Below are positions 1-64,000 of a DNA stretch of 64,000 bases, piece by piece. Location of the stretch: IMG/VR virus record IMGVR_UViG_3300042373_001362, positions 32,001 to 96,000 of that record. One strand, given 5' to 3'. The position numbers and the translations under genes are program-made. Numbering within the stretch: position 1 is the first letter of the stretch; each line of letters opens with the position of its first letter. The notes under the pieces are model-generated. The model did no database searches and was not told the origin of the DNA. It was given only the letters and a program-made list of their open reading frames with translations. The stretch comes from a virus.

Positions 1-134
1 AAACGTTCTCTTACTTCTGCAATTTCTTCCCTTTTTTCGTCCATGAAGAAAATAACGCCACCATATTGGCGTTCGAGAGAGCGGGGAATTTGCTTCCATA
101 ATTCAATTGGAATCCTGTTATCTGTATTACTCAT
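1..134 (-). CDS. 5' part of a tail/baseplate-region gene, running off the window edge
   Basis: ATG at 134 overlaps the TGA of the upstream gene (ATGA); open frame MSNTDNRIPIELWKQ... to the edge. Confidence 0.5.
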   Translation of the reverse strand, partial: MSNTDNRIPIELWKQIPRSLERQYGGVIFFMDEKREEIAEVRER

Positions 135-1792
135 GGGTTTACAAAATTACCATTATCAAGAATTTCGTCAAAATTCATAGTCGGATTTTGTTTAGCTCTA
201 GCGTAAGCAGCTTCGCGGCCAGTAACCACAATAACAGAATTGCATTTTGCATTAAATTCTATAAATCCTCTTGCAGCAGCTCGAGTTAAAAAGTCAATCG
301 TAAGTCCTGTCCTTAATGCCAAACTTGTACTTGGTTTGGTTCTGCTACACAGCGTTCCTTCTCTTGGAGTACGTGGCGGTAACTCTACAATTGGCGTAAG
401 TTTTGGAAACTCAATAAGTTTTATTAGTTCTTTCGGATACTCAGTCAATGTTATGTCGCATGAAGCCCTGCTTATTGCCCCAGTTGAACTTCTGTACACA
501 GATGTAACGCTAAAGTCAGCTATGACAAACAGTGAACCGCTACCCGAGTCTTTGTTAAATGGGTATCTAACGGGTTCTTGTAAGAGTTTGTCAAAACCCA
601 TAAACACAACAGGGAAAGGGCTTGAGGCCATTTGCCTAAGTGTTTTCAAATCGTTATCTACACTTGTTGTTATTACACCGTTGTCAAGCGCCCTATCAAG
701 ACTTCCCTCAGCGTTTGGTGCAACTAAAAAGCTAAACGAAACACTCATTAGCTTGTAAGACTTCCAATCAACCATCGGCCTATTTGCAGCGCGGTCAATT
801 GGCGACCATTCAGAACCAATGCTTGTATAAGAAATTTGGTTTGGTCTATGAAGAAACTCGTATGTGAGCTGAGGCTGTCCAGAAGTTGTTGTCTGTACAA
901 GTTTTGGCGCTTGGGAAGCAGAAATAGTTACAGAGCCAGCATTAACTGTTCGACTTAAAGCAGGTGAGGCGACAGTTACCGCTATGTTTTGACTTCTTGG
1001 TGTTTGCCTGGCAATTCTTGCACTTGGCATAATTAATGAATTTGCTGCTCTTGTTGAAAGTGCAGCAGCTGAATTTGCATTTACAAGAGCAATTGCCTCA
1101 GCTCTTGTGTTCCCTCTGGCTATTAGTTCATCAATTTTAGCAAGCCTAATTGATTCTGCAACGTTAGCCATTAAAGATTCGTTGCTTTGACCAGATGTGT
1201 CTCTTGTAAATAAACTGTCAATCAAATATTGACTGTCGGTAAACCCAAAAGTTTCTAAATTTCCAAATGTATAAAATCTATTGTCAAACGGGTGATACCA
1301 ATATGCAGGAATAATTAGGTTGCCGTTATCATCGTATGTGTTTGTGTACGTTTGAGGGCTTTCAATCCAAACCTGAATATTATTGTAAGAATATGGATTT
1401 GTTGACGCAGGAAGAGATGCAGAAACAGGGTATAGCTTTGTTCTGCTTGTTGCAACAAAAAGCTTTGTTCCATAGTACTTATGTGTATAAACACTAAACC
1501 TGTCGGGGTAGTACCTGCGGGTTGGTTTTATGCCTATTTCTGTACGCGGTTCGTATCTTGTTCTTTCGGCGGGAACGTTTTCATCTCCAGGCATATATTG
1601 CTTGTACGCAGTGAGGGCAGGAAGAGGAAGCCAGTATTCAATTTCATTAATTCTTAAATCGGTGCCATTTAAGATGCGTTTGTATAGATGAAAAATTGGA
1701 TACCCAGGGTACACAACACCAGGACCGGGTTGAGTTTTTCTGACTTCTTTGTAGTAATAGGTTTCTTGAATTGGCTGAGGAGATATAGACAT
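131..1792 (-). CDS. tail/baseplate-associated protein (tube-initiator-like C-terminal part)
   Basis: 553 aa, directly after the tape measure; YEFLHRPNQISY...EWSPIDR...CDITLTEYP resembles contractile-tail tube-initiator proteins. Confidence 0.5.
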   Translation of the reverse strand: MSISPQPIQETYYYKEVRKTQPGPGVVYPGYPIFHLYKRILNGTDLRINEIEYWLPLPALTAYKQYMPGDENVPAERTRYEPRTEIGIKPTRRYYPDRFSVYTHKYYGTKLFVATSRTKLYPVSASLPASTNPYSYNNIQVWIESPQTYTNTYDDNGNLIIPAYWYHPFDNRFYTFGNLETFGFTDSQYLIDSLFTRDTSGQSNESLMANVAESIRLAKIDELIARGNTRAEAIALVNANSAAALSTRAANSLIMPSARIARQTPRSQNIAVTVASPALSRTVNAGSVTISASQAPKLVQTTTSGQPQLTYEFLHRPNQISYTSIGSEWSPIDRAANRPMVDWKSYKLMSVSFSFLVAPNAEGSLDRALDNGVITTSVDNDLKTLRQMASSPFPVVFMGFDKLLQEPVRYPFNKDSGSGSLFVIADFSVTSVYRSSTGAISRASCDITLTEYPKELIKLIEFPKLTPIVELPPRTPREGTLCSRTKPSTSLALRTGLTIDFLTRAAARGFIEFNAKCNSVIVVTGREAAYARAKQNPTMNFDEILDNGNFVNP

Positions 1793-4700
1793 TAGATTCT
1801 CTCTCTTATTCTCTGCTCAGTAGTCTTTATCTTTGCCATTACCATGTTTGCTATCTCTTCAGGGTTGTTTTGTCCACCGTTTATATGGAAAGTAAACGAA
1901 TTTCCTCCTGATGTAACAGTAGCCTGAGTTGCTACACCCATTTGGTTAGAAGCTGGAGTCAATGTGTCGCCAAGTGCGCCTGGCCCTGGAACTGCATGAA
2001 GATGTCTACCCGCTCCACTTCCATGGAATTCGGCAAACCCACCAGCATTACGTGTTGCCACGGCGTAGGAACCAAGGTTTTGACCAACAAGGTCGATTGC
2101 CCTACCCGTTACATGGTCAGAGTTGAGTGAACCAAGACCATATGTTCTATACGAAGAGGTGATTGACCTCTTCCCAGGAATAGAGCTGTTAATAGCCTTG
2201 TGCCTATCCATTGTTTGGCTAAGTCGTGAAGAAGTGGTATCACCGACAACGCCACCACGAGGGGTTGTCGTGTCCGTCTGCATTATTTCTTTCATTGCTT
2301 CTTTTGACCACCACTCAGGTTTGGCTGCTTCTGGACCAAAAGCGGTACTCATATCTCTACTGAATTTTTCAACGGCCTCTTTAAACGTTGTTGATGCTGT
2401 TTTCATTTCTTTTGCAACAGCGTTTGTTTGGTCAGTATCTTGAGCACGAACTATAAGGCCAGCGTTTGTAACCCCATAATTAGCGAACTGTTGATTGAGA
2501 AGCATTCCCTGATAGTGTGCTTTGCTCTTGGCTCCTTTAGAGGTGTACAATTTCTTTGCTTCTGCGTCCGTCATGTTTGCAAACGGGTCCGTTATTTGGA
2601 AAATTCCACTTTCAACGTCGCTTAGGAATCTTTCTCTATTTTCAGCACTCATTTTAGAAATTGCTTCGTTCATCTTTGTAGTGTTGCCGTACCTCCCCAT
2701 TCCGCCAAGCATTCCCTGCACTTGAGCGCTAGCGTTGGATATGAGTCCTTTTTCGGTTTCTGTAGATGTTTTAGTGAGAGCCTCAGTAACTTCCGGTGTA
2801 AAAAAATCAGCTGGGTTAATATCAGCAAATGCGCCACCTGGCTTAAAAAGGTCACCAGGGTTAGCAAGTGTGCCTATCTGTCTCTGTTGGGCATAAAAAT
2901 CCGTTATCGGGTTGTCTGTCATTCCTATGGATGACTCTTGAAATGCCCTTAAAGCATTGAGTACAGATAATGTGTCTCCTCCACCCCTAATGGTGTCACC
3001 AAGCGCCGTACCTCTTTCGTCATATATTTCGGGCGCTTGAACTCTTTTTATTATTTCGTCAAAACCAGTAGCTATAGCAGAAAGCGATACGTCTATATTG
3101 GCCTCTTTCATTTCTTTTGCAGTTTTAACCATTGTTAAGCCAAGTTTTTCAACTATGTCAGAAGTCTTGAGTGTCGCGTCGTATAGGTCTACACCCATCT
3201 TCTTGGCAAGAACTTCTATTTCTGCTCCAGACTTTCCGCTCATGTCTTTGAGCAGCTCCATGCGTGCACCTTGCTGCTTGCTGATTGTGTCTGCTGCTTT
3301 AAGCCTTTCAGGAAGCTCTTTAGAAAGCTTTGTAAGTCCAGCGCCTTTGTCTTTGCTTATGGCTGCCATTTCTTCGGGCGTAATAATTCCTTTAAAGGCT
3401 GGGTCTTCGCTTATTTCTTTGAGTATCTTGTAATCTTTTTCTTGTTTTTTCTTTCTTTCACCTCTACCAAAAAGACCTTTTGTTAAACCTGTAATTCCTC
3501 CCACGACTCCACCGAGAACTGCACCAATACTTCCAAAGGTAGCTGCTGTTACTAAAGAGCCGATAGGTCCGCCGACGCTTCCCGCTATCGCGCCAGTCGC
3601 GACTCCAAGTCCTCCGCCTATTGCTGCGCCAGTACCCATGCCGCCCTTGGTTTGCTCCCATGTCGACTTTCCGTAGTCTCCGCTAAATCCTCGCTCTTTT
3701 AGTGCTTTGCTGAGGTTTCCGTAAGCTGCAGCAGTTTCTCCAGCTATCCCTTCATATGCTCCCGTGCGCCCAGTCATATCTACACCTGCAGCTGCATCTG
3801 CCTCTTGTCGAAGTACTTTGTCTTTGGCATTCATGATTTGACGAGTAGCTATGCCATCAAGAAATGAGCCCATCGCTTCTTTTGATTCTTTTGCTCTTTG
3901 TCTCATTCCTCCAGCAAAACCAGCAACTGCTCCAGTTATCGCACCAAGAGCTGCACCTACAGCAGTACCAATTCCTGGGGCAATCATTGTTCCAATTGCT
4001 GCACCCGCACCAGCACCGGTCATTGCTCCGCCTGCTGCCGTTCTAGAGTTAAGTGCTGCTCCACCGAGACCAACAGCAAGACCGGCTAGTGGGTTGAATT
4101 GACCAACCATTGCACCCATAGCCATTGCCCCCTGTGCTTCTGGTGCCATGTACTGAGACGCAACTCCCATGCCTAGGCCAACGCCCATTTTTGCACCCAT
4201 GCTTCTGTTAACTCCGCTAATACCTTTTTCATCGTTACCGAGAATTGCGGAACCAAGGGCGCTGTTTCTGCGTGAGCGTGAAGTGAGGCCTGCATATTTA
4301 ATTTTGTTTCTAAAGGTTTGACCTTTTGTGTCTACAAAACCTGTTTGTGCGTCATATCTAGCGCCCACCGTGGCTATTCTTTGACCTGTAACCGGGTCTA
4401 TCTTTCTACTTAAATTAAGCACTTCACCAGTAGATTCATCTAGTGTCGCAAATCGACGGCCAGTAATTTTTCCTCTAAATAAATCTTGACCAACTCCTGT
4501 ATTACCCTGTGCTTGTTGTCTTGAGCCATCGAATATGCGACCCAAAAAGCCTCTGCGGCTGTACGCGCCTTGCGTTCCTGGTCCGCCAGCACCAGGAGGA
4601 GCTGTTCCTGGACCTCCAGGACCGGGCATGCCACCGCCACCACCTGCGCCACCACCTGTTGCGCCGCTAGAAAATCTCGCTGCGTCAATTGGGGAACTAG

Positions 4701-6903
4701 GGCCTGCTGGAGTCGAGTCGATAAACTGATAACCTCGTTGGACCATCATTATTGGTCTAGTGCTGCTTCCGGCAGTTGGTGCAGGCGGGTAAGGTGCTCC
4801 ACCCTGCCCTGTTCTTCCAACTTCTCCGGTACCCGGAGTTTTTGCAACAAAAGCTCCCGGATTCCAGTACCGTGTACCGTCTTTTTTGGTTACCCAGTTA
4901 CCTCTACCGACAAGCTTTGCGTCAGGGTTAGGGTAATCCTTGCCCCAGGTAATTGGCCTTCCACCCGCATCAACTTCTCCGGTGCGTGTATCTCCAGGCC
5001 ACCTACGTCCTCCATACAAGGGACTACCGTGCGGGTCATAAAGTGGTTTACCCCCTCTTCTTACGGTAACGGGGACGCCTGGTGGAATAGCTGGCGGTCT
5101 TTGTGGGCCGATAGGAACAGGTCCGGTGGGTATTGGTCTTGGTGGAGTCCCCGGTGGTGTTCCTGGTGGTGTTCCAGGTGGCGTTCCCGGTGGCCCGCCC
5201 GGTCCACTTGGTCCTACTGGTGGACCTCCAGGCCCTCCTGGTCTTCCACCATTAACAATAACGCTTCTAGCTGTTACGGTCATCGTATTTACTGGTGCGC
5301 GCTCTCTGCCCAAAAAACCACCAGTATTGCCCTTCATCTGACGGCCCAATATCAAGAGAGCCATATACGCCATTGGCCCTCCGAGAATGCTGCTGAATTT
5401 AGAAAGCAAGCCGGTCATCATTCCAACAACCTCGGTAATACCTTTAATTACATCGCTCAAAAATGGAAGAGCATCAGAAAATGCTTTAGTAAAAACATCC
5501 TGCAATTTAAATAGTTCTGTTATTAAAGAACCGAGGTTGTTGCCTATTTCTACAAATGTTTCTTTGTTACTGATGGCTCCTTCATTAAAATCTTTGAAAG
5601 AATCCAAAAATCCAGATTTCAATGCTGAAAGAATTGGTTTGAATATTCCTTCTACGGCCCTTGCGCCTTCAATAAAAGGCCTAAGCTCTTCTCTGGAATT
5701 TTTAAACCATCTAGAAAACTTCTCCCATCCGCCAGCCATGTTTTTGAAAAATCCATCAGTCTTTGGAAGCCACTCGCGAATAAGCTTTACAAAGAAGTTT
5801 GACATTTTTTCGACTCCGCTTACTATTCCGTCGAAAAAAGAATCATTTCCAAAATCAGAAAGCGCCCCACTTACGCGAACAAGGTCTGTTCTAATAATCC
5901 TAAAAATCTTTTGCATTGCAACTTTGGCTGGCTCAAGAAACTGTTGACCAAAGTCTCCGAACTCAATTTTTAAAAGATTAAAAAATGATTTTGCCTGTCC
6001 AATGAGTGTCGAGTTAACAGCTTCAAATTGACCAGCAACTCCACCAGCCTTGGCGAGTTCGCCAGACATGATAAGTTCCTTCATCTGCTTCTTGCTGGTT
6101 ACTTTTGCATCTTTGAGCGCTTTTTCCATTTGTGGACCAAGCGCTTTTGCGGCTTGTTTAACGCTAGCCATGCTTGTCTTAGAGTTATTGAGAGCCTCAA
6201 TAAGAGCCCCAACTTTGTCAGCCGCCGCTGCTGGGTCTTGACCCGCTGCTCCAAAGTCCATGAGGTTCTTAATCATGGCTCCACTTTGTGCAATTTGCGA
6301 GGACTTCATCGACTTAGCCATTGATGCGTAAGCTTTGTTAAGTGCATCAACACCAAGGCCTGCCAGCTGAGCATCGGCTTGAAGGGTTCGCATTGCAACA
6401 CGAACCTGGTTTGTTCCTGTTATGTATTCCCCTGCTCCACCTGCCGTGTACGCATGCATTGCGGCTTGTTGTTCGCGAATAGCGGCAGTGGCAACTCCAA
6501 TTGCAATCGCTGCGCTTGCGGCCGCACCGGCCATGGCTGTCATGCCCCAGGAATAGGCTTTGTGCAACCACTTTCCTGCAATAAATAGAGCATGAATTCC
6601 CATTAAAGCAGCAGAAAATAAACCAAACTGAAGAAGCGTTGATTTAAGAGCAAGACCCAGGACTTTAGTTAGTCCTGTGCCCATCATTTTTATGCCCTTG
6701 TCTACAGAGTCGAACACTTTGCGTGTTGCCACGCTGGTGGTTACCAAGCTTTTTGATACAGTTGCTACCGACCTAGCACCACTGCTTAGCTTTTTTCCTT
6801 GCCTATCAAGCCTGTCGATGGCTTTGCTGAGAGTCCTGACTTCAAGAGCACCCTGAAGGGCACCCTTTACCTCAATATTGACTGTTGCTTCAGCCCTGGA
6901 CAC
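1792..6903 (-). CDS. tape measure protein with C-terminal M15-like (LAS) peptidase domain
   Basis: 1703 aa; Ala/Gly-rich helical and hydrophobic tracts; follows tube and chaperone; C-terminal ITSSYR...SDHVTGRAID...HLH motif. Confidence 0.85.
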   Translation of the reverse strand: MSRAEATVNIEVKGALQGALEVRTLSKAIDRLDRQGKKLSSGARSVATVSKSLVTTSVATRKVFDSVDKGIKMMGTGLTKVLGLALKSTLLQFGLFSAALMGIHALFIAGKWLHKAYSWGMTAMAGAAASAAIAIGVATAAIREQQAAMHAYTAGGAGEYITGTNQVRVAMRTLQADAQLAGLGVDALNKAYASMAKSMKSSQIAQSGAMIKNLMDFGAAGQDPAAAADKVGALIEALNNSKTSMASVKQAAKALGPQMEKALKDAKVTSKKQMKELIMSGELAKAGGVAGQFEAVNSTLIGQAKSFFNLLKIEFGDFGQQFLEPAKVAMQKIFRIIRTDLVRVSGALSDFGNDSFFDGIVSGVEKMSNFFVKLIREWLPKTDGFFKNMAGGWEKFSRWFKNSREELRPFIEGARAVEGIFKPILSALKSGFLDSFKDFNEGAISNKETFVEIGNNLGSLITELFKLQDVFTKAFSDALPFLSDVIKGITEVVGMMTGLLSKFSSILGGPMAYMALLILGRQMKGNTGGFLGRERAPVNTMTVTARSVIVNGGRPGGPGGPPVGPSGPGGPPGTPPGTPPGTPPGTPPRPIPTGPVPIGPQRPPAIPPGVPVTVRRGGKPLYDPHGSPLYGGRRWPGDTRTGEVDAGGRPITWGKDYPNPDAKLVGRGNWVTKKDGTRYWNPGAFVAKTPGTGEVGRTGQGGAPYPPAPTAGSSTRPIMMVQRGYQFIDSTPAGPSSPIDAARFSSGATGGGAGGGGGMPGPGGPGTAPPGAGGPGTQGAYSRRGFLGRIFDGSRQQAQGNTGVGQDLFRGKITGRRFATLDESTGEVLNLSRKIDPVTGQRIATVGARYDAQTGFVDTKGQTFRNKIKYAGLTSRSRRNSALGSAILGNDEKGISGVNRSMGAKMGVGLGMGVASQYMAPEAQGAMAMGAMVGQFNPLAGLAVGLGGAALNSRTAAGGAMTGAGAGAAIGTMIAPGIGTAVGAALGAITGAVAGFAGGMRQRAKESKEAMGSFLDGIATRQIMNAKDKVLRQEADAAAGVDMTGRTGAYEGIAGETAAAYGNLSKALKERGFSGDYGKSTWEQTKGGMGTGAAIGGGLGVATGAIAGSVGGPIGSLVTAATFGSIGAVLGGVVGGITGLTKGLFGRGERKKKQEKDYKILKEISEDPAFKGIITPEEMAAISKDKGAGLTKLSKELPERLKAADTISKQQGARMELLKDMSGKSGAEIEVLAKKMGVDLYDATLKTSDIVEKLGLTMVKTAKEMKEANIDVSLSAIATGFDEIIKRVQAPEIYDERGTALGDTIRGGGDTLSVLNALRAFQESSIGMTDNPITDFYAQQRQIGTLANPGDLFKPGGAFADINPADFFTPEVTEALTKTSTETEKGLISNASAQVQGMLGGMGRYGNTTKMNEAISKMSAENRERFLSDVESGIFQITDPFANMTDAEAKKLYTSKGAKSKAHYQGMLLNQQFANYGVTNAGLIVRAQDTDQTNAVAKEMKTASTTFKEAVEKFSRDMSTAFGPEAAKPEWWSKEAMKEIMQTDTTTPRGGVVGDTTSSRLSQTMDRHKAINSSIPGKRSITSSYRTYGLGSLNSDHVTGRAIDLVGQNLGSYAVATRNAGGFAEFHGSGAGRHLHAVPGPGALGDTLTPASNQMGVATQATVTSGGNSFTFHINGGQNNPEEIANMVMAKIKTTEQRIRERI

Positions 6904-6971
6904 GGTTAGACCTCACACGCTATCTGACGATTTTTTTTAGAAATCGCGTGAGTGTAGGAAGGGAACCTAGC

Positions 6972-7160
6972 TCATTGCCTAGATTTGCGTTCCTGCTCTT
7001 CGCGGTCGTTACTTATTACTTTAGCACAAGCAAGCCTTATGAGCCATTCAGTTTCTGTTGAATCCAGAAGCCTAATGGGGTCGGTTCCGAACAGTTCACC
7101 TAGTCTGGCCGCAGATATGACCAGAGGGTCTTCAACTAGTTCGTCGAAGACCCCTTCGTA
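6972..7160 (-). CDS. tail assembly chaperone C-terminal extension (putative -1 frameshift product)
   Basis: Open -1 frame overlapping the end of the 179-aa ORF (..FDELVEDPLVISAARLGELFGTDP..RKSRQ*), no ATG, between chaperone and tape measure. Confidence 0.7.
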   Translation of the reverse strand, partial: YEGVFDELVEDPLVISAARLGELFGTDPIRLLDSTETEWLIRLACAKVISNDREEQERKSRQ

Positions 7161-7675
7161 GGGTCCTCTACGTCAACCGAGTCTGAATATCCTGCGGCGT
7201 CAAGGATTGAGAGAGCTGCTGCCTCGATGTGCGGGTCAACACCGAAAAACTCTTTAACGCAGTCTGGGAGTGGACGGGTTGTCCCTGTCATCTCCAAAAT
7301 AACTGCTGAAGCAAAAGTTAATTCGTGTCCAGCATCATCAAACACTTCTTCGTCATCGAAAAGTATTCCGATAGTCGTGTGGCCGATAACTGAACAAGCA
7401 AAACGTGTTCCGTCCATGCCGTTACGAGTATCTTCACCAGCTTGCTTACGCCAGTTCTTCATCTGGTTCTGTGTAATGTTCGGGCTAATCTTGATTTTTA
7501 CACCAGGACGCTCAGGAACAGGAATAAGAACAACAGGGCGTTCAACTTTGCGCTTAACAACGCCGGTCAGCTTTTGAAGTGGTGTTTCCTCTACGGAAGC
7601 AGCAGCTTTAGCCTGTCTGGCTTTCGGAGAAGAATCTTCTGTGGATGTTGTGTAGAGTTCAGAGTTTTCTGTCAT
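7136..7675 (-). CDS. tail assembly chaperone
   Basis: Position between tail tube and tape measure; ends EDPTKGSSTN. Confidence 0.7.
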   Translation of the reverse strand: MTENSELYTTSTEDSSPKARQAKAAASVEETPLQKLTGVVKRKVERPVVLIPVPERPGVKIKISPNITQNQMKNWRKQAGEDTRNGMDGTRFACSVIGHTTIGILFDDEEVFDDAGHELTFASAVILEMTGTTRPLPDCVKEFFGVDPHIEAAALSILDAAGYSDSVDVEDPTKGSSTN

Positions 7676-7732
7676 GAGAGAAAACCTAGCACATCATTTA
7701 TGCTAGCGATGGAACTCAGTAAAGAAGATTTA

Positions 7733-8212
7733 TCAGCCAGCTGCGCCAGCGCCGGACTCAACGTCCGAGATGGCAAATGTTAGCGAGAAAGTTGCAGGTG
7801 CGCCCGAAGATGAGTCACCGTCTGGCTCGGTAATGCCAACCAGAAGGGCCTTGTAATAAACTCGGTCTGTGCCTGGAACCTTAAGGTCGCAGTCAGTCGT
7901 TTCGATGGTTATGTCATAAGAAGCGCGACCAACCAATGGACGAAGTGTTGCAATCTTTTCTGCAATTCCGGTAGGGCCGTCTGCTGCAATTCTGTCGTCA
8001 TCATAATGAGCGGTTAGGGTGATGTCGCCAACCTCAGATGGAGCGCAAAGAACTGTCGGGCGGAGCTTGCCACCTTCGTAGATTTTTTCTACAGATGCGG
8101 TTATTTCTCCACCAGAAACTTGGGCGAAATAGAAACCGGTCCATTTCGGGTGCTTTGTTGGCTCTACTGGATTAATAGAGGCGAGTACTTGGCGTTGAGA
8201 TACCTTTGGCAT
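7733..8212 (-). CDS. tail tube protein
   Basis: 159 aa right after the sheath; FAQVSGGE..DITLT..DGDSSSGAPATFSLTF pattern. Confidence 0.75.
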   Translation of the reverse strand: MPKVSQRQVLASINPVEPTKHPKWTGFYFAQVSGGEITASVEKIYEGGKLRPTVLCAPSEVGDITLTAHYDDDRIAADGPTGIAEKIATLRPLVGRASYDITIETTDCDLKVPGTDRVYYKALLVGITEPDGDSSSGAPATFSLTFAISDVESGAGAAG

Positions 8213-8226
8213 GTTTATATCCTTCT

Positions 8227-9759
8227 TTAGACGACGCTGGAGGTCAGATTCGACTTAATGATGTCAACCTCAATCTTGTCACCGACGCTGCTGGTTCGAA
8301 CACCAACTTTTGCCTTGACAGTACCGCCAGCAAGCTGGGTTACCGGATTGAGAGCTGAGTCGCATCGTACGGTGTAGCCATTGTCAACCTTCTTGCCATT
8401 GGCATCAAATGCCTGGAAGAGAGCGCCCTGCTCACGGAGTGGAGCAAGGATGGCTATCAGTCTCGATGTGATTGCAGAGAAAATAGTGTCTCTACCGTCG
8501 ATTACACCGAACACAAGGTCTTCAAGTGACCTTTGTGACTCAACAACAATGTGGTTGATGATTTCTTGAGTTGTGATATAACGGAAGTTTTCTGTATCGA
8601 TAGAAAGCGAACGAGCACCGTAGATTCTGACAGAGTTTTGAATTATTCTAATTGCATTGATATTTTCAGAATCAAGAGAATCACCAACGGTCTTGTTGAT
8701 GTCCAATGCTGTTCCGGATACATATCGTGAGTTAGAAATCAAACCAGCTGCTGGAATATGTGCTCCACCCTGGTTGTGTGCCTGGGCACGCTTAGCAGCA
8801 ACGTAACCATCTGGTGGGATGGTCTTGCTAAGGCCATTGGTTGATGTTGGAACGGTAACCCATGGGAAGTAGATAGCTGCATGCTCAAGGCCCTCAAGGA
8901 GCTTGATGTCATCAGCCTTAGAAATTGCATTGGCAGCCGTATCAGCAACGCCACAGTGCAAGATTGCTATTCTGTTGTTTGCATTTGCGTGCGCAATAAG
9001 AGCAGCAGAAACTTCAAAGTCTGATTTAAGTGTTCCGTCGTAGTCTGTTGCTGGGCCTCCCGATGAGGCGAGGGTTGCTGTTTCTCCGTCTGGAATTGCA
9101 ACAGCTCCTGCACCAAGAGAGTCATTGAAGGCTTCAAGACCAGCAATCAAAACAGCATCGTCAACACCAGCAAGGTCATCGGAGCCTGTTGAAAGAGCTG
9201 TTAATGAAATTGCTGCCGGTATCTGGCTTACGCCAACTGCTCCTGCATCTGGGCCCAGTTCAGCAACTACATAACGTGAAGCGACACTGCTTGAGTTGAT
9301 TCGCCCAACAGCCTGTGCAAGAGATGTAACAACACCAGTGTTATATACAGGGTTGCCATCATATTCAATAATTACAGCGAATGCTGAACCTGGATTGGTA
9401 ACAGTCACGCCAACTTCGGCGCTCCAGTTTCCAGGACCAGTTGCTTTAAGGATAAGCAAAGAGTCTTCGTCTTCGTTTTCAAGAACAAGCTCTCCTACTG
9501 TGGCGTCTTCGCCAGCAACCCTGGAAACATAGACCTGGGTGCCACCCTCTTCAAAGAACGTCTCTACCGTTGGGTGAAGGTATGACCAGGCTACATAGCC
9601 GCCAAAAATGTTTTCAAATTCTGTGAGGCTCTGAACAAGAACTGCTTCACCTACTGGTCCGCGTTCTGCTAGTCCGACAACAAAAAGCTGCGAAGATTCG
9701 CGCACTGTCGCGGAAGATGGGCCTGTTCTGACTGCTGTGGAGATAACTACGCCTGGCAT
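8227..9759 (-). CDS. tail sheath protein (contractile tail)
   Basis: MPGVVI start, GLAERGP, FFEEGG, YFPWV, PPDGYVAA, INAIR, IYGARSL sheath motifs. Confidence 0.92.
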   Translation of the reverse strand: MPGVVISTAVRTGPSSATVRESSQLFVVGLAERGPVGEAVLVQSLTEFENIFGGYVAWSYLHPTVETFFEEGGTQVYVSRVAGEDATVGELVLENEDEDSLLILKATGPGNWSAEVGVTVTNPGSAFAVIIEYDGNPVYNTGVVTSLAQAVGRINSSSVASRYVVAELGPDAGAVGVSQIPAAISLTALSTGSDDLAGVDDAVLIAGLEAFNDSLGAGAVAIPDGETATLASSGGPATDYDGTLKSDFEVSAALIAHANANNRIAILHCGVADTAANAISKADDIKLLEGLEHAAIYFPWVTVPTSTNGLSKTIPPDGYVAAKRAQAHNQGGAHIPAAGLISNSRYVSGTALDINKTVGDSLDSENINAIRIIQNSVRIYGARSLSIDTENFRYITTQEIINHIVVESQRSLEDLVFGVIDGRDTIFSAITSRLIAILAPLREQGALFQAFDANGKKVDNGYTVRCDSALNPVTQLAGGTVKAKVGVRTSSVGDKIEVDIIKSNLTSSVV

Positions 9760-9885
9760 AAGACCTTCCTATTGGTTATGTTGAGTGACAATGCCGCCAA
9801 CGATTTATATTGTACAGATGATTTGTTGTTGATTATTGCAACTGTTACAAAAGAATGCTGTACAAATAGAATACGGCAAAAAGGT

Positions 9886-10506
9886 CTACAAAACAGGAAG
9901 TGTTGACGCCGAATTGCCGGTTCCATCTATTTCTAGTTCAATGTTTGACACTGTTCCGATTGGCTTGCGTGAAACAACTTCATCTATCTCCATGTTGTAG
10001 CCGATGTAGGCTCCAGCCATGATTCTGTCGCCTTTTAGTAGTGTTAAATCCGAGAACTCTTCACGTATTGAGCCTTCGTCAATCATCGCTTTAAAAGAGT
10101 TTCTTTCGTCATAAGCTTTTAGACACGGATAGTCAAGGAGCGCTGAGCGCAAAACCGTCGTAAGCCTGTCTCTCATTATCGTGCACTCTTCAGAACCTTC
10201 TGTTCTGACCCAAACGTATGTACGCATTGAATAAGAAACGCGGTAAAGAGGGTCTCGTCCATCAAAGCCAATCCTGTTAAATGCCGTCGAAGATATTACG
10301 ACAGTTATAACGAGCGGCCATGTATCGATGGCAAACGGCTCGTATGTTGTAAAGCCTTCAGGGGTAGGGAGGGTTATGTCGTCAACATTCCATCCGTTAC
10401 GGTAGTCAATAATCCTGACAGGAATGTCGTTTGATAGGTAGTCCGTAACATACTGTTTGGCGAACTGGGCACCGTGCATTAATGGATATCCGGGTGGAGT
10501 TGTCAT
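9886..10506 (-). CDS. tail completion/terminator-like protein
   Basis: Synteny immediately upstream of the sheath; 206 aa. Confidence 0.5.
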   Translation of the reverse strand: MTTPPGYPLMHGAQFAKQYVTDYLSNDIPVRIIDYRNGWNVDDITLPTPEGFTTYEPFAIDTWPLVITVVISSTAFNRIGFDGRDPLYRVSYSMRTYVWVRTEGSEECTIMRDRLTTVLRSALLDYPCLKAYDERNSFKAMIDEGSIREEFSDLTLLKGDRIMAGAYIGYNMEIDEVVSRKPIGTVSNIELEIDGTGNSASTLPVL

Positions 10507-10985
10507 TATGCCGTAAGCCCTTCATTTCCTTCAACAATGTAATTGGCAAGCTTTTCAGCAAATTCATCAGCAAACGACTGAGGTATAAAGAGTATTTGTC
10601 TTTTAGGCATTTTTGATGTCCCATACTGATGAAATCCTGCGTATTTAACGCCAGTTCCAAAAGTAGCACTTAACCTATTTATTTCATTGACAGAAGGGTC
10701 GGAGAGTTCTGAGATGCTCCTAAATAGTTCCCCGCTACGAACAAGTGTTGGCCTTCCGGGGAGGTCTCTTGCTTTCCATGCCGCATATTCGGCATCAAGT
10801 GGTGACCATCCACCAACGGCAAGACCTTGAGATGTAAAGTTTTCTGCGAATGTTTTCTTTAATACCTGTTGAGCCCACCTAAAAACAGGCCGAGCATCAA
10901 TACATCTTTCGTTCACATCGTCGATAAGGTTTTGGACTTTTTCAACCCTTACCTCAACATCAATCCTTACTGGAGCCTTTGCCAT
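10506..10985 (-). CDS. virion morphogenesis (neck/tail completion) protein
   Basis: WSPL...LVRSGELFRSI...GTGVKYAGFHQYGTSKMPKRQIL motif. Confidence 0.8.
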   Translation of the reverse strand: MAKAPVRIDVEVRVEKVQNLIDDVNERCIDARPVFRWAQQVLKKTFAENFTSQGLAVGGWSPLDAEYAAWKARDLPGRPTLVRSGELFRSISELSDPSVNEINRLSATFGTGVKYAGFHQYGTSKMPKRQILFIPQSFADEFAEKLANYIVEGNEGLTA

Positions 10986-10986
10986 T

Positions 10987-11634
10987 TTAAGACACTCTGC
11001 TTCGTCTGTACTTCCTTAAAGACATCAGTTCAGTGTCTAGAAATCCAGTAACAAGAGGACCGACGTTTCTTGTGGTCAAGTCTTTTAAGCCAACAACATC
11101 GTCGTGCATGTTTTGCATTTCTCTTGACGCAGCCCTGAGTATCAAAAGCTTAAACATGGGAATATTTGTTCCGTCGAGTCCTGCCGTATATGTGACGGTG
11201 ACAACATCTCCGTCCAGGGCATAGAAATAGTCGATACCAAACCTGCGAACAACATAGTCATGCTCAACGACCAAAGTTCTTGGTTCGCCGTAGAGCGGTT
11301 TAACCACTACTTCAGATACCTCTACAACTGGAGAGTTTCGTAAATAGATTGTGCTCGGTGGGGTCGCCCAGGTTGTGCTGTCAACCATGTTTGACTGAAC
11401 AAAAGAGTCCGTGTAGCTGTGGGGAGGGGCGCTCAAGAATGTACCCATAGGTACTCCGTGATACGTTCCTTCAACAGTGTGGTCTTCTTCAAATTCTTCT
11501 ACTTCAACTGGTCGACGGAGGTATGCCTCCATCTCGGACTGAAGTCCTGCAAGAATCATTTCTGCAGCATCCTGCTGGCGAAGCGTGAACTTCACGTCCA
11601 TATAGTTAACAAGGTCTGCTTGTGTGACTAGCAT
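10987..11634 (-). CDS. head-tail adaptor/connector protein
   Basis: LVTQADLVNYM start, EAYLRRP, PVVEV, VTVTYTAG, ends LRKYRR. Confidence 0.75.
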   Translation of the reverse strand: MLVTQADLVNYMDVKFTLRQQDAAEMILAGLQSEMEAYLRRPVEVEEFEEDHTVEGTYHGVPMGTFLSAPPHSYTDSFVQSNMVDSTTWATPPSTIYLRNSPVVEVSEVVVKPLYGEPRTLVVEHDYVVRRFGIDYFYALDGDVVTVTYTAGLDGTNIPMFKLLILRAASREMQNMHDDVVGLKDLTTRNVGPLVTGFLDTELMSLRKYRRSRVS

Positions 11635-11674
11635 GTGTTACCTCCGTAAGGATGACAGGTCGACTATTTTCGAC

Positions 11675-12331
11675 CTATCTCCTTTTCTGTGGTGCCTTCT
11701 TGGCTGGAGCCTTCTTAGCTGGAGCCTTCTTTGCTGCGGCTTTTTTAGCGGGGGCCTTCTTAGCTGCGGCCTTTTTGGCTGGAGCTGCCTTCTTGGCTGC
11801 AGGAGCCTTCTTGGCTGCAGGAGCTTTCTTGGCTCCAGAAACTTTTTTAGCTGTTTTTTTGGCTTTGGTTCTTGAAGCTTGCGCTGCAGTTCTTTGAGCC
11901 CTTATGCGACGCATCGTCTCATTAGCCTGAGCTTTTGTTGTTGCAGACCTGTATAGGTCTGAATGTTCAGTCTCTTTACGAGCCTGGAAGCCTTGTTTGC
12001 GACCAATCTGCTGACTGCGACGGCCAGGTGTGGCGGGGAGGCCGAGTGGTCCTTTGCCCTGGACTTTTGCGTATCTTTTGGCCCCAATAGCTTTTACTTC
12101 CTCGGGGGTCATGTACCCCTGCCTTCTGACAGACTCGCGTTGTAGCTTTCTGGCATTGGCTCTAGAACCAAAAACTTCTTTAATTGCCTTGTTTATAAGT
12201 TCTCTTTGCTTAAGAAGCTGCTCTCTTCTTCGACCAGTTGCAGTCGTAAGTTGATTTTTGATTCTACTTTCATCCAGCAACAAGGAGTCTGCGTCGTCAG
12301 TAATGTCTGGGCCATATCTTACTCTGGGCAT
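11675..12331 (-). CDS. basic histone H1-like protein (PAKK/AAKK tail)
   Basis: C-terminal KKAPAAKKAPAAKKAAPAKK... repeats; Arg-rich body. Confidence 0.7.
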   Translation of the reverse strand: MPRVRYGPDITDDADSLLLDESRIKNQLTTATGRRREQLLKQRELINKAIKEVFGSRANARKLQRESVRRQGYMTPEEVKAIGAKRYAKVQGKGPLGLPATPGRRSQQIGRKQGFQARKETEHSDLYRSATTKAQANETMRRIRAQRTAAQASRTKAKKTAKKVSGAKKAPAAKKAPAAKKAAPAKKAAAKKAPAKKAAAKKAPAKKAPAKKAPQKRR

Positions 12332-12412
12332 AATGAGCCAACTCCTTTAAGAAATACTTTAAAGAAGTTTACCATATGGCGCCAAGCTATTGATAAATAG
12401 CCACGCCAATGC

Positions 12413-12967
12413 CTACCTGTCAGCGTTTGGTGGGGATTCTATTGTTGGTCCCTTGTCGACAGTTCCTGGAGGTGCCTCAACCGGAACCCATGCTCTTGAG
12501 TATGTGTATTCTTTGATATTTCTTGACTTCAATATCGTTCCGTCAATCATCAAAGAGTATTCATTTGGCTTCATGCACAATGTTCTTTCTAGGCTTTTTT
12601 CATTAGCCGCTCTAGCTCGAACAAGTTTTTTAATTATTGAGGACATGGGTTTGGCGACTACTGAACCTCTTCCTCTATTGAGACGAAGGTGCATCTCCAT
12701 TGCTTCCATGGTGCCAATGTCATGTTTTATAACTGGAATTGTTCCACCAGTTATTTCCATTATTTGCTTTACATTGGTAGCCAGCAGGTACCGCTCAGAG
12801 CCGTCAATTATCTCTCCGCTTCTGGCAGATACGTGAATTGGTTGAATAAAACCAAAATCAGCAAGAGACGCAGAAAGAACCAAAAGGTCTGGCCTCAATA
12901 TGTAGGTTGCTCTCCATGATGGAACCACAAGCGTTGATGGGTCGACTTCTTCAATTTCATACTTCAT
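12413..12967 (-). CDS. ParB/Srx-like protein (IbrB-like)
   Basis: SLADFGFIQPIHV..EIIDGSER..HLRLNRGRG; overlaps the PAPS-reductase-like gene. Confidence 0.7.
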   Translation of the reverse strand: MKYEIEEVDPSTLVVPSWRATYILRPDLLVLSASLADFGFIQPIHVSARSGEIIDGSERYLLATNVKQIMEITGGTIPVIKHDIGTMEAMEMHLRLNRGRGSVVAKPMSSIIKKLVRARAANEKSLERTLCMKPNEYSLMIDGTILKSRNIKEYTYSRAWVPVEAPPGTVDKGPTIESPPNADR

Positions 12968-14096
12968 ATGTTGAATCTATTTCTTCTTCTTGGTTTCTTA
13001 CTGTGTACGCCCTGGTCCTTGGTCCAACGGGCGAAGGCGAGCCACCATCTATCTCATTTAGAACAAGGGTTCTAATTAATAGGCTGATTGGATATGCTCG
13101 TTGGTCTTCTAGGTGTTTCTTGCGAAACTTGGACACATACGCTTTTGCTTCCATTTGTCTACGTTCACCAATAAGGTACTCCTCAATAAACATAGAGGCA
13201 CCTTCTAGACCGAGTGCTGAATATTGGTCTATTAGTTTTTCGATGTCAAACTCTGGCCACCATCGACGCTGGGCATCTATGTAGGGGAAGCACTCAAAAA
13301 GTTTGTCGTAGAACTCTGGTTCAGTAGCAACCACATCACCAATTCTGCGGATAGCAATACTATGGAGTGGAATACCGATTCTTGTGTTGCTCTCTGTTTG
13401 GGCGGCAAGGTCGTAGTACTCACAATATTCAGAACCGTGCTCTTCAATTAGAAACTTAAAAACATCGTTTGTATTCCAGTCATAAATGACCTTTGCAAAC
13501 TTCATCGGAATTCCGGTTTTCAGCTTGTACGGAGTGACGATGTAGTTTTCGTGAAGCTTCTGCACGCATGAGCGATAACGAACCATCGACTCGCTAGCCC
13601 TAACTCCAGTGATGAAGGCAACATTGCCTTTCTTTCCCTGCATTGTGTAGTAGTCGGTTTGCTCGGGCAAAGAGACGTCATGTGTCAAGCCAAAGTCTTC
13701 AGCAGTAATTGCCCATGGCGGAATATCTCTAACGAGCCTTCCTTGGTTCTTGCGCGTATTGCTCCAAAGAACCGTGGTAACTCTTTGTCCAAGAACCCAA
13801 ATCTCTGCAGGGTATGGAAGGCAGTACCACTCCATGTCAACCCAGTCGTAGTTTCTGACCTTCTCGACGTACTTGATGGTTGCCGGGCTAACCATTTCTT
13901 CATCTCTAAAGATGACCTTTACAGGGCCAAGTCCTCGCTCTTCATGGACTTCTTTGGCAAGGTACATAACAGCAGAAGAGTCTTTGCCACCAGAGAATTG
14001 AACACACACGGTGTCAAAGGTGTCGTATACGTGGCGAATTCTTTGACGAGCTGCATCGATGCAACTCATGTCAAGAAACATTCTTTGTCTAGTCAT
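12957..14096 (-). CDS. PAPS reductase-family PP-loop protein (IbrA-like)
   Basis: AARQRIRHVYDTFD, VQFSGGKDS PP-loop, FRDEE, GVRASES, IYDWNTNDVF. Confidence 0.85.
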   Translation of the reverse strand: MTRQRMFLDMSCIDAARQRIRHVYDTFDTVCVQFSGGKDSSAVMYLAKEVHEERGLGPVKVIFRDEEMVSPATIKYVEKVRNYDWVDMEWYCLPYPAEIWVLGQRVTTVLWSNTRKNQGRLVRDIPPWAITAEDFGLTHDVSLPEQTDYYTMQGKKGNVAFITGVRASESMVRYRSCVQKLHENYIVTPYKLKTGIPMKFAKVIYDWNTNDVFKFLIEEHGSEYCEYYDLAAQTESNTRIGIPLHSIAIRRIGDVVATEPEFYDKLFECFPYIDAQRRWWPEFDIEKLIDQYSALGLEGASMFIEEYLIGERRQMEAKAYVSKFRKKHLEDQRAYPISLLIRTLVLNEIDGGSPSPVGPRTRAYTVRNQEEEIDSTYEV

Positions 14097-14275
14097 TAAT
14101 ATTTCGCAATCTGAGAAAGCCTCTGATTTTCTGCTCTAACATTTTCCAACTCTATGCGCAAGCGTTCAATCTCATCGGCCGCTTCCCAGCAGGCAACGGG
14201 AACGACTTTGCCGCTCATGTCGCCACGCAGGGATGCTATGTCTCGCAGTCGGGTCAGAATATCATTTTGATTCAT
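14096..14275 (-). CDS. small phage protein
   Basis: MNQNDILTRLR...EAADEIERLR motif common in phages; start moved to the internal Met. Confidence 0.55.
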   Translation of the reverse strand: MNQNDILTRLRDIASLRGDMSGKVVPVACWEAADEIERLRIELENVRAENQRLSQIAKY

Positions 14276-14486
14276 TGTATTTCCTTGTGTTTTTGGCATT
14301 CCTTGCATAAACCGCAGCATAGGCAATCGCCATCAATATGAATCCATATTGCTTGGTTCTTATTGCGTAGACAATCCAAAGAATTTCATTAACGAGGTTT
14401 ATTAACCAACCCCACCAAACCCTATTGCCAGCGATTAGGAGACCAGTAACTCCTAAAATGCCCAGCACCCATGACCATGCACTCAT
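14262..14486 (-). CDS. small membrane protein, PnuC-like
   Basis: Three hydrophobic segments, WWGWLINLVNEILWIVYAI..QYGF. Confidence 0.6.
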   Translation of the reverse strand: MSAWSWVLGILGVTGLLIAGNRVWWGWLINLVNEILWIVYAIRTKQYGFILMAIAYAAVYARNAKNTRKYNESK

Positions 14487-15292
14487 TAAATCTCCGAGTG
14501 TTGGCCGATGAAGTCCATCAGTCTTTCTGCTGTTGTGTTTCCAACAATTGCAGGGTCGCTACGAAGCCATCTAACAAAGTCATACCAGCGAGACTGCTGA
14601 GCAGGGTTATCAAAAACAATCGTAAACTGAACCACGGCCTGCTGTGCGGCTCCGTTTGCCATTGTCGAACCTCTAACGGCAATGTCATTCTGGTCGGATG
14701 AAGGTGGGGCAACGATTCTTTTTTCTCCATCGCTATCACGAGAAACAGAGAACTGTTGTTCTGGCAATTCTGGGACATCATTGAATCCCTGTATTTCTGT
14801 GTTGCGGTCGATTAGAACAGGCGGAACATAGGAACCAGTTGTAGACATCTCGCTACTGTTCCTGTATGCCTCTTGCTCATACTCGGCAATCTCAAACTCA
14901 TCCCAACCGAGTCCTTCTAAAAGTTCTGGGTAGTCATCGCTTACTGCGGTAATCAGTTCATAAAGAACTTCTGGTTCTGAATAACCTAGTTCAACAGTTC
15001 TATTGTCTGCCAACGCAAACGCAACTGCACGGGAATCGTCACCGTCAAGATAAACAACAGCAACTTTGTCCCACCCAAGCATCTTGGCTGCTTCAAGTTG
15101 GTGGTTTCCTGCGATAACCGTGGCTGTACCATCATCGTTTTTCTTTGCAACAATTGGCTTTACTTGTCCGAATTCAGCATAGGAAGCGGCAATTGCATCA
15201 ACGTCGCCAATTCTTGGATTTTTTTCAAGCGGCAAAAGAGTTTCTATATCTACTGCCATTCCTAACAGTGACTCATGAATTCCATTACTCAT
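14486..15292 (-). CDS. ParB N-terminal domain protein
   Basis: NPRIGDVDAIAASYAEFGQVKPIV..VIAGNH..AFALADNR. Confidence 0.85.
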   Translation of the reverse strand: MSNGIHESLLGMAVDIETLLPLEKNPRIGDVDAIAASYAEFGQVKPIVAKKNDDGTATVIAGNHQLEAAKMLGWDKVAVVYLDGDDSRAVAFALADNRTVELGYSEPEVLYELITAVSDDYPELLEGLGWDEFEIAEYEQEAYRNSSEMSTTGSYVPPVLIDRNTEIQGFNDVPELPEQQFSVSRDSDGEKRIVAPPSSDQNDIAVRGSTMANGAAQQAVVQFTIVFDNPAQQSRWYDFVRWLRSDPAIVGNTTAERLMDFIGQHSEI

Positions 15293-15630
15293 ACTTGATG
15301 TCTCACATTGGCGTTGAGGGTTCTCATAGCATCAATAGACGTACGAAGTGAAAGTAACTTCTCTCTCTTTGACTTAACCAATGCTTCAGATATTTTGTAA
15401 TCGAAAGAAGATGAGTCAAGCTTGTAGTCAGCCCATGCTTCACGTTCTTTGATTGAGCCTTTTGCAGACAAGTATTCTTTCGCCCAATTAGACTTATGAA
15501 GTGCTTCCTTCTTGGCATTGTCTGTGGCCAAAACCTCAAAAGCTTCTGTCTCTTCTTCAAGCATCTCTATAAGACGAAGAAGCTCGTTTTCGATGTCTAC
15601 CTGGCTAATTGGCTTATTTCTATGTTGCAC
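15289..15630 (-). CDS. coiled-coil protein (possibly UvsY-like)
   Basis: Helical 113 aa, overlapping the neighbouring genes; function weakly inferred. Confidence 0.45.
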   Translation of the reverse strand: MQHRNKPISQVDIENELLRLIEMLEEETEAFEVLATDNAKKEALHKSNWAKEYLSAKGSIKEREAWADYKLDSSSFDYKISEALVKSKREKLLSLRTSIDAMRTLNANVRHQV

Positions 15631-16162
15631 TTACGCTCCTCTTATTATCCAGCGGCGACCAATCTATCTTCTCCAGAGAAGATAGTTGCACCGATGTCCA
15701 ATCATATGAACTTTTACCTAAATATGCAAGTCCCATTTGTTCAAGAATCCATGCGTCGCATTCGTCGTCGGCTCCAGCGCCAGAAAAGATAAGACCGGTC
15801 TTTGATGAGATTGCAGAGATAACTTCCGTTTTTCCCGCATTGCCTTTTCCAGTGGCAAATTTAGCCCTGGATGTTGGAGGAACCTCTACATATGCAATTC
15901 CACACTCCCAGAAAGTCATCCTGATACACCCACCAAGCTCTCCAATGCTGTGGGCCTGTGAGTTGCGTGATGCAAACGAGTAGCCCTCAATGATGGCGCA
16001 GTCAATTTTATCGTCAAGACATGTCTGAAGAACGGTCTTATTTATATAAGACAGCCTTTCAGGGCCCTTAGTTTTAGTGGAAATAATCGACGTTTTGCCA
16101 TTTATTGACACTCCGGTGGAGGTCAGTGAAAGGTCTAGTCCTATTAGCTTCAAATCGGGCAC
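15620..16162 (-). CDS. ruvC: RuvC-like Holliday junction resolvase
   Basis: IGLDLSLTSTG, IIEGYS, KFATGKGNAGK, DDECDA. Confidence 0.85.
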   Translation of the reverse strand: MPDLKLIGLDLSLTSTGVSINGKTSIISTKTKGPERLSYINKTVLQTCLDDKIDCAIIEGYSFASRNSQAHSIGELGGCIRMTFWECGIAYVEVPPTSRAKFATGKGNAGKTEVISAISSKTGLIFSGAGADDECDAWILEQMGLAYLGKSSYDWTSVQLSSLEKIDWSPLDNKRSVSAT

Positions 16163-16283
16163 AAACAGACCCTACTACACAAAAATCGGGCAGGATTTCT
16201 CCTACCCGACTTTTGCCTATAACGGTCACAAATCTTGTGCTGAAACAATTGTACAACAATAACAAACTGAGCTGATACAGCAA

Positions 16284-16316
16284 ACAACCGCTTATCCTGC
16301 AGAGACAAGCGGTTGT
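16284..16316 (-). terminator. hairpin, probable terminator after the short ORF
   Basis: ACAACCGCTT...AAGCGGTTGT inverted repeat, extending to ~13 bp with G-U pairs on the minus strand. Confidence 0.5.
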
Positions 16317-16323
16317 AGAGAAA

Positions 16324-16368
16324 TTAAGAAATAAATCTCCGAATTGCCGTGGTTAGGCCACTAGACAT
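16324..16368 (-). CDS. putative 14-aa peptide MSSGLTTAIRRFIS
   Basis: ATG preceded by AGGAAAGGA at 9 nt spacing, followed by a hairpin. Confidence 0.4.
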   Translation of the reverse strand: MSSGLTTAIRRFIS

Positions 16369-16530
16369 TGACCACCGTCCTTTCCTTTCCGACAGCAGGT
16401 TTGTAGGTACCTGGTATCAAGAATACACGCATGAATAATAAACGAACAATAAATAATTGCCGAAATAATGCAAAGAAGAAAAACTTCTGATGCTATTATT
16501 GTTTCATACCCCCTCACTCAAGGAGAAAAT

Positions 16531-16884
16531 ATGTCAACAGCAGCATTGGCCCCAACAACGGTCACACTCACGATTCCCGGAACCCTTTCGACCTCAAGCC
16601 TTGTTTCCGTAGCTTTGCCTTTCAATGGCAGAATCACTGGAGCATACGTTGCAGTTACTGGTGCACCAGCAGGTTCGGCACTTACTGCAGACCTCAAGGT
16701 TGGCTCAGATGTCGCAGCAGCCTTCTCAATCGCAGCAGGCGGTTTTGTAGACGCAGGAACGCTTACAGCAGCCAACACGGACTTCGTTGCAGGCGACCTT
16801 ATTAGCCTTGATGTTTCAGCAGTTGGTTCTGGTACCGCCGGTTCAAACATGACTGTTGCTTTTACGGTTCAAGAAGGCCGTTAA
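16531..16884 (+). CDS. small beta-rich virion protein (decoration-like)
   Basis: AAGGAG RBS before ATG 16531; Ala/Gly/Thr/Val-rich; own terminator. Confidence 0.55.
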   Translation: MSTAALAPTTVTLTIPGTLSTSSLVSVALPFNGRITGAYVAVTGAPAGSALTADLKVGSDVAAAFSIAAGGFVDAGTLTAANTDFVAGDLISLDVSAVGSGTAGSNMTVAFTVQEGR

Positions 16885-16908
16885 TTAAAAATTAACCAAA
16901 ATCTGATT

Positions 16909-16935
16909 AAAGCGCTTCTTCGGGGGCGCTTTTTT
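16909..16935 (+). terminator. intrinsic terminator
   Basis: AAAGCGCTTC-TTCG-GGGGCGCTTT stem-loop followed by a T run. Confidence 0.8.
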
Positions 16936-16960
16936 CATGCCCAATATAGAGCCGTAGGGC

Positions 16961-17335
16961 TTATTCGTCGTATGAGTGTTTAGATAGTCCAAGGTCAAAG
17001 GCAAGCTGGGGATAGTTCCCTATCCGTGTATGGCACTGACGGCAGACACACATAAGGTTTGACTCATCAAGAATAGAACCACCCTGTGAGCGTCTCACTA
17101 GTTCATGCACATCAACAGATGGTCTTTGCTGATAAACGGCAAGGCCATCATACTGGGCAAAAACAGGACATGCCTGACACCATGGTCGCTCCTCTAAAAG
17201 CTTTTTTACCAAAGGTCTGCGAAGTTCGTACTTTTCTTCCGTCTTCTTGGAACGCTGATTTATCTTCTTGGAAGAGTTCTTAATCGGAGTTCTTTTTAGC
17301 GGTTTATCTGACCGCTTGAGAGGCTTGCGCTTCAC
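16961..17335 (-). CDS. HNH endonuclease
   Basis: CQAC...DVHELVRRSQGG...NLMCVCRQCH. Confidence 0.8.
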   Translation of the reverse strand: MKRKPLKRSDKPLKRTPIKNSSKKINQRSKKTEEKYELRRPLVKKLLEERPWCQACPVFAQYDGLAVYQQRPSVDVHELVRRSQGGSILDESNLMCVCRQCHTRIGNYPQLAFDLGLSKHSYDE

Positions 17336-17850
17336 TCTGCAGGGAATAGGCTTGACTCATCGATTGAGTCAAAAAGCCATTCATTGTCAAGAACAGCCCA
17401 CAGCGCCCTATCGATTGAAGTCTCTTCAAGGTCGAATTCTCGCAAGAGGGTCCGATGCTTGATAATTGCCTTTTTGAGAGTTTCCATCTCTTGCCAACCG
17501 TTTGACTCAGGGGCCTCTCCAGTATCAATCATTGCTGAGATTTCGTCAAGTCTCTTGTTTACATGAAACCTAAACCTAAGAATCTTCTTCTTGCGTCCTT
17601 CGTATGCACGAGAAGCCTCTTGGGCAAGAATCTTTCCATCTCTGCCCATCCTTTGGAATCGCTCCAGGTCTGCATCGTTGTCCATGTCAATGTCTTCGAT
17701 TTGGTCATCAAGGTTGTCAACCAAAGCCTGCAGATTGTCTCTCCATCTTTCCCAGTTTTCTCTTTCCATTAAGAGGTCTCTCTGGATTGGGGATAGTTTG
17801 TTTTTTACTTCCTCAGCAACCATTTGTGCGAAAGTATTATCGTCAATCAT
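17332..17850 (-). CDS. hypothetical coiled-coil protein
   Basis: 172 aa, 4-nt overlaps with both neighbours. Confidence 0.6.
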   Translation of the reverse strand: MIDDNTFAQMVAEEVKNKLSPIQRDLLMERENWERWRDNLQALVDNLDDQIEDIDMDNDADLERFQRMGRDGKILAQEASRAYEGRKKKILRFRFHVNKRLDEISAMIDTGEAPESNGWQEMETLKKAIIKHRTLLREFDLEETSIDRALWAVLDNEWLFDSIDESSLFPAE

Positions 17851-18665
17851 TTCTTACCACCAAACATTGGGCATATCTCTTGGTAACTACACCAGTTACA
17901 CAGTATTGATTTTCTTGCTTCAAATTCACCGGTTCGACAGCATTCGTCGACCTGCTTTTTTGTATCGATTACATGCTCAATCATGTTCTTAGCTTCTCTG
18001 CTGTTTACATGTTTTTTGAGCCTTACGCCATCTTTGAGATAAAGAAGTTCAAGCTCTTTAGCAGTGCCTACTCCCATTTTCTCTAACATGTATGCGTAGA
18101 CATAAAGTTGGAAGAACTTGTCACCCTGATACTGAGGGCGAGGTGTTTTGCCTGTTTTATAGTCGCTCACGATGAGTGATTCTCCGTCTCTAAGGGTTGA
18201 ATATCGGTCGATAAACCCCTTGATTACGACACCCTCAATGTCTCCTACGACTTCAAACTCAAGACCGTCAGGCTCTAGTTCCTGAGGGTTTTCCAATCTC
18301 CATAGGTTCTCAATACAGAACCATGAGCGCCATCTAAAGAGGCGTACTTCTTCTGAGTTCTTTACAGAGGAAGTTGCTTGGTCAACCCAAATCTCTTCCC
18401 ATACTTGCTTTGCAAGAACCTTTGCATTATCAAGCGTTCTGTCTTCCGCAGGAAGTTTATAAAGCTCCTCAAGAACATCGTGAACAAAGTTTCCCATGAC
18501 GGCAGCTTCACCTGAAACATCTGGAATTTTGTCAATTTTGTTATATCTGAACTTAAGTGGACATTGATGAAATGTGCCAATAGAAGATGCAGAAAGATGA
18601 GGAGGAGGTGTTAGCTCACTCTGAGACAAGTGTGCCACCAAACTGAATGCGGACAATCTCTGCAA
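17847..18665 (-). CDS. PD-(D/E)XK RecB/Cas4-like exonuclease
   Basis: HLSASSI..CP, GNFVHDVLE, GFIDR, DYKTGK, QLYVYA, CNWCSYQEICP; true start probably ~18629. Confidence 0.88.
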   Translation of the reverse strand: MQRLSAFSLVAHLSQSELTPPPHLSASSIGTFHQCPLKFRYNKIDKIPDVSGEAAVMGNFVHDVLEELYKLPAEDRTLDNAKVLAKQVWEEIWVDQATSSVKNSEEVRLFRWRSWFCIENLWRLENPQELEPDGLEFEVVGDIEGVVIKGFIDRYSTLRDGESLIVSDYKTGKTPRPQYQGDKFFQLYVYAYMLEKMGVGTAKELELLYLKDGVRLKKHVNSREAKNMIEHVIDTKKQVDECCRTGEFEARKSILCNWCSYQEICPMFGGKK

Positions 18666-19272
18666 TCAAGTCGTCAAGGTCTTGGTCGGTTGCATTTGAC
18701 TTTGTTGGCTTTGGTCGACCACCTGCATGCTTCTCCCAAAACTCATTGAGTTCTGTCTTTTGTTCAGCGTTGAGCGACTTAGCAAGGCCAGCAAACTGCT
18801 CCCACTTGTCAAGTCGTTCTTGTTCCTGTGGAGAGATGCTCATTGCTTCTTCAACATCCATTGCCTCTTCACTGCGAGCGAGATACAAGCCAACTCCAAG
18901 AGTTTGGGCTGCTTTCTTGAGCGCATCAGAAACCGCACCCTTCATCTCGTCACCGAGGTCAACAATGTCGCCAGTCTTCGTGCGCTTGATTTTTTGACCA
19001 CCAAATCCATCACGAACAATGACGCTTTCTGGACGTGTTGCATCTGTGTGCCACATTAAACGCACATGGGCGACAATGTAGTCAGGGTCAAGAGTGTCAC
19101 GCTCGCACGAAAGAATATTGAATGACCACGCTTCAATTCCAAGAACTTTGTTTAAGCGAGTAATCACTTCACTTACCGGAATGTAGGTAAGAGATGCTCC
19201 ACCTTTCTTGAGGATTTTTTCCATTTCTCGTGGAAATGGTTCGCTTAACTGTTGCATAACTGTGTTGTTCAT
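18616..19272 (-). CDS. Rad52/22-family single-strand annealing protein (Sak-like)
   Basis: LSEPFP, LTYIPVSEVITRLNKVLG, KGAVSDALKKAAQTLGVGLYL; start moved to MNNTVM. Confidence 0.85.
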   Translation of the reverse strand: MNNTVMQQLSEPFPREMEKILKKGGASLTYIPVSEVITRLNKVLGIEAWSFNILSCERDTLDPDYIVAHVRLMWHTDATRPESVIVRDGFGGQKIKRTKTGDIVDLGDEMKGAVSDALKKAAQTLGVGLYLARSEEAMDVEEAMSISPQEQERLDKWEQFAGLAKSLNAEQKTELNEFWEKHAGGRPKPTKSNATDQDLDDLIAEIVRIQFGGTLVSE

Positions 19273-19766
19273 TCTGTGTCGCCCTTTCTGACGATGATGC
19301 TTGTTTTTAGTACGCCTGTTTCGCAATACATATCTGGGTTGATACCGATGTTGTTGAGTTCTTTGATTCTCCAGTAAGAAGGAGCGCAGTAAGTCATTAA
19401 CTCCATAGCAATATCCTCTGGAGACTTTACAACCTCGCCCGTGTCCATGTCAACGGACATCTGACCAAGTCGGTCAACTACCGCTTTGGCAAGGTCTTTA
19501 TGTTGCCAAGCTTTTCGTTCGTATGAAGACTTCTTTTCAATGATTGCGTTTCCAGGAAGTGGAACAGCAGACTCTTTGTCCATCATTTCTCCAAAACGAT
19601 TCGCAACAGAGTCATAAACAAGAGACATGTCTCGTTTGGCTAGATTCATCTGAAGAAGCATGTTTCCCGCTTCTTCAAGAGTTGCTCCATTGTTCATGGC
19701 TTCAAGAACTTCTGCTTCGAGTTGAACCATGAGGTAGCGAATCTCAACAATTTTTTCTATGGTCAT
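19269..19766 (-). CDS. hypothetical protein
   Basis: 165 aa, coupled to the SSAP gene. Confidence 0.6.
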   Translation of the reverse strand: MTIEKIVEIRYLMVQLEAEVLEAMNNGATLEEAGNMLLQMNLAKRDMSLVYDSVANRFGEMMDKESAVPLPGNAIIEKKSSYERKAWQHKDLAKAVVDRLGQMSVDMDTGEVVKSPEDIAMELMTYCAPSYWRIKELNNIGINPDMYCETGVLKTSIIVRKGDTE

Positions 19767-19801
19767 TAGTACCGTCCTAGTTAGTAGCTGGTCTCCCAGT
19801 G

Positions 19802-21118
19802 CTAGATAACGATAGCAATCCTTCTTCTTTGTTGCAACCCGAGTCCGGCCAAATGTGTAAAAGCCCCAACAGCAGAGTCCACTTGGTCGTCATGGTCGCA
19901 TGCTTCAGGGAAAGAAGAAAGTTCATCAAGCCATTGAGTCAGCCATGGACCCCTAACTACCCTTACGTTTCCATTTGCTACTGCTGCGGCAAATGGTCTA
20001 GCCCTAGTGACCTTGTCTCCGGTTGCCCTAACTCCAGAAAAGTTATAACCGGGAAGAACGTATCTGGCGTACTGGTCGACAAGCGCTTTACCGCTTGAGC
20101 CGGGCTCCATTTCCATAAGAATCGGGGTATCTAGACCGTCTTCGTATGCTGTTTGAGATATTAATTGCTCGACTTTTTCCCCACGAACCCTGACTCTCTT
20201 GACGTCCATGATGTAGGCAATGCCTTGGTCAAACATCATCAAGGTTCCAACCGTGTAGTCAGGGTCAGGGTTGTTTGAACTTGGTTCGGTTGCTGCAAGG
20301 TCCCAAAACCTAACAACTCTTGCTGTGTTGGATATTGTTGGAACTTCAGACTGGTCAATAATAATTACCGACTCTCGTTCAAAGAGGCTTCCGAGAGTCG
20401 TGCTCCACCAGTCACCTTCTTCAAGTCGTCTACGCTCGATTGGGTCAAGGGCTTGCAGAGCCTGACGATACGAATCAGCGTCAATTCCGGGGTTGTCCGT
20501 AAGTTTTGAAGGTACGAATATTCTTCCTTCAGACAATCCCTCAACAATGAATCTCTGCCTTACCCAGTTGGGCGCAGGGTTAGATGCGCAACGCATTCTG
20601 AGGGGGACTTCCGATAGAGGGCCAGAGTTGGGTCGACGCAAGCGGGAGAACATGTAGCGATAGTCGGATTCCCGGATTTCGGTGACTTCGTCCATTCCGA
20701 TGAACTGGAATTCAGAACCTTTGTAGCGAAGATAGTCGGACTGGTTGTTTAGATATCCAAACGAGATTCTTGCCCCCGAAGGGAAGGTAGCCACGAAGCT
20801 GTTGTTGTTCCAGTGGACATCGTCATAGTTGGACATCCACGACTTAAAGCGGTCCATGAGCGCTCCAGGGAGCGACAAGTCTGCGAATGTTCTACGAAAA
20901 AGAATTGCAGAATAGTTGGGAATATCTACAAACTGAAGGGCGGACATTAGAAGCGCAGAAGACTTACCACCGCCAGCAGCACCCCCAAAAAGGGCCTCAA
21001 TGCCGTTAGTTCTTAAAAACACCTTTTGAGGCAAAGACGGCTCTTCTGGGCAGTAATCGGACATCTTTGGTTGGAGATACTCAAGAACTTGTTCCCAGTT
21101 CGTAGGTTGTTCTGACAT
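19802..21118 (-). CDS. terL: terminase large subunit
   Basis: GGAAGGGKS Walker A, MDEVTE Walker B, SNP, FWDLAAT and HDDQVDS nuclease motifs. Confidence 0.93.
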   Translation of the reverse strand: MSEQPTNWEQVLEYLQPKMSDYCPEEPSLPQKVFLRTNGIEALFGGAAGGGKSSALLMSALQFVDIPNYSAILFRRTFADLSLPGALMDRFKSWMSNYDDVHWNNNSFVATFPSGARISFGYLNNQSDYLRYKGSEFQFIGMDEVTEIRESDYRYMFSRLRRPNSGPLSEVPLRMRCASNPAPNWVRQRFIVEGLSEGRIFVPSKLTDNPGIDADSYRQALQALDPIERRRLEEGDWWSTTLGSLFERESVIIIDQSEVPTISNTARVVRFWDLAATEPSSNNPDPDYTVGTLMMFDQGIAYIMDVKRVRVRGEKVEQLISQTAYEDGLDTPILMEMEPGSSGKALVDQYARYVLPGYNFSGVRATGDKVTRARPFAAAVANGNVRVVRGPWLTQWLDELSSFPEACDHDDQVDSAVGAFTHLAGLGLQQRRRIAIVI

Positions 21119-21174
21119 ATATATCTCCGGGTTGTTTAGTCTGATGATACTCCAATGCGCTAGGCTGTGAGCAT

Positions 21175-21354
21175 ATGCAAAAGTTATGGCTACGAGTTAA
21201 AATCAGACTGAACAGGTCTTTGTTCGCTTATTTTTTCATGGTTTCATTTATAATACTATCTAGTATTGGTGCAGCGCTTATATACCCCCCAGCTGGTTTG
21301 CTGGTTGGAGGGGCTACATGTGGCTTCTTCGGATTTTTGTTAGGTCGTGAGTAA
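21175..21354 (+). CDS. small two-TM membrane protein preceding the portal (59 aa, below the ORF-track cutoff)
   Basis: MQKLWLRVK...IGAALIYPPAGLLVGG...LLGRE*; typical position in HK97-like head modules. Confidence 0.65.
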   Translation: MQKLWLRVKIRLNRSLFAYFFMVSFIILSSIGAALIYPPAGLLVGGATCGFFGFLLGRE

Positions 21355-21359
21355 AAAAT

Positions 21360-23438
21360 ATGGCATGGAACGCTTCAACGAACAAGTCGCTGAATAATCA
21401 AGCACAAAAAGACATTGGACCTGGAGCACCAGTAGCCCAAAATCCTGGCTATGCAGGCAAGCCGTACAGGGACTCCTGGGATATTGAGCGTGCCTATAGA
21501 GAAGGCATGCAGAAGGTTACATGGGTGTCTAGGTGTATCGATGCCATTGCTGGAAACCAGGCAAGACTGCCGATAATACTCAGAAAAGACAACTCACCTA
21601 ATGGTGAAATTCTTTCAATCAGAGAGTCAAAAAAGACAAATCTTCTTAATATTCTAAACTCAAAGTCTAATGTTGGAGAAAACTCCTACATTTTTAGGTA
21701 CAGGCTTTCTGCTCAGCTGATGCTTGGTACTAGGGGTGCTTTTATTGAAAAAGTAAGAGGACGAGACGGCGGAATAATTGGCCTCAACCTATTACCTCCT
21801 CAGTCAACCTCCCCAATACCAGACCCTAAAAAGTTTGTTTCTGGCTACGAAGTTCAAATGCCCACAGGAAACAAGGTCTACCTGAAGCCAGAAGACGTTT
21901 GCTGGGTGAGAAGACCTCACCCAATCGACCCATACTTGTCACTGACCCCATTGGAGGCCTGTGGCGTTGCGATTGAAATAGAAAACCTGGCAAAGCTTTA
22001 CAACAGAAACTACCTATTAAACGACGGTAGACCGGGTGGTTTGCTTGTTCTTCGTGGAGAAATCGACGACGACGACAAAGAAGAATTGAGAAGCCGTTTC
22101 CGTGGAAACCTTTCACGCGCTGGATATACCTCTGTAATCGCTTCCGACGACGGTGTTGACTATGTTGACACTTCAGCAAACCCAAGAGACGCTGCGTACA
22201 TACAGATGCGGCAAATAACAAAGGAGGAAATCCTTGCTTCATTTGGTGTTCCAGAGTCGGTTATCGGTAATGCTGCTGGTAGAACTTTTAGCAACGCTTC
22301 GGAAGAAATTCGTGTCTTTTGGATGGAGACGATGCTTCCCCATTTGGAGATTCTTTCACGGGCTCTAGATGAACTAGATGAAGACAACTATGTTGACTTC
22401 AATGTTGACCAAGTGCCCATTTTGATGCTTTACGAGCAGGAGCGCCACCGCTACTTGATGGACGAATTCAACGCAGGTCTTATCAGCAATAACGAGTACA
22501 GAATAGGCTCAGGTCGCAAAGAAACAGAAAGCGACCTTGCTGACTCGCTCTTGGCTAATCCAAACCTTATTCCTATTGCAAATACGAAGAAGAAGATGGA
22601 AGAGCCTTCTCAAGCTCAGGTTCCAGGTGCACCAGGACAGCCTGGAATGCCCGGAATGCCCCCTGGGGCACCCGGAATGCCCCCAATGCCCGGAATGCCT
22701 CCAGCACCAGGACAACAGCCACCGCTCGACCCAAATACGATGGCTGGGGCAATGGCAGAAGTATCTGGAGCACAGCCAGGCGGAGAACTGGCGCAATCAC
22801 CAATTCCAGGAATGCCTCCAGGAATGATGACCGGAGCAGAGCCAGTACCTCCAGGTGCTACTTCTGCTGAGTCGCCAACCATAATGACAAAAGATGCTCT
22901 TGAAGCGATTTCCCAAAAGCAAGAAATCGAAAGATGGGAAGAGATACTTGTCAGAAGCATGGAAAGAGTCATGGAAAGACAGCAGCGTGTTGTTCTTGAG
23001 AAGTCAAGTGGAGCAAAAGCAAAGAAGGCTTTGTTTGCTGGAACCCTAGATATCCCATCCGTGCTTCACTCGGAGACATGGGACAGACAATTTGATGAAG
23101 ACATTAGGCCAGTAATTACAGCCATCGTCAAAGAGTCGTTGAAAGCATCTACATCAATCGAGAAAAAGTCCGCGAAAAGTTGGGAAGTAGAGTCTGACAT
23201 CATTGCTCAAGTCGATTCTCAAATGTTACGAATCAAGAGCTTGAACCAGGATTTGACAGAGGAAATTACTTCCCTCATGTTGTCTTCTCTGAATGTTTCT
23301 GACGAAGACCAGCGAGCTGGCGCTTTTAGGTCAAACATCGTGTCTTTGTATACAAATGTGTTGGCAAAACGGCTTCCGGAGATAGCTAGCGAGGAATCTA
23401 GGCGTGCCTGGACTTACGGAAAATTCATCGCTAGATAG
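21360..23438 (+). CDS. HK97-family portal protein with Pro/Gly/Met-rich linker and MuF-like C-terminal extension
   Basis: CIDAIA, LTPLEA, NDGRPGGLL, ILASFGVP, NEYR; C-terminal ERQQRVV...IASEESRRAW. Confidence 0.9.
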   Translation: MAWNASTNKSLNNQAQKDIGPGAPVAQNPGYAGKPYRDSWDIERAYREGMQKVTWVSRCIDAIAGNQARLPIILRKDNSPNGEILSIRESKKTNLLNILNSKSNVGENSYIFRYRLSAQLMLGTRGAFIEKVRGRDGGIIGLNLLPPQSTSPIPDPKKFVSGYEVQMPTGNKVYLKPEDVCWVRRPHPIDPYLSLTPLEACGVAIEIENLAKLYNRNYLLNDGRPGGLLVLRGEIDDDDKEELRSRFRGNLSRAGYTSVIASDDGVDYVDTSANPRDAAYIQMRQITKEEILASFGVPESVIGNAAGRTFSNASEEIRVFWMETMLPHLEILSRALDELDEDNYVDFNVDQVPILMLYEQERHRYLMDEFNAGLISNNEYRIGSGRKETESDLADSLLANPNLIPIANTKKKMEEPSQAQVPGAPGQPGMPGMPPGAPGMPPMPGMPPAPGQQPPLDPNTMAGAMAEVSGAQPGGELAQSPIPGMPPGMMTGAEPVPPGATSAESPTIMTKDALEAISQKQEIERWEEILVRSMERVMERQQRVVLEKSSGAKAKKALFAGTLDIPSVLHSETWDRQFDEDIRPVITAIVKESLKASTSIEKKSAKSWEVESDIIAQVDSQMLRIKSLNQDLTEEITSLMLSSLNVSDEDQRAGAFRSNIVSLYTNVLAKRLPEIASEESRRAWTYGKFIAR

Positions 23439-23536
23439 TTTTAGTATTTAGTTTTAGTAAACGACGCTAAAAACCTGAATACTTGCGGTTTCCATTGGTA
23501 TTTTCGTTTATTATCGAAGAAGACACAAGGAGTCAC

Positions 23537-26500
23537 ATGTCCTCTTCTAATAAAAAATCCGACATTCAGTACAAGGCTGCACCGCAAGGAATGGTGAATT
23601 TAGACGAGGCCCAAGGCATCGTCGAATGTTTTGTCGCTGGGATAGGCAACAAAGACTCTGTTGGTGACGTTTGCGCACCAGGAGCTTTCGGCAAGAGCCT
23701 TACCAGAAGGAAGCCACGAGTCGTATGGGGACACAACTGGAACGACCCCATTGGCAAGGTCATCGATATGTACGAGGTTCCACCCAACGACCCTCGTTTG
23801 CCAGCAAAGATGAAGGCTGCAGGAATTGGCGGTCTTTATGCTCGCGTTCAATTCAACCTTATGTCGGAAAAGGGTCGTGAGGCGTTTGCCAATGTTGCTT
23901 TCTTTGGTGAAGAGCAAGAGTGGTCTATTGGTTACAAAACAATCAATGCAAAATTTGACCCACAGATGCAAGCAAACATTCTTTATGAAGTAGAGCTTTA
24001 TGAGGTGTCTCCAGTTCTTCATGGTGCAAACCAGTTGACAGGAACAATTTCAGTAAAGTCGGAAGAGCAGCCATCTGGCGTTTCAGTAATTAATGCACCA
24101 AGCATTGATGGATTAAACGTAAATGAGCTTTCTTCTATTCTTGATGCACTCAAGGCTATTTCTTCTTCCGTTTCAGAAGACGAAAAGTGTGGACCAGGAA
24201 TGATGCCACAGGGAATGCCAGGAATGCCTTCTGGTGGACCAGGCATGCCTTCTGGGCCAAAGCCAATGCATACACATACCCCTGGTGCAGCACCAAGAGA
24301 AGTTGTTAAGCCACAAATTCCATCCATGCCAGAAAACCCAATGACCGTAGCGCTTCGCCGCGAACTTGCGACTCGCACCGGCTCAAACGTAATCGTGCGT
24401 TCAGCAAGCGACAGTGTCGTTGTTTTTGACAGAGTGCTGGCTGACGGAACGTCAAGCACATACAGACTGCCTTTCCATTATGCCGGTGGAGAGTTTATGT
24501 TTGGCAAACCAGAAAAAGTTCAGTCTCAAGCAAACTACGTCCAAGATTCTCCTTTGTCTGAAATCATGGTTGAAGCGCTTCTTTCTGGCCCCACTGCAGG
24601 CGCAGAAAAGTCTTTAATCTCTTTTGATGACCAAGAGTGGGGTGAAGGATTTGGGCAATCAATTCCGTCACAGCAAGTTGATGCTTCAACTTTGAATAGC
24701 GTTATCGCTAATCTTCAAAAAATAATCGAGCAGAAATCTGAATATGTTGTTCAAGTTGCTCCAGAACATGCTTTTGAAGTAAAGCAAGCGATAGACCCAA
24801 TTCTTGATTTCTACAAGGTTGACGCAACCATCAATGAAGATGGAATTGTTGTTAAGTCACTCAATGAAGACTTTTTGAACGCTCTTGACATCGCCACAAA
24901 AGGCGTATTACGCAGTCTTGGCAACCTTGCGGGTAGAGCAATAGACCGCCCTAATATTGGCAGAAACAGAAGAGACAGAACACCCAACCTTGCATCACGA
25001 GGCCCTGGAATTGGTTCACGAGGAGCGGTAGTAAGACTCCGTGATGGAAGCATGTGGGACCCAAAAAACGCACCGGATAGAAACCGTAATGGCATTGTAG
25101 GTGAAGGCCTCTTTGACAGTAGCGGAAGGTCGTTGGCACAGCCAGACCCAACACCAGAGGGGCCAGATTCTATCCGGGGAGCAAAGACACCAAAGTCACC
25201 GCAGACCCCTAAAAGGCAAGCAGCGGCTGCCGCAAAAAGAAACGCTACTGTAAAAAGAACTTCTGGGCAGCCCCAGAAAGCAAGGCAGCGTCTTTCTTCA
25301 GGCGGAATTGACCAAGAAGTTGACGATACACCAATGCTTGAGGAGAAGTTCAAGAAGGAAGTCTCTGGCTTTTTGTCTGAAATAGGAACAAACCGTAATG
25401 AGATAGAAAACATTCTTGACCTGTGGGAAAACAACGATGCAGACCATGACAAGTACATGGAAGAGCATGGAGCTGGTTCAAAAAACTTTGCTGAAAACGT
25501 GGCTTATGCAGCGTCAGCAATGTACGAAGACTACATCTCTGATGCGGGAGATAGGCAGGCTGACCGTCGTGCCGAGGGAGGGCGTTTCTCGTCTGGCGAG
25601 TGGACAAAAATTCCTGGTGTTGGCTATGAGATGGATGCCCCAGACATCGAAGGTGCTTACGAAATCCAAGAAGGCCTTGATGGGAAGTTCTATGTAGTTA
25701 GATTCTCTGATGGCAACCGCAACGGTGGTCAGGACATGACCGAATACGAACATGACAAGCCTTTCTCTACTCTTGCAGCAGCAAAGAAGTGGGCTGAAAA
25801 AGACTATGCACAAGCAGCGGACGAGTACATGCCAGATGAAGAAATGCCAGATGGTGATGCATCCGAAAGACTGAATAGCCTTGTTGCTCCAGAACTACCA
25901 AGCCTTGACGGCATGGACGAGTCTGAAGCAGATGAAGCCTTGCAAAACTTTAGTGACGAAATGTTCAGCTTTGTTAACGAGACAGAGAACATTGCCAGAG
26001 AAGTACTAGGTGACGACGAATACAACAAGAGATTTGGCGGAGCAGTGCCCCTCATTGAAGAGATTTCAAAGAGGCACGATGGAAGCATTGAGCAGCGTGA
26101 TATTGCTCTAGAAAATGCCTTTGACCAAGCAGAGAGGTTTAACAACTCTGTTAACGGTTCACTTGGCGGCGGAAGATTCTCTTCTGGTCAAATCGACTTC
26201 GACAAGATAGGTGAATCAGGTCTCAGGGAAATGCGCCATGTTGAGCGCAACCCTCTTAGATTTGATACACAGGCAGACAAAGATGCACGCGCTGCGTACG
26301 AACGGGTTGTAGCAAACTTTAGAGCAAACAACGGTTTCTTCCGTGAAGTGCCCATGTATGCAGGTGATAAAAAGTGGCACAGCGAAGACTGGTTCCGTGG
26401 CCGCGAGATGGCAGAAAACGTTGCCACCTTGCGATTTGGCGACCCGATTGACCAAATGCCGTTCTTCGATAAACCAGGAAAGCCATCAAAAAGAGAATTC

Positions 26501-29500
26501 TTCGAGAGAACTACGGCTGTTGATTACAAGTCCTGGTATATGACCAAAATTCCAGCCATGACGCAAGAGCTGGACAGAGTGCTTGCTTCCGACGCCTATT
26601 CAGATGAATACAAAGAAGCATTCCTAGAAGGAATGAGGACATTCTTCTACGTGAATAGGCCAAACCTTCAGTACGCTCCGAAAGATACACAGGCGCAGTA
26701 TGAAGAGTGGCTTCAGCGGTCAGGTCTCGGCTGGAAGGGTAGATACTCTACTTCTGGTCCAAAATTTGAAGACCTTGACGACACGGGAAGATTTTCTTCT
26801 GGTGCTAAAGACAAAAAAACAATCAATTCGTATGACAACTCGGAAGACCTTAAATCGGCGATGTTTAGCGCATTGTGGACAAACGGTTCACGTGACGAAA
26901 TAAACAACATGACAGCTGAAGAGCTGGCTGAAATACTAAGCGTAAATCCAGAATGGGTTGAACCTCTTCTTGAAGACACTAAAAAATACACAATCGAGGC
27001 AATGGACGATTATGATAAGTATTTATCTTCTCTTCCTGAGCCAACTGATGAAGAGATAAACCAGGAGTACCAAGAGTGGTTGTCGCGACAGGCTGGCGCA
27101 GACTACGCACAGGGCATGACTGTTAGAGACAAATTCCAGGACATGACCGACGAAGAGGCTGCAGACTACGCTGCATGGCTCGACGAAGAAACATGGAGAG
27201 ACAGAGACGATAGGTTCTCCTCGGGAGGAGGCAAAACACCTGAAGAGCGTCTTGAAGAATACAACAGAAGAAGTGCAGAAAAGAACGCAGTTCTTGAAAA
27301 GATGACTCCCGAAGAGCTAGAAGAATACGCTCGTGAATGGAATGAAAGTCATGTTGAAGATGTTCGTCTTTCATCTGGTTCAACAAATAGACCAAAGTCT
27401 ACAAAAACCGGAGAAGAATTTATTGGCCGTAGCTATGGTCTTCATGATTTCTTTGTCTACGACGAAGAAGACGATTTTGAAAACATCGACAAAGCTATTG
27501 TAGATTCGCTTCTTAAGAACGAAAGAATAACCCTTGATGACCTTTTGCTTGAAGTGCGAGGTATTAAGGACCCTGACCTTAGCGGAGAGGCATTGGTCCG
27601 CAGGCCGGACTATATGGGCGCAAACGCAAGGCGTGTTGCTGAAGCCGTTGCAAACAACACATCCGTTAATCCATCGCTGGCCAACCAGAAAGCCGGAAGA
27701 GAAGACATACTTCACTTTAGGTACAACGGTAAGCAGCGCTCCATATACCCAGAGACTTTTTCAACAAGCAAAAAGGGTGTTGGTTATTTTGTTGGATGGG
27801 ACGAAACCGCAGATAACGGCAACGGTGCATACAGAAGTTTCAATGTAGACAAAATAGAAGGTCTTATATCTAGCGCAATACCTCCACATGTAGACAGAGC
27901 AGCAAGGTATACCGATTATTCATGGAACATAACTGACTTCTCTGATGAAGATAATCAAAAAATTCTTGAACAGATGCGACGCACTAAAGAGTTCAGGGTT
28001 CTTGATGACGCGCAAGACCTGATAGACGATGAGGTGAGCGCAGGAGGCACAAGAGTTGCAGGCTCGACTCTTGATATTGCGGAAAAAGAAGCCCAAGCAG
28101 CTTTCCAGGATGCTCGCAATAGACAAATCGACAAGATGGTTGCCGACGGCAAAATTAAGCCGCTATCAAGAGATAGTAGATTCTCTTCAGGAATGGTTAA
28201 CGACGGTCTTCCAGACGGATACTGGGACACCGCAGACGACATGGCAGATTCTTATGGTGATAGAGAAGACTATACAGACGCAAGATTCTCCTCTGGTGGA
28301 ATGCCAAGCACCAAAGAGCAAGCAGACCTAATAGCGTTTGCTAGGTCAAAGCCTGGCACTTTTACAGACAGTGTTGTTTCTCAATTTGACAGAAATAGAA
28401 GACTGTCAGAAAAGCAATGGGACGCAATACGCAGAATGATGCGCGGCGCATCTGGTGGTAAGGCTGCTCCAAAAGCAGATAAACCAACTGCTCGTTTTTC
28501 TGGAAAGCGTCGTCAAATTGTAGATATTGCCGATATTGAAAAGTATGACTACCCAGAGCTTCCTGCAAAGATAAAGCCAACACCGGAACAAGACAGAGCT
28601 ATCGATGCGATGATGACTGGTGCAGACGTAAAGATTGGTGCTTTAGCAGCAACAGGAAAGACGACAACCGTTATCAACTTTGCTAACCGTCTTAAGGCTA
28701 AAGAGCCAGACGCAAGGGTTGTCTATCTCGTGTTTAACAGAAACGCAAAAGACGACGTAGAAAAGCGTGGAATGCCAGGAAACGTTTCTGTCTCAACGAT
28801 GGACGGAATTGCTTACAGAGCAATGGACGCTATCAACCCAGAAATGACCAAGAAGAGCTTTGACAAAAAAGAGGGCCACATAAAGCCAATCAACTCTTTC
28901 AAAGATAGGGCTAAGTATCTTGGTACAAAGGGAATGGTTTCCCAAGGCGAAGAATTGACCGATGTTGATGTTTATAGAATCGTAGCTAAAGCGATAGATG
29001 CCTATTCAATAAGCGACGACAAGGAAATTGGACCACAACACTTTACTGGCCCATACAACGGTTCATACAGGGTGACAGACACTTCATTGCTTCCTGAGTT
29101 GCTTAAGTATGCAAACAAGATGTGGGAAGACATGAATCTTCCTAGAGTCAATGGTGCCACCAGGAAAGACCAAAAAGGAATGCTTCCTGTAAACAACACA
29201 CATCTAACAAAGATGTGGGCATTGACAAATCCAGACATAAGCGAAATTGCTGAAGTCAATGTGGCAATGGTTGACGAAGCTCAAGACATGAACCCAGTTT
29301 TTGCTGGAATATTGAGGAACTCAAACCTTCAGAAAATCTACATTGGTGACACAAACCAGGCAATTAACGCATGGCGTGGAGCAGACGGAACAACGCTTGC
29401 AAATGTAGAAGCAACATACGACATGCCAATTACTGATTCGTTCAGATTCGGCAAGAACGTAGCGAACATGGGCAACAGATTCCTTTCGCTTCTCAATACA

Positions 29501-32500
29501 AAAGAGCGCATGACCGGAAGAAAGACAGACAAGTCTGGAAATCCTGTTGACGGAAGAATTGGACAAGTTGATAACCCAACAATGATTTTGACACGCTCTA
29601 ATGGCGGAGCTATCGCTGCAACCATGGAAGTGTTTGCAGATGGTGGAATTGTTTACGGAAGCCAAAACTTCAAGAGAGATTTGGAGAACTTCTTAAACAA
29701 CATCGAATGGATGCAGAATGCCCAAAAGGGCAAACCGTTCTATACAGACGTATATGGAAAGAAAGTATTTTCAGCTCCTGAGTTCAGTCAAGACCTTGAC
29801 GGAATTACAAACATTGCAGACTTCAATAAGGCTATTGAAAAGGGCGATGACAACAGACTGAACATGCTTTCTAAGCTGATGAACGAATACTCGCTTGAAG
29901 ACTTGAGAGAATCTCTCAATAACATCATTACAGACAAAAACAAGCTTCCAAAGAATCGTGACGAGTATGTCCACATCCAGACAGCCCACACATCAAAGGG
30001 CCTCGAATCACCACGAGTGAAGATTTGGTCAGACTTTAGAAAGCCAAAGAAACTTCCAAACGGTGAATGGGAATACCCGAACGAGCAGGAGATGAGGCTT
30101 TCCTATGTTGCTGTAACAAGAGCAGAGGAAGAACTTGACCTAGGTTCACTTAGTTGGATTCTTGACCACACAACAGAAGAGGACGGTATGCCGAATACTT
30201 TCTCTTCTGGAAGAAGCAAGGCAAGAGGCAACAGAGGTGATGGCAAGGGAAGACAAAAACCATGGTCGGCAGAAGATAGGCAAAGATTTGCGGACAGGGA
30301 CATTCTTCGTTCACAAACACGCCCAGGAAAGCGTCGTCCAGGTCCTTCAGCAAACGAATTCTCGTCTGGTGCTGAATTTGATTTCACTCCAGAAGAGCTC
30401 AATAGGTGGCAAAAAGCTAGCGAACATGCCAGCGCGTATGGCGATTGGGAAAATCTTCCAGAAAACAGAAAAAACGGATATCTTCGTAAATTCAACGGAG
30501 ATGAAAATCTTGCTCGCGAGCAATTTAACGTGGAAAGAGATTTGGCAGACTTTGCTGCAGATGCACAATTTGACAAAACAGATTCACGATTCTCTTCTGG
30601 AGGCCGCTTCGCAACACCACTGGATGCACCAGAGGGCTGGGAAATGCCAGAAATTGGTGATGACGGCGAAATAAAGAATGGACCGCTTAAGGGTTACTAT
30701 GTTCGTGGCTTCGGGGACGATTACGTACGAGGAAGAAAATACGTAAGCTATCGTGGTGCAGACTACAGTAGTACTGATGAGCACAAAAATAACTTAGTTG
30801 ATTGGGGTGATTACGAAGCGGGATACACCCTCGACAGAAACATAGGCTCTGACGAGGACATTAGGAGCATTTCTGACTCTTCCGAGCAAGAAGAAATGGC
30901 GCAGTATGGCGACGAAGGTTTGTACTATGGCAATAGTTCACGCGGGCGATACGACCCTCAAAATGATTATGAAACTCCAGTAACCGACGACTCCCATTCA
31001 CCAGAAAACGGTGCAGACCACATCGGTAAAGCCGTATCCGTAACGGATGAAAATGGAAACAAATTCTACGGTGTAGTTGTTAGAGGTTGGGAACCGGAAT
31101 ACGAAGAAGACTTAGATGTTGATGAGGATGGGTGGGCAACCCCGAGCATGAACATACAAGACGGTGGCATGGTAGTTCTCGCTACTCATGATGCTGACGG
31201 CAAAAAACTTGATAAACCAGTAGTTGTTGAGGCAAGTTTTGGTCTTGAAAATGAATACGCCCTCGTATCAAATGTTGAGAGAGGTGGAGACGACTACGAA
31301 GGGCCAAAGGTCAATGTATCAAAAGGCCGTGTAAGTGAAGAAACCCTTGACGAAGCCAAAAAGCTTTATGAAGAACTGGACCCATATAGAAATGGTAAAG
31401 CCGAGGAGTTCAGGCGTCAAGGAGCCTTGATAGATAGAGCATGGAGAATGCCGGGAGGCGAAAAAGAGCGCAGGGAAAAAGCTGCCGAAGAAGCTTACAG
31501 AAGAAGCCCTGAAGGAATACAAGAGCAAAGAGAAAAGCTAGAAGCATCCATATCGGCTATAGAAGACAAGATAAGAAGCGCGGAGTCTTCTCGTGAATCT
31601 CTCATGGAGAGGCTGAACGATGTTTCTGAAAGTGGAGACAATGTCCTTGCTTCAAAAATGGAAGAAATATTAAGAGACAGAGAGGGAGCGGTACGACTCC
31701 TCCAAGAAAGACTTGAAGAAGCAAAAGCTGAACTAGATGCTTTTAATGGCGAAGGAAACAGGCTTTCTTCTGGAAGATTTGCGCCTGATGGACAATCGGG
31801 TTCAAGGCTTCAAAGAAGACTTTCTTCTGGCGATGTTTTTGGCCCACCACCAGGACAGTCGGCAAGGTATGACCGCAAGAAGCAAGTCGAGGCAACGATG
31901 GGTGCATTCCATTCTGACCCAGGCAAGGCTGTTGTGTCGAGCGACACCGAAGGCTTATTGGGTAAAATCCCTTCCGGTAAGAACTCCCATATCCTTAACG
32001 CCGAAGCAGCTAAGAGAATAATTGCAGACCCAGATACAGAGTATTCAGCAGATACCGGATGGCCGGTAGATGCAGGAAGACTTCTTGATTTCATCGAAAT
32101 TGAGAATCCTCTTGGTGGACGTCCAAGCACTCTTCGTGATAAAGACGACGCACAGCTTATTGCAAGGGTTTTGGGTATACCAGTATCGGATGCTCAGGAC
32201 ATGCTTGACGGAAAGCCTGTATACATTGCCAGCTCAACTGCGGCTGACATGTTTGACAACCTTTCAAGAAGCAGAGAGTACACAGCAAGCGTTGGTGGAT
32301 TAAACGACGTAGCGAGAGTTTGGGGATTTGATGGCGCTCCAAAGTGGGTGCGTCATAGCGATATTGCTACTCCAGAATTTGACCTCGACGAAAACGACAG
32401 AGTTAACTGGTCGCAGGTTAAGTGGGATGGACTTTCGAGGGCTGACTTTGATGCAGCAGTAAGAAGAGGGAATAACCCACCAGAACCCGTATACACATCA

Positions 32501-35374
32501 CCTGTTGAGTTTTTCAATAGTGATGCAATCGCCAGTAACCCCAAGTGGGACGCTCGTGGTGGCTCATTCAGAAACCCAACTGTGGATGCTGAGTTCACTG
32601 CAACACCAAAGAAGGTTGCTAGAGCTGAACAGCTGGAGCCAGAAAGATTTGTTTCTCAGGCAAGAGCCGGAGAAAGGGTTGCACGCGCTGACAAAGATTT
32701 CATGGATGAATGGACCAACGGAAGTCATGGAATTGGTGCAGCGCAGCTTATGCAAATGCTTGGATTGGAAAGAGATTCAGAAGGCGACCGCATAAGCAGC
32801 CAAGACGTAAGAAAGCTTCTTGATGAAATAAACAAGATTAAAGAAGAAGCTGGAAGCGGACTTGTTCCTGCTGCAAAGAGGGAAGACGGAAAATTTAAAG
32901 AATCACTTGAGCTGGACACAAAGAAGTCTCCAATCAATGATGAAATAATGCACGCCCTCATTGTTTCTGGAAGATTCAAGAACATGAAAGAAGCGGTTGC
33001 TTCTCTTGGTGACCCAAGACTTGATTCTCTTGCTGCAGAATATGACTCCCGCATGCTTGTAGATGCAGCATTTATAAGAATCAAAGACCATTTAAACAAG
33101 GTTGGAGCAGCAGACCAAAAGAAGATTCTTTCTAAGGTAATCACTGCCACCCTTGGTCGCAAGACAACACTTGAATCTCGCGTACAGGAAGGCAGAGCAT
33201 CAATCAAGGGTGTAATGAATTCAGACGCAATGATTGGCGATGAAAAGCTTTCCGAAGTAATTGGCATGGTCAACGAGGTTCTTGATGCAAGGGGTCTTGA
33301 GACAATCGACAAGGATGCATTGTTCCCAAGGGACGAGGCAGGCGGATTTGTGAACAACTTGAGTGCTTCGGCTCCAGGCGCAACGAGGCTTGCTTCTGGT
33401 CAGAGGTTTGTAGCCAGAACCGCATCAAGCAGAAGAGCTGATGCCGGAATGGATGCTGCAGCAAGAAGAGCAACAGATAGGCCAACGTTCTCAAGCGGTG
33501 CAAAGCCAGCATTTAGGGACCCAGACGGAAAACTGAACGCCACAAACATGAGAGATGCTGCATCCGAAGCAACAATTCCAGAAGGAACAATGATAAGAAA
33601 AACTCCTGGCCAAAATATAGAAGACTTTGAAAAAGCAGTTAAGACGAGGGCCGAAATAGCAGAAACCCTAAACATAGATACTTCAGCAATAAATGGCTTT
33701 ACTGTCTACGACGTTATAGACGAGCTTAAAAAGGCAGGAATACCTGAAGATACCGCAGAAGACCTTGTCGATAAGCTTGTAGAACTAGATTTCTATATTG
33801 ATGCAATCGAGGAGAGATTCTCTGAAGCCAGAGAAATCATGGATGAAGCTATTGAAGAAGCTGAAGATGCTATGGACAAGATTGCGAAGCTAAGAAAAGA
33901 GCGTGCCGACATTATTAATAGGTACGGCGAAGAAGATGGACAGCCACTGCTTGAGGTTGTTGATGAAAAAATTAGCAGAGCGACAAAAAAGCTTGACGAT
34001 GCCTACCAAAGAGGTATCGGCAATGAGGATGCAAGAATGGGAACTCTCTATTCTCAGGTTGACGAAATTCTGAGCAATAATCGTGGATGGAGAGAGTATT
34101 CGCCATCCCCATGGGGAGATAGTACAAATCAGAACCTTGCTGCTCTTGAATTAGCAATTGCAAAAGCTGGCGGAGTAAAGAAAGCCGTACCAGTTACGGG
34201 AATAGATTTCGGAGTTCCAGAAGGCACAAGGCTTTCTTCAGGAAAAGCAGAAGAGTATTACCAAAACCTCACAAGCCACTTGATAAACATGATTGAAAAA
34301 TCACAAAAAGAAGGCGGTAAGTGGGAAGCACCATGGCATAAGGCTGGAAACCTTCCAAGAAATGCTTCTACAAAGAATATGTATTCGGGTGGAAACATCT
34401 TTGCTCTTATGCTTGCAGCCGAAGAAAAGGGCTTCACAACCTCTCACTGGGGTGGATTCCAGCAGTGGAAGAAGCTTGGAGGAAGCGTAAAGAAGGGTGA
34501 AAAGGCAACCATCATCCTCATGCCAAAGCAGATGTTTGGTGAGGAAATCGACCCAGACACAGGGCAGAAGGTTAGAAAGTCAAAGGGCGTATATTTTACG
34601 ACCGCACATGTTTTCAACCTTGACCAAGTTGAGGGAATTGACCGCGATGAGTTCTTGAAGCTGCCGACAGATGCTCTGACACCAGAGCAGAGAGTCACAA
34701 AGCTTGAAGACGCAATCAAGGAAGTTGGTGCAACAATCAAGACCGGAGATGGAAGTAGGGCCTACTACTCTCCGCGTGAAGACCATGTTGTGATGCCTCC
34801 ATTCGAACTGTTCAAGTCCCCAGAGGGATACTACGGAACACTCGCCCATGAGCTTGTTCACTGGACAGGGCATTCGTCAAGACTTGACAGAAAGAACATG
34901 AACCAGTTTGGTTCTCCTGACTATGCAAGAGAAGAGCTTATTGCTGAATTTGGCTCAGCTTTCCTGTTGGCAATGTTTGGTCTTTCTGCAGAACCAAGAG
35001 AAGACCATGCCCATTACTTGGCAAACTGGTTGCAGGTTCTTCGCGATGAGCCAAATGCTCTACAGGAAGCAGCAACGAAAGCTCAAGAAGCATCAAAAAT
35101 GCTTATCGACAAGATGAAGGCAGTTCTGGAAGAGATGGGCGAAACCGCATCTACTGCTGAGTCGACGGTAGAAGAAAAGAATGCAAATATTTTTACAGAC
35201 CCGCTTTACGGAATAAAGAATGGACTTGTTGAGTGGAGCAAAAACATTGAGAACGCTCCATATTTCATCAAATCCTTGACAGACCCTGATGAGAAATACG
35301 GAAATGTAAATAGAAGATGGGAAAGAATTGCGGAAGCAGCGCTATTCCTGAACGGAATAAACAACAAAATCTAG
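23537..35374 (+). CDS. giant polyprotein 1: prohead protease + RFSSG-delimited modules (WYL, SF1 helicase, ArdC)
   Basis: AAGGAG RBS before ATG 23537; continuous ORF; domain motifs listed separately. Confidence 0.9.
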   Translation: MSSSNKKSDIQYKAAPQGMVNLDEAQGIVECFVAGIGNKDSVGDVCAPGAFGKSLTRRKPRVVWGHNWNDPIGKVIDMYEVPPNDPRLPAKMKAAGIGGLYARVQFNLMSEKGREAFANVAFFGEEQEWSIGYKTINAKFDPQMQANILYEVELYEVSPVLHGANQLTGTISVKSEEQPSGVSVINAPSIDGLNVNELSSILDALKAISSSVSEDEKCGPGMMPQGMPGMPSGGPGMPSGPKPMHTHTPGAAPREVVKPQIPSMPENPMTVALRRELATRTGSNVIVRSASDSVVVFDRVLADGTSSTYRLPFHYAGGEFMFGKPEKVQSQANYVQDSPLSEIMVEALLSGPTAGAEKSLISFDDQEWGEGFGQSIPSQQVDASTLNSVIANLQKIIEQKSEYVVQVAPEHAFEVKQAIDPILDFYKVDATINEDGIVVKSLNEDFLNALDIATKGVLRSLGNLAGRAIDRPNIGRNRRDRTPNLASRGPGIGSRGAVVRLRDGSMWDPKNAPDRNRNGIVGEGLFDSSGRSLAQPDPTPEGPDSIRGAKTPKSPQTPKRQAAAAAKRNATVKRTSGQPQKARQRLSSGGIDQEVDDTPMLEEKFKKEVSGFLSEIGTNRNEIENILDLWENNDADHDKYMEEHGAGSKNFAENVAYAASAMYEDYISDAGDRQADRRAEGGRFSSGEWTKIPGVGYEMDAPDIEGAYEIQEGLDGKFYVVRFSDGNRNGGQDMTEYEHDKPFSTLAAAKKWAEKDYAQAADEYMPDEEMPDGDASERLNSLVAPELPSLDGMDESEADEALQNFSDEMFSFVNETENIAREVLGDDEYNKRFGGAVPLIEEISKRHDGSIEQRDIALENAFDQAERFNNSVNGSLGGGRFSSGQIDFDKIGESGLREMRHVERNPLRFDTQADKDARAAYERVVANFRANNGFFREVPMYAGDKKWHSEDWFRGREMAENVATLRFGDPIDQMPFFDKPGKPSKREFFERTTAVDYKSWYMTKIPAMTQELDRVLASDAYSDEYKEAFLEGMRTFFYVNRPNLQYAPKDTQAQYEEWLQRSGLGWKGRYSTSGPKFEDLDDTGRFSSGAKDKKTINSYDNSEDLKSAMFSALWTNGSRDEINNMTAEELAEILSVNPEWVEPLLEDTKKYTIEAMDDYDKYLSSLPEPTDEEINQEYQEWLSRQAGADYAQGMTVRDKFQDMTDEEAADYAAWLDEETWRDRDDRFSSGGGKTPEERLEEYNRRSAEKNAVLEKMTPEELEEYAREWNESHVEDVRLSSGSTNRPKSTKTGEEFIGRSYGLHDFFVYDEEDDFENIDKAIVDSLLKNERITLDDLLLEVRGIKDPDLSGEALVRRPDYMGANARRVAEAVANNTSVNPSLANQKAGREDILHFRYNGKQRSIYPETFSTSKKGVGYFVGWDETADNGNGAYRSFNVDKIEGLISSAIPPHVDRAARYTDYSWNITDFSDEDNQKILEQMRRTKEFRVLDDAQDLIDDEVSAGGTRVAGSTLDIAEKEAQAAFQDARNRQIDKMVADGKIKPLSRDSRFSSGMVNDGLPDGYWDTADDMADSYGDREDYTDARFSSGGMPSTKEQADLIAFARSKPGTFTDSVVSQFDRNRRLSEKQWDAIRRMMRGASGGKAAPKADKPTARFSGKRRQIVDIADIEKYDYPELPAKIKPTPEQDRAIDAMMTGADVKIGALAATGKTTTVINFANRLKAKEPDARVVYLVFNRNAKDDVEKRGMPGNVSVSTMDGIAYRAMDAINPEMTKKSFDKKEGHIKPINSFKDRAKYLGTKGMVSQGEELTDVDVYRIVAKAIDAYSISDDKEIGPQHFTGPYNGSYRVTDTSLLPELLKYANKMWEDMNLPRVNGATRKDQKGMLPVNNTHLTKMWALTNPDISEIAEVNVAMVDEAQDMNPVFAGILRNSNLQKIYIGDTNQAINAWRGADGTTLANVEATYDMPITDSFRFGKNVANMGNRFLSLLNTKERMTGRKTDKSGNPVDGRIGQVDNPTMILTRSNGGAIAATMEVFADGGIVYGSQNFKRDLENFLNNIEWMQNAQKGKPFYTDVYGKKVFSAPEFSQDLDGITNIADFNKAIEKGDDNRLNMLSKLMNEYSLEDLRESLNNIITDKNKLPKNRDEYVHIQTAHTSKGLESPRVKIWSDFRKPKKLPNGEWEYPNEQEMRLSYVAVTRAEEELDLGSLSWILDHTTEEDGMPNTFSSGRSKARGNRGDGKGRQKPWSAEDRQRFADRDILRSQTRPGKRRPGPSANEFSSGAEFDFTPEELNRWQKASEHASAYGDWENLPENRKNGYLRKFNGDENLAREQFNVERDLADFAADAQFDKTDSRFSSGGRFATPLDAPEGWEMPEIGDDGEIKNGPLKGYYVRGFGDDYVRGRKYVSYRGADYSSTDEHKNNLVDWGDYEAGYTLDRNIGSDEDIRSISDSSEQEEMAQYGDEGLYYGNSSRGRYDPQNDYETPVTDDSHSPENGADHIGKAVSVTDENGNKFYGVVVRGWEPEYEEDLDVDEDGWATPSMNIQDGGMVVLATHDADGKKLDKPVVVEASFGLENEYALVSNVERGGDDYEGPKVNVSKGRVSEETLDEAKKLYEELDPYRNGKAEEFRRQGALIDRAWRMPGGEKERREKAAEEAYRRSPEGIQEQREKLEASISAIEDKIRSAESSRESLMERLNDVSESGDNVLASKMEEILRDREGAVRLLQERLEEAKAELDAFNGEGNRLSSGRFAPDGQSGSRLQRRLSSGDVFGPPPGQSARYDRKKQVEATMGAFHSDPGKAVVSSDTEGLLGKIPSGKNSHILNAEAAKRIIADPDTEYSADTGWPVDAGRLLDFIEIENPLGGRPSTLRDKDDAQLIARVLGIPVSDAQDMLDGKPVYIASSTAADMFDNLSRSREYTASVGGLNDVARVWGFDGAPKWVRHSDIATPEFDLDENDRVNWSQVKWDGLSRADFDAAVRRGNNPPEPVYTSPVEFFNSDAIASNPKWDARGGSFRNPTVDAEFTATPKKVARAEQLEPERFVSQARAGERVARADKDFMDEWTNGSHGIGAAQLMQMLGLERDSEGDRISSQDVRKLLDEINKIKEEAGSGLVPAAKREDGKFKESLELDTKKSPINDEIMHALIVSGRFKNMKEAVASLGDPRLDSLAAEYDSRMLVDAAFIRIKDHLNKVGAADQKKILSKVITATLGRKTTLESRVQEGRASIKGVMNSDAMIGDEKLSEVIGMVNEVLDARGLETIDKDALFPRDEAGGFVNNLSASAPGATRLASGQRFVARTASSRRADAGMDAAARRATDRPTFSSGAKPAFRDPDGKLNATNMRDAASEATIPEGTMIRKTPGQNIEDFEKAVKTRAEIAETLNIDTSAINGFTVYDVIDELKKAGIPEDTAEDLVDKLVELDFYIDAIEERFSEAREIMDEAIEEAEDAMDKIAKLRKERADIINRYGEEDGQPLLEVVDEKISRATKKLDDAYQRGIGNEDARMGTLYSQVDEILSNNRGWREYSPSPWGDSTNQNLAALELAIAKAGGVKKAVPVTGIDFGVPEGTRLSSGKAEEYYQNLTSHLINMIEKSQKEGGKWEAPWHKAGNLPRNASTKNMYSGGNIFALMLAAEEKGFTTSHWGGFQQWKKLGGSVKKGEKATIILMPKQMFGEEIDPDTGQKVRKSKGVYFTTAHVFNLDQVEGIDRDEFLKLPTDALTPEQRVTKLEDAIKEVGATIKTGDGSRAYYSPREDHVVMPPFELFKSPEGYYGTLAHELVHWTGHSSRLDRKNMNQFGSPDYAREELIAEFGSAFLLAMFGLSAEPREDHAHYLANWLQVLRDEPNALQEAATKAQEASKMLIDKMKAVLEEMGETASTAESTVEEKNANIFTDPLYGIKNGLVEWSKNIENAPYFIKSLTDPDEKYGNVNRRWERIAEAALFLNGINNKI
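23615..24061 (+). other. HK97-type prohead protease domain (S78)
   Basis: DSVGDVCAPGAF, WGHN..PIGK, GLYARVQF, WSIGY, LYEVSPVLHGAN. Confidence 0.9.
27701..27862 (+). other. WYL-like domain
   Basis: HFRYNGKQRSIYP...YFVGWD...YRSFNVDKI. Confidence 0.7.
28577..30145 (+). other. UvrD-like SF1 helicase domain
   Basis: TPEQ, ALAATGKTT, VDEAQD, IGDTNQAINAWRGA, SFRFG, TAHTSKGLE, YVAVTRA. Confidence 0.9.
34244..35120 (+). other. ardC: ArdC-like domain pair (ssDNA-binding + zincin metallopeptidase)
   Basis: APW..PRN..YSGGN..FQQWKKLGGSVKKGEK..VFNLDQ; AYYSP..HELVHWTGH..RLDR..YAREELIAE. Confidence 0.88.
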
Positions 35375-35465
35375 GAATAGTAATCAGTACATACACCGCA
35401 ATACTTACTCGAATGATACGTTTAGAGTATAATTTACGGTACTTACCAATTAGGAGTCATCTTTT

Positions 35466-37016
35466 ATGAACGATGAAATGAACATGAGCCTCAGCGTCAC
35501 AGGAGATGGCGAAGTTCTGAAGTGCGCAAAAATGGGCGCTGACGTCTCTGGCTGCGGGTACACGCCTGGTTCAAAGCTTTGTGCCAAATGTGGTGCGATG
35601 CCAACTCAGGTAAAAATCGTTCCCGTTGACGAACCAGAAGACGAGATGGAAGACGAGATGGAAGACGACGACCGTGCAATGCCTGCTCCAAGAATGGGCA
35701 ACAAGCCTGCGCCAGTCGCCATGGAAGACGCTGGCATGGAGCCAGAAGAGCTTGAAGTCGAAGACGAAGAAGACGAAGAGTCCATGGATGAAGAAAAAAC
35801 AGCTTATTACAAGAAGTATGGCTATGACCGCTACGTCAAGAAGTATGGCAAGAAGCCATGGATGATGGACGGAGAAGGTCCTGACGAAGAAGAGGATATG
35901 AGTGACGAAGAAAAGGCTCTCCTCTGGGCTCTCAACAAGAAGCGCAAGGCTCGTGGTCTGACGGCAACCCAAAACGGCATGGACGTAAAGGGTATGGGCG
36001 AAGAGTATTACGAAGAAGAAGACGAAGAAGACGAAGAAGAAATGTCTGAGGACATGCCAGAAGACGACGAAGTCGAAAAAATGGCAATGCTCGAAAGAAT
36101 GCGCAAGAAGCGCATTAAGTCACTGGGCATCACACCAGAGGCTGTAGGTCCTCGCGGCTATCTTTGCGCCATCGAAAGAAAGGCATACCCAGGTGGAGCG
36201 TCTGTTTGTGACGACTGCCCAGGCGGATGTGTTTCAGAAAAGGGACTTCCTGGCTTGCTTCATGTCGAAGGTCTTGCTGAGCAGATGTTTAAGGGAACAG
36301 TTCTTGACTCCGGATACTCAGCAAAAGCAGACATGTACGTCATTGATATCCAAACAAAAACTGGCGCAGTAAACGAAGTCTTCGTTGACGGAACAACTGC
36401 AGAGGTCATGGGTTTCCACAGGCTTGACAACTCCGTATTTGAGCAGAAGTCGGCACAAGACAGCATGCAGATGATTCAGTTCTATGAAGCAGCAGACATT
36501 GCTGTTAAGTCAATTGACGGCCACGTAATTGGTGTTGAGCCAGATTCTTTTGAAGGAATCGATGCATACGCAGTAGAAATTGATGGCTTCGACGGTAAGT
36601 CATATGACGTCTTTGTTTCTCTTGATGGCGAAGTTCTGGGCTACGATAAGTACGAGATGGACGAAGCAGAAGAGATTGAAGCAGAAGCTGCAGAAATTGC
36701 TCTGAAGCGTGCGTTCACTGAAGACCAGCGCACATCGATGGCTAAGGAAGGAACAGCAATGCCAGATGGTTCGTTCCCAATCAAGAACGAATCAGACTTG
36801 CGTAATGCAATCCAGGCCTACGGTCGTGCAAAGGACAAAGAAGCCGCAAAGCGCCACATCATGAAGCGTGCGAAAGAAATGGGCAAAGAGAACCTGATTC
36901 CTTCAAACTGGGTAATGGGTGGCGGAACCGAAAAGAAGAGTGACGTTGTTGACGCAAGTTTGATGGCTTCTCTTATCGAATTCGAGCTTCTTCAAGCCGA
37001 AACAGAAATCAACTAG
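35466..37016 (+). CDS. acidic head-region protein with Cys clusters, two PepSY-like repeats and a C-terminal PDGSFPI domain
   Basis: CxxC motifs, Glu/Asp tracts, EAADIAVKSIDG..YAVEI..YDVFVSLDGEVLG, AMPDGSFPIKNESDLRNAIQAYGRA. Confidence 0.7.
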   Translation: MNDEMNMSLSVTGDGEVLKCAKMGADVSGCGYTPGSKLCAKCGAMPTQVKIVPVDEPEDEMEDEMEDDDRAMPAPRMGNKPAPVAMEDAGMEPEELEVEDEEDEESMDEEKTAYYKKYGYDRYVKKYGKKPWMMDGEGPDEEEDMSDEEKALLWALNKKRKARGLTATQNGMDVKGMGEEYYEEEDEEDEEEMSEDMPEDDEVEKMAMLERMRKKRIKSLGITPEAVGPRGYLCAIERKAYPGGASVCDDCPGGCVSEKGLPGLLHVEGLAEQMFKGTVLDSGYSAKADMYVIDIQTKTGAVNEVFVDGTTAEVMGFHRLDNSVFEQKSAQDSMQMIQFYEAADIAVKSIDGHVIGVEPDSFEGIDAYAVEIDGFDGKSYDVFVSLDGEVLGYDKYEMDEAEEIEAEAAEIALKRAFTEDQRTSMAKEGTAMPDGSFPIKNESDLRNAIQAYGRAKDKEAAKRHIMKRAKEMGKENLIPSNWVMGGGTEKKSDVVDASLMASLIEFELLQAETEIN

Positions 37017-37033
37017 AGCAAGGACTACCCGAC

Positions 37034-40000
37034 ATGACGGGTACGTTTAAAACGAAAACAAGATTTTATACCTCTTCGCAATTTGTGACCCCTATTTCAG
37101 GGCGCAAGCATTTCGTTGACTCCGCTATTGATTTCAGGCGAGGCCTTATTGAGAACTCATCAATGGCCGTTCTTAATGCCGATATCGCTGTTAAGGCTGC
37201 AATGGGAGCAGGGCTCTCTTCGTCTTCTGCTTCTGTCGGTCAAAAAGCACAGGGCGGCACATCTCCCGATTCTGACGGCAAAAAGCGCGTCAACAAAGGT
37301 GGCGTTCCTGGAATGGAAGAAGACGCCAACGGCTATAGGTACATGCCTGAAGCAACATGGGGTCCAGATAAGGTCCTAAATCTTTTTCCATCTCAAGAGA
37401 ATAGACAGTCAACAGACAGAACTCCAAACTTTGGATTCATCGACAAGGGTCCAGTCATCACTCCAGAACAATACGTTCAAAAAATGGAGAACGAACCACG
37501 AATCAGGATGTCCAAATACAAAATCAACTCTAGAACTGGTGAGCCTATAGAGGACACTGAAGTTGAATTTGACCGAATGAGATTCGGAAAAACTTTTGAT
37601 ATCAATCCAGATGTATCTGATGAAATATCTGAATCAGTTTCAGAAGAAATACAGGAAAAAAGTTTAGGAAGAAGTCTTAAAGAAAGAATGCCCGGCGGAA
37701 GCCTTATCGGAAGAGCTGCTGCTCGATTTGGCGTAATTATGGATGAACTTGGGAAGATGAGATGTCCTCCAGGAACTCCAGCCGCAAACCAATTTACCGA
37801 CATGACGGGTTCAAACTGTTTTGGCACATCGCCAGGAACGTTGATATCCGAAGCAATAAACCTTGCTCAAAACCTTGTTCCAGAAGACGATTCAAGACGT
37901 TCCTCTCGCCTCACAAGAGGCATTGTGAATCTTATGTTCGACTTAGAAAACGGTTTGTTTGGCAACAACGTCTGGTATCACGCAGACGGAACAAGAATGA
38001 AGCACGGCGAGTGGCGCAAGTTTCGCGAAGCTGGTGGTGTAGCAAAAAATGAACGCTGGATGGTCAATGGTGTTGAGAGAGTACTTGCCGAATTGGACTC
38101 TCAAGATGCACGAATGGAAGACCTTTATAGCAAGCTTGGCATAGACGTAAGCGATGTCAGAAAAGCAACAAACGAAGATGTATTTGAAGCTTTTCAAAAA
38201 CTCAAAGATTCAGGTGTAATTAGAGCTCAGCTTAGGGGTAGGCCATCGGCGGCTCAAGTTGAGGCGATGATGACTGCTCGCTTGCAAAACATGGACGCCC
38301 ACTGGATAGCAAGAAGCGCTGAAGAAAGAAAAATACTACTTGATATCGAGGTTAAGCGGTATAGGGAGCTAGAGAGAGCCCACATGGAGGCTTTTCTAGA
38401 TGAGGTTATTAAAAACCCAGAGCACATGAAAACTATCGGTGACGTCACTTTTAACCCAGCCGGAAGAGACCGCGCATCGTTTGGGATATCTAGGATAGGC
38501 CCAGATGGCAAGCCAGTTGGCTCTATAAATATAGACATACCGATGTCGCTCAAGTTTCAGGACTCAATGTTGCCAAATCTTTCTCCAGATGAGAGGCTAC
38601 GCATTTGGGCCGAAGGTGGACAGTCTGAAGTTTTGAGAGCAATGGCTGTTAAAGATTTCCTTGTTAATTCTAACTCTCATGCTGGACAGATGATAGCGAT
38701 GGTTGATGGTGGTCGTGGCCTTGGTCGACACGACATGAAACACGAAATAGCCCACTCAATCCAAGCCGTTGCGATATTCAACCATATGAAGAGAGAGCTA
38801 GACGCACGTGGCTCGCTCGTTATAGACAATGGAGAAAACAAAGCGCCCACCGTAATAACGGACGTAAGTCAACTTAACTCTGACATGCTTATGGCGTTGA
38901 TGGCTAGAGAAAACTTTATGGGCATTGACCTCAACTCACTAAAAGACCTCAGGTCTAGAGGTGACGTTGTTGCTTTTCTCGCTGGAAAATATATTGACGA
39001 AGTGCAGGCTCAATACGGAGGCATGAGAAGAGCGGCAGAAATAGGTGCAGAATTATGGTCACTCCGCAGTTCTGGTTTAATTTATGGCGATGACGTTGAT
39101 GCGGCTCTTGAATATATGGATGATGTTGCTTCTGGGGCGATTACAATTGATAGGACAGTTTCGGACGAAATTTTAAACAGAAGAGTTTATGAAGAATACC
39201 TCGATGGCTCCCGAAGGATACGCGAAGCCAGGGAGGAATCCGAGAGGCTCGCTGAAGAGGCTGAAGACGGGGAGTTTTTTGACGCGGAAGGAAGGGCGTC
39301 TGCCGAAAGGCTTTCTGCTGCCAGAGAAGCATACGCAGCAGAAAAACGCGCAGAAGTAAAAGAAGTAAAAGAAGCAGCAAAAACAATGTCTGAAGAAGAC
39401 ATGATTGACTTCCTCGCCGATGCGACAGAATCTTCTGATGTTCTGACAGAAATGCTTGATTCAGTAGAAGAAGCAGGTGAGGAACCTGACTGGATGTCTG
39501 TCATGGACAGAGACACTCTAGATGCAATGTCAAAAGCGGTTGTTGATGAATGGGTAAAAAGGTTTACCGTAAGAAGAAGCCCTGAGGCTATGGAAAAGCT
39601 TCAGAAAATGATTGACGACAAGCGTGAATCAAAAGGAACACTTTCTCCAGAAAAGGTTGAAGAGCGAAGATTTAGACAGTTCATGGAAGGTGCTGCTGAG
39701 CGGGCACAAGAAATGGGCCTAGAAGACCTTGTTCAGGCATACTCTGACTGGGAAGAGCTCGCTACTGGAGAAGGCGTTGATGGCGTCGACAGGGCACGCA
39801 GAAAAGAAATGCGTGATATGTACAGGGACGAGTACATAAAGAGAAGAACAGAAGGTCCTGACTCTGTTTCCAAAGAAGACGCACGCAAAGAATTCAACTC
39901 AAAGTTTAAGACACTTCGCAAGCCAAAGACAACGGCTGCTCGCGAAAGAGAAAAAAGAGCAAATCCGAAGAAGTTTAAAACTCATAACGGTAAAGATGGA

Positions 40001-43000
40001 GCACGAACTTTTGCTACCGCAGAAAGAGAAAGACTTCTCGAAGGTGCAACAACAGAAGAAAAAATTGCTCTTGTCGAAATGGGAAGCGGTGAAACTGACG
40101 TAATCAACATGATGAATGGCAGTTCCGAAGGAATGGCATCTGCTAGAGCTATCCAGAGAAGAAACACCAGACTTAAGAAAAATGGAGTTCTTCCTGATGA
40201 ATTAAATCATCATGAGGCGTCAATAGAAGAACAGGTAGAAAACTTCTACATACCACTTCTTGAATTGATGGACAAGTCCTCCCTGTCTCAAACTGTAGAA
40301 ATGCACATCGACAGCAATGATGATGCTATGAAGTACGTGGAAGACCTTCTTAATGGCGGAAGTCCAGAATTCACTGTCGGTATTGGAACCGGAACACTGG
40401 TTACAAGCAATACAGACTTTTCAGACGGCAAAAAGATAGTTATCCGCGTCCCAGAGGGAAGTAGGGCTGTTTTCCCGGACTGGTCTTTTTATTCTGACTC
40501 CGACAACGGTGAGCAGAAAATGATGATTCCACCGTCAAAGTTTCACCTTGTTGAAATTCGGGATGACGGAACAGTCGTTCTTGAGGTTGGAGAACAAAAA
40601 GGAACCGAAGAAGTTCTCAAAGATGCGATAGAGGAGATATCCCCTAGCGCTGGTGACAGTGACTTTGCATACAGAGAAGGCCTCAAGAAGAAGGTTGGCA
40701 GGGTAGTCGACAAGAGAATTGCGGAGCGTCGCAGACAGGGTATGTTTGACCCAGAAAAGCGTTCTCCAGTTGAAGAAGAAAGATTCTCTGCTAGTGCAGA
40801 CAACGCTGCTGCTGCTGCCGGTTTTGAACCAGACCTTCCACCAAGGCCAACCACTCCACCGCCAACAGGCGATTCACCCAACAAGCAGAGAGGAGTGAAA
40901 AGAAGACAGGCTTCAGCTGCGATTGACCGCGTAGTAAATCCAAACAATAGAACTGAAGACTCATGGCAGAAGGAAAGAAGAGCTAGACAAGAGCTGGATG
41001 CAATACACGCATACATAACCGGTGAAGGCGCATATCAAAATAGAACCAATCGAGTCGGTCGTAAAATAGCTCAAATGATGGAAGAAGCCTTCGGCACATC
41101 AAACATAAACGAACTAACCGAAGACCAAAAGTACGACTTAATTGATTTAATTTCTCAAAGATTAGATGCCAAGCTAAGAATAGACAACAACGGCTCTTAT
41201 GACGACAGAAGAAGCTTATCGCAATTCAAAAGCAGAATTCAAGACCACATTGACATTTCAAAAATGCTTGATTCAAATGACTTTAGCGACCCATATGGCA
41301 GCGATGGCTATGACATCGATTGGTCATCAATAGACACAACGCCTGATAGGCCTGAAAGATTCTCTTCCGGAGCCAAATGGGGGCAGATGCCTTCTAGCAA
41401 CGAACAAATAGATGGTCTTCTTGATGCATCAAACAATGATGGATTTAATGAGATTTATGGTTCACCACAAACTCGTGAAGAGCGAATTGCTCAGATGGTT
41501 GAAATGCAATCCGAAGTTCTCACTTCATTGAGAGAAATGATTGACAATGTTCCCGGCTCTGGAGACGAATTAGGACTTGAAGCCTCAAGCATTGACCCAG
41601 TAATCATGGACCTCATCAAGAACTCATCCGACGAAGAGATATATCAGATTATTTCAAAGGCCGCTATGGACTTGCATCAAAGTTTTGACTCACGACCACG
41701 TGTACGAATGAGACAAGATGAGCTTGATAACTTCCTGAAGACTGGAAGATACGGAAGAGAGTCTTCTTTTGATACCGATGCCAATAGATTTTCTTCAGGC
41801 AGGATAAGCAAAGGCATCAGGGCTAGAGCCAAAGATAAAGCAATAGAAATGATTGCTGAAAGAATTGGCAAAGATGAGGACTCACGTGAAATAGCAGAGA
41901 TGGTCCTAGACACTGTTTCTGCTCTTAAGTACGGCCCAGAAGCCGCCCTGACGCGCTTGGCGATAGACCTCGGAAGACGAGGAAGCCGAGATATTGCTGA
42001 AAGAACATTAGAAGAACTTGTTAGTAGAGGGAAACTCACAGACGAGCAAGCGAAATCTATATTGTCAAAAATGGACAGGTTTGCCCCAGACGGTCTTCCA
42101 GAACCAATCAAGAGAGGCGTCGGTTCGGCTGTTCGTGCCGCAGCAGACGCAATCGATACTCCAGAGAACAGAGAAAGACTGGACAGGGCTCGTGAAGCAG
42201 CAGGAGAAGCTGCAGGCAGAGCCAGGGAAGCTGTCGGTGAAGGTGCAAGAAACGTAGCCGAACGAGGTCGTGAGAGACTTAGAAGACTTAGGGAAAGAGA
42301 CGACAGAGGCGAAATTCCATCTTCTCCAGAAGATGTTCCATTTGGCGACTTTGACCCAGCGGATACAATTTTTTCAAGCGGCAGAAGACTCGACAGAAGA
42401 GTTGCTAGCTCGGAAGCTGGCCGTGAAAGAATCATGGATGGGGCAAAGAAGACCAGAACAAGATTCAGCAGCGGAGAGACGCCAGAACTTAAAGAGCCAA
42501 AGAAGCCAAGCAGGCCACGAGAGCCAGATAATGGCCCCATGACTGGAAAGTTCATCGACATCTTCAAGGGTGTTAAGTCATATAAAGAGATGCTCGATAG
42601 ATACAACGAGCAAGAAGTTATCTTCTTTGACTACGAGACAACTGGCTTTGACCCCAAAGTTGAAAGACCCGTTCAAATTGGTGCAGTAAAGATGAAGGGC
42701 GGAAAAGTTGTTGAAAGGTTCAATATCTTCGTAAACCCAGAAAAAGAACTTAGCGATTGGTCAAAAGCAAACCTCGTAGATGCTGACGGTAATCCACTAA
42801 CAAACGATTGGCTAAATAATCAGCCATCAATAGCAGAAGCACACCAACAACTTATTGATTTCTTTGGGCCTGATGCACTTCTTGGTGGACAGTTCACCCC
42901 GTTTGACCTTGGGTTCCTTGAAGAGTCACTCAAGAATGCCGGAATAGAATGGACTCCTGCTGGCGTTATTGACAGCAAGGCGCTTGCAGACGAGCTACTT

Positions 43001-46000
43001 CCAAAGTGGACACCAGAAACCGGCGATGGACCATTTGCTTTGAACGACGACGGCAGTAAATATGCTACTAACAGCCTTGGGCCCCTATCTGAGTACCTTG
43101 GCGTGGACCTCAAGGCATGGCATACGGCAGATGCTGACTCTGAGGCATCTGCAATGATTGTCCAGAAGATTCTTGAGCGTGCGGCCGAAAGAGACGACAC
43201 TCCAAAGCATCTGCTAAAAGTTGAAAACATGCCTGCAATCGTCAACGAGCGTAGAGCAAAGCACAAGTTGGCAATGGATAAGTACTTTGCTGACATGAAG
43301 CAGTACAAGGCAGACATGGAAGCCTATAACGCTTCTAAATCTGACTCAGGAGGCGGAACAAGATTCTCTTCCGGCGGGAAAGCCGACCCCATGGTCATCA
43401 AGACAAATGGTCGATACGGCGACACCAGCGGAAAGAGCGATTTTAGCTCAGATGAGCTAAAGACAATAGACGAAATAACCGAGCGTCTATCCAACTCTGA
43501 TTTGAATCTGGCGTGGTTTTCGTTAGAGAACGAAGACGGAACAGCCACATCTTCGCCATTGATTAACTTTAACGGCAGGCCAATAGCTGTTGTTCGTATT
43601 GGAGAACAGAACATACCGTTTTATAGAAGTACCGGAAGTGGCGGCAAAGACCCAAGCAGGTTTGTTCCAAACAAATGGTATCCATTCTGGGGGTATAACG
43701 CGTCTGGTCAGTGGTTTATAAAAAACGAAGAAATGGAAAACTATTACGGGATACCAGAGCTGGAAGAAATATCTAAACAACTGGACACCCTTACGGATGG
43801 TCTTCCAAAGTTAAAGGCATCAACAGAGTGGCGTAGCGTCGCAAACATAGAGACCGGCCAAATGGATGATGATTTTAGAGGTTTAATAAATGGAACTGCA
43901 TTTAGAAATGCTGACTCGCTTTATAACAGACGTGACATAACAAATCACATTACTGTATCTAAGAAAAAGACGAGAGACGAAATAAAGTTAATGAAGAGAG
44001 ATGCCTTAAAGGCCTCAAGAGATGGCAATACTCCTCCAGGGGTTGATAGGTTCTCTTCTGGAGAAACATATAGAGAACTGGTTAGAACTGAAGGAAGGCC
44101 ATCAGAAAAGCAAAAAGAAGCAATTTCTGATGTTAAGGACATTCTAAGAAATAACGAGTTTGGCATTGCTGACGAGTTTGACGATGAATACGAAGTAGTA
44201 GACAGTCCAAGAAGGGCTGAACTGAAGGCGAAAGTTGCTGAAAAGATTTCAGAAGCTTTCTCTCACGACATAGAAGCAAGAGAAGATGTCGTTGTTACCG
44301 CTAAGAATGGCGAAAAAATAAACCTAGGAAAAGATTTCAAGATTGAAATAAGCGAAATATCTGTAGATGTTGACACTTATGACGAAGAAACTTTAGAAGC
44401 AATCAAAGAGCAACAGTTTTACGATACTCCTACTGGCTCAATGAGCGACTCCCCAAGCACTTTAATATCGATGAAGATATCAATAAAGCCAAAAGACGAG
44501 GAAGCAGCAAAGCGCCTTGAGCAGGCAGGTATCCCGGAGCTTCTATTGCCAGACTATTTTGACGGAACCCCAGGGGCCGACGATGTAAGGGTTGGATTCT
44601 CATCAAGAAACTTAGTAATAAATGGCAACGAAATGCATGCAACGCATGAGTCACTATTCCTCAGGGATGAAGCTCAAGGGAAAGGCATAGGAAGTCTATT
44701 CAACGCTAAGAATGAAGGAGTCTATGAAGAGCTTGGCGTTAGAAGAATCCTCACCAACGGTCAATCCTCTGAACTTGGAGAATCTGAAGGTGGAACACAT
44801 TGGCCAAGAAATGGTTTTACGTGGGCCGGAGAACAGAGCAAACAGGACTTTATTAAGGTTATAGACCGAGCCCTGAAGAGAAGAAAGAGCAAATTCTCTG
44901 AAGAAGAATACGCAAGAATAAGTTCTTTATATAGAAAGAACCCCTCAACTAGGAAGTTCGAAACAGACGCATCAGCAGAAGAGCTTGTCGATTTTGCTTA
45001 TGCAGATGAACTGTTTAAAGAACAGGATGCAAGCTTCATGTTTAAGCGCGACATTGAGCTCGTATCTGCCGGTAGTCCGAGATTCTCTTCAGGTGGAACA
45101 AGGTTCTCTTCTGGGGCGTCTGGAGCAGCAAGAGCTGGAATAAACAGAGATATATATGAAAGAGAAGGGGGCAGACCCTCGGACAAGCTGGAGCCATCAT
45201 CTTTGTTAAGAAAATCATCAGACGGAAAAGACTCTTCTGCTCTAGAAATAAATGGCAAAACATATGACATTAAGTCACTCAAAAACGAAGACGGAAACTT
45301 TTCTGTATTTATAGAAAATGAAGACGGTAAAAAAATTGCTGAGATTGTTTTAAACCAGGAGCCAACATCTTATGCATCTATAGTTTCAATATCATCGGAA
45401 GAAGATGCACAAAAAGCTGGAGCGCTAGAAGGAATTTTAGACTCTTTGTTAATAAATAATCCTGACGCAACGTTTAGGAAAACAGAAAAAACAGCAGAAT
45501 GGTTCAACTACGTAACCAATGGCATGGCTGACTATGGGCTTCAGGGAAGCAGACAGGTTGGTTTCTCCGGAAAGTTCAGCGATGGAGAAAGAGCTACACC
45601 CGATGGCGACTATACGTTAAGTTCGTTTTTAAGATTTAAGCCGAAAAGAAATTCATCTAAAACGCTAAAATCCGATAAAAATTCTTTTTCAGAGTATTCA
45701 TATAAGTGGAACGGGGAAATATTTGATATCGGAGGAGAGTCATTAGTATTTGGCGCACCTGAAGATGCGGAATTTGAAGATAGTTCTATAAAAAAGATAA
45801 ATCTGAATCCATTTGAAATACTGGGTCTTGAGCCAACTTCAGAAGAAGGCAGAGATGCTGCCATGAAATGGATGTCAGCAATACACGGCGCATCAATATC
45901 CATAATATCTGACGGTCAAGAATTTAAACCTAGCACCTATGTTAGTGCTCTTCTTTACGCCTCTTCAAAGGGGGATAAGAAAGCAGCAGAAGAATTAGAC

Positions 46001-47506
46001 GCATTGGCAAAACGTTCAAGTGATTGGCTTGCAAAGCTAAAAGAAAAAGAACAAAAGATTGAAGAAACTGGAAATGCTTTGCCGCTCAATTCTAGGCTTG
46101 TTCACCAAACGTCATACAAGCCAACAATAGATAAAGACGGATATCTAGTCCTTCGACCACTAGAGGACTTTCCACAAAAATCGAACGATGGCTCTGACGT
46201 AACTGTTAACAGAACAACGCTGCATTTAGCAATCAATCACCTTGCAGAAGGTCATATGTTTAGGCAGGAAACACAAGGTAAGTCTTACATTGTAATGATG
46301 CCTCTTGACTCTTTTATGGACCAAAACCCAGATAGCCTCGAAAATCTTTCAATAGTTGACACTGCAGCAACACCCCCACCAGGAGATGGCTTGCGCATGG
46401 CTCCAGGAACATTCAAAGTTATAGAGGTCGATGAGGGCGGGAATGGTCGAAGGATGGTTGAAGATGCTCTCAGAGAAGATGGCGTAGGCGTTCTAGTCGG
46501 TGGTGACAGGTCTTCCGGAACTCCAGGAGCAGATAAAGCAGCCGAAGCTAGGGCGCGGATGCTTGGAGTGTCTAATAACGTTGCGTCTGACCTGCCGTTA
46601 ACAGTGTTTGAAACTATTAACAGGACAAGCATATATGAGCAGTCTCGCTATGCCGATGTTCCTGCAACTACCGAAATTATGCAAACTGCTAGCAAAAATA
46701 CACTCATGAGAATGGCCAACAGAAGAGAAAACGCATGGACAGCATTTGATAAAGAAGTAGTAGCAACAGACTTTTTGTCTAGCGGTGAAGTAAAAGCCCC
46801 AGCAGAACCAAGAACACGGAAGCCAAAGCGAGTAAAGAAGTATAAGGGCTACGACCTTAACGAGCCAGACAATCCGGCTCCTAAGCCGGGAGAATTCCCT
46901 GATGATGTTGTTGAGGCTGCAACAAAACATAGGGCAGAGATTGAAAAGGTAGAAGCGGAAATAACAAAGCTTCTCATTGACTTGGCCGAAAAGAATAAAG
47001 CCCGTATGGAAGGTCTTGATTTTAGGCTTAAAGCTCTGAAGTCACTAATGCGCAAGATAGCTGCAGAAAAAGACAGCGAGCATGGTGGAGACGCAGAAAA
47101 AGCAGCGAAGTCCATGTCTGATGTTGTTAGGTACACGATGTCCTACGGCCCAGAAGATTACGTTGCTGGCGTAAAAGACGTTGTAGCAGAAATGCAGAAA
47201 CTTGGGTATGACCTTAGAATTAAGAACTACTGGAAGGGCGGCGACCCATACCAGGGAATCAACGTTGCCGTAACACACCCCGATGGAACAAAGTTTGAAC
47301 TGCAATTCCATACTCCACAATCTGTGGCTGAGAAAGAAAAAATTCACGTAATGTATGAGGAGTACAGAACATCAAAAGACCCAGGTCAGAGATGGGAGTT
47401 GTACCAGCGGATGGTTGAAATAGCTAACCAAATAGGTGTACCTATTCCACCAGAAGAACTGCTAACTATCGGCCAAGTGAAAGAACAGCCATTCCAGGCG
47501 GAGTAA
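37034..47506 (+). CDS. giant polyprotein 2: zincin, ART-like, DEDDh exonuclease, GNAT, RelA/SpoT-type C-terminal domain
   Basis: Continuous 3490-aa ORF with AAGGA RBS; nine xFSSG/xLSSG delimiters. Confidence 0.9.
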   Translation: MTGTFKTKTRFYTSSQFVTPISGRKHFVDSAIDFRRGLIENSSMAVLNADIAVKAAMGAGLSSSSASVGQKAQGGTSPDSDGKKRVNKGGVPGMEEDANGYRYMPEATWGPDKVLNLFPSQENRQSTDRTPNFGFIDKGPVITPEQYVQKMENEPRIRMSKYKINSRTGEPIEDTEVEFDRMRFGKTFDINPDVSDEISESVSEEIQEKSLGRSLKERMPGGSLIGRAAARFGVIMDELGKMRCPPGTPAANQFTDMTGSNCFGTSPGTLISEAINLAQNLVPEDDSRRSSRLTRGIVNLMFDLENGLFGNNVWYHADGTRMKHGEWRKFREAGGVAKNERWMVNGVERVLAELDSQDARMEDLYSKLGIDVSDVRKATNEDVFEAFQKLKDSGVIRAQLRGRPSAAQVEAMMTARLQNMDAHWIARSAEERKILLDIEVKRYRELERAHMEAFLDEVIKNPEHMKTIGDVTFNPAGRDRASFGISRIGPDGKPVGSINIDIPMSLKFQDSMLPNLSPDERLRIWAEGGQSEVLRAMAVKDFLVNSNSHAGQMIAMVDGGRGLGRHDMKHEIAHSIQAVAIFNHMKRELDARGSLVIDNGENKAPTVITDVSQLNSDMLMALMARENFMGIDLNSLKDLRSRGDVVAFLAGKYIDEVQAQYGGMRRAAEIGAELWSLRSSGLIYGDDVDAALEYMDDVASGAITIDRTVSDEILNRRVYEEYLDGSRRIREAREESERLAEEAEDGEFFDAEGRASAERLSAAREAYAAEKRAEVKEVKEAAKTMSEEDMIDFLADATESSDVLTEMLDSVEEAGEEPDWMSVMDRDTLDAMSKAVVDEWVKRFTVRRSPEAMEKLQKMIDDKRESKGTLSPEKVEERRFRQFMEGAAERAQEMGLEDLVQAYSDWEELATGEGVDGVDRARRKEMRDMYRDEYIKRRTEGPDSVSKEDARKEFNSKFKTLRKPKTTAAREREKRANPKKFKTHNGKDGARTFATAERERLLEGATTEEKIALVEMGSGETDVINMMNGSSEGMASARAIQRRNTRLKKNGVLPDELNHHEASIEEQVENFYIPLLELMDKSSLSQTVEMHIDSNDDAMKYVEDLLNGGSPEFTVGIGTGTLVTSNTDFSDGKKIVIRVPEGSRAVFPDWSFYSDSDNGEQKMMIPPSKFHLVEIRDDGTVVLEVGEQKGTEEVLKDAIEEISPSAGDSDFAYREGLKKKVGRVVDKRIAERRRQGMFDPEKRSPVEEERFSASADNAAAAAGFEPDLPPRPTTPPPTGDSPNKQRGVKRRQASAAIDRVVNPNNRTEDSWQKERRARQELDAIHAYITGEGAYQNRTNRVGRKIAQMMEEAFGTSNINELTEDQKYDLIDLISQRLDAKLRIDNNGSYDDRRSLSQFKSRIQDHIDISKMLDSNDFSDPYGSDGYDIDWSSIDTTPDRPERFSSGAKWGQMPSSNEQIDGLLDASNNDGFNEIYGSPQTREERIAQMVEMQSEVLTSLREMIDNVPGSGDELGLEASSIDPVIMDLIKNSSDEEIYQIISKAAMDLHQSFDSRPRVRMRQDELDNFLKTGRYGRESSFDTDANRFSSGRISKGIRARAKDKAIEMIAERIGKDEDSREIAEMVLDTVSALKYGPEAALTRLAIDLGRRGSRDIAERTLEELVSRGKLTDEQAKSILSKMDRFAPDGLPEPIKRGVGSAVRAAADAIDTPENRERLDRAREAAGEAAGRAREAVGEGARNVAERGRERLRRLRERDDRGEIPSSPEDVPFGDFDPADTIFSSGRRLDRRVASSEAGRERIMDGAKKTRTRFSSGETPELKEPKKPSRPREPDNGPMTGKFIDIFKGVKSYKEMLDRYNEQEVIFFDYETTGFDPKVERPVQIGAVKMKGGKVVERFNIFVNPEKELSDWSKANLVDADGNPLTNDWLNNQPSIAEAHQQLIDFFGPDALLGGQFTPFDLGFLEESLKNAGIEWTPAGVIDSKALADELLPKWTPETGDGPFALNDDGSKYATNSLGPLSEYLGVDLKAWHTADADSEASAMIVQKILERAAERDDTPKHLLKVENMPAIVNERRAKHKLAMDKYFADMKQYKADMEAYNASKSDSGGGTRFSSGGKADPMVIKTNGRYGDTSGKSDFSSDELKTIDEITERLSNSDLNLAWFSLENEDGTATSSPLINFNGRPIAVVRIGEQNIPFYRSTGSGGKDPSRFVPNKWYPFWGYNASGQWFIKNEEMENYYGIPELEEISKQLDTLTDGLPKLKASTEWRSVANIETGQMDDDFRGLINGTAFRNADSLYNRRDITNHITVSKKKTRDEIKLMKRDALKASRDGNTPPGVDRFSSGETYRELVRTEGRPSEKQKEAISDVKDILRNNEFGIADEFDDEYEVVDSPRRAELKAKVAEKISEAFSHDIEAREDVVVTAKNGEKINLGKDFKIEISEISVDVDTYDEETLEAIKEQQFYDTPTGSMSDSPSTLISMKISIKPKDEEAAKRLEQAGIPELLLPDYFDGTPGADDVRVGFSSRNLVINGNEMHATHESLFLRDEAQGKGIGSLFNAKNEGVYEELGVRRILTNGQSSELGESEGGTHWPRNGFTWAGEQSKQDFIKVIDRALKRRKSKFSEEEYARISSLYRKNPSTRKFETDASAEELVDFAYADELFKEQDASFMFKRDIELVSAGSPRFSSGGTRFSSGASGAARAGINRDIYEREGGRPSDKLEPSSLLRKSSDGKDSSALEINGKTYDIKSLKNEDGNFSVFIENEDGKKIAEIVLNQEPTSYASIVSISSEEDAQKAGALEGILDSLLINNPDATFRKTEKTAEWFNYVTNGMADYGLQGSRQVGFSGKFSDGERATPDGDYTLSSFLRFKPKRNSSKTLKSDKNSFSEYSYKWNGEIFDIGGESLVFGAPEDAEFEDSSIKKINLNPFEILGLEPTSEEGRDAAMKWMSAIHGASISIISDGQEFKPSTYVSALLYASSKGDKKAAEELDALAKRSSDWLAKLKEKEQKIEETGNALPLNSRLVHQTSYKPTIDKDGYLVLRPLEDFPQKSNDGSDVTVNRTTLHLAINHLAEGHMFRQETQGKSYIVMMPLDSFMDQNPDSLENLSIVDTAATPPPGDGLRMAPGTFKVIEVDEGGNGRRMVEDALREDGVGVLVGGDRSSGTPGADKAAEARARMLGVSNNVASDLPLTVFETINRTSIYEQSRYADVPATTEIMQTASKNTLMRMANRRENAWTAFDKEVVATDFLSSGEVKAPAEPRTRKPKRVKKYKGYDLNEPDNPAPKPGEFPDDVVEAATKHRAEIEKVEAEITKLLIDLAEKNKARMEGLDFRLKALKSLMRKIAAEKDSEHGGDAEKAAKSMSDVVRYTMSYGPEDYVAGVKDVVAEMQKLGYDLRIKNYWKGGDPYQGINVAVTHPDGTKFELQFHTPQSVAEKEKIHVMYEEYRTSKDPGQRWELYQRMVEIANQIGVPIPPEELLTIGQVKEQPFQAE
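38400..39130 (+). other. zincin-like metallopeptidase domain
   Basis: HEIAH at 38741-38755 and downstream AAEIGAEL. Confidence 0.55.
42617..43180 (+). other. DEDDh (DnaQ-like) 3'-5' exonuclease domain
   Basis: FFDYETTG, QIGAV, PFDLGFL, IDSK, WHTADAD. Confidence 0.88.
44630..44830 (+). other. GNAT acetyltransferase-like core
   Basis: LFLRDEAQGKGIG (acetyl-CoA motif A) ... GGTHWPRNGF. Confidence 0.7.
46880..47503 (+). other. RelA/SpoT-type nucleotidyltransferase (toxic alarmone synthetase-like)
   Basis: RLKALKSLMRKI, DVVRYT, KNYW, YQGIN, FELQFHTPQS. Confidence 0.85.
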
Positions 47507-47507
47507 A

Positions 47508-47747
47508 ATGAAGAAAAGATTTTTCACAAAAGGTAAGAACACCAAATTATTCGTTCTTTTTATTGACGATGCAAAAAAAGAGATGTACGAGTATGTCTTG
47601 ACAGAGGATGGACTAGAAGAGACATCAGACCTTATGAAAATAATGATTGATGGGTTTCAGGGCATAGAAGAAATAAGCGAACAGAAGGCATCAGAACTTT
47701 ATAAAGACAAAGGCTTTAAAAAAGCCATGAATAGCCTTGGTAAGTAA
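47508..47747 (+). CDS. candidate immunity protein for the RelA/SpoT-type domain
   Basis: 79 aa, starts 1 nt after the toxin-like C-terminus; EEISEQKA near the end. Confidence 0.55.
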   Translation: MKKRFFTKGKNTKLFVLFIDDAKKEMYEYVLTEDGLEETSDLMKIMIDGFQGIEEISEQKASELYKDKGFKKAMNSLGK

Positions 47748-47748
47748 A

Positions 47749-48750
47749 ATGAGCGAAGAATCTACAAAAAAGATTGCCGACGTAGCAAGAAGAGCCTATG
47801 AAACACGCATTGGCATACAGCCAGACGTCGACGACTCTGCCAGGCCTGTTAGTGGCTATTTGGTCAATAGGTCACAGGACACAAAAAGAAGAGCAATGGC
47901 AAAACTGGAAAATCCAGAAGGAGCTACTGCCCCGTTTGAGACAGTAGAAGGAGACCCGTCTGGCACCGACGCTATATCTCAGGGAGAAATAGAGATAATT
48001 CTTAAGCCTGGCGTTGCCAAGAAAACCTCCTACACTCGCGGCGATGCTGTGTCTACCGGCGGAAGGGCCGTAGCAATGAACTCCGACGCGCAAGAAGACA
48101 TACTTAATGCGATAATCCACGATGATGGACCAAATGCCAAAAAGACAATGGCCAGGACGATGATTGGTCTTCTAAAATCGTCTCTAGACGAAGATTATAC
48201 AGGGGTTACTTCTCTCCCTGATAATGCAGGAAGACTTACGCCTGTAGACAAAGAAGACCCGTCTGCATCGCAAAGAAAAAATGAGTCGTTTGAAGCAATG
48301 ATTCTAGGTGGGTTTGAAATAGACGATGTTGAGGGTGTTCATTTCCCTTACTCAAAAATCAAACAAATAGCTGAAGATGAAGATATTTCTGACTTCTTCA
48401 ACAACAACTTTGTTATGTCTCGCCTAAAAACTCTCAACAATAACGCTGAACAAGCAAGGGTTTTTTCAACCCTTGAATCAGCGGACAAGATAAGAACGGA
48501 ATCTGTAGTCGCTCTCAAGGAATATAGGGCAGCAAAGCGCATTAAGAAAATGTACGAATCTGGAGGGGTTGGATATGTGAAGATATCTCACCCAAAGGGA
48601 GTCAACATAGAAGACCCAAGGACGTATGACAGAAACGCATCTCCTCTTGACAATGTTGAATCAATACTAAAAGCAAAGATAGCCAAAGAACTGGATTCAG
48701 AAATTCAGAAAATATTTAACAAAAAGCCTGGAATGAAGAAGGAAAAGTAA
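47749..48750 (+). CDS. DUF3626-like protein (apparently degenerate)
   Basis: RRAYETRIG..RPVSGYL..GEIEIILKP..TSYTRGD..FEAMILGG..DDV. Confidence 0.5.
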   Translation: MSEESTKKIADVARRAYETRIGIQPDVDDSARPVSGYLVNRSQDTKRRAMAKLENPEGATAPFETVEGDPSGTDAISQGEIEIILKPGVAKKTSYTRGDAVSTGGRAVAMNSDAQEDILNAIIHDDGPNAKKTMARTMIGLLKSSLDEDYTGVTSLPDNAGRLTPVDKEDPSASQRKNESFEAMILGGFEIDDVEGVHFPYSKIKQIAEDEDISDFFNNNFVMSRLKTLNNNAEQARVFSTLESADKIRTESVVALKEYRAAKRIKKMYESGGVGYVKISHPKGVNIEDPRTYDRNASPLDNVESILKAKIAKELDSEIQKIFNKKPGMKKEK

Positions 48751-49184
48751 TGGGTGCTGTTCTTGTTGCTACGGCCGGAGATAAAAAAATATATTACGTT
48801 GTCGACTCTAAGGACTCATCAAAAGATGGAGTCATTGAGGATGCAGATGGAAAAACAACTGAAGTCCCATTCTTTTCATACATAGGCAAGACAACCGGAA
48901 TTCGACCAATCAGAAGCACCGAATTCCACAAGTTTTTATGGGATGAGCCGTCTGAAAAAAACAAAAAAAGATGGATGGAAACATTCATACTGAAGGTCGA
49001 GGAGCCAGATAAAAACGAGATGGACGGAGTAGTAGTCCAGGACTCAACTGGCAAGGCTAGAAAAAAGAAAACAAATATTGACAGGAAAGCAAATGCTTTT
49101 ATGAACAATAATCACATTAGCAATTCGTATGGTCTTCAGTTTTCGACTAAAATGATACTATCTGATATTAAGCGCGAAAAATAG
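48750..49184 (+). CDS. hypothetical head-region protein
   Basis: Coupled ORF, 144 aa. Confidence 0.6.
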   Translation: MGAVLVATAGDKKIYYVVDSKDSSKDGVIEDADGKTTEVPFFSYIGKTTGIRPIRSTEFHKFLWDEPSEKNKKRWMETFILKVEEPDKNEMDGVVVQDSTGKARKKKTNIDRKANAFMNNNHISNSYGLQFSTKMILSDIKREK

Positions 49185-49195
49185 GCAGGAAAAAG

Positions 49196-49846
49196 ATGTC
49201 AAGAGAATATTGGGAAAAAGCTGCTGGAGAAGGTGTTCTTCCAGACTTCGTCCCTCAGGAAAACGTAACTGGAGACATCCTTAAGGGCCGAGGTCCAAGA
49301 AGAGGAAACCTGGAGCGACTTCTTCGCTACTGGAGACCAATCATGAAGAAGCCAGGTGGTTTTCGTCGCTGCAGGGTAATTCTAGCTAACCACCCAGAAC
49401 TTTTTCCATTGGAGAGAATCTGTGCTTGGTTGCATCACGAAACTACTGGTCTTTGGCCAAACGAGGGCTGCCACCACCCAGGAATGAAAAACTGTCGTGG
49501 AAAACTGAAGAAGATAAACATGTCTGATTCTGACTTCAGAAAAAAACTTAGGAAAATAGGCGCTGCTGGAAAGCCTGGTAAAAAATCAGCCGAACAAGCA
49601 GAAGATTTTGACTACTTCTATAGCCAAATGGACCACCCAAACATGGGTGAGGACAATCCCGTAGTGACGGAAGACGACCTTATGCATGCAATGAAGGTTT
49701 TGGTTGACTTCTGCGAAATGGAAAAGGATTTTGTCAAATTTCTGAGAGATGACGAAAGCTGGGAAATAGAAGGAGAAGATTCCATGGGCAGGACAAAGTC
49801 TGTTCCATTCTCTTCCCTTGAAAGAAAGACCGATTGCTGCGGCTAA
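49196..49846 (+). CDS. head-region protein with Cys/His motif
   Basis: GNLERLLRYW..PGGFRRC..CAWLHHETTGLWP. Confidence 0.65.
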   Translation: MSREYWEKAAGEGVLPDFVPQENVTGDILKGRGPRRGNLERLLRYWRPIMKKPGGFRRCRVILANHPELFPLERICAWLHHETTGLWPNEGCHHPGMKNCRGKLKKINMSDSDFRKKLRKIGAAGKPGKKSAEQAEDFDYFYSQMDHPNMGEDNPVVTEDDLMHAMKVLVDFCEMEKDFVKFLRDDESWEIEGEDSMGRTKSVPFSSLERKTDCCG

Positions 49847-49850
49847 TAAA

Positions 49851-51854
49851 ATGAATAACGAATCATGCTGTGACGATAGACAAACACATGTGACAAGAGT
49901 GATTCTTGGCGCATCTGTTGAAAGAAGCCGCCCAATGGTGGTTAAGTCTGCTATCGCAAAAACTGGCTTGATTGTTGACTACAAGGCTGCTGCCAACAGA
50001 AGCGGCACAACAAGGAATTTCTCTAAATCTAAAAGCGATGCAACTTCTGGCTATAGAGAAAAGTCGGCAGTGTTAAGCACCCTGACATCGCTGGCCATAC
50101 CTGGAGACATCTCTCCAATCAGGTCACCGATACGTTCAGCGGTGTACAGAACAATTACCCCAGGCAAACCTGGCTTTGGCGGCAGCGTGCCAACGAAGCC
50201 AAACAGGGGCTACAGATGCCCAGAGGGCTATCAGTATGGTGGAAGATTTACCGACTCTAGGCTTTCAACATGCGGAATGAAGTTGTTCGACATTCCTAGC
50301 CCGCTCGGAATGGCTCTTGCTGCTATCAGGCGTTCCGTGAGAAGGCCGAAACTTGATGGCATAACATCTGGTGTTCTTGGTGGTATTGCGCCACCAGGAG
50401 ACCCAACAGTAAGACGAGACCCGAACGTACAGATACCAAAAGTGTCTTCGTTTAATAAAGCTGCCTTCCTTGCTCAGATTAAAGAAATGATTAATGGGCT
50501 AAGTTCTACAAGCTCTCCAGCTGCACGAATGGTCCGTAGAGATGGGTTTGTTCTTCAGCCGGTTGTTCCAGCACGAGTTCTGCGTTCGATACCAGACAAC
50601 AGGGACATGGAGGGGGCCGCTTATTTAACTTCAGTCCTTAATCCTCGTGGATTTGGTAAAGACGAAGTTGGCTTGCTTTCAAATACTGGAGTAAATTCGG
50701 TTACTTTCGTTCTTCCAGGTGGTTCGACGATTTCTTTATCCAAAGCTCGTGACCTAACGGTTGGAGAGAGAAGAAAATTAGGCAAGACAATACGTACTGC
50801 CGAGTCAATGGCAACACCTAAAGACCCAACTGGAAACATGAAATACATTGCTGACCAGATGGGTGATGGTATTGCCTATTCAGAGTCGTTCGTTAACATT
50901 AAGAACCCAAATGAAATAGTCAACGGTAAGCCAAAGTGGATAACTTCTGTATTTTCTGAAGCCAACAGGCCGAAGAAACCAGAAGAATTTTCAGCCAGAG
51001 AAACGGTTAGTAGTTCTGCCATTGGTAAAAAAATAAACTCGCTGGATGCTGCCGTTGAGCACATTCTTGGCGGTGGAAGCCTGTCTCAGATATCTCCAGA
51101 TGTCTTGGCAAAAATCCTTGCTAGTAAAGAATTGGTAAAACTGCAAAAAATCAATAGCAGGCAATCAATGGTTGTCATAAACGGACAACAGTACATTCTT
51201 TACTCTCCTAAATCAGACTATGCGCACCTTGCCGAGAGGTTCGCTTCTGATGTTCAGCAGTATCTAAGTCTTGAATCTCCAGATGTTTTGCTCGTAGGAA
51301 AGCCTTCAGATAAAAGAAAGTATTTAGTTCAGGGCGTTGAGTCTGCTGTTCAGGGAGCAGTATTTAATCCCAACGCAAAAATGTCCGACTTCAAACCAGA
51401 AGACGTTGCAAAAATGATGGTTTCTGATTTCTTGACAGACCAAAGGGTAAGGGATTTGTCGTCAGTGCATGCCCTAACTACGGCAGATGGCGAAATACCG
51501 ATGTTTGCTCAAAACCCAACATCTGGATTGACCGAGTTGAGCAAGATAGAAATTACAAAACGAATGAAAATGTCTATAGCGGAATTCTATAATTCCGGCA
51601 CCCAAATAGACTATTCAGAGTATTACCAAGCTCTAAAGATAGAGCAGCAGCTTGCCTATAGAAGAATGATAGAGCAGCTGATAACGAGAGCTAAAAACTT
51701 TAAGGTTGCAGACATAAGAAGAAGATTGAAGACAGACGGGTTAAGTGCTGGTGAATTAGCTCACCTAGAGATAATCGAGAAAATATACACAGCAAGAATG
51801 AACGTTTTATCTTCAAGCAAAAAAATGCTCACCAACTACCTAAAGGGAATGTGA
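49851..51854 (+). CDS. head-region protein with RCPxG..FTD..C motif and a degenerate HipA/PI3K-like kinase fold
   Basis: AERFASDVQQYLSLESPDV...VSDFLTDQRVRD; start moved to MNNESCC. Confidence 0.6.
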   Translation: MNNESCCDDRQTHVTRVILGASVERSRPMVVKSAIAKTGLIVDYKAAANRSGTTRNFSKSKSDATSGYREKSAVLSTLTSLAIPGDISPIRSPIRSAVYRTITPGKPGFGGSVPTKPNRGYRCPEGYQYGGRFTDSRLSTCGMKLFDIPSPLGMALAAIRRSVRRPKLDGITSGVLGGIAPPGDPTVRRDPNVQIPKVSSFNKAAFLAQIKEMINGLSSTSSPAARMVRRDGFVLQPVVPARVLRSIPDNRDMEGAAYLTSVLNPRGFGKDEVGLLSNTGVNSVTFVLPGGSTISLSKARDLTVGERRKLGKTIRTAESMATPKDPTGNMKYIADQMGDGIAYSESFVNIKNPNEIVNGKPKWITSVFSEANRPKKPEEFSARETVSSSAIGKKINSLDAAVEHILGGGSLSQISPDVLAKILASKELVKLQKINSRQSMVVINGQQYILYSPKSDYAHLAERFASDVQQYLSLESPDVLLVGKPSDKRKYLVQGVESAVQGAVFNPNAKMSDFKPEDVAKMMVSDFLTDQRVRDLSSVHALTTADGEIPMFAQNPTSGLTELSKIEITKRMKMSIAEFYNSGTQIDYSEYYQALKIEQQLAYRRMIEQLITRAKNFKVADIRRRLKTDGLSAGELAHLEIIEKIYTARMNVLSSSKKMLTNYLKGM

Positions 51855-52570
51855 TGCAGTTATTTTCTGTTGTTTATGACCCAAGTACGTCTTCTCCGTT
51901 TGGTCTAGTCGTTGAGGATGCAAGCGGAGAAAGGCATGCCTATGGTCTTTCTGAAGCTGGACGCTATTGGGAAAAATCTGGAAATACTTCTATCCCAGAA
52001 AGAATGATTACAACAGGTTTTGCTCCATATACAAAGTCCGCACAGGAGGCTCTATCTTTGGCAATAACTGGCGATGTCGTGGTATCTCTGTCAGAGATAA
52101 AAGAATATGTCAATCCTGAAATGGTTTACGCGGGAAGAACAATTAGAAAAAATACAAAGCAGCCTTCTGGTAGGACTTTTTCTATATCTAAATCTTATGG
52201 AAAATCAAAAGTTCAAATCGCTGAGTATTTAGCAGAAAAGTTTAAGTCATCCATAAAGCAGGCAACAGTAGTTTATGAAGTCAAATCTGCGAACATAGGC
52301 TTTAGCGAAAAGATAAATACACCTAAAACCGTAAGTTCTGAACCCGGCAAAGTATGGCTGGTTGATAGGGTTGGGTCGTTTCTGGGAAGAAGCGCTTCTC
52401 GTAGAATGGGTGAAAAAATAAACTCTTCTTATAGAGATAGTTACTCTGAAAATAACAGAATAAACAGAAGAGTAAAGTCTCTTATCGGAATTGAAGAAAT
52501 AGACCTAAGCCACTATCCAGTACCTGAAAGAATGAATATTTCTGGCATTGAGAGAACTAGGAGAATCTGA
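51851..52570 (+). CDS. hypothetical head-region protein
   Basis: Coupled ORF, 239 aa. Confidence 0.6.
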   Translation: MMQLFSVVYDPSTSSPFGLVVEDASGERHAYGLSEAGRYWEKSGNTSIPERMITTGFAPYTKSAQEALSLAITGDVVVSLSEIKEYVNPEMVYAGRTIRKNTKQPSGRTFSISKSYGKSKVQIAEYLAEKFKSSIKQATVVYEVKSANIGFSEKINTPKTVSSEPGKVWLVDRVGSFLGRSASRRMGEKINSSYRDSYSENNRINRRVKSLIGIEEIDLSHYPVPERMNISGIERTRRI

Positions 52571-53724
52571 TGACCAAGAAGCAAAGGTTCAGAGCTCCAA
52601 GGTTTGATAAGGCTGATGCCGAAAAGCTTGCAGCATCCATAGGATGTTCAGGAGCCCATCAGGATTCCGAAGGTAAATGGCTCCCCTGTGCATCAGAAGA
52701 AGAAATGCAGCGTCTTTCTAATGAGGCCGAACCAGAAAAAAAACCAGTTGGCTTTTATGACAAAAAAGAAGGAAAGCCAAAAAGAAAAAAGCGTGGGAAA
52801 AGAAAACGCTATGTAAATGATGAATGGGAAAATCTAAGGCAACGCGCACCTCTTGGTTTTGACAGTCTTCCAGGTGGTGGCATTGTGTCTGGAAATAACC
52901 CTCCGATTCCTGCAGTTGGAGAAACTGTTACAGCTTTTGGTGGTGGAACAATTCCTGGTATAACGAATACTGGAATCAAGTCTGCCCTTGGAGCATCTAT
53001 TGGAGAAAGAGCTGGTGGCAGTTCTTCTTCTGGAAGTGCGAGAGACGGTGTTGACAGAGATGGTGACGGAGTAATAAATGACGGCACAGAAGACGAGCGC
53101 CCATCTAAAAAGAAAAAACGAGACGAACGTCCAGTGCCTGGAGATGGAGTTGGTCCGCCAAAACCAAAGAACAGAGACGAAATGCCACCAGGGGGCAATG
53201 CTGGTCCGCCAAAACCCAAAAACAGAGATAGGCGTCCAGTGCCTGGAGATGGAGTTGGTCCGCCAAAACCAAAGAATCCTCGCCGCAGAGACACTCCGAT
53301 AAGGCCAATACCTAATGCTCCGTTGCAGGGTAGAGATACACCTGCGAGGCCAATACCAAATAGCCCAATTGACAGTAATCGCGATGAAGCGGCAAGGCCT
53401 TATAACAAGGGCAAGTCAGAGAGTGTAGAAGACGTCGAGACCAAAGCAAGACAGATGGTTGGTCCTGAGTACGTTAGAGACAATGACCCAGACGTGTTTA
53501 TAGACCCAGAGTCTGCAAGGTTTCGCTCTAGGCAGCTTGGGTGTATAGGAATTTCTAGAAGAATATCTAAAACAGGTAGAGCCGTGTGGATGCCTTGCAC
53601 AAACATGAGCGATTATTCAAGAGTTTCTGGCTCAACATCTCTCGGCAGAAGAGGCCAAAGAAGAGAGATGGAAAACACGGTTAGAACGATTGTGTCAAGA
53701 GAACTTAGAAAAAACAAGAAGTAA
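52570..53724 (+). CDS. head-region protein with two DUF3721-like (GC.G...W.PC) motifs, a DxDxDG motif and Pro-rich repeats
   Basis: IGCSGAH..WLPC; LGCIG..WMPC; DRDGDGVINDGT. Confidence 0.65.
   Translation: MTKKQRFRAPRFDKADAEKLAASIGCSGAHQDSEGKWLPCASEEEMQRLSNEAEPEKKPVGFYDKKEGKPKRKKRGKRKRYVNDEWENLRQRAPLGFDSLPGGGIVSGNNPPIPAVGETVTAFGGGTIPGITNTGIKSALGASIGERAGGSSSSGSARDGVDRDGDGVINDGTEDERPSKKKKRDERPVPGDGVGPPKPKNRDEMPPGGNAGPPKPKNRDRRPVPGDGVGPPKPKNPRRRDTPIRPIPNAPLQGRDTPARPIPNSPIDSNRDEAARPYNKGKSESVEDVETKARQMVGPEYVRDNDPDVFIDPESARFRSRQLGCIGISRRISKTGRAVWMPCTNMSDYSRVSGSTSLGRRGQRREMENTVRTIVSRELRKNKK
53128..53276 (+). repeat. 44-nt exact direct repeat with a degenerate middle copy (GPPKPKN x3)
   Basis: 53128-53171 equals 53233-53276. 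Confidence 0.85.
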
Positions 53725-53887
53725 CATTTTTATTGTTCGTATAAATATTTACGCACAATAGTTACTAAATATTGTTAGTTCCACTATTGATGGTAAATCT
53801 CTGTTATTTTTGATAGTTAAGGGCTGGGTGCTCACCTAAGTCGCAGTTAACCATCCATTATCAATCTCACAAAGAAGTAGGAAAATC

Positions 53888-55255
53888 ATGTCGGAAGACA
53901 CTTCAAGAATCAAGGAACTGCAGAGCGCACTCCGCGTCAAAATGGCAGACAACAAGGCTATCGCCGATTCATTCAGAATCGAAGATGGCGCTGTGGTCGT
54001 CTCTGCAGAGCAAAAGACTGCGTTCGATAAGAACATGCAGGACATCAAAGAAATCAAGAGCCTCATTGAGGGTCTTGAGACCATGGGCGGCGTAAGCAGC
54101 TGGTCATCTGAGCCACAGGAAACTGTTTCTGGTGCATTTGCAGCAGCACAGAATGACATCAAGCAACTTTCTTCACGCGAAATCAAGAGCATCGGTGAAA
54201 TGTTCCTCGACTCAGCAGAATTCAAGGCACTTAATGGTGGCAAGAATGGCGCAAACATGGCAGCAGCATGGCAGGCAGGCGTTTCGCTTACCGGCTTCAA
54301 CGTCAAGGACGTTTACTCAGCACTTCCAAGCGGCACAATGGGCCGTGGTGCAGACGCAGTATTCGGTTCAATTCAGCGCGATGCGCTGGTAACTCCTCCA
54401 ATGCGCACAAAGCGCGTTCGTGACTTGTTCCCAGTTCGCACCACAACCGCTGCAGTTATCGAATACTTCCGCCAAATCGGTTTCACGACCTTGGCAGCAC
54501 CTGGTGTTACCAACTCCACATATTCGACCAACAACGCTGCAGCTCCAGTTGCAGAGCGTGACGGCGGAGCATTCGGCATCAAGCCACAGTCAGCATTCCA
54601 GTTCGTCGGCGAGCAGTCGCCAGTGCGTACGCTTGCTCACTGGGAAGCTGCACACCGCAATGTTCTCGCAGACGAGCCACAGCTTCGTAGCATCATCGAC
54701 AACGAGTTGATGTACGGTCTTCGCCTCCTTGAAGACTCACAAATCCTCAACGGTGACGGTACCGGCGAAAACTTGCTCGGCGTTTTGAACACACCTGGCA
54801 TCCAGGAGTACGCATGGTCAGACGGCGCTGTATCTCCAGTTCCCGACACCAAGGCTGATGCACTTCGTCGCGCTGCAACTCTCTCGTTCCTCGCATACTA
54901 CGAGCCAACCGGCATCGTGTTGCACCCGAACGATTGGGAAGACATCGAATTGACCAAGGACTCACAAGGTCAGTACCTCATCGCAGTTTCGGTTGCAATG
55001 GGTGGCGAGCCAAAGGTTTGGCGCATGCCAATCGTGGACACTCCTGCAATGCAAGAGGGAACAGCTTTGGTTGGTGCTTTCGGTACCGGCGCTCAGTTGT
55101 ACGACCGCGAGCAAGCAAGCATCCGCATCTCAGAGCAGCACTCGGACTTCTTCGTGCGCAACGCAATTGTCATCTTGGCCGAGCAGCGCCTCGCCCTTGC
55201 TGTCAAGCGCCCAGAAGCATTCGTGACTGTCGACTTTGACGGTGCACCTAGCTGA
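53888..55255 (+). CDS. major capsid protein, HK97 fold, with N-terminal delta-like domain
   Basis: VRDLFP, RTLAHW, LADEPQLRSIID, QILNGDG, LHPNDW, FVRNAIVILAEQRLALAVKRPEAF. Confidence 0.95.
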   Translation: MSEDTSRIKELQSALRVKMADNKAIADSFRIEDGAVVVSAEQKTAFDKNMQDIKEIKSLIEGLETMGGVSSWSSEPQETVSGAFAAAQNDIKQLSSREIKSIGEMFLDSAEFKALNGGKNGANMAAAWQAGVSLTGFNVKDVYSALPSGTMGRGADAVFGSIQRDALVTPPMRTKRVRDLFPVRTTTAAVIEYFRQIGFTTLAAPGVTNSTYSTNNAAAPVAERDGGAFGIKPQSAFQFVGEQSPVRTLAHWEAAHRNVLADEPQLRSIIDNELMYGLRLLEDSQILNGDGTGENLLGVLNTPGIQEYAWSDGAVSPVPDTKADALRRAATLSFLAYYEPTGIVLHPNDWEDIELTKDSQGQYLIAVSVAMGGEPKVWRMPIVDTPAMQEGTALVGAFGTGAQLYDREQASIRISEQHSDFFVRNAIVILAEQRLALAVKRPEAFVTVDFDGAPS

Positions 55256-55278
55256 TAGCTAGTTAATAGCAAAGATGT

Positions 55279-55312
55279 AAGCCCCCTGCAGAAATGTGGG
55301 GGGCTTCTTCTA
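55279..55312 (+). terminator. intrinsic terminator after the capsid gene
   Basis: AAGCCCCCTGCA-GAAA-TGTGGGGGGCTT then a T-rich tail. Confidence 0.75.
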
Positions 55313-55354
55313 TTATTGGATGATGTAGAATATAAAAAACAAAAAGGTGCACCA

Positions 55355-56017
55355 ATGAACGAAGAAGAAATATTCGAAAGTCTTTTAAAGATTGAAAAAA
55401 ACATCGTCGTAAAAGATGATTTTTTTGATGTCGAATTTCCTGAGTGGGGTGAAGACTATTCAGATGAAGCGCTATTCGGTGATGGAATCTCTTCCAAGTC
55501 TGCAAAGCTAAAAGACCCCAAGGGTGGACTTACTGCGGCAGGAAGAAAGCACTTCAAGAGAACGCAGGGAGCAAACCTCAAGCCTGGAGTAAAAGGTGCT
55601 GCCGACACTCCCGAGAAGATGAGACGTAAGGGTTCTTTCCTTACCCGCTTCTTTACCAACCCATCTGGCCCAATGGTCGACGAAAAAGGAAGAGCAACGA
55701 GACTGGCTTTATCAGCAGCAGCGTGGGGCGAAAGAGTTCCCAAGAATGCAGAAGATGCAGCAGCACTTGCAGCAAAAGGTCGCAGACTTCTTGAAAGATA
55801 CGAAAATACAAAGAAAAAGAAAAAAGACGCTTTCGATGACGTTAAAACAAAGTCAAAGAAAAAGCCAGCATTCTGGGAGCAGCCTTCACCATCAAAAGGG
55901 AAGACTTCTAAGCTGACAGATTCTCAAAAGAAAAAAGCTAAAGCTCGTGCCAAGGCAGCCGGTCGTCCATATCCAAACCTTGTAGACAATGCATGGGCAG
56001 TTAAGCAGAAGCCATGA
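55355..56017 (+). CDS. basic conserved phage protein
   Basis: KDPKGGLTAAGRK..NLKPGV..SFLTRF and KARAKAAGRPYPNLVDN motifs; start moved to MNEEE. Confidence 0.65.
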   Translation: MNEEEIFESLLKIEKNIVVKDDFFDVEFPEWGEDYSDEALFGDGISSKSAKLKDPKGGLTAAGRKHFKRTQGANLKPGVKGAADTPEKMRRKGSFLTRFFTNPSGPMVDEKGRATRLALSAAAWGERVPKNAEDAAALAAKGRRLLERYENTKKKKKDAFDDVKTKSKKKPAFWEQPSPSKGKTSKLTDSQKKKAKARAKAAGRPYPNLVDNAWAVKQKP

Positions 56018-56424
56018 GTCAGAGATTTTGGTACGGAGCAACTGTCCTAAACGTCGTTGATGGTGACACTATTGACTTAATGATTGACCTTGGATTCAAT
56101 GTTCATCACAAAATCAGGGTGAGACTTTATGGAGTCAACACTCCAGAATCAAGAACAAAAGATTTGAAAGAAAAAGAGCTAGGTCTAAAGGCTAAGGAAT
56201 TTACAAAAGACTGGCTATCTAAGCATCAGTGGGTATACGTAAATACAATTCCCGACAAGAACGATAAGTACGGCCGTGTACTTGCAAAAATATACACAGA
56301 TGAAGAAATAGCGCGCCCAGAAGTAGCTTGCCTCAATGAAGACATTATTGAGTCTGGTTACGCTCGTCAGTACTTTGGCGTTGGCGATAAAACTTGGTCA
56401 GAATTCAAGAAGGAAACAAAATAG
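56014..56424 (+). CDS. thermonuclease (SNase-like)
   Basis: VVDGDTID..DLGF..RVRLYGVNTPE..DKYGRVLA. Confidence 0.88.
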   Translation: MSQRFWYGATVLNVVDGDTIDLMIDLGFNVHHKIRVRLYGVNTPESRTKDLKEKELGLKAKEFTKDWLSKHQWVYVNTIPDKNDKYGRVLAKIYTDEEIARPEVACLNEDIIESGYARQYFGVGDKTWSEFKKETK

Positions 56425-56426
56425 CC

Positions 56427-56792
56427 ATGTCTGAAGAAAAATCAATTATAGAACTCCTGATGGCTGGAATGCCTGTAAGAATTGTCAACAGGCCAGAGCC
56501 CCCAAAACACTTTCTTCAACCAGAAGAAAAAGAACTTGCTGAATCTTTAGTAAAGATTGCAGAAAAGTATGGAAAGTTCAACGAGGACGGAAAAGGCATC
56601 TGGGCTGGGTACAAGCCAGCATCCAGTAATCAAAAAGCCAGAATAGGCGTTAAGTGCGAAAACTGTGTCCTATACGCAGGCGGCGGGCAATGCCGCATAA
56701 TCCTTCAGACTGTTGAGCCTGAAGGAAAATGCAGATTTGCAGTTATCCCTGATGGCGTTGTTCAAGTAGCTATGGGTGGCCCGACTACTTAA
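56427..56792 (+). CDS. small protein with a HiPIP-like four-Cys motif
   Basis: CENCVLY..QCRII..PEGKC. Confidence 0.55.
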   Translation: MSEEKSIIELLMAGMPVRIVNRPEPPKHFLQPEEKELAESLVKIAEKYGKFNEDGKGIWAGYKPASSNQKARIGVKCENCVLYAGGGQCRIILQTVEPEGKCRFAVIPDGVVQVAMGGPTT

Positions 56793-58725
56793 TCGGACAT
56801 GCGCCAGTAGCGCAGTCATCCATGTCCATTTCACCGATTCCCTTTGGAACGTAAAGAGGAACAGTGAAATCAACCTTGCTAAGAAGCTTTTCGTATGCTT
56901 CTTTTGTGATTTCCTCATATGGAGCCAAAGCAAAGTTGTGGTCCGAATGGAGAAGGAAAGATACGGACTTAACTGAGTTGTCGTAATTCTTCTCAAGCCA
57001 TTCTTTAATCAATGGAAGCTCTTCTTTGCGGTAATAGACGGTCACCGAAACAGCATTGTCTGCCCATTCAGTTTGCATCTTCTTTACCCACTCAAGCTGT
57101 TCTACTGCTGTCATGTCTTTTGCGAGAACCGCATTCTCTGGAGACTCACAGGGGAACTCAACCACGTAGCGAGTGTGGTCTTCGCGTCCATCAAGACCCA
57201 TGTCCCATTGAACTTTGTATCCACGCTTACGGCATGCCTCAACCAATGGGTCAGCAGAGCCAAAACGCACTCTACGGATGTAGTGGCGAGCATACGCTGG
57301 GTGAATTCCCGGAGCAATGCCAGGGAGAAGAGACAGGGTTCCAGAAGGCTGGACAGTAGTAAGCCTCACCGACTTAGGGAATGAGTTCTCCTTGGAGTAG
57401 GACTCGTCAAATTCTCTAAGATGCTTGTAAGCCTCATCAAGCCACGAAACTTGCTCTTCAGATGCTTGAAGCACTCCTGTGATTGACTGACCAAGACGAG
57501 CATTCTGACGAACGATTGCCGTGGTCTTCTCGTATGGGTAATTCATTCTGGTGATTTGCTTTTGAACCTTGTACAGAAGCGTGCTGATTTCCTTGAACTG
57601 CTTAAGCGACTCAATGTTCGGAAGGAATATTGTTGCCAAGTTGCAAGACTCGCCATCACCTAGCGCTATTTCTGCGCAAGGGTTAAATCCTTCGATTGAG
57701 TTATCCAGTCGCTTCTCTCCAAGACGGCCAGTGGTACGAGCCAAACGACGATTAAGAAGGCCGTATGGCTCTCCTGAGCCGTCATAGCCCTTCCACAGTT
57801 CGGACATAATCTCATCAAAATGGTCAGCGTAAATACTGTTGTTCGAGTTGGCTCTCCATGCAGGAACATTTCCCGATGCCCAGTTCTTTGCACGAAGGAA
57901 AAGAACGTCATCTGGGTCACCCATTGCTATTTGCGCCGACCGCCTAGACGAGCCGGAAACAACAATGCGACCAATAATGTTACAAATATCCAGAACATCA
58001 ATAGACCTCAATTTCTTTCCTGCGCGGTTCTCCAGAACCTTGCAGATGTCTTCAATACCGTCAACGAGCGCGCCAGGTCCGCTTGCTGTTCCACCAAACG
58101 TCTTGAGTGGTGCTCCAAATTCGCGAATCAAAATTGTGGAGTAAGAGAACGACTTGCCGGTATCAAAGTATGAACGAAGAACACTATGCAACAGGCGACG
58201 CCATCCTTGACGTGAGTCTGGAACAATGATGTCTGCATCGTTGCTGCGTTCGTGAGTGATTGATACACCGGTCTTTACTTTTGGAAGTTCGTGAATCTTG
58301 GAACGCTCTACAGAAAAACCAACGCCTCCACCAAGCATGAGGTAGTCAAACAAAAGCTCAAAGTCCTCAATCTTCTCAATGTTCGTGAAGTAACAGTTAT
58401 TAAGAGAAGTTGCGTTGTACTTTTCTACTAATGGCGTTCCGAGTTGCCATAAAGACCTGCCCGAAAAAGAACAACGCAAGTTAAAACAGTGGTCGAATAA
58501 AGTCTCAGCTTCATCTTTTGTGAACGGTACGCCAATGTCAATAGCACCATTAATAACACGCTGGAGTGTTTCTGCCCACGTCTCATTATCGCCATTCTCT
58601 TTCTGTCTGCTGTATGTACGAAGAAATACTATTTCTCCAAGACCGTTGAATCCCCAAGGGGCTTGTTTCATTGCGTAAGAGTCAACAAATGACTGTTCTA
58701 AGTGGCTCATTTTCTTCCTGTTCAT
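56785..58725 (-). CDS. nrdJ: class II (B12-dependent) ribonucleotide reductase
   Basis: RTYSR, LNNC, LMLGGGVGF, RRSAQI, NPCAEI, VQPSGTLS, C-terminal CATGACP. Confidence 0.92.
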   Translation of the reverse strand: MNRKKMSHLEQSFVDSYAMKQAPWGFNGLGEIVFLRTYSRQKENGDNETWAETLQRVINGAIDIGVPFTKDEAETLFDHCFNLRCSFSGRSLWQLGTPLVEKYNATSLNNCYFTNIEKIEDFELLFDYLMLGGGVGFSVERSKIHELPKVKTGVSITHERSNDADIIVPDSRQGWRRLLHSVLRSYFDTGKSFSYSTILIREFGAPLKTFGGTASGPGALVDGIEDICKVLENRAGKKLRSIDVLDICNIIGRIVVSGSSRRSAQIAMGDPDDVLFLRAKNWASGNVPAWRANSNNSIYADHFDEIMSELWKGYDGSGEPYGLLNRRLARTTGRLGEKRLDNSIEGFNPCAEIALGDGESCNLATIFLPNIESLKQFKEISTLLYKVQKQITRMNYPYEKTTAIVRQNARLGQSITGVLQASEEQVSWLDEAYKHLREFDESYSKENSFPKSVRLTTVQPSGTLSLLPGIAPGIHPAYARHYIRRVRFGSADPLVEACRKRGYKVQWDMGLDGREDHTRYVVEFPCESPENAVLAKDMTAVEQLEWVKKMQTEWADNAVSVTVYYRKEELPLIKEWLEKNYDNSVKSVSFLLHSDHNFALAPYEEITKEAYEKLLSKVDFTVPLYVPKGIGEMDMDDCATGACPIK

Positions 58726-58791
58726 TTAGTCACCCATGGTGGTGGGAGTTACTATTGTAACCTACAGGAAAATACTAAAAGGGTCTACTAT

Positions 58792-59133
58792 CTACGGAAG
58801 TTTTGGTCTTTCAACCAAGCCAAGTTTTTCTGCTTCTCTAAACGGAATGTATTTACCTTTTCTGTGCAAAAGAACTTTTGCACGAGTGAAAGGTGTTATT
58901 TGTCTCTCTTCAAAAATGTCTTCTTCAACAAGAATTGTTTGTGTGTCAATGATTGTTTCACTTGAGCCTTGACCAAAAATAACTATTGGTGGACCGGAGT
59001 CTCCAGTGCAGTCCCCAGTTTCATGGCCACAAACAATGCATGGCTTTCTATCTGCTCCAAGAACTGTTACGTCGTTGAAAAGTCTACGAGTGCCGTCCCC
59101 ATTCATGTATGAATTTTCGTAGAACGCGCTCAT
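58792..59133 (-). CDS. hypothetical protein with CxxCGH..C motif
   Basis: PCIVCGHETGDC; TATAAT 5 nt before ATG 59133. Confidence 0.6.
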   Translation of the reverse strand: MSAFYENSYMNGDGTRRLFNDVTVLGADRKPCIVCGHETGDCTGDSGPPIVIFGQGSSETIIDTQTILVEEDIFEERQITPFTRAKVLLHRKGKYIPFREAEKLGLVERPKLP

Positions 59134-59147
59134 GACCAATTATACCA

Positions 59148-59783
59148 TTAAGGCAGTTCTTGAATGTAAAACCCGTTGCTATCTATCGCATCACGTAATT
59201 CCGTGTAGGCCTCATCTGGGAGCTCTTCGGTAGAGATGGGTTCGGCCAGTGCCTTGCGAAGCATTTTGGGAAAGCTTGAATTTCTCAACACTTTATCTGC
59301 GCTTCCAGGATAGGTTAGAATTTCTCCCCACTCTATTTCATTGTTTTGTAAATATTTATAGGGGACAGCGACAAGGTCGCTTAGCATTTTGTCGCCAACT
59401 ATTGACGCATGGGCTACGGTTATGCACTCCTGGACGTCTTCTTTATTATCGGCATAGGCTTTGGCTAGGTCTAGACCTTTGGTTTTTCGCGAATCGGTGG
59501 AGCAAAAGCCCTCGGCAACCATAGTTATGTCGGTTACCCCCCAGTACCTTCTCAGGGCAGTACACAGATGGCCAGACCTGGTTAGCCTTTCGGCGTGCTC
59601 TAGGTCCATTATGGGCTTCTTCATTTGACAGATTATGACAAGAGTGTCCCTGTCCCATCCCATGAAGTTAAAAGTAAGGTCTTCCCCTACTCCAAACTCC
59701 TTGACAGACATTTTCTTAGCCAATTGAGCAGAAGTTATCGACAGGGCGATTTTGCTAAAATTATTGTCGTAACTTGATTCCAC
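59148..59783 (-). CDS. hypothetical protein
   Basis: 211-aa ORF. Confidence 0.6.
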   Translation of the reverse strand: MESSYDNNFSKIALSITSAQLAKKMSVKEFGVGEDLTFNFMGWDRDTLVIICQMKKPIMDLEHAERLTRSGHLCTALRRYWGVTDITMVAEGFCSTDSRKTKGLDLAKAYADNKEDVQECITVAHASIVGDKMLSDLVAVPYKYLQNNEIEWGEILTYPGSADKVLRNSSFPKMLRKALAEPISTEELPDEAYTELRDAIDSNGFYIQELP

Positions 59784-59862
59784 AGGGCAATAATAATCAC
59801 AAATTGGTCGTTCCTAGGGGTACTTCCACCGCAGGCCCGCCACATTCGCTATTATGTCCCCT

Positions 59863-60243
59863 ATGGCAACACAAAAGAAAAAGACAACAGCAAAGAAGGC
59901 CCCTGCAAAGAAGGCCGCCCCTAAGAAGAGCACGGCAAAAAAGGCCCCCGCTAAAAAGGCTCCTGCAAAGAAGAGCCCTGCGAAAAAAGCCCCTGCCCCC
60001 AAAACACCTTCTGTTGTCAATGTTACGAGCACAACAACAACCTCCGGTACGCCCGACTTTAAGGTGTCGTTTCAGACTGCACCAATTCATGAGGCGATTG
60101 ACAAGACTGTCGAAAATGCAACAGTCGTAATTAACGACATTGTGGACAGCGTTGAAGAAATGGTGTCTACCCTTGACTCAGCACTTCCGGAGAGCATTAA
60201 GAAGACATCGTTCTTCAAGAGGATTTTCCGTCGTAAGAAGTAG
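59863..60243 (+). CDS. second histone H1-like protein (N-terminal PAKK repeats)
   Basis: AKKAPAKKAAPKK... repeats. Confidence 0.7.
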   Translation: MATQKKKTTAKKAPAKKAAPKKSTAKKAPAKKAPAKKSPAKKAPAPKTPSVVNVTSTTTTSGTPDFKVSFQTAPIHEAIDKTVENATVVINDIVDSVEEMVSTLDSALPESIKKTSFFKRIFRRKK

Positions 60244-60249
60244 TCATAA

Positions 60250-60657
60250 ATGACTACAGAACACCGCAAGGCCCCAAGAAAAAAAATCATATCTGTAACC
60301 AGAGTTGGTGAATGGGGCAATGTTCGCTATGACCACCTTCTTTCCTGTGGACACATAGAGTCGAGACCAAGAGAAGCTGACACCAAAACGAATACCCTCG
60401 CTTGTGCATGGTGTTTTAAGTCGGTGAATATGGGTAGGGAACTTATGAAGCTCGGTTCATCGACAGTTCTCTATGAAGAGGACTCTTCAAGTTCGGAATC
60501 TCGAATAAACAGCATCAAGGCTTCTATCGCCGCAAAGTTCAATGTTCCACTCGATTCTGTTGATGTAGTTTCAACTGTGGATAACGCTGAATTGAAAATT
60601 CAGTACGCAACGGTATTTCTTTCTTCTATTGACGTTGGTAGGATTACAAACACCTAG
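60250..60657 (+). CDS. hypothetical protein with putative Zn-binding motif
   Basis: LSCGH...CAWC. Confidence 0.55.
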   Translation: MTTEHRKAPRKKIISVTRVGEWGNVRYDHLLSCGHIESRPREADTKTNTLACAWCFKSVNMGRELMKLGSSTVLYEEDSSSSESRINSIKASIAAKFNVPLDSVDVVSTVDNAELKIQYATVFLSSIDVGRITNT

Positions 60658-60675
60658 CCACTAACGGAGGAATAA

Positions 60676-61035
60676 ATGGCCGACAAGTTCGATGAAGCCC
60701 CACGGGATGGAAACTGCAAAGGCCATGACACAAATATGTGGTTTCCCGTTTTTGGACCTTCGCCCACTAGGGAAGAACGAAAAACAAACGAGAGAAACAC
60801 TGCGCAGGCTTTAATTATCTGTGGTTCTTGCGCAAAGACTGAACACTGTCTAGAGTATTCGCTACGCCACGAGCCCTATGGGATTTGGGGTGGAAAAACA
60901 GAGTTACAGCGTGCAAAACTGAGAGCAATTAGAAGCATAAGGCTCTCGCGCGACGCAAGAATATTTTTTCCAGGGATAGGGACAAGGAATGCCAACGGAG
61001 ACTTCACCGGATGGCGTGAAATGGAAACAGAGTGA
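60676..61035 (+). CDS. whiB: WhiB-family transcription factor
   Basis: C..D..MWFP, CGSC, CLEYSL, GIWGG; GGAGG RBS. Confidence 0.9.
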   Translation: MADKFDEAPRDGNCKGHDTNMWFPVFGPSPTREERKTNERNTAQALIICGSCAKTEHCLEYSLRHEPYGIWGGKTELQRAKLRAIRSIRLSRDARIFFPGIGTRNANGDFTGWREMETE

Positions 61036-62798
61036 GTCAACCTAAATATCCACACACCCAAGAATTTCTATCTCGTCTTGTCGGTGTAAGAGACACATCT
61101 GCAGGATGGGAAGCCAGATGTCCATGCAGAGACGACGACAGAAATCCGTCTTTGTCGGTGGCAGAGGACGAAAATGGTACGGTCCTTGTTCACTGTCACA
61201 GAGGTAATGGGTGTGGCGTAGACAAAATATGTTCTTCCGTTGGGCTTAAACCAGCAGACCTCTATCCTGTCAAGATAGAAAAGAAAGAACGCCCACAAGA
61301 AAAGGAAAAGCTCACTCTTGTAAAAGAGTATGACTACCTTGACAAAGATGGGAACCTGCTGTTCCAGAAGCTACGGTACGTGAATCAGTGGGGAGTAAAA
61401 ACCTTTAGACAAAGAAAACCATTGCCAAATGGCGATTGGGCTTACTCGTTGGGCGACACTCCTAAAGTTTTATATAACTTGCCCTACATTGCGCAGGCAA
61501 TAGAAGCGAACGTACCAATCTGGTTGGTCGAGGGTGAAAAAGATGCAGACACACTCATGGATATGGGTATTGTCGCAACTACAGCTCCGGGTGGTGCTGG
61601 TAAATGGCTTGACATAAATACAGAATCACTCGCTGGCGCAACTGTTGAGATTGTTGCCGACAATGATTCAGTGGGTAAAGCCCACGCAATAATGGTTTGT
61701 GACCAGCTTAAAAAGGCTGGATGCACTGCAACCATATTCATAAGCCCTTTTGCAAAAGACGTAACAGACCATATAGAGGCTGGATACTCTCTTGATGAGC
61801 TTGAATACTTTGACCCATCTGACTTCATTGAAGAAGTAAAAGAGACAGATGAAGTAATCGAAAAAGAAAAAGACAAGGGTCAAGAAACTCTTGACAGGCT
61901 CTCAAAGATTCTCGGCAATGATGAGTTAAATACTCTTCAGAAGATAGTCAAGGCATCGACAATCATAAGTTCGTTTTCGCAGGATGAAGCACCAGACCCA
62001 GGTCGCCTTGTTGATTGGGAGACGTTCTTAGCAGAGACAGACGATGATACATACGAATGGATTATCCCTGGCCTTTTGGAAAAGAGCGAAAGAGTAATTG
62101 TTGTTGCAGCGGAAGGCGTTGGAAAGACAATGCTTGCTCGACAAATAGCAATTTGTTCAATGTGGGGAATTCACCCTTTCACATATCAACCAATGGACCA
62201 AGTCAGAACTCTGACAATCGACCTTGAGAACCCTGAAAGAATCATCAGGAGAACGTCCAGAGCAATCGGTAAGGCTGCGGAAAACAGGGCGAAGATGTAT
62301 CGAAAGGTAAGCTCGCCTACGGGCAGTCTCGTTGTCAAGCCAGACGGACTAGACTTACTAAAAGCGTCCGACAGGCTAATCATCGAGGAACATATCGAGA
62401 AGAAAAAGCCTCAGCTTGTAGTCATGGGTCCTCTGTACAAGGCTTTCGTAGACCCAGGTGGAAGAACTTCTGAATCCGTTGCTGTCGAAGTAGCAAAATA
62501 CCTTGACTACATCAGGACAACCTATGGTTGCGCTCTATGGCTTGAGCACCATGCACCGCTTGGTCAGAGTATGTCAACAAGAGACCTGCGTCCATTTGGT
62601 TCCGCAGTTTGGTCTAGGTGGCCAGAATTCGGCGTATCCCTACAGCCAGACTTTACCTCTACCGTTCCCTATGTGTACGATGTGAGACACTTTAGAGGCG
62701 CTCGCGATGAGCGCCATTGGCCTACGAAAATCAAGCGTGGCAAAGAATTCCCGTTTGAGGTGCTTGAATTTGCTAATGTTTCAGGAGAGCATCGATGA
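61032..62798 (+). CDS. DNA primase-helicase (Zn finger + TOPRIM + RepA-like AAA)
   Basis: CPC..D..PSLS..HCH..C; VEGEKD, ADND; AAEGVGKT, IDLEN, LEHHA. Confidence 0.88.
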   Translation: MSQPKYPHTQEFLSRLVGVRDTSAGWEARCPCRDDDRNPSLSVAEDENGTVLVHCHRGNGCGVDKICSSVGLKPADLYPVKIEKKERPQEKEKLTLVKEYDYLDKDGNLLFQKLRYVNQWGVKTFRQRKPLPNGDWAYSLGDTPKVLYNLPYIAQAIEANVPIWLVEGEKDADTLMDMGIVATTAPGGAGKWLDINTESLAGATVEIVADNDSVGKAHAIMVCDQLKKAGCTATIFISPFAKDVTDHIEAGYSLDELEYFDPSDFIEEVKETDEVIEKEKDKGQETLDRLSKILGNDELNTLQKIVKASTIISSFSQDEAPDPGRLVDWETFLAETDDDTYEWIIPGLLEKSERVIVVAAEGVGKTMLARQIAICSMWGIHPFTYQPMDQVRTLTIDLENPERIIRRTSRAIGKAAENRAKMYRKVSSPTGSLVVKPDGLDLLKASDRLIIEEHIEKKKPQLVVMGPLYKAFVDPGGRTSESVAVEVAKYLDYIRTTYGCALWLEHHAPLGQSMSTRDLRPFGSAVWSRWPEFGVSLQPDFTSTVPYVYDVRHFRGARDERHWPTKIKRGKEFPFEVLEFANVSGEHR

Positions 62799-62811
62799 AT
62801 AGGCGCGCTAA

Positions 62812-63459
62812 ATGGCAGATGACAAAGGAAACAAGCCGGTAACCAGGGAGTTCCTGTCGGAAAGAGACGCCCGCATTTTTAAGATGCGTCAAGCTGGAAC
62901 GTCTATACAAGAAATAGCTAGAAGATTTGGCGTTAGTAGTGGTGTTGTCTCTAACGCAATTAAGCGACAACTAGAAAAGCTCAACAAAGAAGCAATGCTT
63001 GCTTACCCTGAGGTTCTCAGGATGGAGCTTGAGCGTTTGGACAACCTCCAGCAGGCGATATGGCCTATGACTCAACATCGCAAGGTCAGAATGGATGACG
63101 GCTCAGAGGTGTCTGTCGAGCCAGACATGAAAGCAATACAACAGGTACTGTCAATCATGGATAGACGCACAAAGCTATTGGGCATGGACCATGTCAATGT
63201 AAATGTGCAAATGGAAGCAAATATGTCCAATGCCGACCCGGTCAAGGTAACGCTTGCTGGAGCAATTACCAATCAAGAGACAGAGAAGTTTGACCCAGAG
63301 TCCGAAGCTAAGAAACTTCTTGAACTTATGGGAGCATCGGGAATATTACCCCCAGACATGATTAAGCAGCTTCTGGGTAACAGAGAAATAATTGATGCAG
63401 AAATAGTCGAAGAAGAAGAAGAGGAAATGACTCTCAGTATTGAGGAGTCAAAAGAATGA
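62812..63459 (+). CDS. HTH protein, candidate terminase small subunit
   Basis: MRQAGTSIQEIARRFGVS; MELERLD; IMDRRTKLLGMD; IIDAEIV. Confidence 0.6.
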   Translation: MADDKGNKPVTREFLSERDARIFKMRQAGTSIQEIARRFGVSSGVVSNAIKRQLEKLNKEAMLAYPEVLRMELERLDNLQQAIWPMTQHRKVRMDDGSEVSVEPDMKAIQQVLSIMDRRTKLLGMDHVNVNVQMEANMSNADPVKVTLAGAITNQETEKFDPESEAKKLLELMGASGILPPDMIKQLLGNREIIDAEIVEEEEEEMTLSIEESKE

Positions 63460-63773
63460 TGGAAAAGAACAAAAAAGCCAGAGAAGCAATTGACAAAGTC
63501 ATGGAAGAAAATAAAGACATATCTATTGCCAACCCTGCAACAGCAAATGGTGAAACTGTTGACAAACAGGTTCTTATTCGTGCATCAGAGGCAGACAGAG
63601 ACAGATGGAAACAGGCTGCAGAAAAAGCCGGAATAACACTTTCTGCATGGATACGAGATTCTTTAAATAAAAGCGCATCTGAAGCCCTGGATTGCCCACA
63701 CCCTCTCAACTTTAGAAGGTTTTACCCATGGGCAGAAATTTGCTTAGCTTGTCACACTAGGTTAAAAGGTTAG
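63456..63773 (+). CDS. ribbon-helix-helix-like protein
   Basis: QVLIRASEADRDRWKQAAEKAGITLSAWIRDSL. Confidence 0.65.
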   Translation: MMEKNKKAREAIDKVMEENKDISIANPATANGETVDKQVLIRASEADRDRWKQAAEKAGITLSAWIRDSLNKSASEALDCPHPLNFRRFYPWAEICLACHTRLKG

Positions 63774-63812
63774 TTTCCCTACCTAGCCCTGTATAAAAGT
63801 AGAATATCTTCT

Positions 63813-64000
63813 ATGGAAAATACACCAGAAGGCAATTCGGGGCGACGAAATAAATGGCCTGACCAGAAGAACTCGGAACGAATAGCTGGTGCCGGGAGGG
63901 TAAAAAGGAAATTCCTCTCTGACAGGGTTGCCCCAAAAAACAAATCTGAGTTTTCTGAGCGGACCCCCATAAAGGCTCTCCCGGTTGAAGAAACCCTAGA
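63813..64000 (+). CDS. 5' part of a gene running off the window edge
   Basis: ATG 7 nt after TAGAAT; open to the end of the window. Confidence 0.45.
   Translation, partial: MENTPEGNSGRRNKWPDQKNSERIAGAGRVKRKFLSDRVAPKNKSEFSERTPIKALPVEETL

Follow-up and report, generated by a model that had tools for sequence, protein, structure and literature searches.

The window analyzed here is a stretch of 64,000 nucleotides from a virus (IMG/VR record IMGVR_UViG_3300042373_001362, positions 32,001 to 96,000), and its head operon holds two very large genes on the plus strand. A portal protein of 692 aa (21360..23438, plus strand; PHROG 2662/12 portal, E=6e-60) lies directly upstream of the first of them, giant 1 (23537..35374), which encodes 3945 aa from an ATG preceded by AAGGAG. 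Next come an acidic scaffold-like protein of 516 aa (35466..37016, plus strand), whose C-terminal domain has its homologue at the C-terminal end of the Gordonia phage protease-scaffold fusions, and giant 2 (37034..47506; 3490 aa). The HK97-fold major capsid protein is encoded on the same strand (53888..55255; Pfam PF05065, E=1.5e-41). PHROG matches identify a sheath (8227-9759), a tube (7733-8212), and a chaperone (7136-7675), and these are followed by a minus-strand gene for a protein of 1703 aa (1792..6903). This protein has no family match of its own, and we assign it as the tape measure protein by position.

Architecture of the two giant proteins

Both giants consist of a carrier module followed by segments that are delimited by a short peptide tag, most often R[FL]SSG. 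The giant 1 carrier (aa 1-588; 23537..25300) is conserved in 541 IMG/VR relatives and is followed by 16 tag-delimited segments. Besides the S78 protease, it contains a PGMP-rich linker, a pair of small alpha/beta domains at aa 268-325 and aa 383-464, and a disordered tail, a long low-pLDDT stretch terminated by the first tag. The Peptidase_S78 prohead serine protease domain (23618..24049) scores 37.5 bits against Pfam PF04586, for which the cut-off is 21, and also matches PHROG 80, head maturation protease (E=2e-28). His66, Ser130, and His162 are invariant in an alignment of 31 relatives (A1), and by analogy we take them to be the S78 catalytic triad. With the S78 model as a multidomain query, Foldseek returned the EBV, HSV-2, PRV, VZV, and HCMV proteases and T4 gp21, at E values of 0.05-0.3.

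In giant 1, the tag reads RLSSG where it closes the carrier module (25289..25303) and again at 27365..27379, 31760..31774, 31817..31831 (19 aa past the preceding tag), and 34229..34243. It reads RFSSG at 25583..25597, 26174..26188, 26789..26803, 27212..27226, 28178..28192, 28283..28297, and 30587..30601, TFSSG at 30197..30211 and 33485..33499, and EFSSG at 30356..30370; a variant, RLASG (33386..33400), is RMSSG in close relatives. A UvrD-like SF1 helicase module (28583..30136; Pfam UvrD-helicase E=8e-10, UvrD_C E=4e-9) has its 638-aa segment to itself. The last segment, directly 3′ of the RLSSG at 34229, consists of an ArdC-N domain (anti-restriction, ssDNA-binding; 34253..34615; PF08401, E=2e-25) and then, as the C-terminal half of this ArdC-like module, an MPTase-PolyVal zincin (34700..35077; PF18818, E=1.5e-43), the same arrangement as in the ArdC anti-restriction protein.

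The giant 2 carrier is a tag-free module of 1445 aa that contains a zincin-like (gluzincin-like) metallopeptidase region (aa 400-759; 38231..39310) with a conserved HExxH, here HEIAH (38741-38755), and a conserved Glu downstream of it as putative ligand. The pattern HExxH..Q..GxY..E is invariant across clades: in an alignment of 15 sequences (A2) that share 15-26% identity outside close relatives, H171, E172, H175, Q178, G252, Y254, and E270 do not vary. An AF2 model of the region (pTM 0.67) has structural matches that are mostly zinc peptidases, all with Z < 8. The best is the anthrax lethal factor catalytic domain (Z 7.7, rmsd 3.6 over 160 residues), and others are thermolysin (Z 5.5), ERAP1 (5.5), and PPEP (5.4). 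Pfam searches with single segments (E <= 1) and a PDB sequence profile search gave no match to this region, a protein atlas search by features returned unnamed clusters only, and Foldseek gave no hit below E = 0.001 for either AF2 model, that of the S78 carrier or that of the zincin region.

Nine tag-delimited segments follow this carrier. The tag is RFSSG at 41357..41371 (the first tag of giant 2), 41786..41800, 42461..42475, 43361..43375, 44048..44062, 45080..45094, and 45101..45115, the last two being a tandem pair 7 aa apart; it is IFSSG at 42368..42382 and, as a variant, FLSSG at 46772..46786. An RNase_T (DEDDh 3′-5′ exonuclease) module occupies 42620..43156 (PF00929, E=3e-16). In the last module, 47024..47359 resembles RelA/SpoT (PF04607) at E=0.0026 and 18.4 bits, below the cut-off of 27, and we treat this match as a lead only.

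An earlier note on this DNA had placed WYL, SF1 helicase, ArdC, DEDDh nuclease, GNAT, and RelA/SpoT domains each in its own segment. Pfam recovers the helicase, ArdC, and the DEDDh nuclease, and the RelA/SpoT match is present at the subthreshold level just given; WYL and GNAT are absent even at E <= 1. The same note's figure of about 25 cargo proteins is an overcount. The 27 segments (17 in giant 1 and 10 in giant 2) include the two carriers (588 and 1445 aa) and six spacers of 7-35 aa, and about 19-20 domain-sized modules can be recognized among them.

The tag is enriched, lies in linkers, and is selected mainly as a peptide

All 25 sites of the form x-[FL]-[SA]-S-G that had been listed, 16 in giant 1 and 9 in giant 2, are present at their coordinates. 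R[FL]SSG accounts for 19 of the 25, and the rest are TFSSG (twice), EFSSG, IFSSG, FLSSG, and RLASG. We compared the counts with 500 composition shuffles of the giants, a control that the earlier note had proposed. [FL]SSG occurs 15 times in giant 1 and 9 times in giant 2, against about 0.15 and 0.19 expected, and no shuffle contained more than 2; for R[FL]SSG, the counts are 12 and 7 against about 0.01. In an unbiased k-mer scan, the top words were RFSSG, FSSG, and FSS, RFSSG being the most over-represented 5-mer. Outside the giants, the long frames of the complete 148-kb genome contain only five [FL]SSG, two of them in the tape measure protein. The tag is enriched 50- to 1000-fold, in no other proteins than these three.

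As had been claimed, no tag falls within a Pfam domain (S78, UvrD helicase, ArdC-N, MPTase, or RNase_T), and the segments are unrelated, with no paralogy among the 27 at E <= 1e-3. The tags lie in flexible, often basic linkers, and the sequence on either side of them has few hydrophobic residues (0.17 versus 0.27; none of 5000 random sets was as low).

The codons of the tag had been described as varied. They do vary: Arg and Gly follow background usage, the second Ser shows no significant departure from it, and some tags are written in quite different codons, such as AGC AGC or TCA AGC. Usage is skewed for Phe, which is TTC in 15 of 18 cases (p = 2e-4), and for the first Ser, which is TCT in 16 of 24 (p = 0.006). 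DNA words like TTCTCTTCTGG recur five times, in the giants only, and the DNA common to tags spans at most about 11-14 nt. Since the codons vary while Phe and Ser are skewed, the peptide is the main selected unit, with some sameness at the DNA level. Copying of linker DNA, and not only a reader's selection, may account for part of the likeness of tags within this genome.

The tape measure protein carries the tag

Two tags lie in the minus-strand tape measure gene, KLSSG at aa 38-42 (6778..6792) and RFSSG at aa 743-747 (4663..4677), the latter in a Gly-rich stretch. All homologues examined have a tag-like motif in the mid-protein Gly-rich stretch, and 4 of 6 proteins have one near aa 40, which corresponds to 3 of the 5 homologues from other clades. 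At the mid-protein site, the homologues have G-[FLM]-[ASR]-S, which is of their own clade's type in 3 of 5. The tape measure tag is the clade's own in RFSSG, GLAS, GFAS, and GMRS phages, whereas GFSS and GLRS phages carry GFAS or GLAS there instead.

The tag differs from clade to clade

We found 541 relatives in IMG/VR. At the 80 loci examined, wherever upstream DNA was present, a portal-sized ORF precedes a long ORF headed by the S78 protease. Megablast of giant 1 against cultured phages gave no match, and the phage collection searched yielded no close cultured relative. The genome has three WhiB genes, so the host is probably actinobacterial.

The tag differs between clades, occurring as RLSSG/RFSSG, GLRS, GLAS, GFSS, GFAS, or GMRSR; the last type is present in 15 to 23 copies in one protein of 3661 aa. 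Hydrophobic-x-Ser is the core common to all versions. In a tree of the carrier module, R[FL]SS, GFAS, GFSS, and GLAS each form one well-supported clade, and GLRS does not. A single giant 2 junction can be aligned across four clades, and it reads RFSS, GFAS, GLAS, or GFSS according to clade; at this junction, RFSSG in the window (41786..41800) corresponds to GFASTS, GLASFT, or GFSSTT. Clades that differ in their tags have nearly the same S78 domain, and this domain and the giant 2 zincin are both present in every clade examined for them. Since the tag varies by clade, and in step genome-wide, a trans-acting reader is very likely.

Modules are exchanged at tags. Of 56 points at which homology with relatives breaks off, 23 lie within 10 aa of a tag, compared to 8.5% expected by chance, and modules have been gained, lost, and reordered, with one transferred from giant 2 to giant 1 of a relative. 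A 53-aa module is 3′ of the helicase here and 5′ of it in relative L019; the giant 2 RNase_T module has a homologue in giant 1 of the same relative, flanked by two tags; and a 391-aa module found in L001 is missing from L005. The tag itself is retained at 36 of 47 aligned junctions, where its core is 83% identical and the flanks are 56% identical. Swapping at tags and the placement of tags in hydrophobic-poor linkers bear out the motif-delimited cassette architecture that the earlier note had proposed. The modules between tags behave as evolutionary units, and the tag, retained with a core identity above that of its flanks, is under purifying selection.

The tag was also looked for in other head proteins. 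The portal and the 516-aa scaffold-like protein have none. Between tag clades, the major capsid proteins share 72-79% identity, and the one in the window has only a loose QLSSR ahead of the conserved SIGEMF. We considered a clade tag in the capsid leader and rejected it, the sequence before SIGEMF being QLSSR, SLGSS, SVYGSQ, GRTSFK, or GLERGK.

A probable junction tag for proteolysis

We propose that R[FL]SSG is one clade's form of a family-wide junction tag, [R/G]-hydrophobic(F/L/M)-[S/A/R]-Ser, and that the tag is probably a proteolytic junction site read in trans by a phage-encoded protease. From context, we infer that the giants are cleaved, packaged in the capsid, and ejected, and likewise which enzymes may read the tag. 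The tag would link cargo modules that fold and evolve independently into two head-operon polyproteins, carried by the N-terminal prohead-protease module in giant 1 and by the 1445-aa zincin-like peptidase module in giant 2. One carrier could load many modules into the capsid, including the helicase, the ArdC-like anti-restriction module, the DEDDh exonuclease, and about 15 others. The modules would then be cut apart and delivered along with the DNA, and the two tags of the tape measure protein would be trimming sites for the same reader.

The tag could also be a linear motif that is never cut, either a docking or spacing signal or punctuation for threading, with the giants staying intact as chains of 430 and 385 kDa. 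It might attach the chains at many points to the inside of the capsid, to the portal, or to packaged DNA, or it might keep modules unfolded or separate as they are threaded through the tail. Flexible, often basic linkers would suit such a role, the tape measure protein, which is ejected too, bears the tag, and the N4 virion RNA polymerase is packaged and ejected without cutting (PMC5512222). However, the major capsid protein, a candidate partner, is 72-79% identical despite the differing clade tags. Tandem tags (7 and 19 aa apart) and swapping between chains resemble redundant cut sites, and it would be unusual for a protease to stay tethered to its 3,400 aa of cargo permanently. We consider an uncut motif unlikely, and yet the strongest of the alternatives.

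Reading of the tag by a host enzyme, be it a protease, a Ser/Thr kinase, or a glycosyltransferase acting after injection or late in infection, seems improbable. Such an enzyme would explain the clade tags as a reflection of different hosts, which the clades may indeed infect (the host here is probably actinobacterial), and an invariant Ser with small or polar neighbors suits a modification site. But the tag matches no known host recognition motif, two conserved phage peptidases accompany the system in every clade examined for them, and modification offers no explanation for tags at module borders and swap points.

That the peptide has no reader and is mainly a relic or tool of module exchange at the DNA level, either linker microhomology for recombination or linkers copied with their modules, is very improbable: modules do swap at tags, TTC and TCT are over-used in the tag, and words like TTCTCTTCTGG recur in the giants, but Arg, Gly, and second Ser codons stay near background, several tags use different codons, the shared DNA spans no more than about 11-14 nt, the tag is retained at aligned junctions as flanks diverge, and an unrelated gene on the opposite strand, that of the tape measure protein, carries the tag, in the clade's own version in several clades.

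Candidate readers

If a phage protease reads the tag, it need not be the head protease: the S78 domain hardly changes from one tag clade to the next, and the giant 2 zincin-like domain is an equally good candidate. We name the zincin first, as a tentative choice. Its fold match is middling (Z below 8) and it lacks a Pfam match, which argues against it, and host proteins could be its target, making it an effector instead. The S78 head protease is a possible reader that we hold to slightly more loosely. The case against it is that the portal and the 516-aa scaffold-like protein lack the tag, that the capsid region does not follow the clade tag, and that assembly of the tape measure protein takes place away from the capsid interior. 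A complex prediction of S78 (A1 residues 19-182) with a 36-aa RFSSG linker scored 0.01, against a mark of 0.32, and weighs on neither side. What remains of the protease reading falls to both peptidases together or to another phage enzyme. The ArdC-type MPTase-PolyVal was considered as well and rejected, being absent from the complete GLAS, GFSS, GFAS, GLRS, and GMRS giants.

A more specific form of the proposal covers the uncultured actinobacterial myophages (at least 541 contigs) and names the zincin rather than the head protease. The tag would be a private cleavage code co-evolving with a dedicated reader, the giant 2 zincin; tag-flanked modules would be injected, and the tape measure protein would be processed as well. 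The zincin might act only after ejection into the new host, and to turn any module into an effector that is loaded into the capsid and injected, it would be enough to place it behind a carrier with a tag on each side. This combination is speculative, and we rate it as doubtful.

Comparison with known systems

T4 gp21 works with a capsid targeting sequence and an L/I-x-E site, and herpesvirus assemblin, of related fold, cuts at hydrophobic-x-Ala|Ser. The SPN3US prohead protease cuts packaged ejection proteins at a short AXE motif, and the site of phiKZ gp175 and SPN3US gp245 is A-x-E (PMC10052503). The tag described here is likewise a short motif with P3/P1-like spacing (hydrophobic-x-Ser) that recurs on many proteins. 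Head proteins are delivered with the DNA in those phages, where cleavage has been measured; here cleavage is predicted. Their substrates are separate genes with N-terminal propeptides, whereas here two genes hold about 20 modules. Their capsid protein and portal bear the motif; here the portal and the scaffold-like protein lack the tag, the capsid protein departs from the clade tag, and a tail protein bears it. The protease here is also of the S78/HK97 type and fused to presumed cargo.

The giants resemble the polyvalent proteins of phages and conjugative elements (Iyer et al. 2017, PMC5512222), with several conflict domains and a virion-linked domain in one chain. SF1 helicase, ArdC-N, MPTase zincin, and nuclease domains are common to both. 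Polyvalent proteins join two to fifteen or more unrelated conflict or effector domains; here, giant 1 has UvrD helicase, ArdC-N, and MPTase-PolyVal, and giant 2 has RNase_T. A peptidase in the same chain is found in giant 1 (PF18818 and PF04586). The paper predicts delivery of polyvalent proteins with the DNA and processing by a zincin or built-in peptidase, and reports an assemblin-like peptidase at the C-terminus. The giants differ in that the S78 protease is N-terminal, that the chains are far longer (3.5-3.9 thousand aa, with 17 and 10 segments), and that a clade-variable tag marks swap points and the tape measure protein. In the part of PMC5512222 that was examined, no repeated junction motif is described, and neither "linker" nor "motif between" appears. 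Literature on the motif, on protease-fused polyproteins, and on processed tape measure proteins yielded no description of this system.

RNA virus polyproteins, such as those with picornavirus 3C sites, and retroviral Gag-Pol have an embedded protease and a junction consensus that co-evolves with its reader. The likeness is one of logic, many proteins from one frame, with no homology. The present case is a dsDNA tailed phage with ordinary operons, and the polyprotein would serve cargo loading and delivery rather than genome economy.

Should cutting at the tag be confirmed, sequence alone could reveal which proteins an entire phage family injects, with every segment between tags a candidate for an early effector (anti-restriction, nuclease, helicase, and about 15 others). 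The swap points show how phages trade such effectors as cassettes. The proposal, if true, would add dsDNA tailed phages to the users of a polyprotein strategy, here with clade-specific tags, and would provide naturally occurring protease-site pairs that are potentially orthogonal and possibly a rule for designing capsid cargo. By its presence in the tape measure protein, the tag connects head cargo with tail processing, a link seen in none of the systems compared here (T4, phiKZ/SPN3US, polyvalent proteins).

The nearest cultured head module is that of Gordonia phages (ChisanaKitsune gp30, GMA6). Tag repeats were looked for in gp30, and none were seen. The S78 domains are 38-40% identical, the major capsid proteins are 48% identical, and the C-terminal "GSFPI..DL.NAI" domain is the same. 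In the Gordonia phages, a single protein of 501 aa combines protease, acidic scaffold, and this C-terminal domain, whereas in the window 3,400 aa of cargo come after the protease, and a gene of its own (35466-37016) encodes the acidic region together with the C-terminal domain.

A recurrent pentapeptide separates the modules of two giant head-operon proteins

The plus strand of the window encodes two very long proteins within the head operon, giant 1 (3945 aa; listed ORF 23483-35374, with a likely start at the ATG at 23537, preceded by AAGGAG) and giant 2 (3490 aa; 37034-47506). An earlier note had placed 25 x-[FL]-[SA]-S-G sites in them, and all 25 are where it put them. This tag is far commoner than a composition-shuffled null: [FL]SSG occurs 15 times in giant 1 and 9 times in giant 2, against shuffle means of 0.15 and 0.19 and a maximum of 2, and R[FL]SSG occurs 12 and 7 times with about 0.01 expected. 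In an unbiased k-mer scan, RFSSG, FSSG, and FSS were the top over-represented 5-, 4-, and 3-mers of both giants. The rest of the genome has only five [FL]SSG sites in frames of at least 100 aa, two of them in the tape measure protein. The tag is a real, strongly non-random feature.

The earlier note held that the codons vary and that the peptide itself seems to be what is selected. Different codons are indeed used at several sites, and the Arg and Gly codons of the tags match the background usage of both giant genes; a skew remains in the Phe codon (TTC in 15 of 18, window 25289-46786; background, 40%) and in that of the first Ser (TCT in 16 of 24; background, 30%). The word TTCTCTTCTGG has five plus-strand copies, all in the giants. 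The tag is also present on the minus-strand tape measure gene, and its codons differ at several sites in the giants; selection clearly acts mainly on the peptide. The modest sameness at the DNA level may come from linkers copied along with modules.

Cutting at the tags divides giant 1 into segments of 588, 98, 197, 205, 141, 51, 271, 35, 638, 53, 77, 391, 19, 523, 33, 248, and 377 aa and giant 2 into segments of 1445, 143, 194, 31, 300, 229, 344, 7, 557, and 240 aa. As had been stated, these 27 segments are unrelated, with no detectable similarity among themselves. The first segment of each giant is a tag-free carrier module, and the sizes leave about 19 to 20 domain-sized modules beside the two carriers, fewer than the "about 25" cargo proteins first proposed. 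Pfam places a Peptidase_S78 prohead protease at the N terminus of giant 1 (above cut-off), a UvrD-type SF1 helicase farther along, and ArdC-N followed by MPTase-PolyVal, an ArdC-like module, at the C terminus; giant 2 has an RNase_T (DEDDh) exonuclease. No tag falls within any of these five domains, in line with the original reading. Of the domains named at that time, the helicase, ArdC, and DEDDh nuclease were recovered, RelA/SpoT was matched only below threshold in the last giant 2 module (Pfam, E = 0.0026), and WYL and GNAT had no Pfam match in the giants even at E <= 1. The 12 residues on each side of the tags have hydrophobic fractions of 0.18 and 0.16, compared with 0.27, and no value that low arose in 5000 random sets. 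The giant 1 carrier was modeled with AlphaFold2, with 31 relatives as input. In the model, the protease domain occupies aa 28-160, a pair of small alpha/beta domains is predicted with confidence at aa 268-325 and aa 383-464, and the tail that runs from aa 463 up to the first tag (aa 586) is of low confidence.

Modules are exchanged between relatives at the tags

The pieces obtained by cutting both giants at every tag were compared one by one with six relatives. Modules are gained or lost, reordered, and in one case moved between giants, with borders at tags, which is the kind of swapping among related contigs that the earlier note had proposed to look for. Segment 884-1088 of giant 1 (205 aa) aligns over its full length to tag-bounded segments in relatives L005 and L001; a 391-aa module is present in L001 and missing in L005; a 53-aa module, here on the 3' side of the helicase, lies ahead of it in L019; and the RNase_T module of giant 2 sits in the L019 giant 1, flanked by tags at positions 3055 and 3422. 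When the queries were left uncut, 23 of 56 HSP ends fell within 10 aa of a tag, against 8.5% by chance, the HSPs not being mutually independent. The relative retained a tag at 36 of 47 aligned junctions. At aligned junctions, the tag core is 83% identical, compared with 56% for the flanks, and changes are mostly F/L/M swaps.

Each clade carries its own tag

When IMG/VR was pattern-scanned with the N-terminal 582 aa of giant 1, 541 relatives came up, and 80 loci were retrieved. Where DNA upstream of the match was available, a portal-sized ORF precedes a long ORF headed by the protease; complete protease-headed ORFs range from about 1,030 to >3,900 aa. Close relatives (carrier module identity, 58 to 75%) have 13 to 17 copies of R[LF]SSG. 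This tag is absent from the more distant clades, each of which has its own top over-represented word: G-L-R-S; G-L-A-S-[TSE] (9 copies in 2105 aa); G-F-S-S-S-T; G-F-A-S-[TS] (8 copies in 2161 aa); and, in a 3661-aa protein of the GMRS clade, G-M-R-S-R (15 exact copies, 23 with F/L variants). All versions share the core [R/G]-(F/L/M)-[S/A/R]-Ser, and an Arg or Lys usually precedes it by a few residues. In a maximum-likelihood tree of carrier modules, the R[FL]SS, GFAS, GFSS, and GLAS types each form one well-supported clade. One clade (L036, L037, L049, L056, L059, L066, L071, L075, and L077) has short protease ORFs of 1027 to 1261 aa with 0 to 3 copies of GLRS (GARS in L077), the first copy, if any, directly after the carrier module; such ORFs may be ancestral, predating the expansion of the cargo. 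One cargo module of a relative in the GLAS clade (L031:9980-16294, aa 1158-1195) has sub-threshold sigma-70 region 4 and HTH matches, so cargo may include transcription factors.

Giant 2 is also conserved across clades, with matches to its N-terminal 300 aa and to the region near aa 1060-1240. Its homologues use the tag typical of the genome that encodes them: GFSS and GFAS in the clades of those names, and GLRS or GLAS elsewhere. The layout seen here recurs in homologues of 2567 and 2933 aa, in which tagged modules come after a carrier of about 1340 aa that has no tag. A single junction, the one before the conserved module after giant 2 aa 1586, can be aligned in four clades; it reads N-RFSS-G here, GFASTS in the GFAS clade, GLASFT in the GLAS clade, and GFSSTT in the GFSS clade.

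The genes for the tail sheath, the tail tube, and the tail assembly chaperone are followed by one for a 1703-aa protein (1792-6903, minus strand); by this position, the product is taken as the tape measure protein and the phage as a myovirus. Two tags lie in the protein, KLSSG (aa 38-42) and RFSSG (aa 743-747), and a motif resembling the tag is found in homologues from five other clades, at either place or at both: TFASAS and GFASSS (GFAS); GLATT, then GGLASA and YGLASS (GLAS); GGGMSSK and QGMRSQ mid-protein, with no motif near aa 40 (GMRS); SGLASST, then two copies of GGGFASR (GFSS); and NGLASA in the middle only (GLRS). Three of the five match their clade's own tag exactly, and the other two do so approximately. 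The portal here has no tag, nor does the 516-aa acidic protein between the giants (35466-37016) or its homologues from close relatives. The major capsid protein is 72 to 79% identical across clades, and the residues before its conserved SIGEMF (QLSSR, SLGSS, SVYGSQ, GRTSFK, or GLERGK) do not follow the clade tag.

Candidate readers of the tag

Since the tag is kept at junctions, uniform within a genome, variable between clades, and present on unlinked genes, it points to a trans-acting reader. Given the context, this reader is most likely a protease.

The giant 2 carrier contains a region (aa 400-759; window 38231-39310, plus strand) with HEIAH at 38741-38755 (aa 570). This region was absent from the earlier note. 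Across clades, 15 sequences whose identity is otherwise only 15 to 26% all keep the pattern HExxH..Q..GxY..E unchanged. Its AlphaFold2 model has a pTM of 0.67, and in an exhaustive structural comparison the list was dominated by zinc peptidases; the best match was the anthrax lethal factor catalytic domain (Z 7.7, rmsd 3.6 over 160 residues), with thermolysin, fungalysin, ERAP1, Pro-Pro endopeptidases, aminopeptidases N, and SprT/Wss1 at Z 4 to 6. Foldseek and Pfam gave no match for the region and the Z values are middling, so we label the modeled fold only as zincin-like. Zincins usually take a hydrophobic residue at P1', which would fit a cut at [R/G]|[F/L/M], and the domain diverges fast enough to keep pace with those tag positions that vary. 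Iyer et al. (PMC5512222) predicted that zincins process polyvalent proteins. We put this domain forward as one candidate reader, although it could instead be an effector.

The S78 protease heads the chain in all relatives, with invariant His66, Ser130, and His162. The never-varying tag positions (hydrophobic, x, Ser) show the P3-x-P1 spacing common among proteases of this fold, as in L/I-x-E for the T4 head protease and hydrophobic-x-Ala|Ser for the herpesvirus protease. The SPN3US cleavage motif, A-x-E (PMC10052503), is a further example. But S78 residues 19-175 are almost invariant among clades with different tags, its presumed obligatory substrates (portal, 516-aa protein, and major capsid protein) lack the clade tag, and the tag-bearing tape measure lies outside the set of capsid proteins. 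On balance, the giant 2 domain has only a slight edge over S78 as the reader, and neither, taken alone, is more likely than not. The ArdC-type MPTase of giant 1 is out as a general reader because complete protease giants of the GLAS, GFSS, GFAS, GLRS, and GMRS clades lack it.

Relation to known phage systems and proposed delivery

By the published definition (PMC5512222), both giants are polyvalent proteins. That packaged proteins are processed at short motifs is well established for T4 and the phiKZ/SPN3US group (PMC10052503). In the literature covered, which is incomplete, we found no description of a protease-headed polyprotein of this size, of a clade-specific junction tag co-varying across the genome, of module traffic between two such chains, or of a junction tag shared with the tape measure protein. 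Here, the tag covaries by clade and genome-wide and is accompanied by two conserved peptidase domains, and the cargo is fused to the prohead protease inside the head operon.

In Gordonia phage ChisanaKitsune, a single 501-aa protein combines the S78 domain with an acidic stretch that resembles a scaffold and, at the C terminus, a "GSFPI..DL.NAI" domain. Gordonia and Microbacterium phages fuse this last domain to the capsid maturation protease, whereas here it (GSFPIKNESDLRNAI) ends the separate 516-aa protein, which is very acidic and has Cys-rich stretches (CAKMGADVSGC, CAKCG, and CDDCPGGC). It is as if a protease-scaffold gene had been split, with the 516-aa protein as its scaffold half, and cargo appears to have been inserted into the ancestral gene.

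HK97-type proteases are incorporated into the procapsid, and the giant 1 carrier module would bring giant 1 in; giant 2 would enter via its own carrier. A phage peptidase would then cleave at the tags, within the capsid or after ejection, and module-sized proteins would be delivered together with the DNA.

Genome context and likely host

The window lies within a complete genome of 148,355 bp with direct terminal repeats. The gene for the terminase large subunit occupies 19802-21118 of the minus strand. The head operon opens with the portal (21360-23438, plus strand; PHROG portal, E=6e-60) and continues with giant 1, the 516-aa acidic protein, giant 2, several unassigned ORFs, and the HK97-fold major capsid protein (53888-55255, plus strand; PF05065, E=1.5e-41). 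PGMP, PGAP, and GMPP repeats occur in the portal ORF and again in the post-S78 linker (24150-24330), and PGMP-type repeats are found at both places in nearly all relatives (portal ORFs of L001-L080).

The host is probably an actinobacterium, since the genome has three WhiB-family genes (135239-135430, 461-652, and 92706-92921 of the whole genome, G000:C1, the last being window 60706-60921) and the closest matches of its capsid protein (48% identity) and protease domain (about 40%) are in Gordonia, Brevibacterium, and Microbacterium phages. With a G+C content of 41 to 51% across the window, a low-GC actinobacterial host seems likely. DUF3721 and DUF6321 proteins flank the major capsid gene (window 52570-53724 and 55316-56017), and a phosphoadenosine phosphosulfate (PAPS) reductase-like auxiliary gene (window 12957-14096, minus strand; PHROG 2302, E=9e-74) lies amid the tail and structural genes.

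Follow-up and report, generated by a model that had tools for sequence, protein, structure and literature searches.

The window analysed here, a 64,000-nucleotide stretch from the complete 148-kb genome of an uncultured lake phage, harbours a giant open reading frame (ORF) in which an S78-type prohead protease forms the N-terminus of a long multidomain cargo chain. The fusion is real, ancient, conserved and common in metagenomes. A short peptide motif recurs along the chain at the borders of its domains, is under selection at the protein level, and is found in lineage-specific variants which are shared genome-wide. Our best reading, to which we give somewhat better than an even chance, is that the chain is a polyprotein which is loaded into the capsid and cleaved by the S78 protease it carries. 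In the literature searched, no description of an N-terminal fusion of a prohead protease to cargo was found.

The frame is uninterrupted from a TTG at 23483 to the stop codon at 35372-35374. The ATG at 23537 is likely the start codon of the giant ORF, as judged from the ribosome-binding site before it (Table 1). From this codon the single open frame encodes 3,945 residues, close to the chain of about 3,950 described in the first-pass annotation, with a predicted mass of 434 kDa. The portal gene ends 98 nt before the giant ORF, and the capsid gene is located approximately 18.5 kb downstream of it, in the same strand block.

Table 1. Positions of the giant ORF, its domains and linker motifs, and neighbouring genes in the window
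Feature	Position	Strand	Basis or remark
Tape-measure-position protein, 1,703 aa	1792..6903	-	gene order: after sheath, tube, chaperone
Terminase gene	19802-21118	-	upstream of portal
Portal protein gene	21360..23438	+	Pfam Phage_portal 1.4e-48; PHROG portal protein
Ribosome-binding site AAGGAG (strong)	23527..23532	+	read in sequence, 5 nt 5' of ATG 23537
Giant ORF, protease-led cargo polyprotein, 3,945 aa	23537..35374	+	contigs from independent runs cover ORF
S78/HK97-type prohead protease domain, residues 28-171	23618..24049	+	Pfam PF04586 Peptidase_S78
Predicted catalytic His66 codon	23732-23734	+	WGHN (WGH66NW)
Predicted catalytic Ser130 codon	23924-23926	+	WSIGY (EWS130IGY)
Small alpha+beta domain 1, aa 261-338	24317..24550	+	conserved block ...FMFGKPEK; pLDDT 80-86
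Small domain 2, aa 383-466, ferredoxin/KH-like	24683..24934	+	conservation, model, generic fold matches only
First linker motif RLSSG, aa 585-589	25289..25303	+	ends conserved N-terminal module; also the end of the feature in the first-pass annotation
All 16 x-[FL]-[SA]-S-G motifs (R[FL]SSG-type), span	25289..34246	+
F/L codon starts, motifs 1-8	25292, 25586, 26177, 26792, 27215, 27368, 28181, 28286	+
F/L codon starts, motifs 9-16	30200, 30359, 30590, 31763, 31820, 33389, 33488, 34232	+
UvrD-like SF1 helicase module	28583..30136	+	Pfam UvrD-helicase + UvrD_C; PHROG DNA helicase 6.4e-68
ArdC-N ssDNA-binding domain	34253..34615	+	Pfam 2.1e-25; PHROG anti-restriction protein 1.5e-80 (ArdC-N + zincin region)
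Zincin MPTase-PolyVal, HELVH at 34847	34700..35077	+	Pfam 1.5e-43
Acidic protein, 516 aa	35466..37016	+	C-terminal box nt 36705-36911
Second giant ORF, 3,490 aa, 9 motif copies, without protease	37034..47506	+
HK97-fold major capsid protein, N-terminal delta-like extension	53888..55255	+	Pfam Phage_capsid 1.5e-41; boundary alignment
Capsid border peptide			DIKQLSSREIKSIGEM

Logan contigs of four lake-water runs, from at least three separate studies and different years, cover the stretch. Single contigs run from the portal through the protease into the cargo: 22251-25641 is spanned with 0 differences, and in a variant strain 21300-25838 is spanned. The small indels of the variant strain are in frame, as is one fully defined module-size replacement adjoining a motif, and the frame is kept. 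In IMG/VR 541 related loci were found, and the protease lies on a long frame in 80 of the 80 relatives examined; their complete ORFs have 1,027-3,661 aa, other frames exceed 3,900 aa, and short ones are absent. The protein database contains at least 240 clusters of giant relatives (2,179-6,936 aa). Across relatives the protease domain is nearly invariant, and shuffling affects the cargo one module at a time. None of the short protease fusions had the capsid gene less than 10 kb away. An assembly chimera at the junction, named in the first-pass annotation as what would overturn the fusion, or a sequencing artefact, is vanishingly improbable because independent lake assemblies bridge the junction, 541 loci are present, and no complete relative among those examined is below 1,027 aa. 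Dozens of independent metagenome contigs also possess the same architecture, and no point supporting a chimera was found. Two of the checks first proposed, coverage across the ORF and the length of S78 homologues in relatives, came out in favour of the fusion.

The protease domain was detected by Pfam with 37.5 bits (cut-off, 21 bits; 38-44 bits in relatives), and also matches the PHROG family of head maturation proteases. The His66 and Ser130 motifs are invariant in an alignment of 27 diverged lineages of relatives. The domain is 40% identical to a Gordonia phage capsid maturation protease, which shares the Ser motif EWSIGY and has retained the catalytic His. In a structural search of the AlphaFold model against 48,161 PDB representatives, the best match was the T4 gp21 prohead protease (Z 7.7, a modest value; rmsd 3.4; 117 residues aligned), and the varicella-zoster virus (VZV) protease was among the matches (Z 6.2). 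Foldseek against PDB gave no significant E-value, with gp21 only at rank 9, and a PDB sequence search with aa 1-603 gave no match. By sequence, motifs and assemblin-like fold, the N-terminus is an intact S78-type protease with predicted activity, situated straight after the portal as initially described. The size of 200-250 aa given there as normal for such proteases was the wrong baseline, the proteases of related actinophages having about 500 aa. S78 matches in the complete genome are confined to the giant ORF, which makes it the sole prohead-type protease; neither ClpP nor S49 proteases were found in this genome.

The protease and the two small domains that follow it constitute a conserved N-terminal module (aa 1-589). 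Small domain 1 gave generic cystatin/VirB8-like fold matches only. Farther along the chain, the helicase module possesses the Walker A GKT and DEAQD and has motifs on either side (28286 and 30200), and the last linker motif, at 34232, directly precedes the ArdC-N and MPTase-PolyVal region (34253..35077). The second giant ORF encodes an RNase_T exonuclease module between motifs and has a C-terminal match to a 'head morphogenesis' PHROG. Further cargo domains in relatives include sigma-70 r4, pentapeptide repeats, KTSC and a DEAD helicase. Pfam at E <= 0.01 did not detect a WYL domain in the 271-aa module. Several unrelated effector-type domains in one chain are the mark of polyvalent proteins, and the giant ORF combines UvrD helicase, ArdC-N, MPTase-PolyVal and S78. 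These predicted domains mark the downstream part of the chain as polyvalent cargo with enzyme-type modules, in line with the first description of these modules as cargo.

Fifteen copies of [FL]SSG were counted in the giant ORF, against 0.17 expected from shuffles. The motif borders every Pfam domain of the cargo, namely helicase, ArdC and RNase_T. Among motif copies the codons differ at every position, including TCN versus AGC serines, and therefore selection works on the peptide; DNA-level recombination as the source of the uniformity is ruled out by the same variation. The enrichment of polar or small residues in the flanks is modest (0.71 vs 0.63). Each related lineage has its own motif variant (GMRS x15, GLAS x9, GFAS, GFSS, GLRS, GARS), and the first copy is always located directly after the conserved N-terminal block, in the variant of that lineage. 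Within a genome, the lineage variant is common to all giant head-operon proteins. The two giant ORFs of the source genome hold 25 copies in total, lineage-specific variants are common to three to five ORFs in the relatives G001 and G002, and relatives encode up to three further giants with the motif and without protease. An additional R[FL]SSG match at nt 35914 is due to chance, since its frame is broken by stops. The placement of a repeated, peptide-selected motif exactly at domain borders is what would be predicted from a protease in cis with its possible substrates, as first proposed.

In its C-terminal box, the acidic 516-aa protein shares homology with the C-terminal end of an unfused protease, the 501-aa enzyme of the Gordonia phage ChisanaKitsune (BLASTP, 62% identity over 69 aa, E 1e-25). 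The acidic protein is encoded by a separate ORF in 29 of the 29 examined loci with both genes, starting 15-149 nt past the protease ORF. The delta-like N-terminal extension of the capsid protein implies that a protease is needed, and the capsid protein is the expected substrate of the S78 protease. At the border between delta region and mature protein, the source clade possesses QLSSR, QLTSR or HLSSR, four residues before a conserved SIGE, which is a partial copy of the motif. The border reads SLGSS or GLGAS in the GLAS, GFAS and GFSS lineages, and poor matches were found in the remaining lineages. A structure-based complex test of aa 1-480 of the giant ORF against aa 1-170 of the capsid protein (the delta-like region) gave a score of 0.00, which is evidence neither way.

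The motif was also found outside the head genes. The 1,703-aa tape-measure-position protein contains KLSSG close to the N-terminus and RFSSG at about aa 745, and in relatives of several lineages the lineage-specific motif occurs at equivalent places. The tape-measure label is based on gene order only, the comparison with the annotated Gordonia tape-measure protein being not significant (E 0.06). These sites would be a poor fit to a protease confined to the prohead. The genome also encodes three WhiB genes, which indicate an actinobacterial host.

From these observations we infer cutting, the identity of the cutting protease, packaging and ejection. The probable role of the giant gene is to load the phage head with injectable enzymes. 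The N-terminal module would enter the assembling procapsid, pulling along about 3,350 cargo residues. The protease, concentrated inside, would then cut at the R[FL]SSG linkers, of which its own chain has 16 and the 3,490-aa chain 9, with the cut point probably directly before the last invariant Ser of the linker. About 17 pieces would be freed, including the SF1 helicase and the ArdC-type anti-restriction module, and would remain in the head until they enter the actinobacterial host with the DNA. If this is true, the phage devotes about 15% of its coding capacity (22 kb, two genes) to protein cargo, and its relatives up to about 25%; for loading, the cargo would either ride on the maturation protease or be cut by it. 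Such an arrangement would represent a natural modular route for packing many enzymes into a capsid. A simple cleavage code readable from sequence would also make the products predictable in hundreds of uncultured freshwater actinophages.

Several observations appear to count against parts of this reading. The motif is only partly reproduced at the capsid border, and the protease domain is almost invariant while the lineage motifs differ, so that a retuning of specificity is hard to place; both would speak against cutting by the chain's own protease. The lineage motif in a tape-measure-position protein, which is assembled outside the head, would speak against cutting in the prohead, as an enzyme confined there would not be expected to encounter this protein. 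The same code in a tail protein is a puzzle that our analysis raises. Fusion-driven loading is likewise put in doubt by the acidic C-box tail, a separate gene here; the first-pass annotation had held that the fusion 'guarantees' encapsidation, and the cultured relatives carry the protease on that very tail. Nor does the system need the fusion, since the second giant and those of relatives bear the motif without a protease. A bolder and rather unlikely reading is that the S78 module reads a phage-wide, lineage-specific 'cut here' code in every protein that leaves the virion and is not confined to the prohead, so that the S78 protease or a co-ejected partner frees, at ejection or later, a swappable kit of roughly 25 effectors or more. 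If true, one gene would serve as maturation protease and programmable cargo loader, and would be a candidate for the long-sought tape-measure-processing enzyme.

The chain may instead be packaged and delivered, and its linkers cut after ejection into the cell by the C-terminal zincin MPTase or a host protease. This seems unlikely to us, although some points favour it: the motif is found in the tape-measure-position protein and in head cargo, both of which are ejected classes; MPTase-PolyVal lies at the C-terminus of the giant ORF, and autoprocessing of polyvalent proteins by MPTase was proposed by Iyer et al. (PMC5512222); and the capsid border is without a clean motif copy. Nevertheless, no MPTase was found in G002 and G003 (contigs 79-88% complete), despite their motif-laden giants, and S78 was the only peptidase found by Pfam in the motif-bearing ORFs of G002, L064 and L053. 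The variants also differ between close phage lineages, which a phage-encoded recogniser fits better than a conserved host enzyme. Prp-type proteases of Firmicutes cleave L27 at 'FF|AS'; a host Prp-type protease was set aside as the cutter, the WhiB genes pointing to an actinobacterial host and the motif being without the upstream Prp context. Quite unlikely is an uncut chain, a tethered multi-enzyme whose motif is a flexible hinge or a docking peptide for threading through portal and tail or for an assembly partner. N4 vRNAP, ArdC and TraC1 are polyvalent proteins that travel uncut (PMC5512222), and the modest polarity of the motif flanks may also suit this explanation. However, for a bare hinge there would be no need to preserve all five residues while synonymous codons change, nor to switch the motif across a lineage in several proteins together.

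Herpesvirus UL26 is reportedly an N-terminal assemblin-fold serine protease with a C-terminal scaffold extension and self-cleavage at A|S, as attributed to Welch et al. in 1991. A protease-scaffold fusion of this type, in which the chain is an internal core or scaffold digested and expelled at maturation, would agree with the assemblin fold and with the acidic scaffold-like tail fused to the protease in the nearest cultured relatives. We regard it as improbable, because the helicase (GKT, DEAQD) and zincin (HELVH) have intact catalytic motifs, the acidic scaffold-like protein has its own gene and the chain is without a C-box tail in 29/29 loci, and a delta-like domain is present in the capsid protein itself. 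HK97 gp4 is likewise said, in work attributed to Duda et al. in 2013, to be a protease with a C-terminal capsid-targeting tail, the site in the HK97 capsid protein being K|S. Similar to UL26 and HK97 gp4, the giant ORF has an N-terminal assemblin-fold protease with a C-terminal extension, and a Ser on the primed side of the proposed site. However, the extension in those proteins is a scaffold or targeting tail, whereas here it is enzymatic cargo.

The preferred reading, a capsid-loaded chain cut by its own protease, can be compared with two further systems. Packaging and injection have been predicted for polyvalent proteins, and embedded peptidases were proposed to process the chain (PMC5512222). 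Similar to these, the giant ORF is a multidomain chain beside portal and terminase genes, with an ArdC-N and MPTase pair and a helicase (PMC5512222). However, Iyer, Burroughs, Anand, de Souza and Aravind (2017) described assemblin-like peptidases as 'always at the C termini' of polyvalent proteins (PMC5512222, section 8), whereas here the assemblin-like peptidase is N-terminal (aa 28-171 of 3,945) and is the phage's only maturation protease. The N-terminal protease architecture, absent from that founding survey, extends the polyvalent-protein concept (PMC5512222). The survey also contains no repeated lineage-specific linker motif shared among proteins, unlike the present case (PMC5512222). In the second system, short motifs in internal proteins and ejection proteins are the cutting sites of T4 gp21 and of phiKZ/SPN3US gp245 (PMC10052503), and the products of processed head-internal proteins are ejected into the host (PMC10052503, PMC5694885). 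One short consensus site in several head proteins is common to T4 gp21/CTS, phiKZ/SPN3US gp175/gp245 (PMC10052503, PMC5694885) and the phage described here, in which cutting is predicted. The T4/phiKZ-type substrates are nonetheless separate genes with N-terminal propeptides, in contrast to up to 17 modules on the protease's own chain; their sites are L/I-x-E or A/S/G-x-E, unrelated to the hydrophobic-small-Ser motif found here; and their proteases belong to family S77 instead of S78.

The closest cultured homologues are from the Gordonia phages ChisanaKitsune (gp30) and GMA6 and the Brevibacterium phage Cantare, with 38-41% identity in the protease and 47-48% in the capsid protein. Of these phages ChisanaKitsune was examined, and its annotated contractile-tail genes follow the same order. 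Unlike the giant ORF, its gp30 (501 aa) consists of protease and acidic C-box tail, with neither cargo nor linker motif. Candidate cargo in ChisanaKitsune (ADP-ribosyltransferase, RNA ligase, HNH) is encoded by separate genes between portal and protease.

The genome encodes a prohead protease as the N-terminus of a giant chain, as the first-pass annotation had described; its coordinates and motifs were correct (Pfam, PHROGs, uninterrupted reading frame from 23483 to 35374), and contigs, relatives and both profile databases confirm the chain. The credible start is ATG 23537, with AAGGAG 5 nt before it. The portal gene (Phage_portal, 1.4e-48) lies 98 nt upstream, and the large terminase gene is divergent from it on the opposite strand. 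For the giant protein, PHROGs concurs with Pfam, with matches to head maturation protease, DNA helicase and anti-restriction protein.

Coordinates of the features discussed in the text (nt of the window, or residues where marked aa)
Feature	Position	Strand	Remarks
Protease-headed giant ORF	23537-35374	+	3,945 aa
Peptidase_S78	aa 28-171 of giant protein		Pfam, 37.5 bits (cut-off 21)
UvrD-type SF1 helicase	aa 1683-2200 of giant protein		Pfam
ArdC-N	aa 3573-3693 of giant protein		Pfam
MPTase-PolyVal zincin	aa 3722-3847 of giant protein		Pfam; HELVH
Acidic protein	35466-37016	+	516 aa, strongly acidic, CxxC pairs; 92 nt after giant ORF
Second giant ORF	37034-47506	+	3,490 aa
RNase_T exonuclease module	aa 1863-2041 of second giant
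HK97-fold capsid protein	53888-55255		delta-like N-terminal extension
Tape-measure-position ORF	1792-6903	-	1,703 aa; placed by gene order, after sheath, tube and tail-chaperone genes
Contractile-tail module	7136-12331	-	head-tail adaptor, Neck1, sheath, tube, tail assembly chaperone
ParB-like proteins	12413-12967; 14486-15292	-
PAPS-reductase-like protein	12957-14096	-
B12-dependent ribonucleotide reductase	56785-58725	-	beyond capsid gene
WhiB-family gene	60706-60921	+

The protease-cargo fusion is real and old. Coverage across the ORF was confirmed by Logan contigs from four lake runs, which span 21300-37100, and single contigs bridge the portal-protease-cargo junction with 0 differences. 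The reading frame is also intact in a divergent strain (117 differences in 4.5 kb), where small indels compensate one another (-1/-2 and +1/-1). The N-terminal 600 residues are encoded in 541 IMG/VR loci; among the 80 loci fetched, all complete protease ORFs measure 1,027-3,661 aa, and many ORFs that are still open are longer than 3,800 aa. In the nearest cultured phages (Gordonia GMA6 and ChisanaKitsune, Brevibacterium Cantare), the protease is unfused and ~500 aa long. Clusters of the fused type number at least 240 in a large protein database; they measure 2,179-6,936 aa, the longest of those listed being 4,736 aa. All named clusters but one ('hypothetical protein') are called 'HK97 family phage prohead protease'. 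Sigma-70 region 4, pentapeptide repeats, KTSC, DEAD and UvrD helicases, and ArdC/MPTase are among the cargo of these clusters.

Residues 20-175 hardly vary across an alignment of 27 relatives that reaches down to 45% overall identity; this holds for His66 (WGHNW) and Ser130 (EWSIGY) too. Profile comparison with the annotated capsid maturation protease of ChisanaKitsune gave 40% identity, with an identical Ser motif and the catalytic His retained. The AlphaFold model (pLDDT 60-80 in the protease part) matched T4 gp21 best among 48,161 PDB representatives (Z 7.7, 117 residues aligned), and varicella-zoster protease was also among the matches; Foldseek alone gave no significant match for the protease model. 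Since no second S78 match and no ClpP or S49 match was detected anywhere in the genome, and the capsid protein bears a delta-like extension, the fused S78 domain must, judging from sequence, be the working maturation protease.

The giant chain looks like a polyprotein. The motif x-[FL]-[SA]-S-G, mostly RFSSG or RLSSG, is present in 16 copies (for [FL]SSG, 15 copies where shuffling predicts 0.17) and in nine copies in the second giant; it is absent from every other real head gene. Motif copies at residues 1584 and 2222 bracket the helicase, the copy at 3566 stands just before ArdC-N, and copies at 1811 and 2111 bracket the RNase_T module of the second giant. Codons vary between copies at all motif positions (four Arg codons, serines as TCN and AGC); selection therefore works at the level of the peptide and not of the DNA. 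Some motif-delimited modules are common to close relatives and others are missing; the N-terminal module is the sole one found in all five relatives compared, and the ArdC module occurs in three of the five. The divergent strain, which co-occurs in metagenome run X8, has four module-size skips in the giant ORF (25838-26168, 26807-27142, 27222-27386 and 33498-34153). The one fully defined event places 26 nt in place of 329 nt (net -303 nt, 101 codons, in frame) and ends immediately upstream of the RFSSG motif at 26174. Cargo evolution seems to proceed through cassettes gained and lost between linkers. The second giant has no protease; a match to PHROG 'head morphogenesis' families in its C-terminal ~200 aa may mark a separate handle for capsid targeting.

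RFSSG is missing from more distant relatives, which possess their own repeated tetrapeptide instead: GMRS (15 copies, locus L064), GLAS (9 copies, L033), GLRS (L032, L038, L051, L077), G[FL]SS (L040, L044, L048), GFAS (L053, L055, L061, L070) or GARS (L078). All follow the general form [G/R]-[hydrophobic]-[S/A/R]-S. Each genome uses one variant, common to all its head-operon giant ORFs; GMRS occurs 15, 16, 4 and 2 times in four giants of contig G001, and GLAS 9, 10, 2, 2 and 2 times in those of G002. The first copy always lies at residue 480-600, directly after a conserved N-terminal block about the size of the entire unfused protease of cultured relatives. Immediately ahead of the first linker, relatives have in common DPK-x-W/R-D-x-D-G-D-G-[IVM]-[IV]-x-[ED]-G (columns 610-635 of A1, the alignment of the N-terminus with diverged relatives), a calcium-loop-like DxDxDG motif that is degenerate here (DRNRNGIVGEG; 25100-25200, aa ~520-555).

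Because S78 is the sole Pfam-detected peptidase in several motif-bearing ORFs, and Pfam detected no MPTase in G002 or G003, the fused protease is the most economical candidate for the reader of the linker motif. Cleavage sites of HK97 (K|S) and herpesvirus assemblin (A|S) carry a primed-side Ser, which the invariant last Ser of the motif recalls.

The first-pass annotation had further inferred that the fusion puts the protease in cis with its possible substrates and guarantees encapsidation of the cargo. The sequence gives good support to the first point, that the protease stands in cis with a string of likely substrates. The guarantee of encapsidation is an inference, qualified by several points that fit poorly. 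The match between the motif and the capsid protein's delta/mature border is partial in this clade, where QLSSR, QLTSR or HLSSR precedes a conserved SIGE by four residues; borders in other lineages show a loose likeness alone (SLGSS, GLGAS, GLERG, NGRTS). The protease domain barely differs between lineages with different motifs. Moreover, the tape-measure-position protein, which has no significant homology to a known tape measure, contains KLSSG and RFSSG. In its orthologues from G001 (GMRS), G002 (GLAS), G005 (RLSSG) and G010 (GFAS), the motif is that of their own lineage and lies either in the corresponding Gly-rich central region or close to the N-terminus. In G003 and G011 it is a related variant (GFAS and GLAS), and for G004 it is uncertain which motif the lineage has. 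A prohead-confined protease should never encounter this protein, so that either cutting would extend beyond the head or to the time after ejection, or the motif would be read by some other factor.

The protease tail also bears on encapsidation. By HK97 precedent, this tail should direct the protease to the procapsid. The ChisanaKitsune protease (501 aa) runs on into an acidic chain ending in a conserved box, and its C-terminus is 62% identical (E 1e-25) to the C-terminal 69 aa of the 516-aa acidic protein. In all 29 fetched loci holding both genes, the acidic-box protein is separate and directly follows the protease fusion. It resembles a detached part of the protease, either a scaffold or a targeting tail; by analogy, the expected targeting tail would have been split off in this phage. 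Two small conserved domains (aa 261-338 and 383-466) stand in its place before the first linker. In ChisanaKitsune, ten genes lie between portal and protease (10536-22410), including RNA ligase, a VIP2-like ADP-ribosyltransferase and a 969-aa HNH protein. They may correspond to the cargo in unfused form; no common linker motif was found among them.

The system belongs to the theme of polyvalent proteins (PMC5512222) and, as read from sequence, resembles in its working the protease-processed head cargo of T4 and phiKZ (PMC10052503). However, the polyvalent-protein survey describes assemblin-like peptidases at C-termini only (PMC5512222), whereas the maturation protease is N-terminal here. Unlike both schemes, the linker code is repeated and lineage-specific, and reaches into a tail protein. 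Our literature search found no paper on this combination.

The source record in IMG/VR is a complete 148,355-bp virus genome with direct terminal repeats, from lake-water metagenomes; the window covers its bases 32001-96000. Three WhiB-family genes (two outside the window, at genome positions 135239-135430 and 461-652) and the relationship to actinophages indicate a freshwater actinobacterium as host. The contractile-tail module identifies the phage as a myovirus, like ChisanaKitsune, for which sheath and baseplate genes are annotated. Genes for the PAPS-reductase-like protein and the two ParB-like proteins flank the tail module, and a B12-dependent ribonucleotide reductase is also encoded.

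What the first reader, a model, noticed from the sequence alone, without database searches (positions are those of the whole stretch)
25304..28282. Run of short, strongly acidic unknown modules between motifs (candidate DNA-mimic/anti-defence mini-proteins)
SEEN: consecutive motif-to-motif intervals of 98, 197, 205, 141, 51, 271 and 35 aa. Most are Asp/Glu-rich with aromatic residues, and only the 271-aa one has a recognisable domain (WYL). KNOWN: Ocr, ArdA and several anti-CRISPRs are small acidic nucleic-acid mimics. INFERENCE: this is an array of small injected inhibitors hidden from gene callers inside one ORF.
Basis: inference. Interest (0 to 1): 0.72.

Follow-up and report, generated by a model that had tools for sequence, protein, structure and literature searches.

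The report
Acidic cargo modules in phage polyprotein
An uncultured 148-kb actinophage fuses its capsid-maturation protease to a chain of about 3,900 residues made of unrelated small proteins, many very acidic, separated by a cutting-type motif that matches the capsid protein's own maturation site, so the pieces are probably freed inside the capsid, though neither cutting nor DNA mimicry has been shown.

Summary
ORF 23537-35374 (+) has motif-to-motif intervals of 98, 197, 205, 141, 51, 271 and 35 aa. Five of the seven pieces are strongly acidic (pI 4.05-4.7). The 271-aa piece carries a WYL-type domain.

The motif [RK]-[FL]-S-S-G is far above chance. It occurs 15 times here, 9 times in the second giant ORF, and 180 times against 3.5 expected in 15 related giant proteins. 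Its codons vary. It marks the exact edges at which modules are swapped between relatives. It lies in low-confidence linkers of the AlphaFold models. It also aligns with the HK97 capsid-protein maturation cut (K103|S104) in the capsid protein of a cultured relative.

The best reading is a protease-headed polyvalent cargo polyprotein, cut into small proteins in the prohead and probably ejected with the DNA.

Four units are predicted folded (2N, 2C, 4 and the WYL core), so the pieces are not all disordered filler. Only one unit (2N, about 80 aa) has free-standing homologues. These are small early genes of about 38-kb actinophages, and they are much less acidic. No fold or sequence link to Ocr or ArdA was found, so DNA mimicry stays unsupported.

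This scan has noted analogous motif-punctuated head polyproteins in at least 10 other phage genomes, with other motifs.

The parts
23537..35374 (+). Giant ORF 1, about 3,945 aa from the ATG. Residue numbers in this report follow P0001, which starts 18 codons upstream at TTG 23483. It is a protease-headed polyvalent polyprotein.
   Evidence: An AAGGAG site lies 7 nt before ATG 23537.
23618..24049 (+). Peptidase_S78 (HK97-type) prohead protease domain, aa 46-189, containing WGHN, WSIGY and EVSPV.
   Evidence: Pfam E 3.4e-9; phrog_3244 head maturation protease; motif positions.
25289..25303 (+). RLSSG motif 1. It marks the end of the protease/scaffold-like/basic-tract segment 0.
25301..25594 (+). 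Module 1, 98 aa, pI 4.28, net -14. Predicted helical, pLDDT about 55-79.
   Evidence: Homologues are found only inside other polyproteins.
25595..25852 (+). Module 2N, about 80-aa alpha/beta domain, pLDDT 90-96, net -13. It is the only unit with free-standing homologues (71-96 aa).
   Evidence: gene contexts.
25865..25882 (+). ERLNSL, a probable decayed copy of the motif between modules 2N and 2C.
   Evidence: In relatives 2N and 2C are separate motif-bounded modules; position.
25919..26185 (+). Module 2C, an acidic four-helix bundle, pLDDT about 85-92, net -12.
26186..26800 (+). Module 3, 205 aa, aromatic-rich (15%), pI 5.6. The model is of low confidence.
26801..27223 (+). Module 4, 141 aa, pI 4.06, net -22. 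It has a confident helical core, pLDDT 90-96.
27224..27376 (+). Module 5, 51 aa, an acidic helical hairpin.
27377..28189 (+). Module 6, 271 aa: N-terminal helices, a WYL-type beta barrel (core about 27566-27895) and a C-terminal helical part.
28190..28294 (+). Module 7, a 35-aa acidic-aromatic peptide, predicted disordered (pLDDT about 30). It is not conserved even in the 85%-identical relative.
28295..30208 (+). UvrD-type helicase module, motif-bounded.
34241..35371 (+). ArdC-N plus MPTase-PolyVal module. It starts directly after the last RLSSG.
   Evidence: The module begins at offset 0 after a motif in five more distant relatives (P0005, P0007, P0008, P0011, P0013), in four of which it sits at different places in the chain.
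37034..47506 (+). Giant ORF 2, 3,490 aa, with 9 further motif copies, an RNase_T exonuclease module and a C-terminal minor-head-protein (head morphogenesis) module.
53888..55255 (+). Major capsid protein, HK97 fold. K140-D-V-Y-S144|A145-L146 (nt 54305-54325) aligns with the HK97 cut K103|S104 and with D-V-F-S|S-G of Gordonia phage Chidiebere.
21360..23438 (+). Portal protein, directly upstream.
19802..21118 (-). Large terminase, divergently transcribed.

Best explanation
The stretch 25301-28294 is the fast-changing, N-proximal cargo section of a capsid-targeted polyvalent polyprotein. The chain starts with an HK97-type (S78) prohead protease, which takes the whole chain into the procapsid.

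At maturation that protease cuts at each [RK]-[FL]-S|S-G. The cut position is placed by alignment with the capsid protein's own maturation site. This frees seven or eight small proteins from this stretch, as well as a helicase, an ArdC unit and others.

The pieces are small enough to leave through the tail with the DNA and act in the first moments of infection, most likely in host takeover or counter-defence. One piece is an HTH/WYL-type nucleic-acid-ligand sensor look-alike of the CapW, BrxR and PafBC kind. Another is a packaged version of a small early protein of smaller actinophages.

The strong negative charge is probably an adaptation of packaged cargo rather than proof of DNA mimicry.

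Shown: the motif statistics, the module boundaries, the predicted folds, the free-standing homologues and the capsid-site alignment. Inferred: cleavage, packaging, ejection and function.
For: - The protease domain, UvrD helicase, ArdC-N and MPTase-PolyVal lie in one uninterrupted ORF next to the portal.
- The motif is enriched about 50-fold in 15 related giants, with consensus [RK]-[LF]-S-S-G-[RKGA]. Its codons vary.
- Homologous modules in relatives begin 0 residues after a motif and end at the next one. They occur in different orders, copy numbers and positions. Examples are the ArdC module at five different positions and module 2N duplicated in P0003.
- All six motifs covered by the two AlphaFold models lie in stretches with pLDDT below 50.
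- The capsid protein of Gordonia phage Chidiebere is 49% identical to this phage's and carries D-V-F-S-S-G. This aligns with the experimentally known HK97 cut K103|S104. The window's own capsid protein has V-Y-S-A-L there.
- Folded units: 2N pLDDT 90-96, 2C 85-92, module 4 core 90-96, WYL core about 85.
- 14 free-standing 2N homologues of 71-96 aa were found. They sit in runs of small genes beside WhiB, or at the head of the replication operon.
- WYL: Pfam matches 5 of 6 homologous modules, and VIA-align gives Z 5.7-6.9, rmsd 1.9-3.1 over 71-79 residues, to BrxR, PafBC, CapW and DriD.
- The gene order terminase, portal, polyprotein, a roughly 500-aa gene and a second giant is kept in relatives.
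- Known parallels: T4 internal proteins, SPN3US ejection proteins cut by the prohead protease, and polyvalent proteins (PMC9026906, PMC10052503, PMC5512222).
Against: - No cleavage, virion proteome or ejection data exist for this uncultured phage.
- The window's own capsid protein carries a variant (Y-S-A-L), not the exact motif.
- The chain also holds a zincin (MPTase-PolyVal), which Iyer et al. proposed as the processing enzyme of polyvalent proteins, so the cutting enzyme is not settled.
- In the closest relative (L006) the protease part and the cargo lie in different frames.
- Module 3, module 7 and parts of module 1 are modelled with low confidence.
- Six of the seven intervals have no free-standing homologue among 1.84 billion representatives.
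Confidence: 0.65

Rival explanations
1. Scaffold or filler. The acidic helical pieces act as internal scaffold, spacer or charge-balancing propeptides in the prohead. They are cut out and expelled or degraded before or during DNA packaging and have no role in the host cell.
For: - They follow directly after the protease and a scaffold-like segment 0.
- They are mostly helical and acidic.
- Module 7 and much of module 3 are of low confidence.
- Content turns over quickly even between relatives of 85% and 68% identity.
- Packaged 2N is much more acidic than its free-standing homologues.
Against: - The capsid protein keeps its own ~145-aa N-terminal delta domain, which is the usual scaffold in HK97-type phages.
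- Modules 2N, 2C and 4 and the WYL core are confidently folded, with invariant residues.
- 2N is an early gene in small phages, a location that makes no sense for a scaffold.
- A WYL sensor domain is not a scaffold element.
- Two related polyproteins have no strongly acidic segment.
Confidence: 0.17
2. DNA mimics. One or more of the acidic pieces (1, 2C, 4, 5, 7) imitates the DNA backbone and blocks restriction-modification, CRISPR or other DNA-binding defence proteins on entry.
For: - Net charge per residue of -0.12 to -0.23 and D+E content of 23-29%. From memory, this approaches Ocr and ArdA.
- The pieces are small.
- They share a chain with the anti-restriction ArdC unit.
- Rapid module turnover is typical of arms-race genes.
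Against: - No Pfam, PHROG or PDB-sequence match to Ocr, ArdA or any anti-CRISPR.
- 2C matches only generic four-helix bundles at Z 8-10, within the range the tool calls common for helical models.
- In the 2N family, acidity is not conserved in free-standing members.
- Acidity is a general bias of these chains (overall -0.04 per residue; 23% of 168 segments below -0.10) and is absent in two members.
Confidence: 0.15
3. Not cut, or cut by another enzyme. The motif is a flexible inter-domain linker, a site for the embedded MPTase-PolyVal zincin or a host protease, or a modification site, and the chain acts largely intact.
For: - Iyer et al. proposed the MPTase as the processing enzyme (PMC5512222).
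- Both giants are said to carry a zincin motif. For ORF 2 this rests on a first-stage note that I did not verify.
- N4 packages a 3,500-aa protein intact (cited in PMC5512222).
Against: - The motif coincides with the capsid protein's maturation site in a cultured relative whose inspected head-gene region has no polyprotein or annotated zincin gene.
- A plain linker would not need an invariant S-S-G with [FL] before it in 180 of 191 cases.
- The S78 domain co-occurs with the motif in every relative that is complete at its N-terminus.
Confidence: 0.1

Closest known systems
Polyvalent proteins of phages and conjugative elements (Iyer, Burroughs, Anand, de Souza, Aravind 2017, PMC5512222)
   Same: Many unrelated domains sit in one phage polypeptide next to head genes. 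It carries the hallmark ArdC-N and MPTase-PolyVal domains, and its proposed role is delivery with the DNA and action at invasion.
   Different: Here the chain is headed by the prohead protease itself. It is punctuated by 15 copies of one short motif that matches the capsid maturation site. That paper proposed the zincin as the processing enzyme, and in the passages I read it describes no recurrent cleavage motif.
T4 internal proteins IPI-III and Alt (capsid-targeting sequence removed by the gp21 prohead protease) and the ejection proteins of SPN3US and phiKZ (PMC9026906, PMC5694885, PMC10052503)
   Same: Cargo is loaded into the prohead, trimmed by the head protease at a short consensus site and ejected into the host. 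IPI* is an anti-restriction protein (established knowledge).
   Different: Those are separate genes, each with its own targeting tag, and their protease belongs to another family with L/I-x-E or A/S/G-x-E sites. Here many cargos are strung on one chain fused to an S78 protease, with [RK]-[FL]-S-S-G sites.
HK97 gp4/gp5 maturation and protease-scaffold fusions (lambda C/Nu3, P2 gpO, herpesvirus assemblin-scaffold; established knowledge)
   Same: The S78 protease is packaged in the prohead, and the capsid protein is cut at the delta-domain boundary, which aligns with the motif. The protease is fused to another prohead-internal protein.
   Different: The fused partner is not a scaffold of a few hundred residues but about 3,700 residues of enzymes and small domains.
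WYL-domain regulators CapW, BrxR, PafBC and DriD
   Same: Module 6 has a beta barrel that matches their WYL domains, with helices before and after it, as in HTH-WYL-WCX proteins.
   Different: It is a module of a phage head polyprotein, not a cellular transcription factor gene. Its own Pfam score is below the cut-off, and the HTH and ligand-binding residues were not verified.
Ocr and ArdA DNA-mimic anti-restriction proteins
   Same: Small size and a strong negative charge.
   Different: No sequence or detectable fold relation was found. Mimicry of the DNA surface is untested.

Membership tests
Polyvalent proteins (Iyer et al. 2017) | Several unrelated domains in one polypeptide of a phage or conjugative element. 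| tested here: met
   S78 protease, UvrD helicase, WYL-type, ArdC-N and MPTase-PolyVal domains plus unknown modules in one ORF.
Polyvalent proteins (Iyer et al. 2017) | Hallmark domains such as MPTase-PolyVal and ArdC-N. | tested here: met
   PF18818 E 1.5e-43; PF08401 E 2.1e-25.
Polyvalent proteins (Iyer et al. 2017) | Phage type: encoded among late or head genes. | tested here: met
   Directly after the portal. The terminase, major capsid protein and a minor-head-protein module are nearby.
Polyvalent proteins (Iyer et al. 2017) | Delivered into the host with the DNA. | not testable with these tools
   Needs a virion proteome and infection assays.
Prohead-protease-processed capsid cargo (T4 IP / SPN3US E-protein type) | A short consensus site shared with the phage's own head-protein maturation sites. 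| tested here: met
   Chidiebere capsid protein F154-S155|S156-G157 and window capsid protein Y143-S144|A145-L146 align with HK97 K103|S104. The window's own capsid site is a variant of the motif, not identical to it.
Prohead-protease-processed capsid cargo (T4 IP / SPN3US E-protein type) | A means of targeting the cargo to the prohead. | tested here: inconclusive
   Fusion to the S78 protease (ORF 1) and to a minor-head-protein module (ORF 2) would serve this purpose, but incorporation is not shown.
Prohead-protease-processed capsid cargo (T4 IP / SPN3US E-protein type) | Observed cleavage and presence of the products in virions. | not testable with these tools
   Uncultured phage; no proteomics available.
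WYL domain (PF13280) | Sequence match above Pfam's gathering score. | tested here: not met
   The window's copy scores 14.7 bits against a cut-off of 21.8 (E 0.031). However, 5 of 6 homologous modules match, best E 3.2e-6.
WYL domain (PF13280) | Sm/SH3-like beta barrel that superposes on solved WYL domains. | tested here: met
   Twelve of the top 15 VIA-align rows are WYL proteins: Z 5.1-6.9, rmsd 1.9-4.0 over 71-96 residues. Plain Sm proteins score Z 3.4-4.1. Foldseek probability is 0.85-1.0 for CapW, DriD, PafBC and BrxR. The Z values are middling.
DNA-mimic anti-restriction proteins (Ocr, ArdA) | A small, strongly acidic protein. | tested here: met
   Modules 1, 2, 4, 5 and 7: pI 4.05-4.7, D+E 23-29%.
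DNA-mimic anti-restriction proteins (Ocr, ArdA) | Sequence membership in the Ocr or ArdA families. | tested here: not met
   No such Pfam, PHROG or PDB-sequence hit at permissive thresholds.
DNA-mimic anti-restriction proteins (Ocr, ArdA) | Fold and a surface charge array that imitate B-DNA, usually as a dimer. | tested here: inconclusive
   Fold searches of a 692-residue multi-domain model returned only generic helical-bundle matches for 2C and tested little else. Surface charge geometry and oligomer state were not examined.
DNA-mimic anti-restriction proteins (Ocr, ArdA) | Binds and inhibits DNA-binding defence enzymes. | not testable with these tools
   Needs biochemical assays.

The most novel reading that the evidence does not exclude
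A plug-and-play capsid cargo system in a lineage of uncultured actinophages. Any small early protein can become a pre-made, injected effector by insertion between [RK]-[FL]-S-S-G sites of a chain headed by the prohead protease. The fast-changing acidic section then holds several new families of counter-defence proteins, possibly including new DNA mimics and a decoy of the host's WYL-type defence or DNA-damage regulators.
Probability: 0.3. Interest if true: 0.8.

Novelty: new variant of a known kind. Interest (0 to 1): 0.58.

Why it matters
If the motif is cut as inferred, gene callers report one protein where the phage makes about 16 from this ORF and about 10 more from its neighbour. Most of these belong to no known family and sit in a position that predicts early, pre-transcriptional action against the host.

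The motif gives a simple rule for splitting such giants into testable units. It also ties the substrate preference of an S78 protease clade to a readable sequence signature.

The 2N family links a packaged module to free-standing early genes, which is direct evidence that phages move functions between 'expressed early' and 'injected ready-made'. For defence research, this acidic, rapidly shuffled section is a short list of candidates to screen. Its DNA-mimic label is only a guess.

Tried and rejected
- Megablast and tblastn of the ORF and of the stretch against 50,697 phage records found no match.
- An IMG/VR pattern scan with the 998-aa stretch found no relative.
- Per-module scans against Pfam and PHROGs at E up to 1 returned only noise, apart from WYL.
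- phmmer of the stretch and a profile of alignment A3 against PDB sequences found nothing meaningful. A3 carried many extra columns from full-length rows, so that profile test was poor.
- Foldseek of the 692-residue model against the PDB found nothing at E <= 0.001.
- VIA-align, both wide and second-look, was filled by generic four-helix bundles for module 2C. Module 2N got a single middling row: the MmoD inhibitory subunit, Z 7.3 over 67 residues, which I do not interpret.
- BFVD returned only uncharacterised small phage proteins, which are the 2N homologues.
- ESM Atlas gave no usable lead for 2N or module 4.
- The first MAFFT alignment for the 692-residue job misplaced the 2C and module-1 homologues onto 2N. 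I rebuilt it without them, so 2C was folded at depth 1 and modules 1, 3 and 4 at depth 3-4.
- The head region of Gordonia phage Chidiebere shows no motif enrichment and has separate genes instead of a polyprotein.
- I considered a DNA-level repeat and rejected it, because the codons vary.

Full report
**What is there.** The window is bases 32001-96000 of a 148,355-bp virus record with direct terminal repeats, rated complete, that carries three WhiB genes. Its portal, protease and capsid proteins are closest to those of Gordonia and Brevibacterium phages. It is therefore an actinophage, probably of a low-GC host (46.6% GC).

Directly after the portal (21360-23438) runs one open frame, 23483-35374. 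Its likely start is the ATG at 23537, seven bases after an AAGGAG site. Residue numbers below follow P0001, which starts at 23483.

Pfam finds the following in this one chain, and PHROGs agree:
- a Peptidase_S78 prohead protease at aa 46-189;
- a UvrD helicase at aa 1701-2218;
- ArdC-N at aa 3591-3711;
- MPTase-PolyVal at aa 3740-3865.

A conserved gene of 516 aa with no family match follows. After it comes a second giant ORF, 37034-47506 (3,490 aa). That ORF has an RNase_T exonuclease module and a C-terminal minor-head-protein module. The major capsid protein is at 53888-55255.

**Check of the observation.** [FL]SSG occurs 15 times in ORF 1. The seven intervals named in the finding are exact: 98, 197, 205, 141, 51, 271 and 35 aa. 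Charge values:

| Segment | pI | Net charge |
|---|---|---|
| 1 | 4.28 | -14 |
| 2 | 4.12 | -29 |
| 3 | 5.61 | -3 |
| 4 | 4.06 | -22 |
| 5 | 4.68 | -6 |
| 6 | 4.93 | -11 |
| 7 | 4.05 | -8 |

Against 175 other ORFs of the same genome, segments 1, 2, 4 and 7 lie in the most acidic 2-6% and segment 5 in the most acidic 9%.

R[FL]SSG occurs 21 times in all six frames of the genome, 19 of them in the two giants. The codons for R, S and G differ from copy to copy, so the repeat is kept at the protein level.

**Relatives.** An exhaustive phmmer search of aa 607-1604 against 1.84 billion representatives gave only 19 hits. Thirteen are proteins of 883-3,648 aa (eleven of them over 2,000 aa), five are short (79-150 aa), and one is a weak match to a repetitive 1,171-aa protein. 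Twelve of the thirteen large hits carry the motif, the near-complete ones 12-18 times each; the thirteenth, P0014, uses a variant motif.

Over 15 giants, [FLMI]SSG occurs 180 times against 3.5 expected, and 180 of 191 SSG tripeptides are preceded by L, F, M or I. The consensus is [RK]-[LF]-S-S-G-[RKGA].

BLAST of each segment against these proteins shows that homologous modules start 0 residues after a motif and end at the next one, while order and copy number differ:
- the ArdC module sits at five different positions in different chains;
- module 2N is duplicated in P0003;
- the 85%-identical relative lacks module 2C;
- the 35-aa module 7 is not conserved at all.

So the motif-to-motif pieces are the units of evolution, and this N-proximal section changes faster than the helicase, ArdC and segment 13/14 parts. 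The gene order terminase, portal, polyprotein, a gene of about 500 aa, then a second giant recurs on four metagenome contigs.

**Why the motif is probably the prohead protease's site.** The window's capsid protein is 49% identical to that of the cultured Gordonia phage Chidiebere, and both align with HK97 gp5. The GenBank record for HK97 gp5 notes removal of the N-terminus up to K103.

In the three-way alignment, HK97 K103|S104 falls on Chidiebere F154-S155|S156-G157 and on the window's Y143-S144|A145-L146. The polyprotein motif therefore copies the capsid protein's maturation site in this protease clade. The alignment places the cut between the two serines, give or take a residue.

All six motifs covered by the two AlphaFold models lie in stretches with pLDDT below 50, as expected for exposed linkers.

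The embedded zincin remains a possible alternative enzyme (PMC5512222). However, no zincin or polyprotein is annotated in the Chidiebere head-gene region I inspected, which nevertheless has the motif at its capsid site.

**The modules.** AlphaFold2 with shallow alignments gave mean pLDDT of 65.9 (aa 607-1298) and 62.9 (aa 1299-1604).

| Module | Prediction |
|---|---|
| 1 | helical, pLDDT 55-79 |
| 2N | small alpha/beta domain, pLDDT 90-96 |
| 2C | four-helix bundle, pLDDT about 85-92, even at alignment depth 1 |
| 3 | mostly low confidence |
| 4 | helical core, pLDDT 90-96 |
| 5 | helical hairpin, pLDDT 60-85 |
| 6 | helices, a beta barrel at pLDDT about 85, then helices |
| 7 | disordered, pLDDT about 30 |

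The finding's refutation condition, 'all fully disordered', is therefore not met.

The 197-aa interval is really two modules. 2N and 2C are separate motif-bounded units in relatives, and ERLNSL between them looks like a decayed site.

**WYL.** Pfam did not report WYL for the whole 271-aa piece. Five of six aligned homologous cores do match PF13280, with best E 3.2e-6. The window's own copy scores 14.7 bits against a cut-off of 21.8.

Foldseek's best rows are CapW, DriD, PafBC, BrxR and WYL1, at E 3e-3 to 0.1 and probability 0.85-1.0. VIA-align gives Z 5.7-6.9 to most of these, with rmsd 1.9-3.1 over 71-79 residues, above plain Sm proteins at Z 3.4-4.1.

**Free-standing homologues.** Only module 2N has them: 14 proteins of 71-96 aa, plus two uncharacterised small phage proteins in BFVD.

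They lie in runs of very small genes beside WhiB. On a 38-kb contig, the homologue sits at the head of the operon that continues with an AAA ATPase, a PD-(D/E)XK nuclease, DnaB, a primase and RusA, divergent from the structural genes. That is the usual place for early host-takeover genes.

These free proteins are much less acidic (net -2 to -7, one neutral) than the packaged copy (net -13 over 86 aa). Across the family, 23% of 168 segments are below -0.10 per residue, yet two chains have none.

The charge therefore looks like a frequent, non-obligatory property of packaged cargo rather than of the 2N fold. That argues against DNA mimicry as that module's conserved function.

**DNA mimicry.** I found no sequence or fold link to Ocr, ArdA or anti-CRISPRs. 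The fold searches of the long multi-domain model tested little beyond 2C, so this result is inconclusive rather than negative. I give the mimic reading about 0.15.

**Comparison with what is known.** The chain is a polyvalent protein in the sense of Iyer et al. 2017 (PMC5512222). It works like the protease-trimmed head cargo of T4 and of SPN3US and phiKZ (PMC9026906, PMC5694885, PMC10052503).

Three things differ from those cases:
- the cargo is fused directly to an S78 prohead protease;
- one short motif recurs about 15 times per chain and equals the capsid maturation site;
- modules are swapped at that motif.

My literature searches found no description of this arrangement. Earlier notes of this scan report analogous motif-punctuated head polyproteins, with other motifs, in at least 10 other phage genomes, so the general theme is not unique to this window.

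**Verdict.** I rate the feature a new variant of a known kind, with interest 0.58.

Noticed in passing
L006:2940-3030, equivalent to window about 24869-24890 (aa 463-470): In the closest relative (85% identity) the protease/scaffold-like part (449 aa) ends in a stop. The cargo continues in another frame a few bases on, at D-F-L-N|A-L-D. This is either an assembly indel or a real frameshift that would set the ratio of free protease to protease-cargo fusion.
   Followed up: partly
window 1792-6903 (-): A 1,703-aa ORF of no known family carries two motif copies: K-K-L-S-S-G about 38 residues from its N-terminus, and A-R-F-S-S-G near residue 743. It may be a third substrate of the same protease.
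   Followed up: no
window 46772-47503: The last motif of giant ORF 2 (F-L-S-S-G) precedes a 240-aa module that matches minor head / head-morphogenesis families (phrog_2859 at 5.9e-41, phrog_7625 at 1e-24). This would be the capsid anchor of the second chain.
   Followed up: partly
window 35466-37016: A 516-aa gene lies between the two giants. It is conserved in position in all relatives (472-558 aa) and has no Pfam or PHROG match.
   Followed up: no
window 24920-25300 (aa 480-606): A strongly basic, Pro/Gly/Arg/Lys-rich tract ends segment 0, directly before the acidic run.
   Followed up: no
P0014 (1,695 aa, metagenome): This family member has the same protease head but uses a drifted motif (G-F-[AS]-S-[RS]-T-G-G, G-L-S-S-S-T-G) in place of [FL]SSG. 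That suggests the site and the protease co-evolve.
   Followed up: partly
G000:C1:135239-135430, 461-652 and 92706-92921 (the last is window 60706-60921): The phage genome carries three WhiB-family genes.
   Followed up: no
L011 (Gordonia phage Chidiebere, record 11838-23758): In this cultured relative the space between portal and protease holds separate genes: an RNA ligase, a VIP2-like ADP-ribosyltransferase and a 971-aa HTH protein. It looks like the unfused counterpart of the polyprotein.
   Followed up: partly
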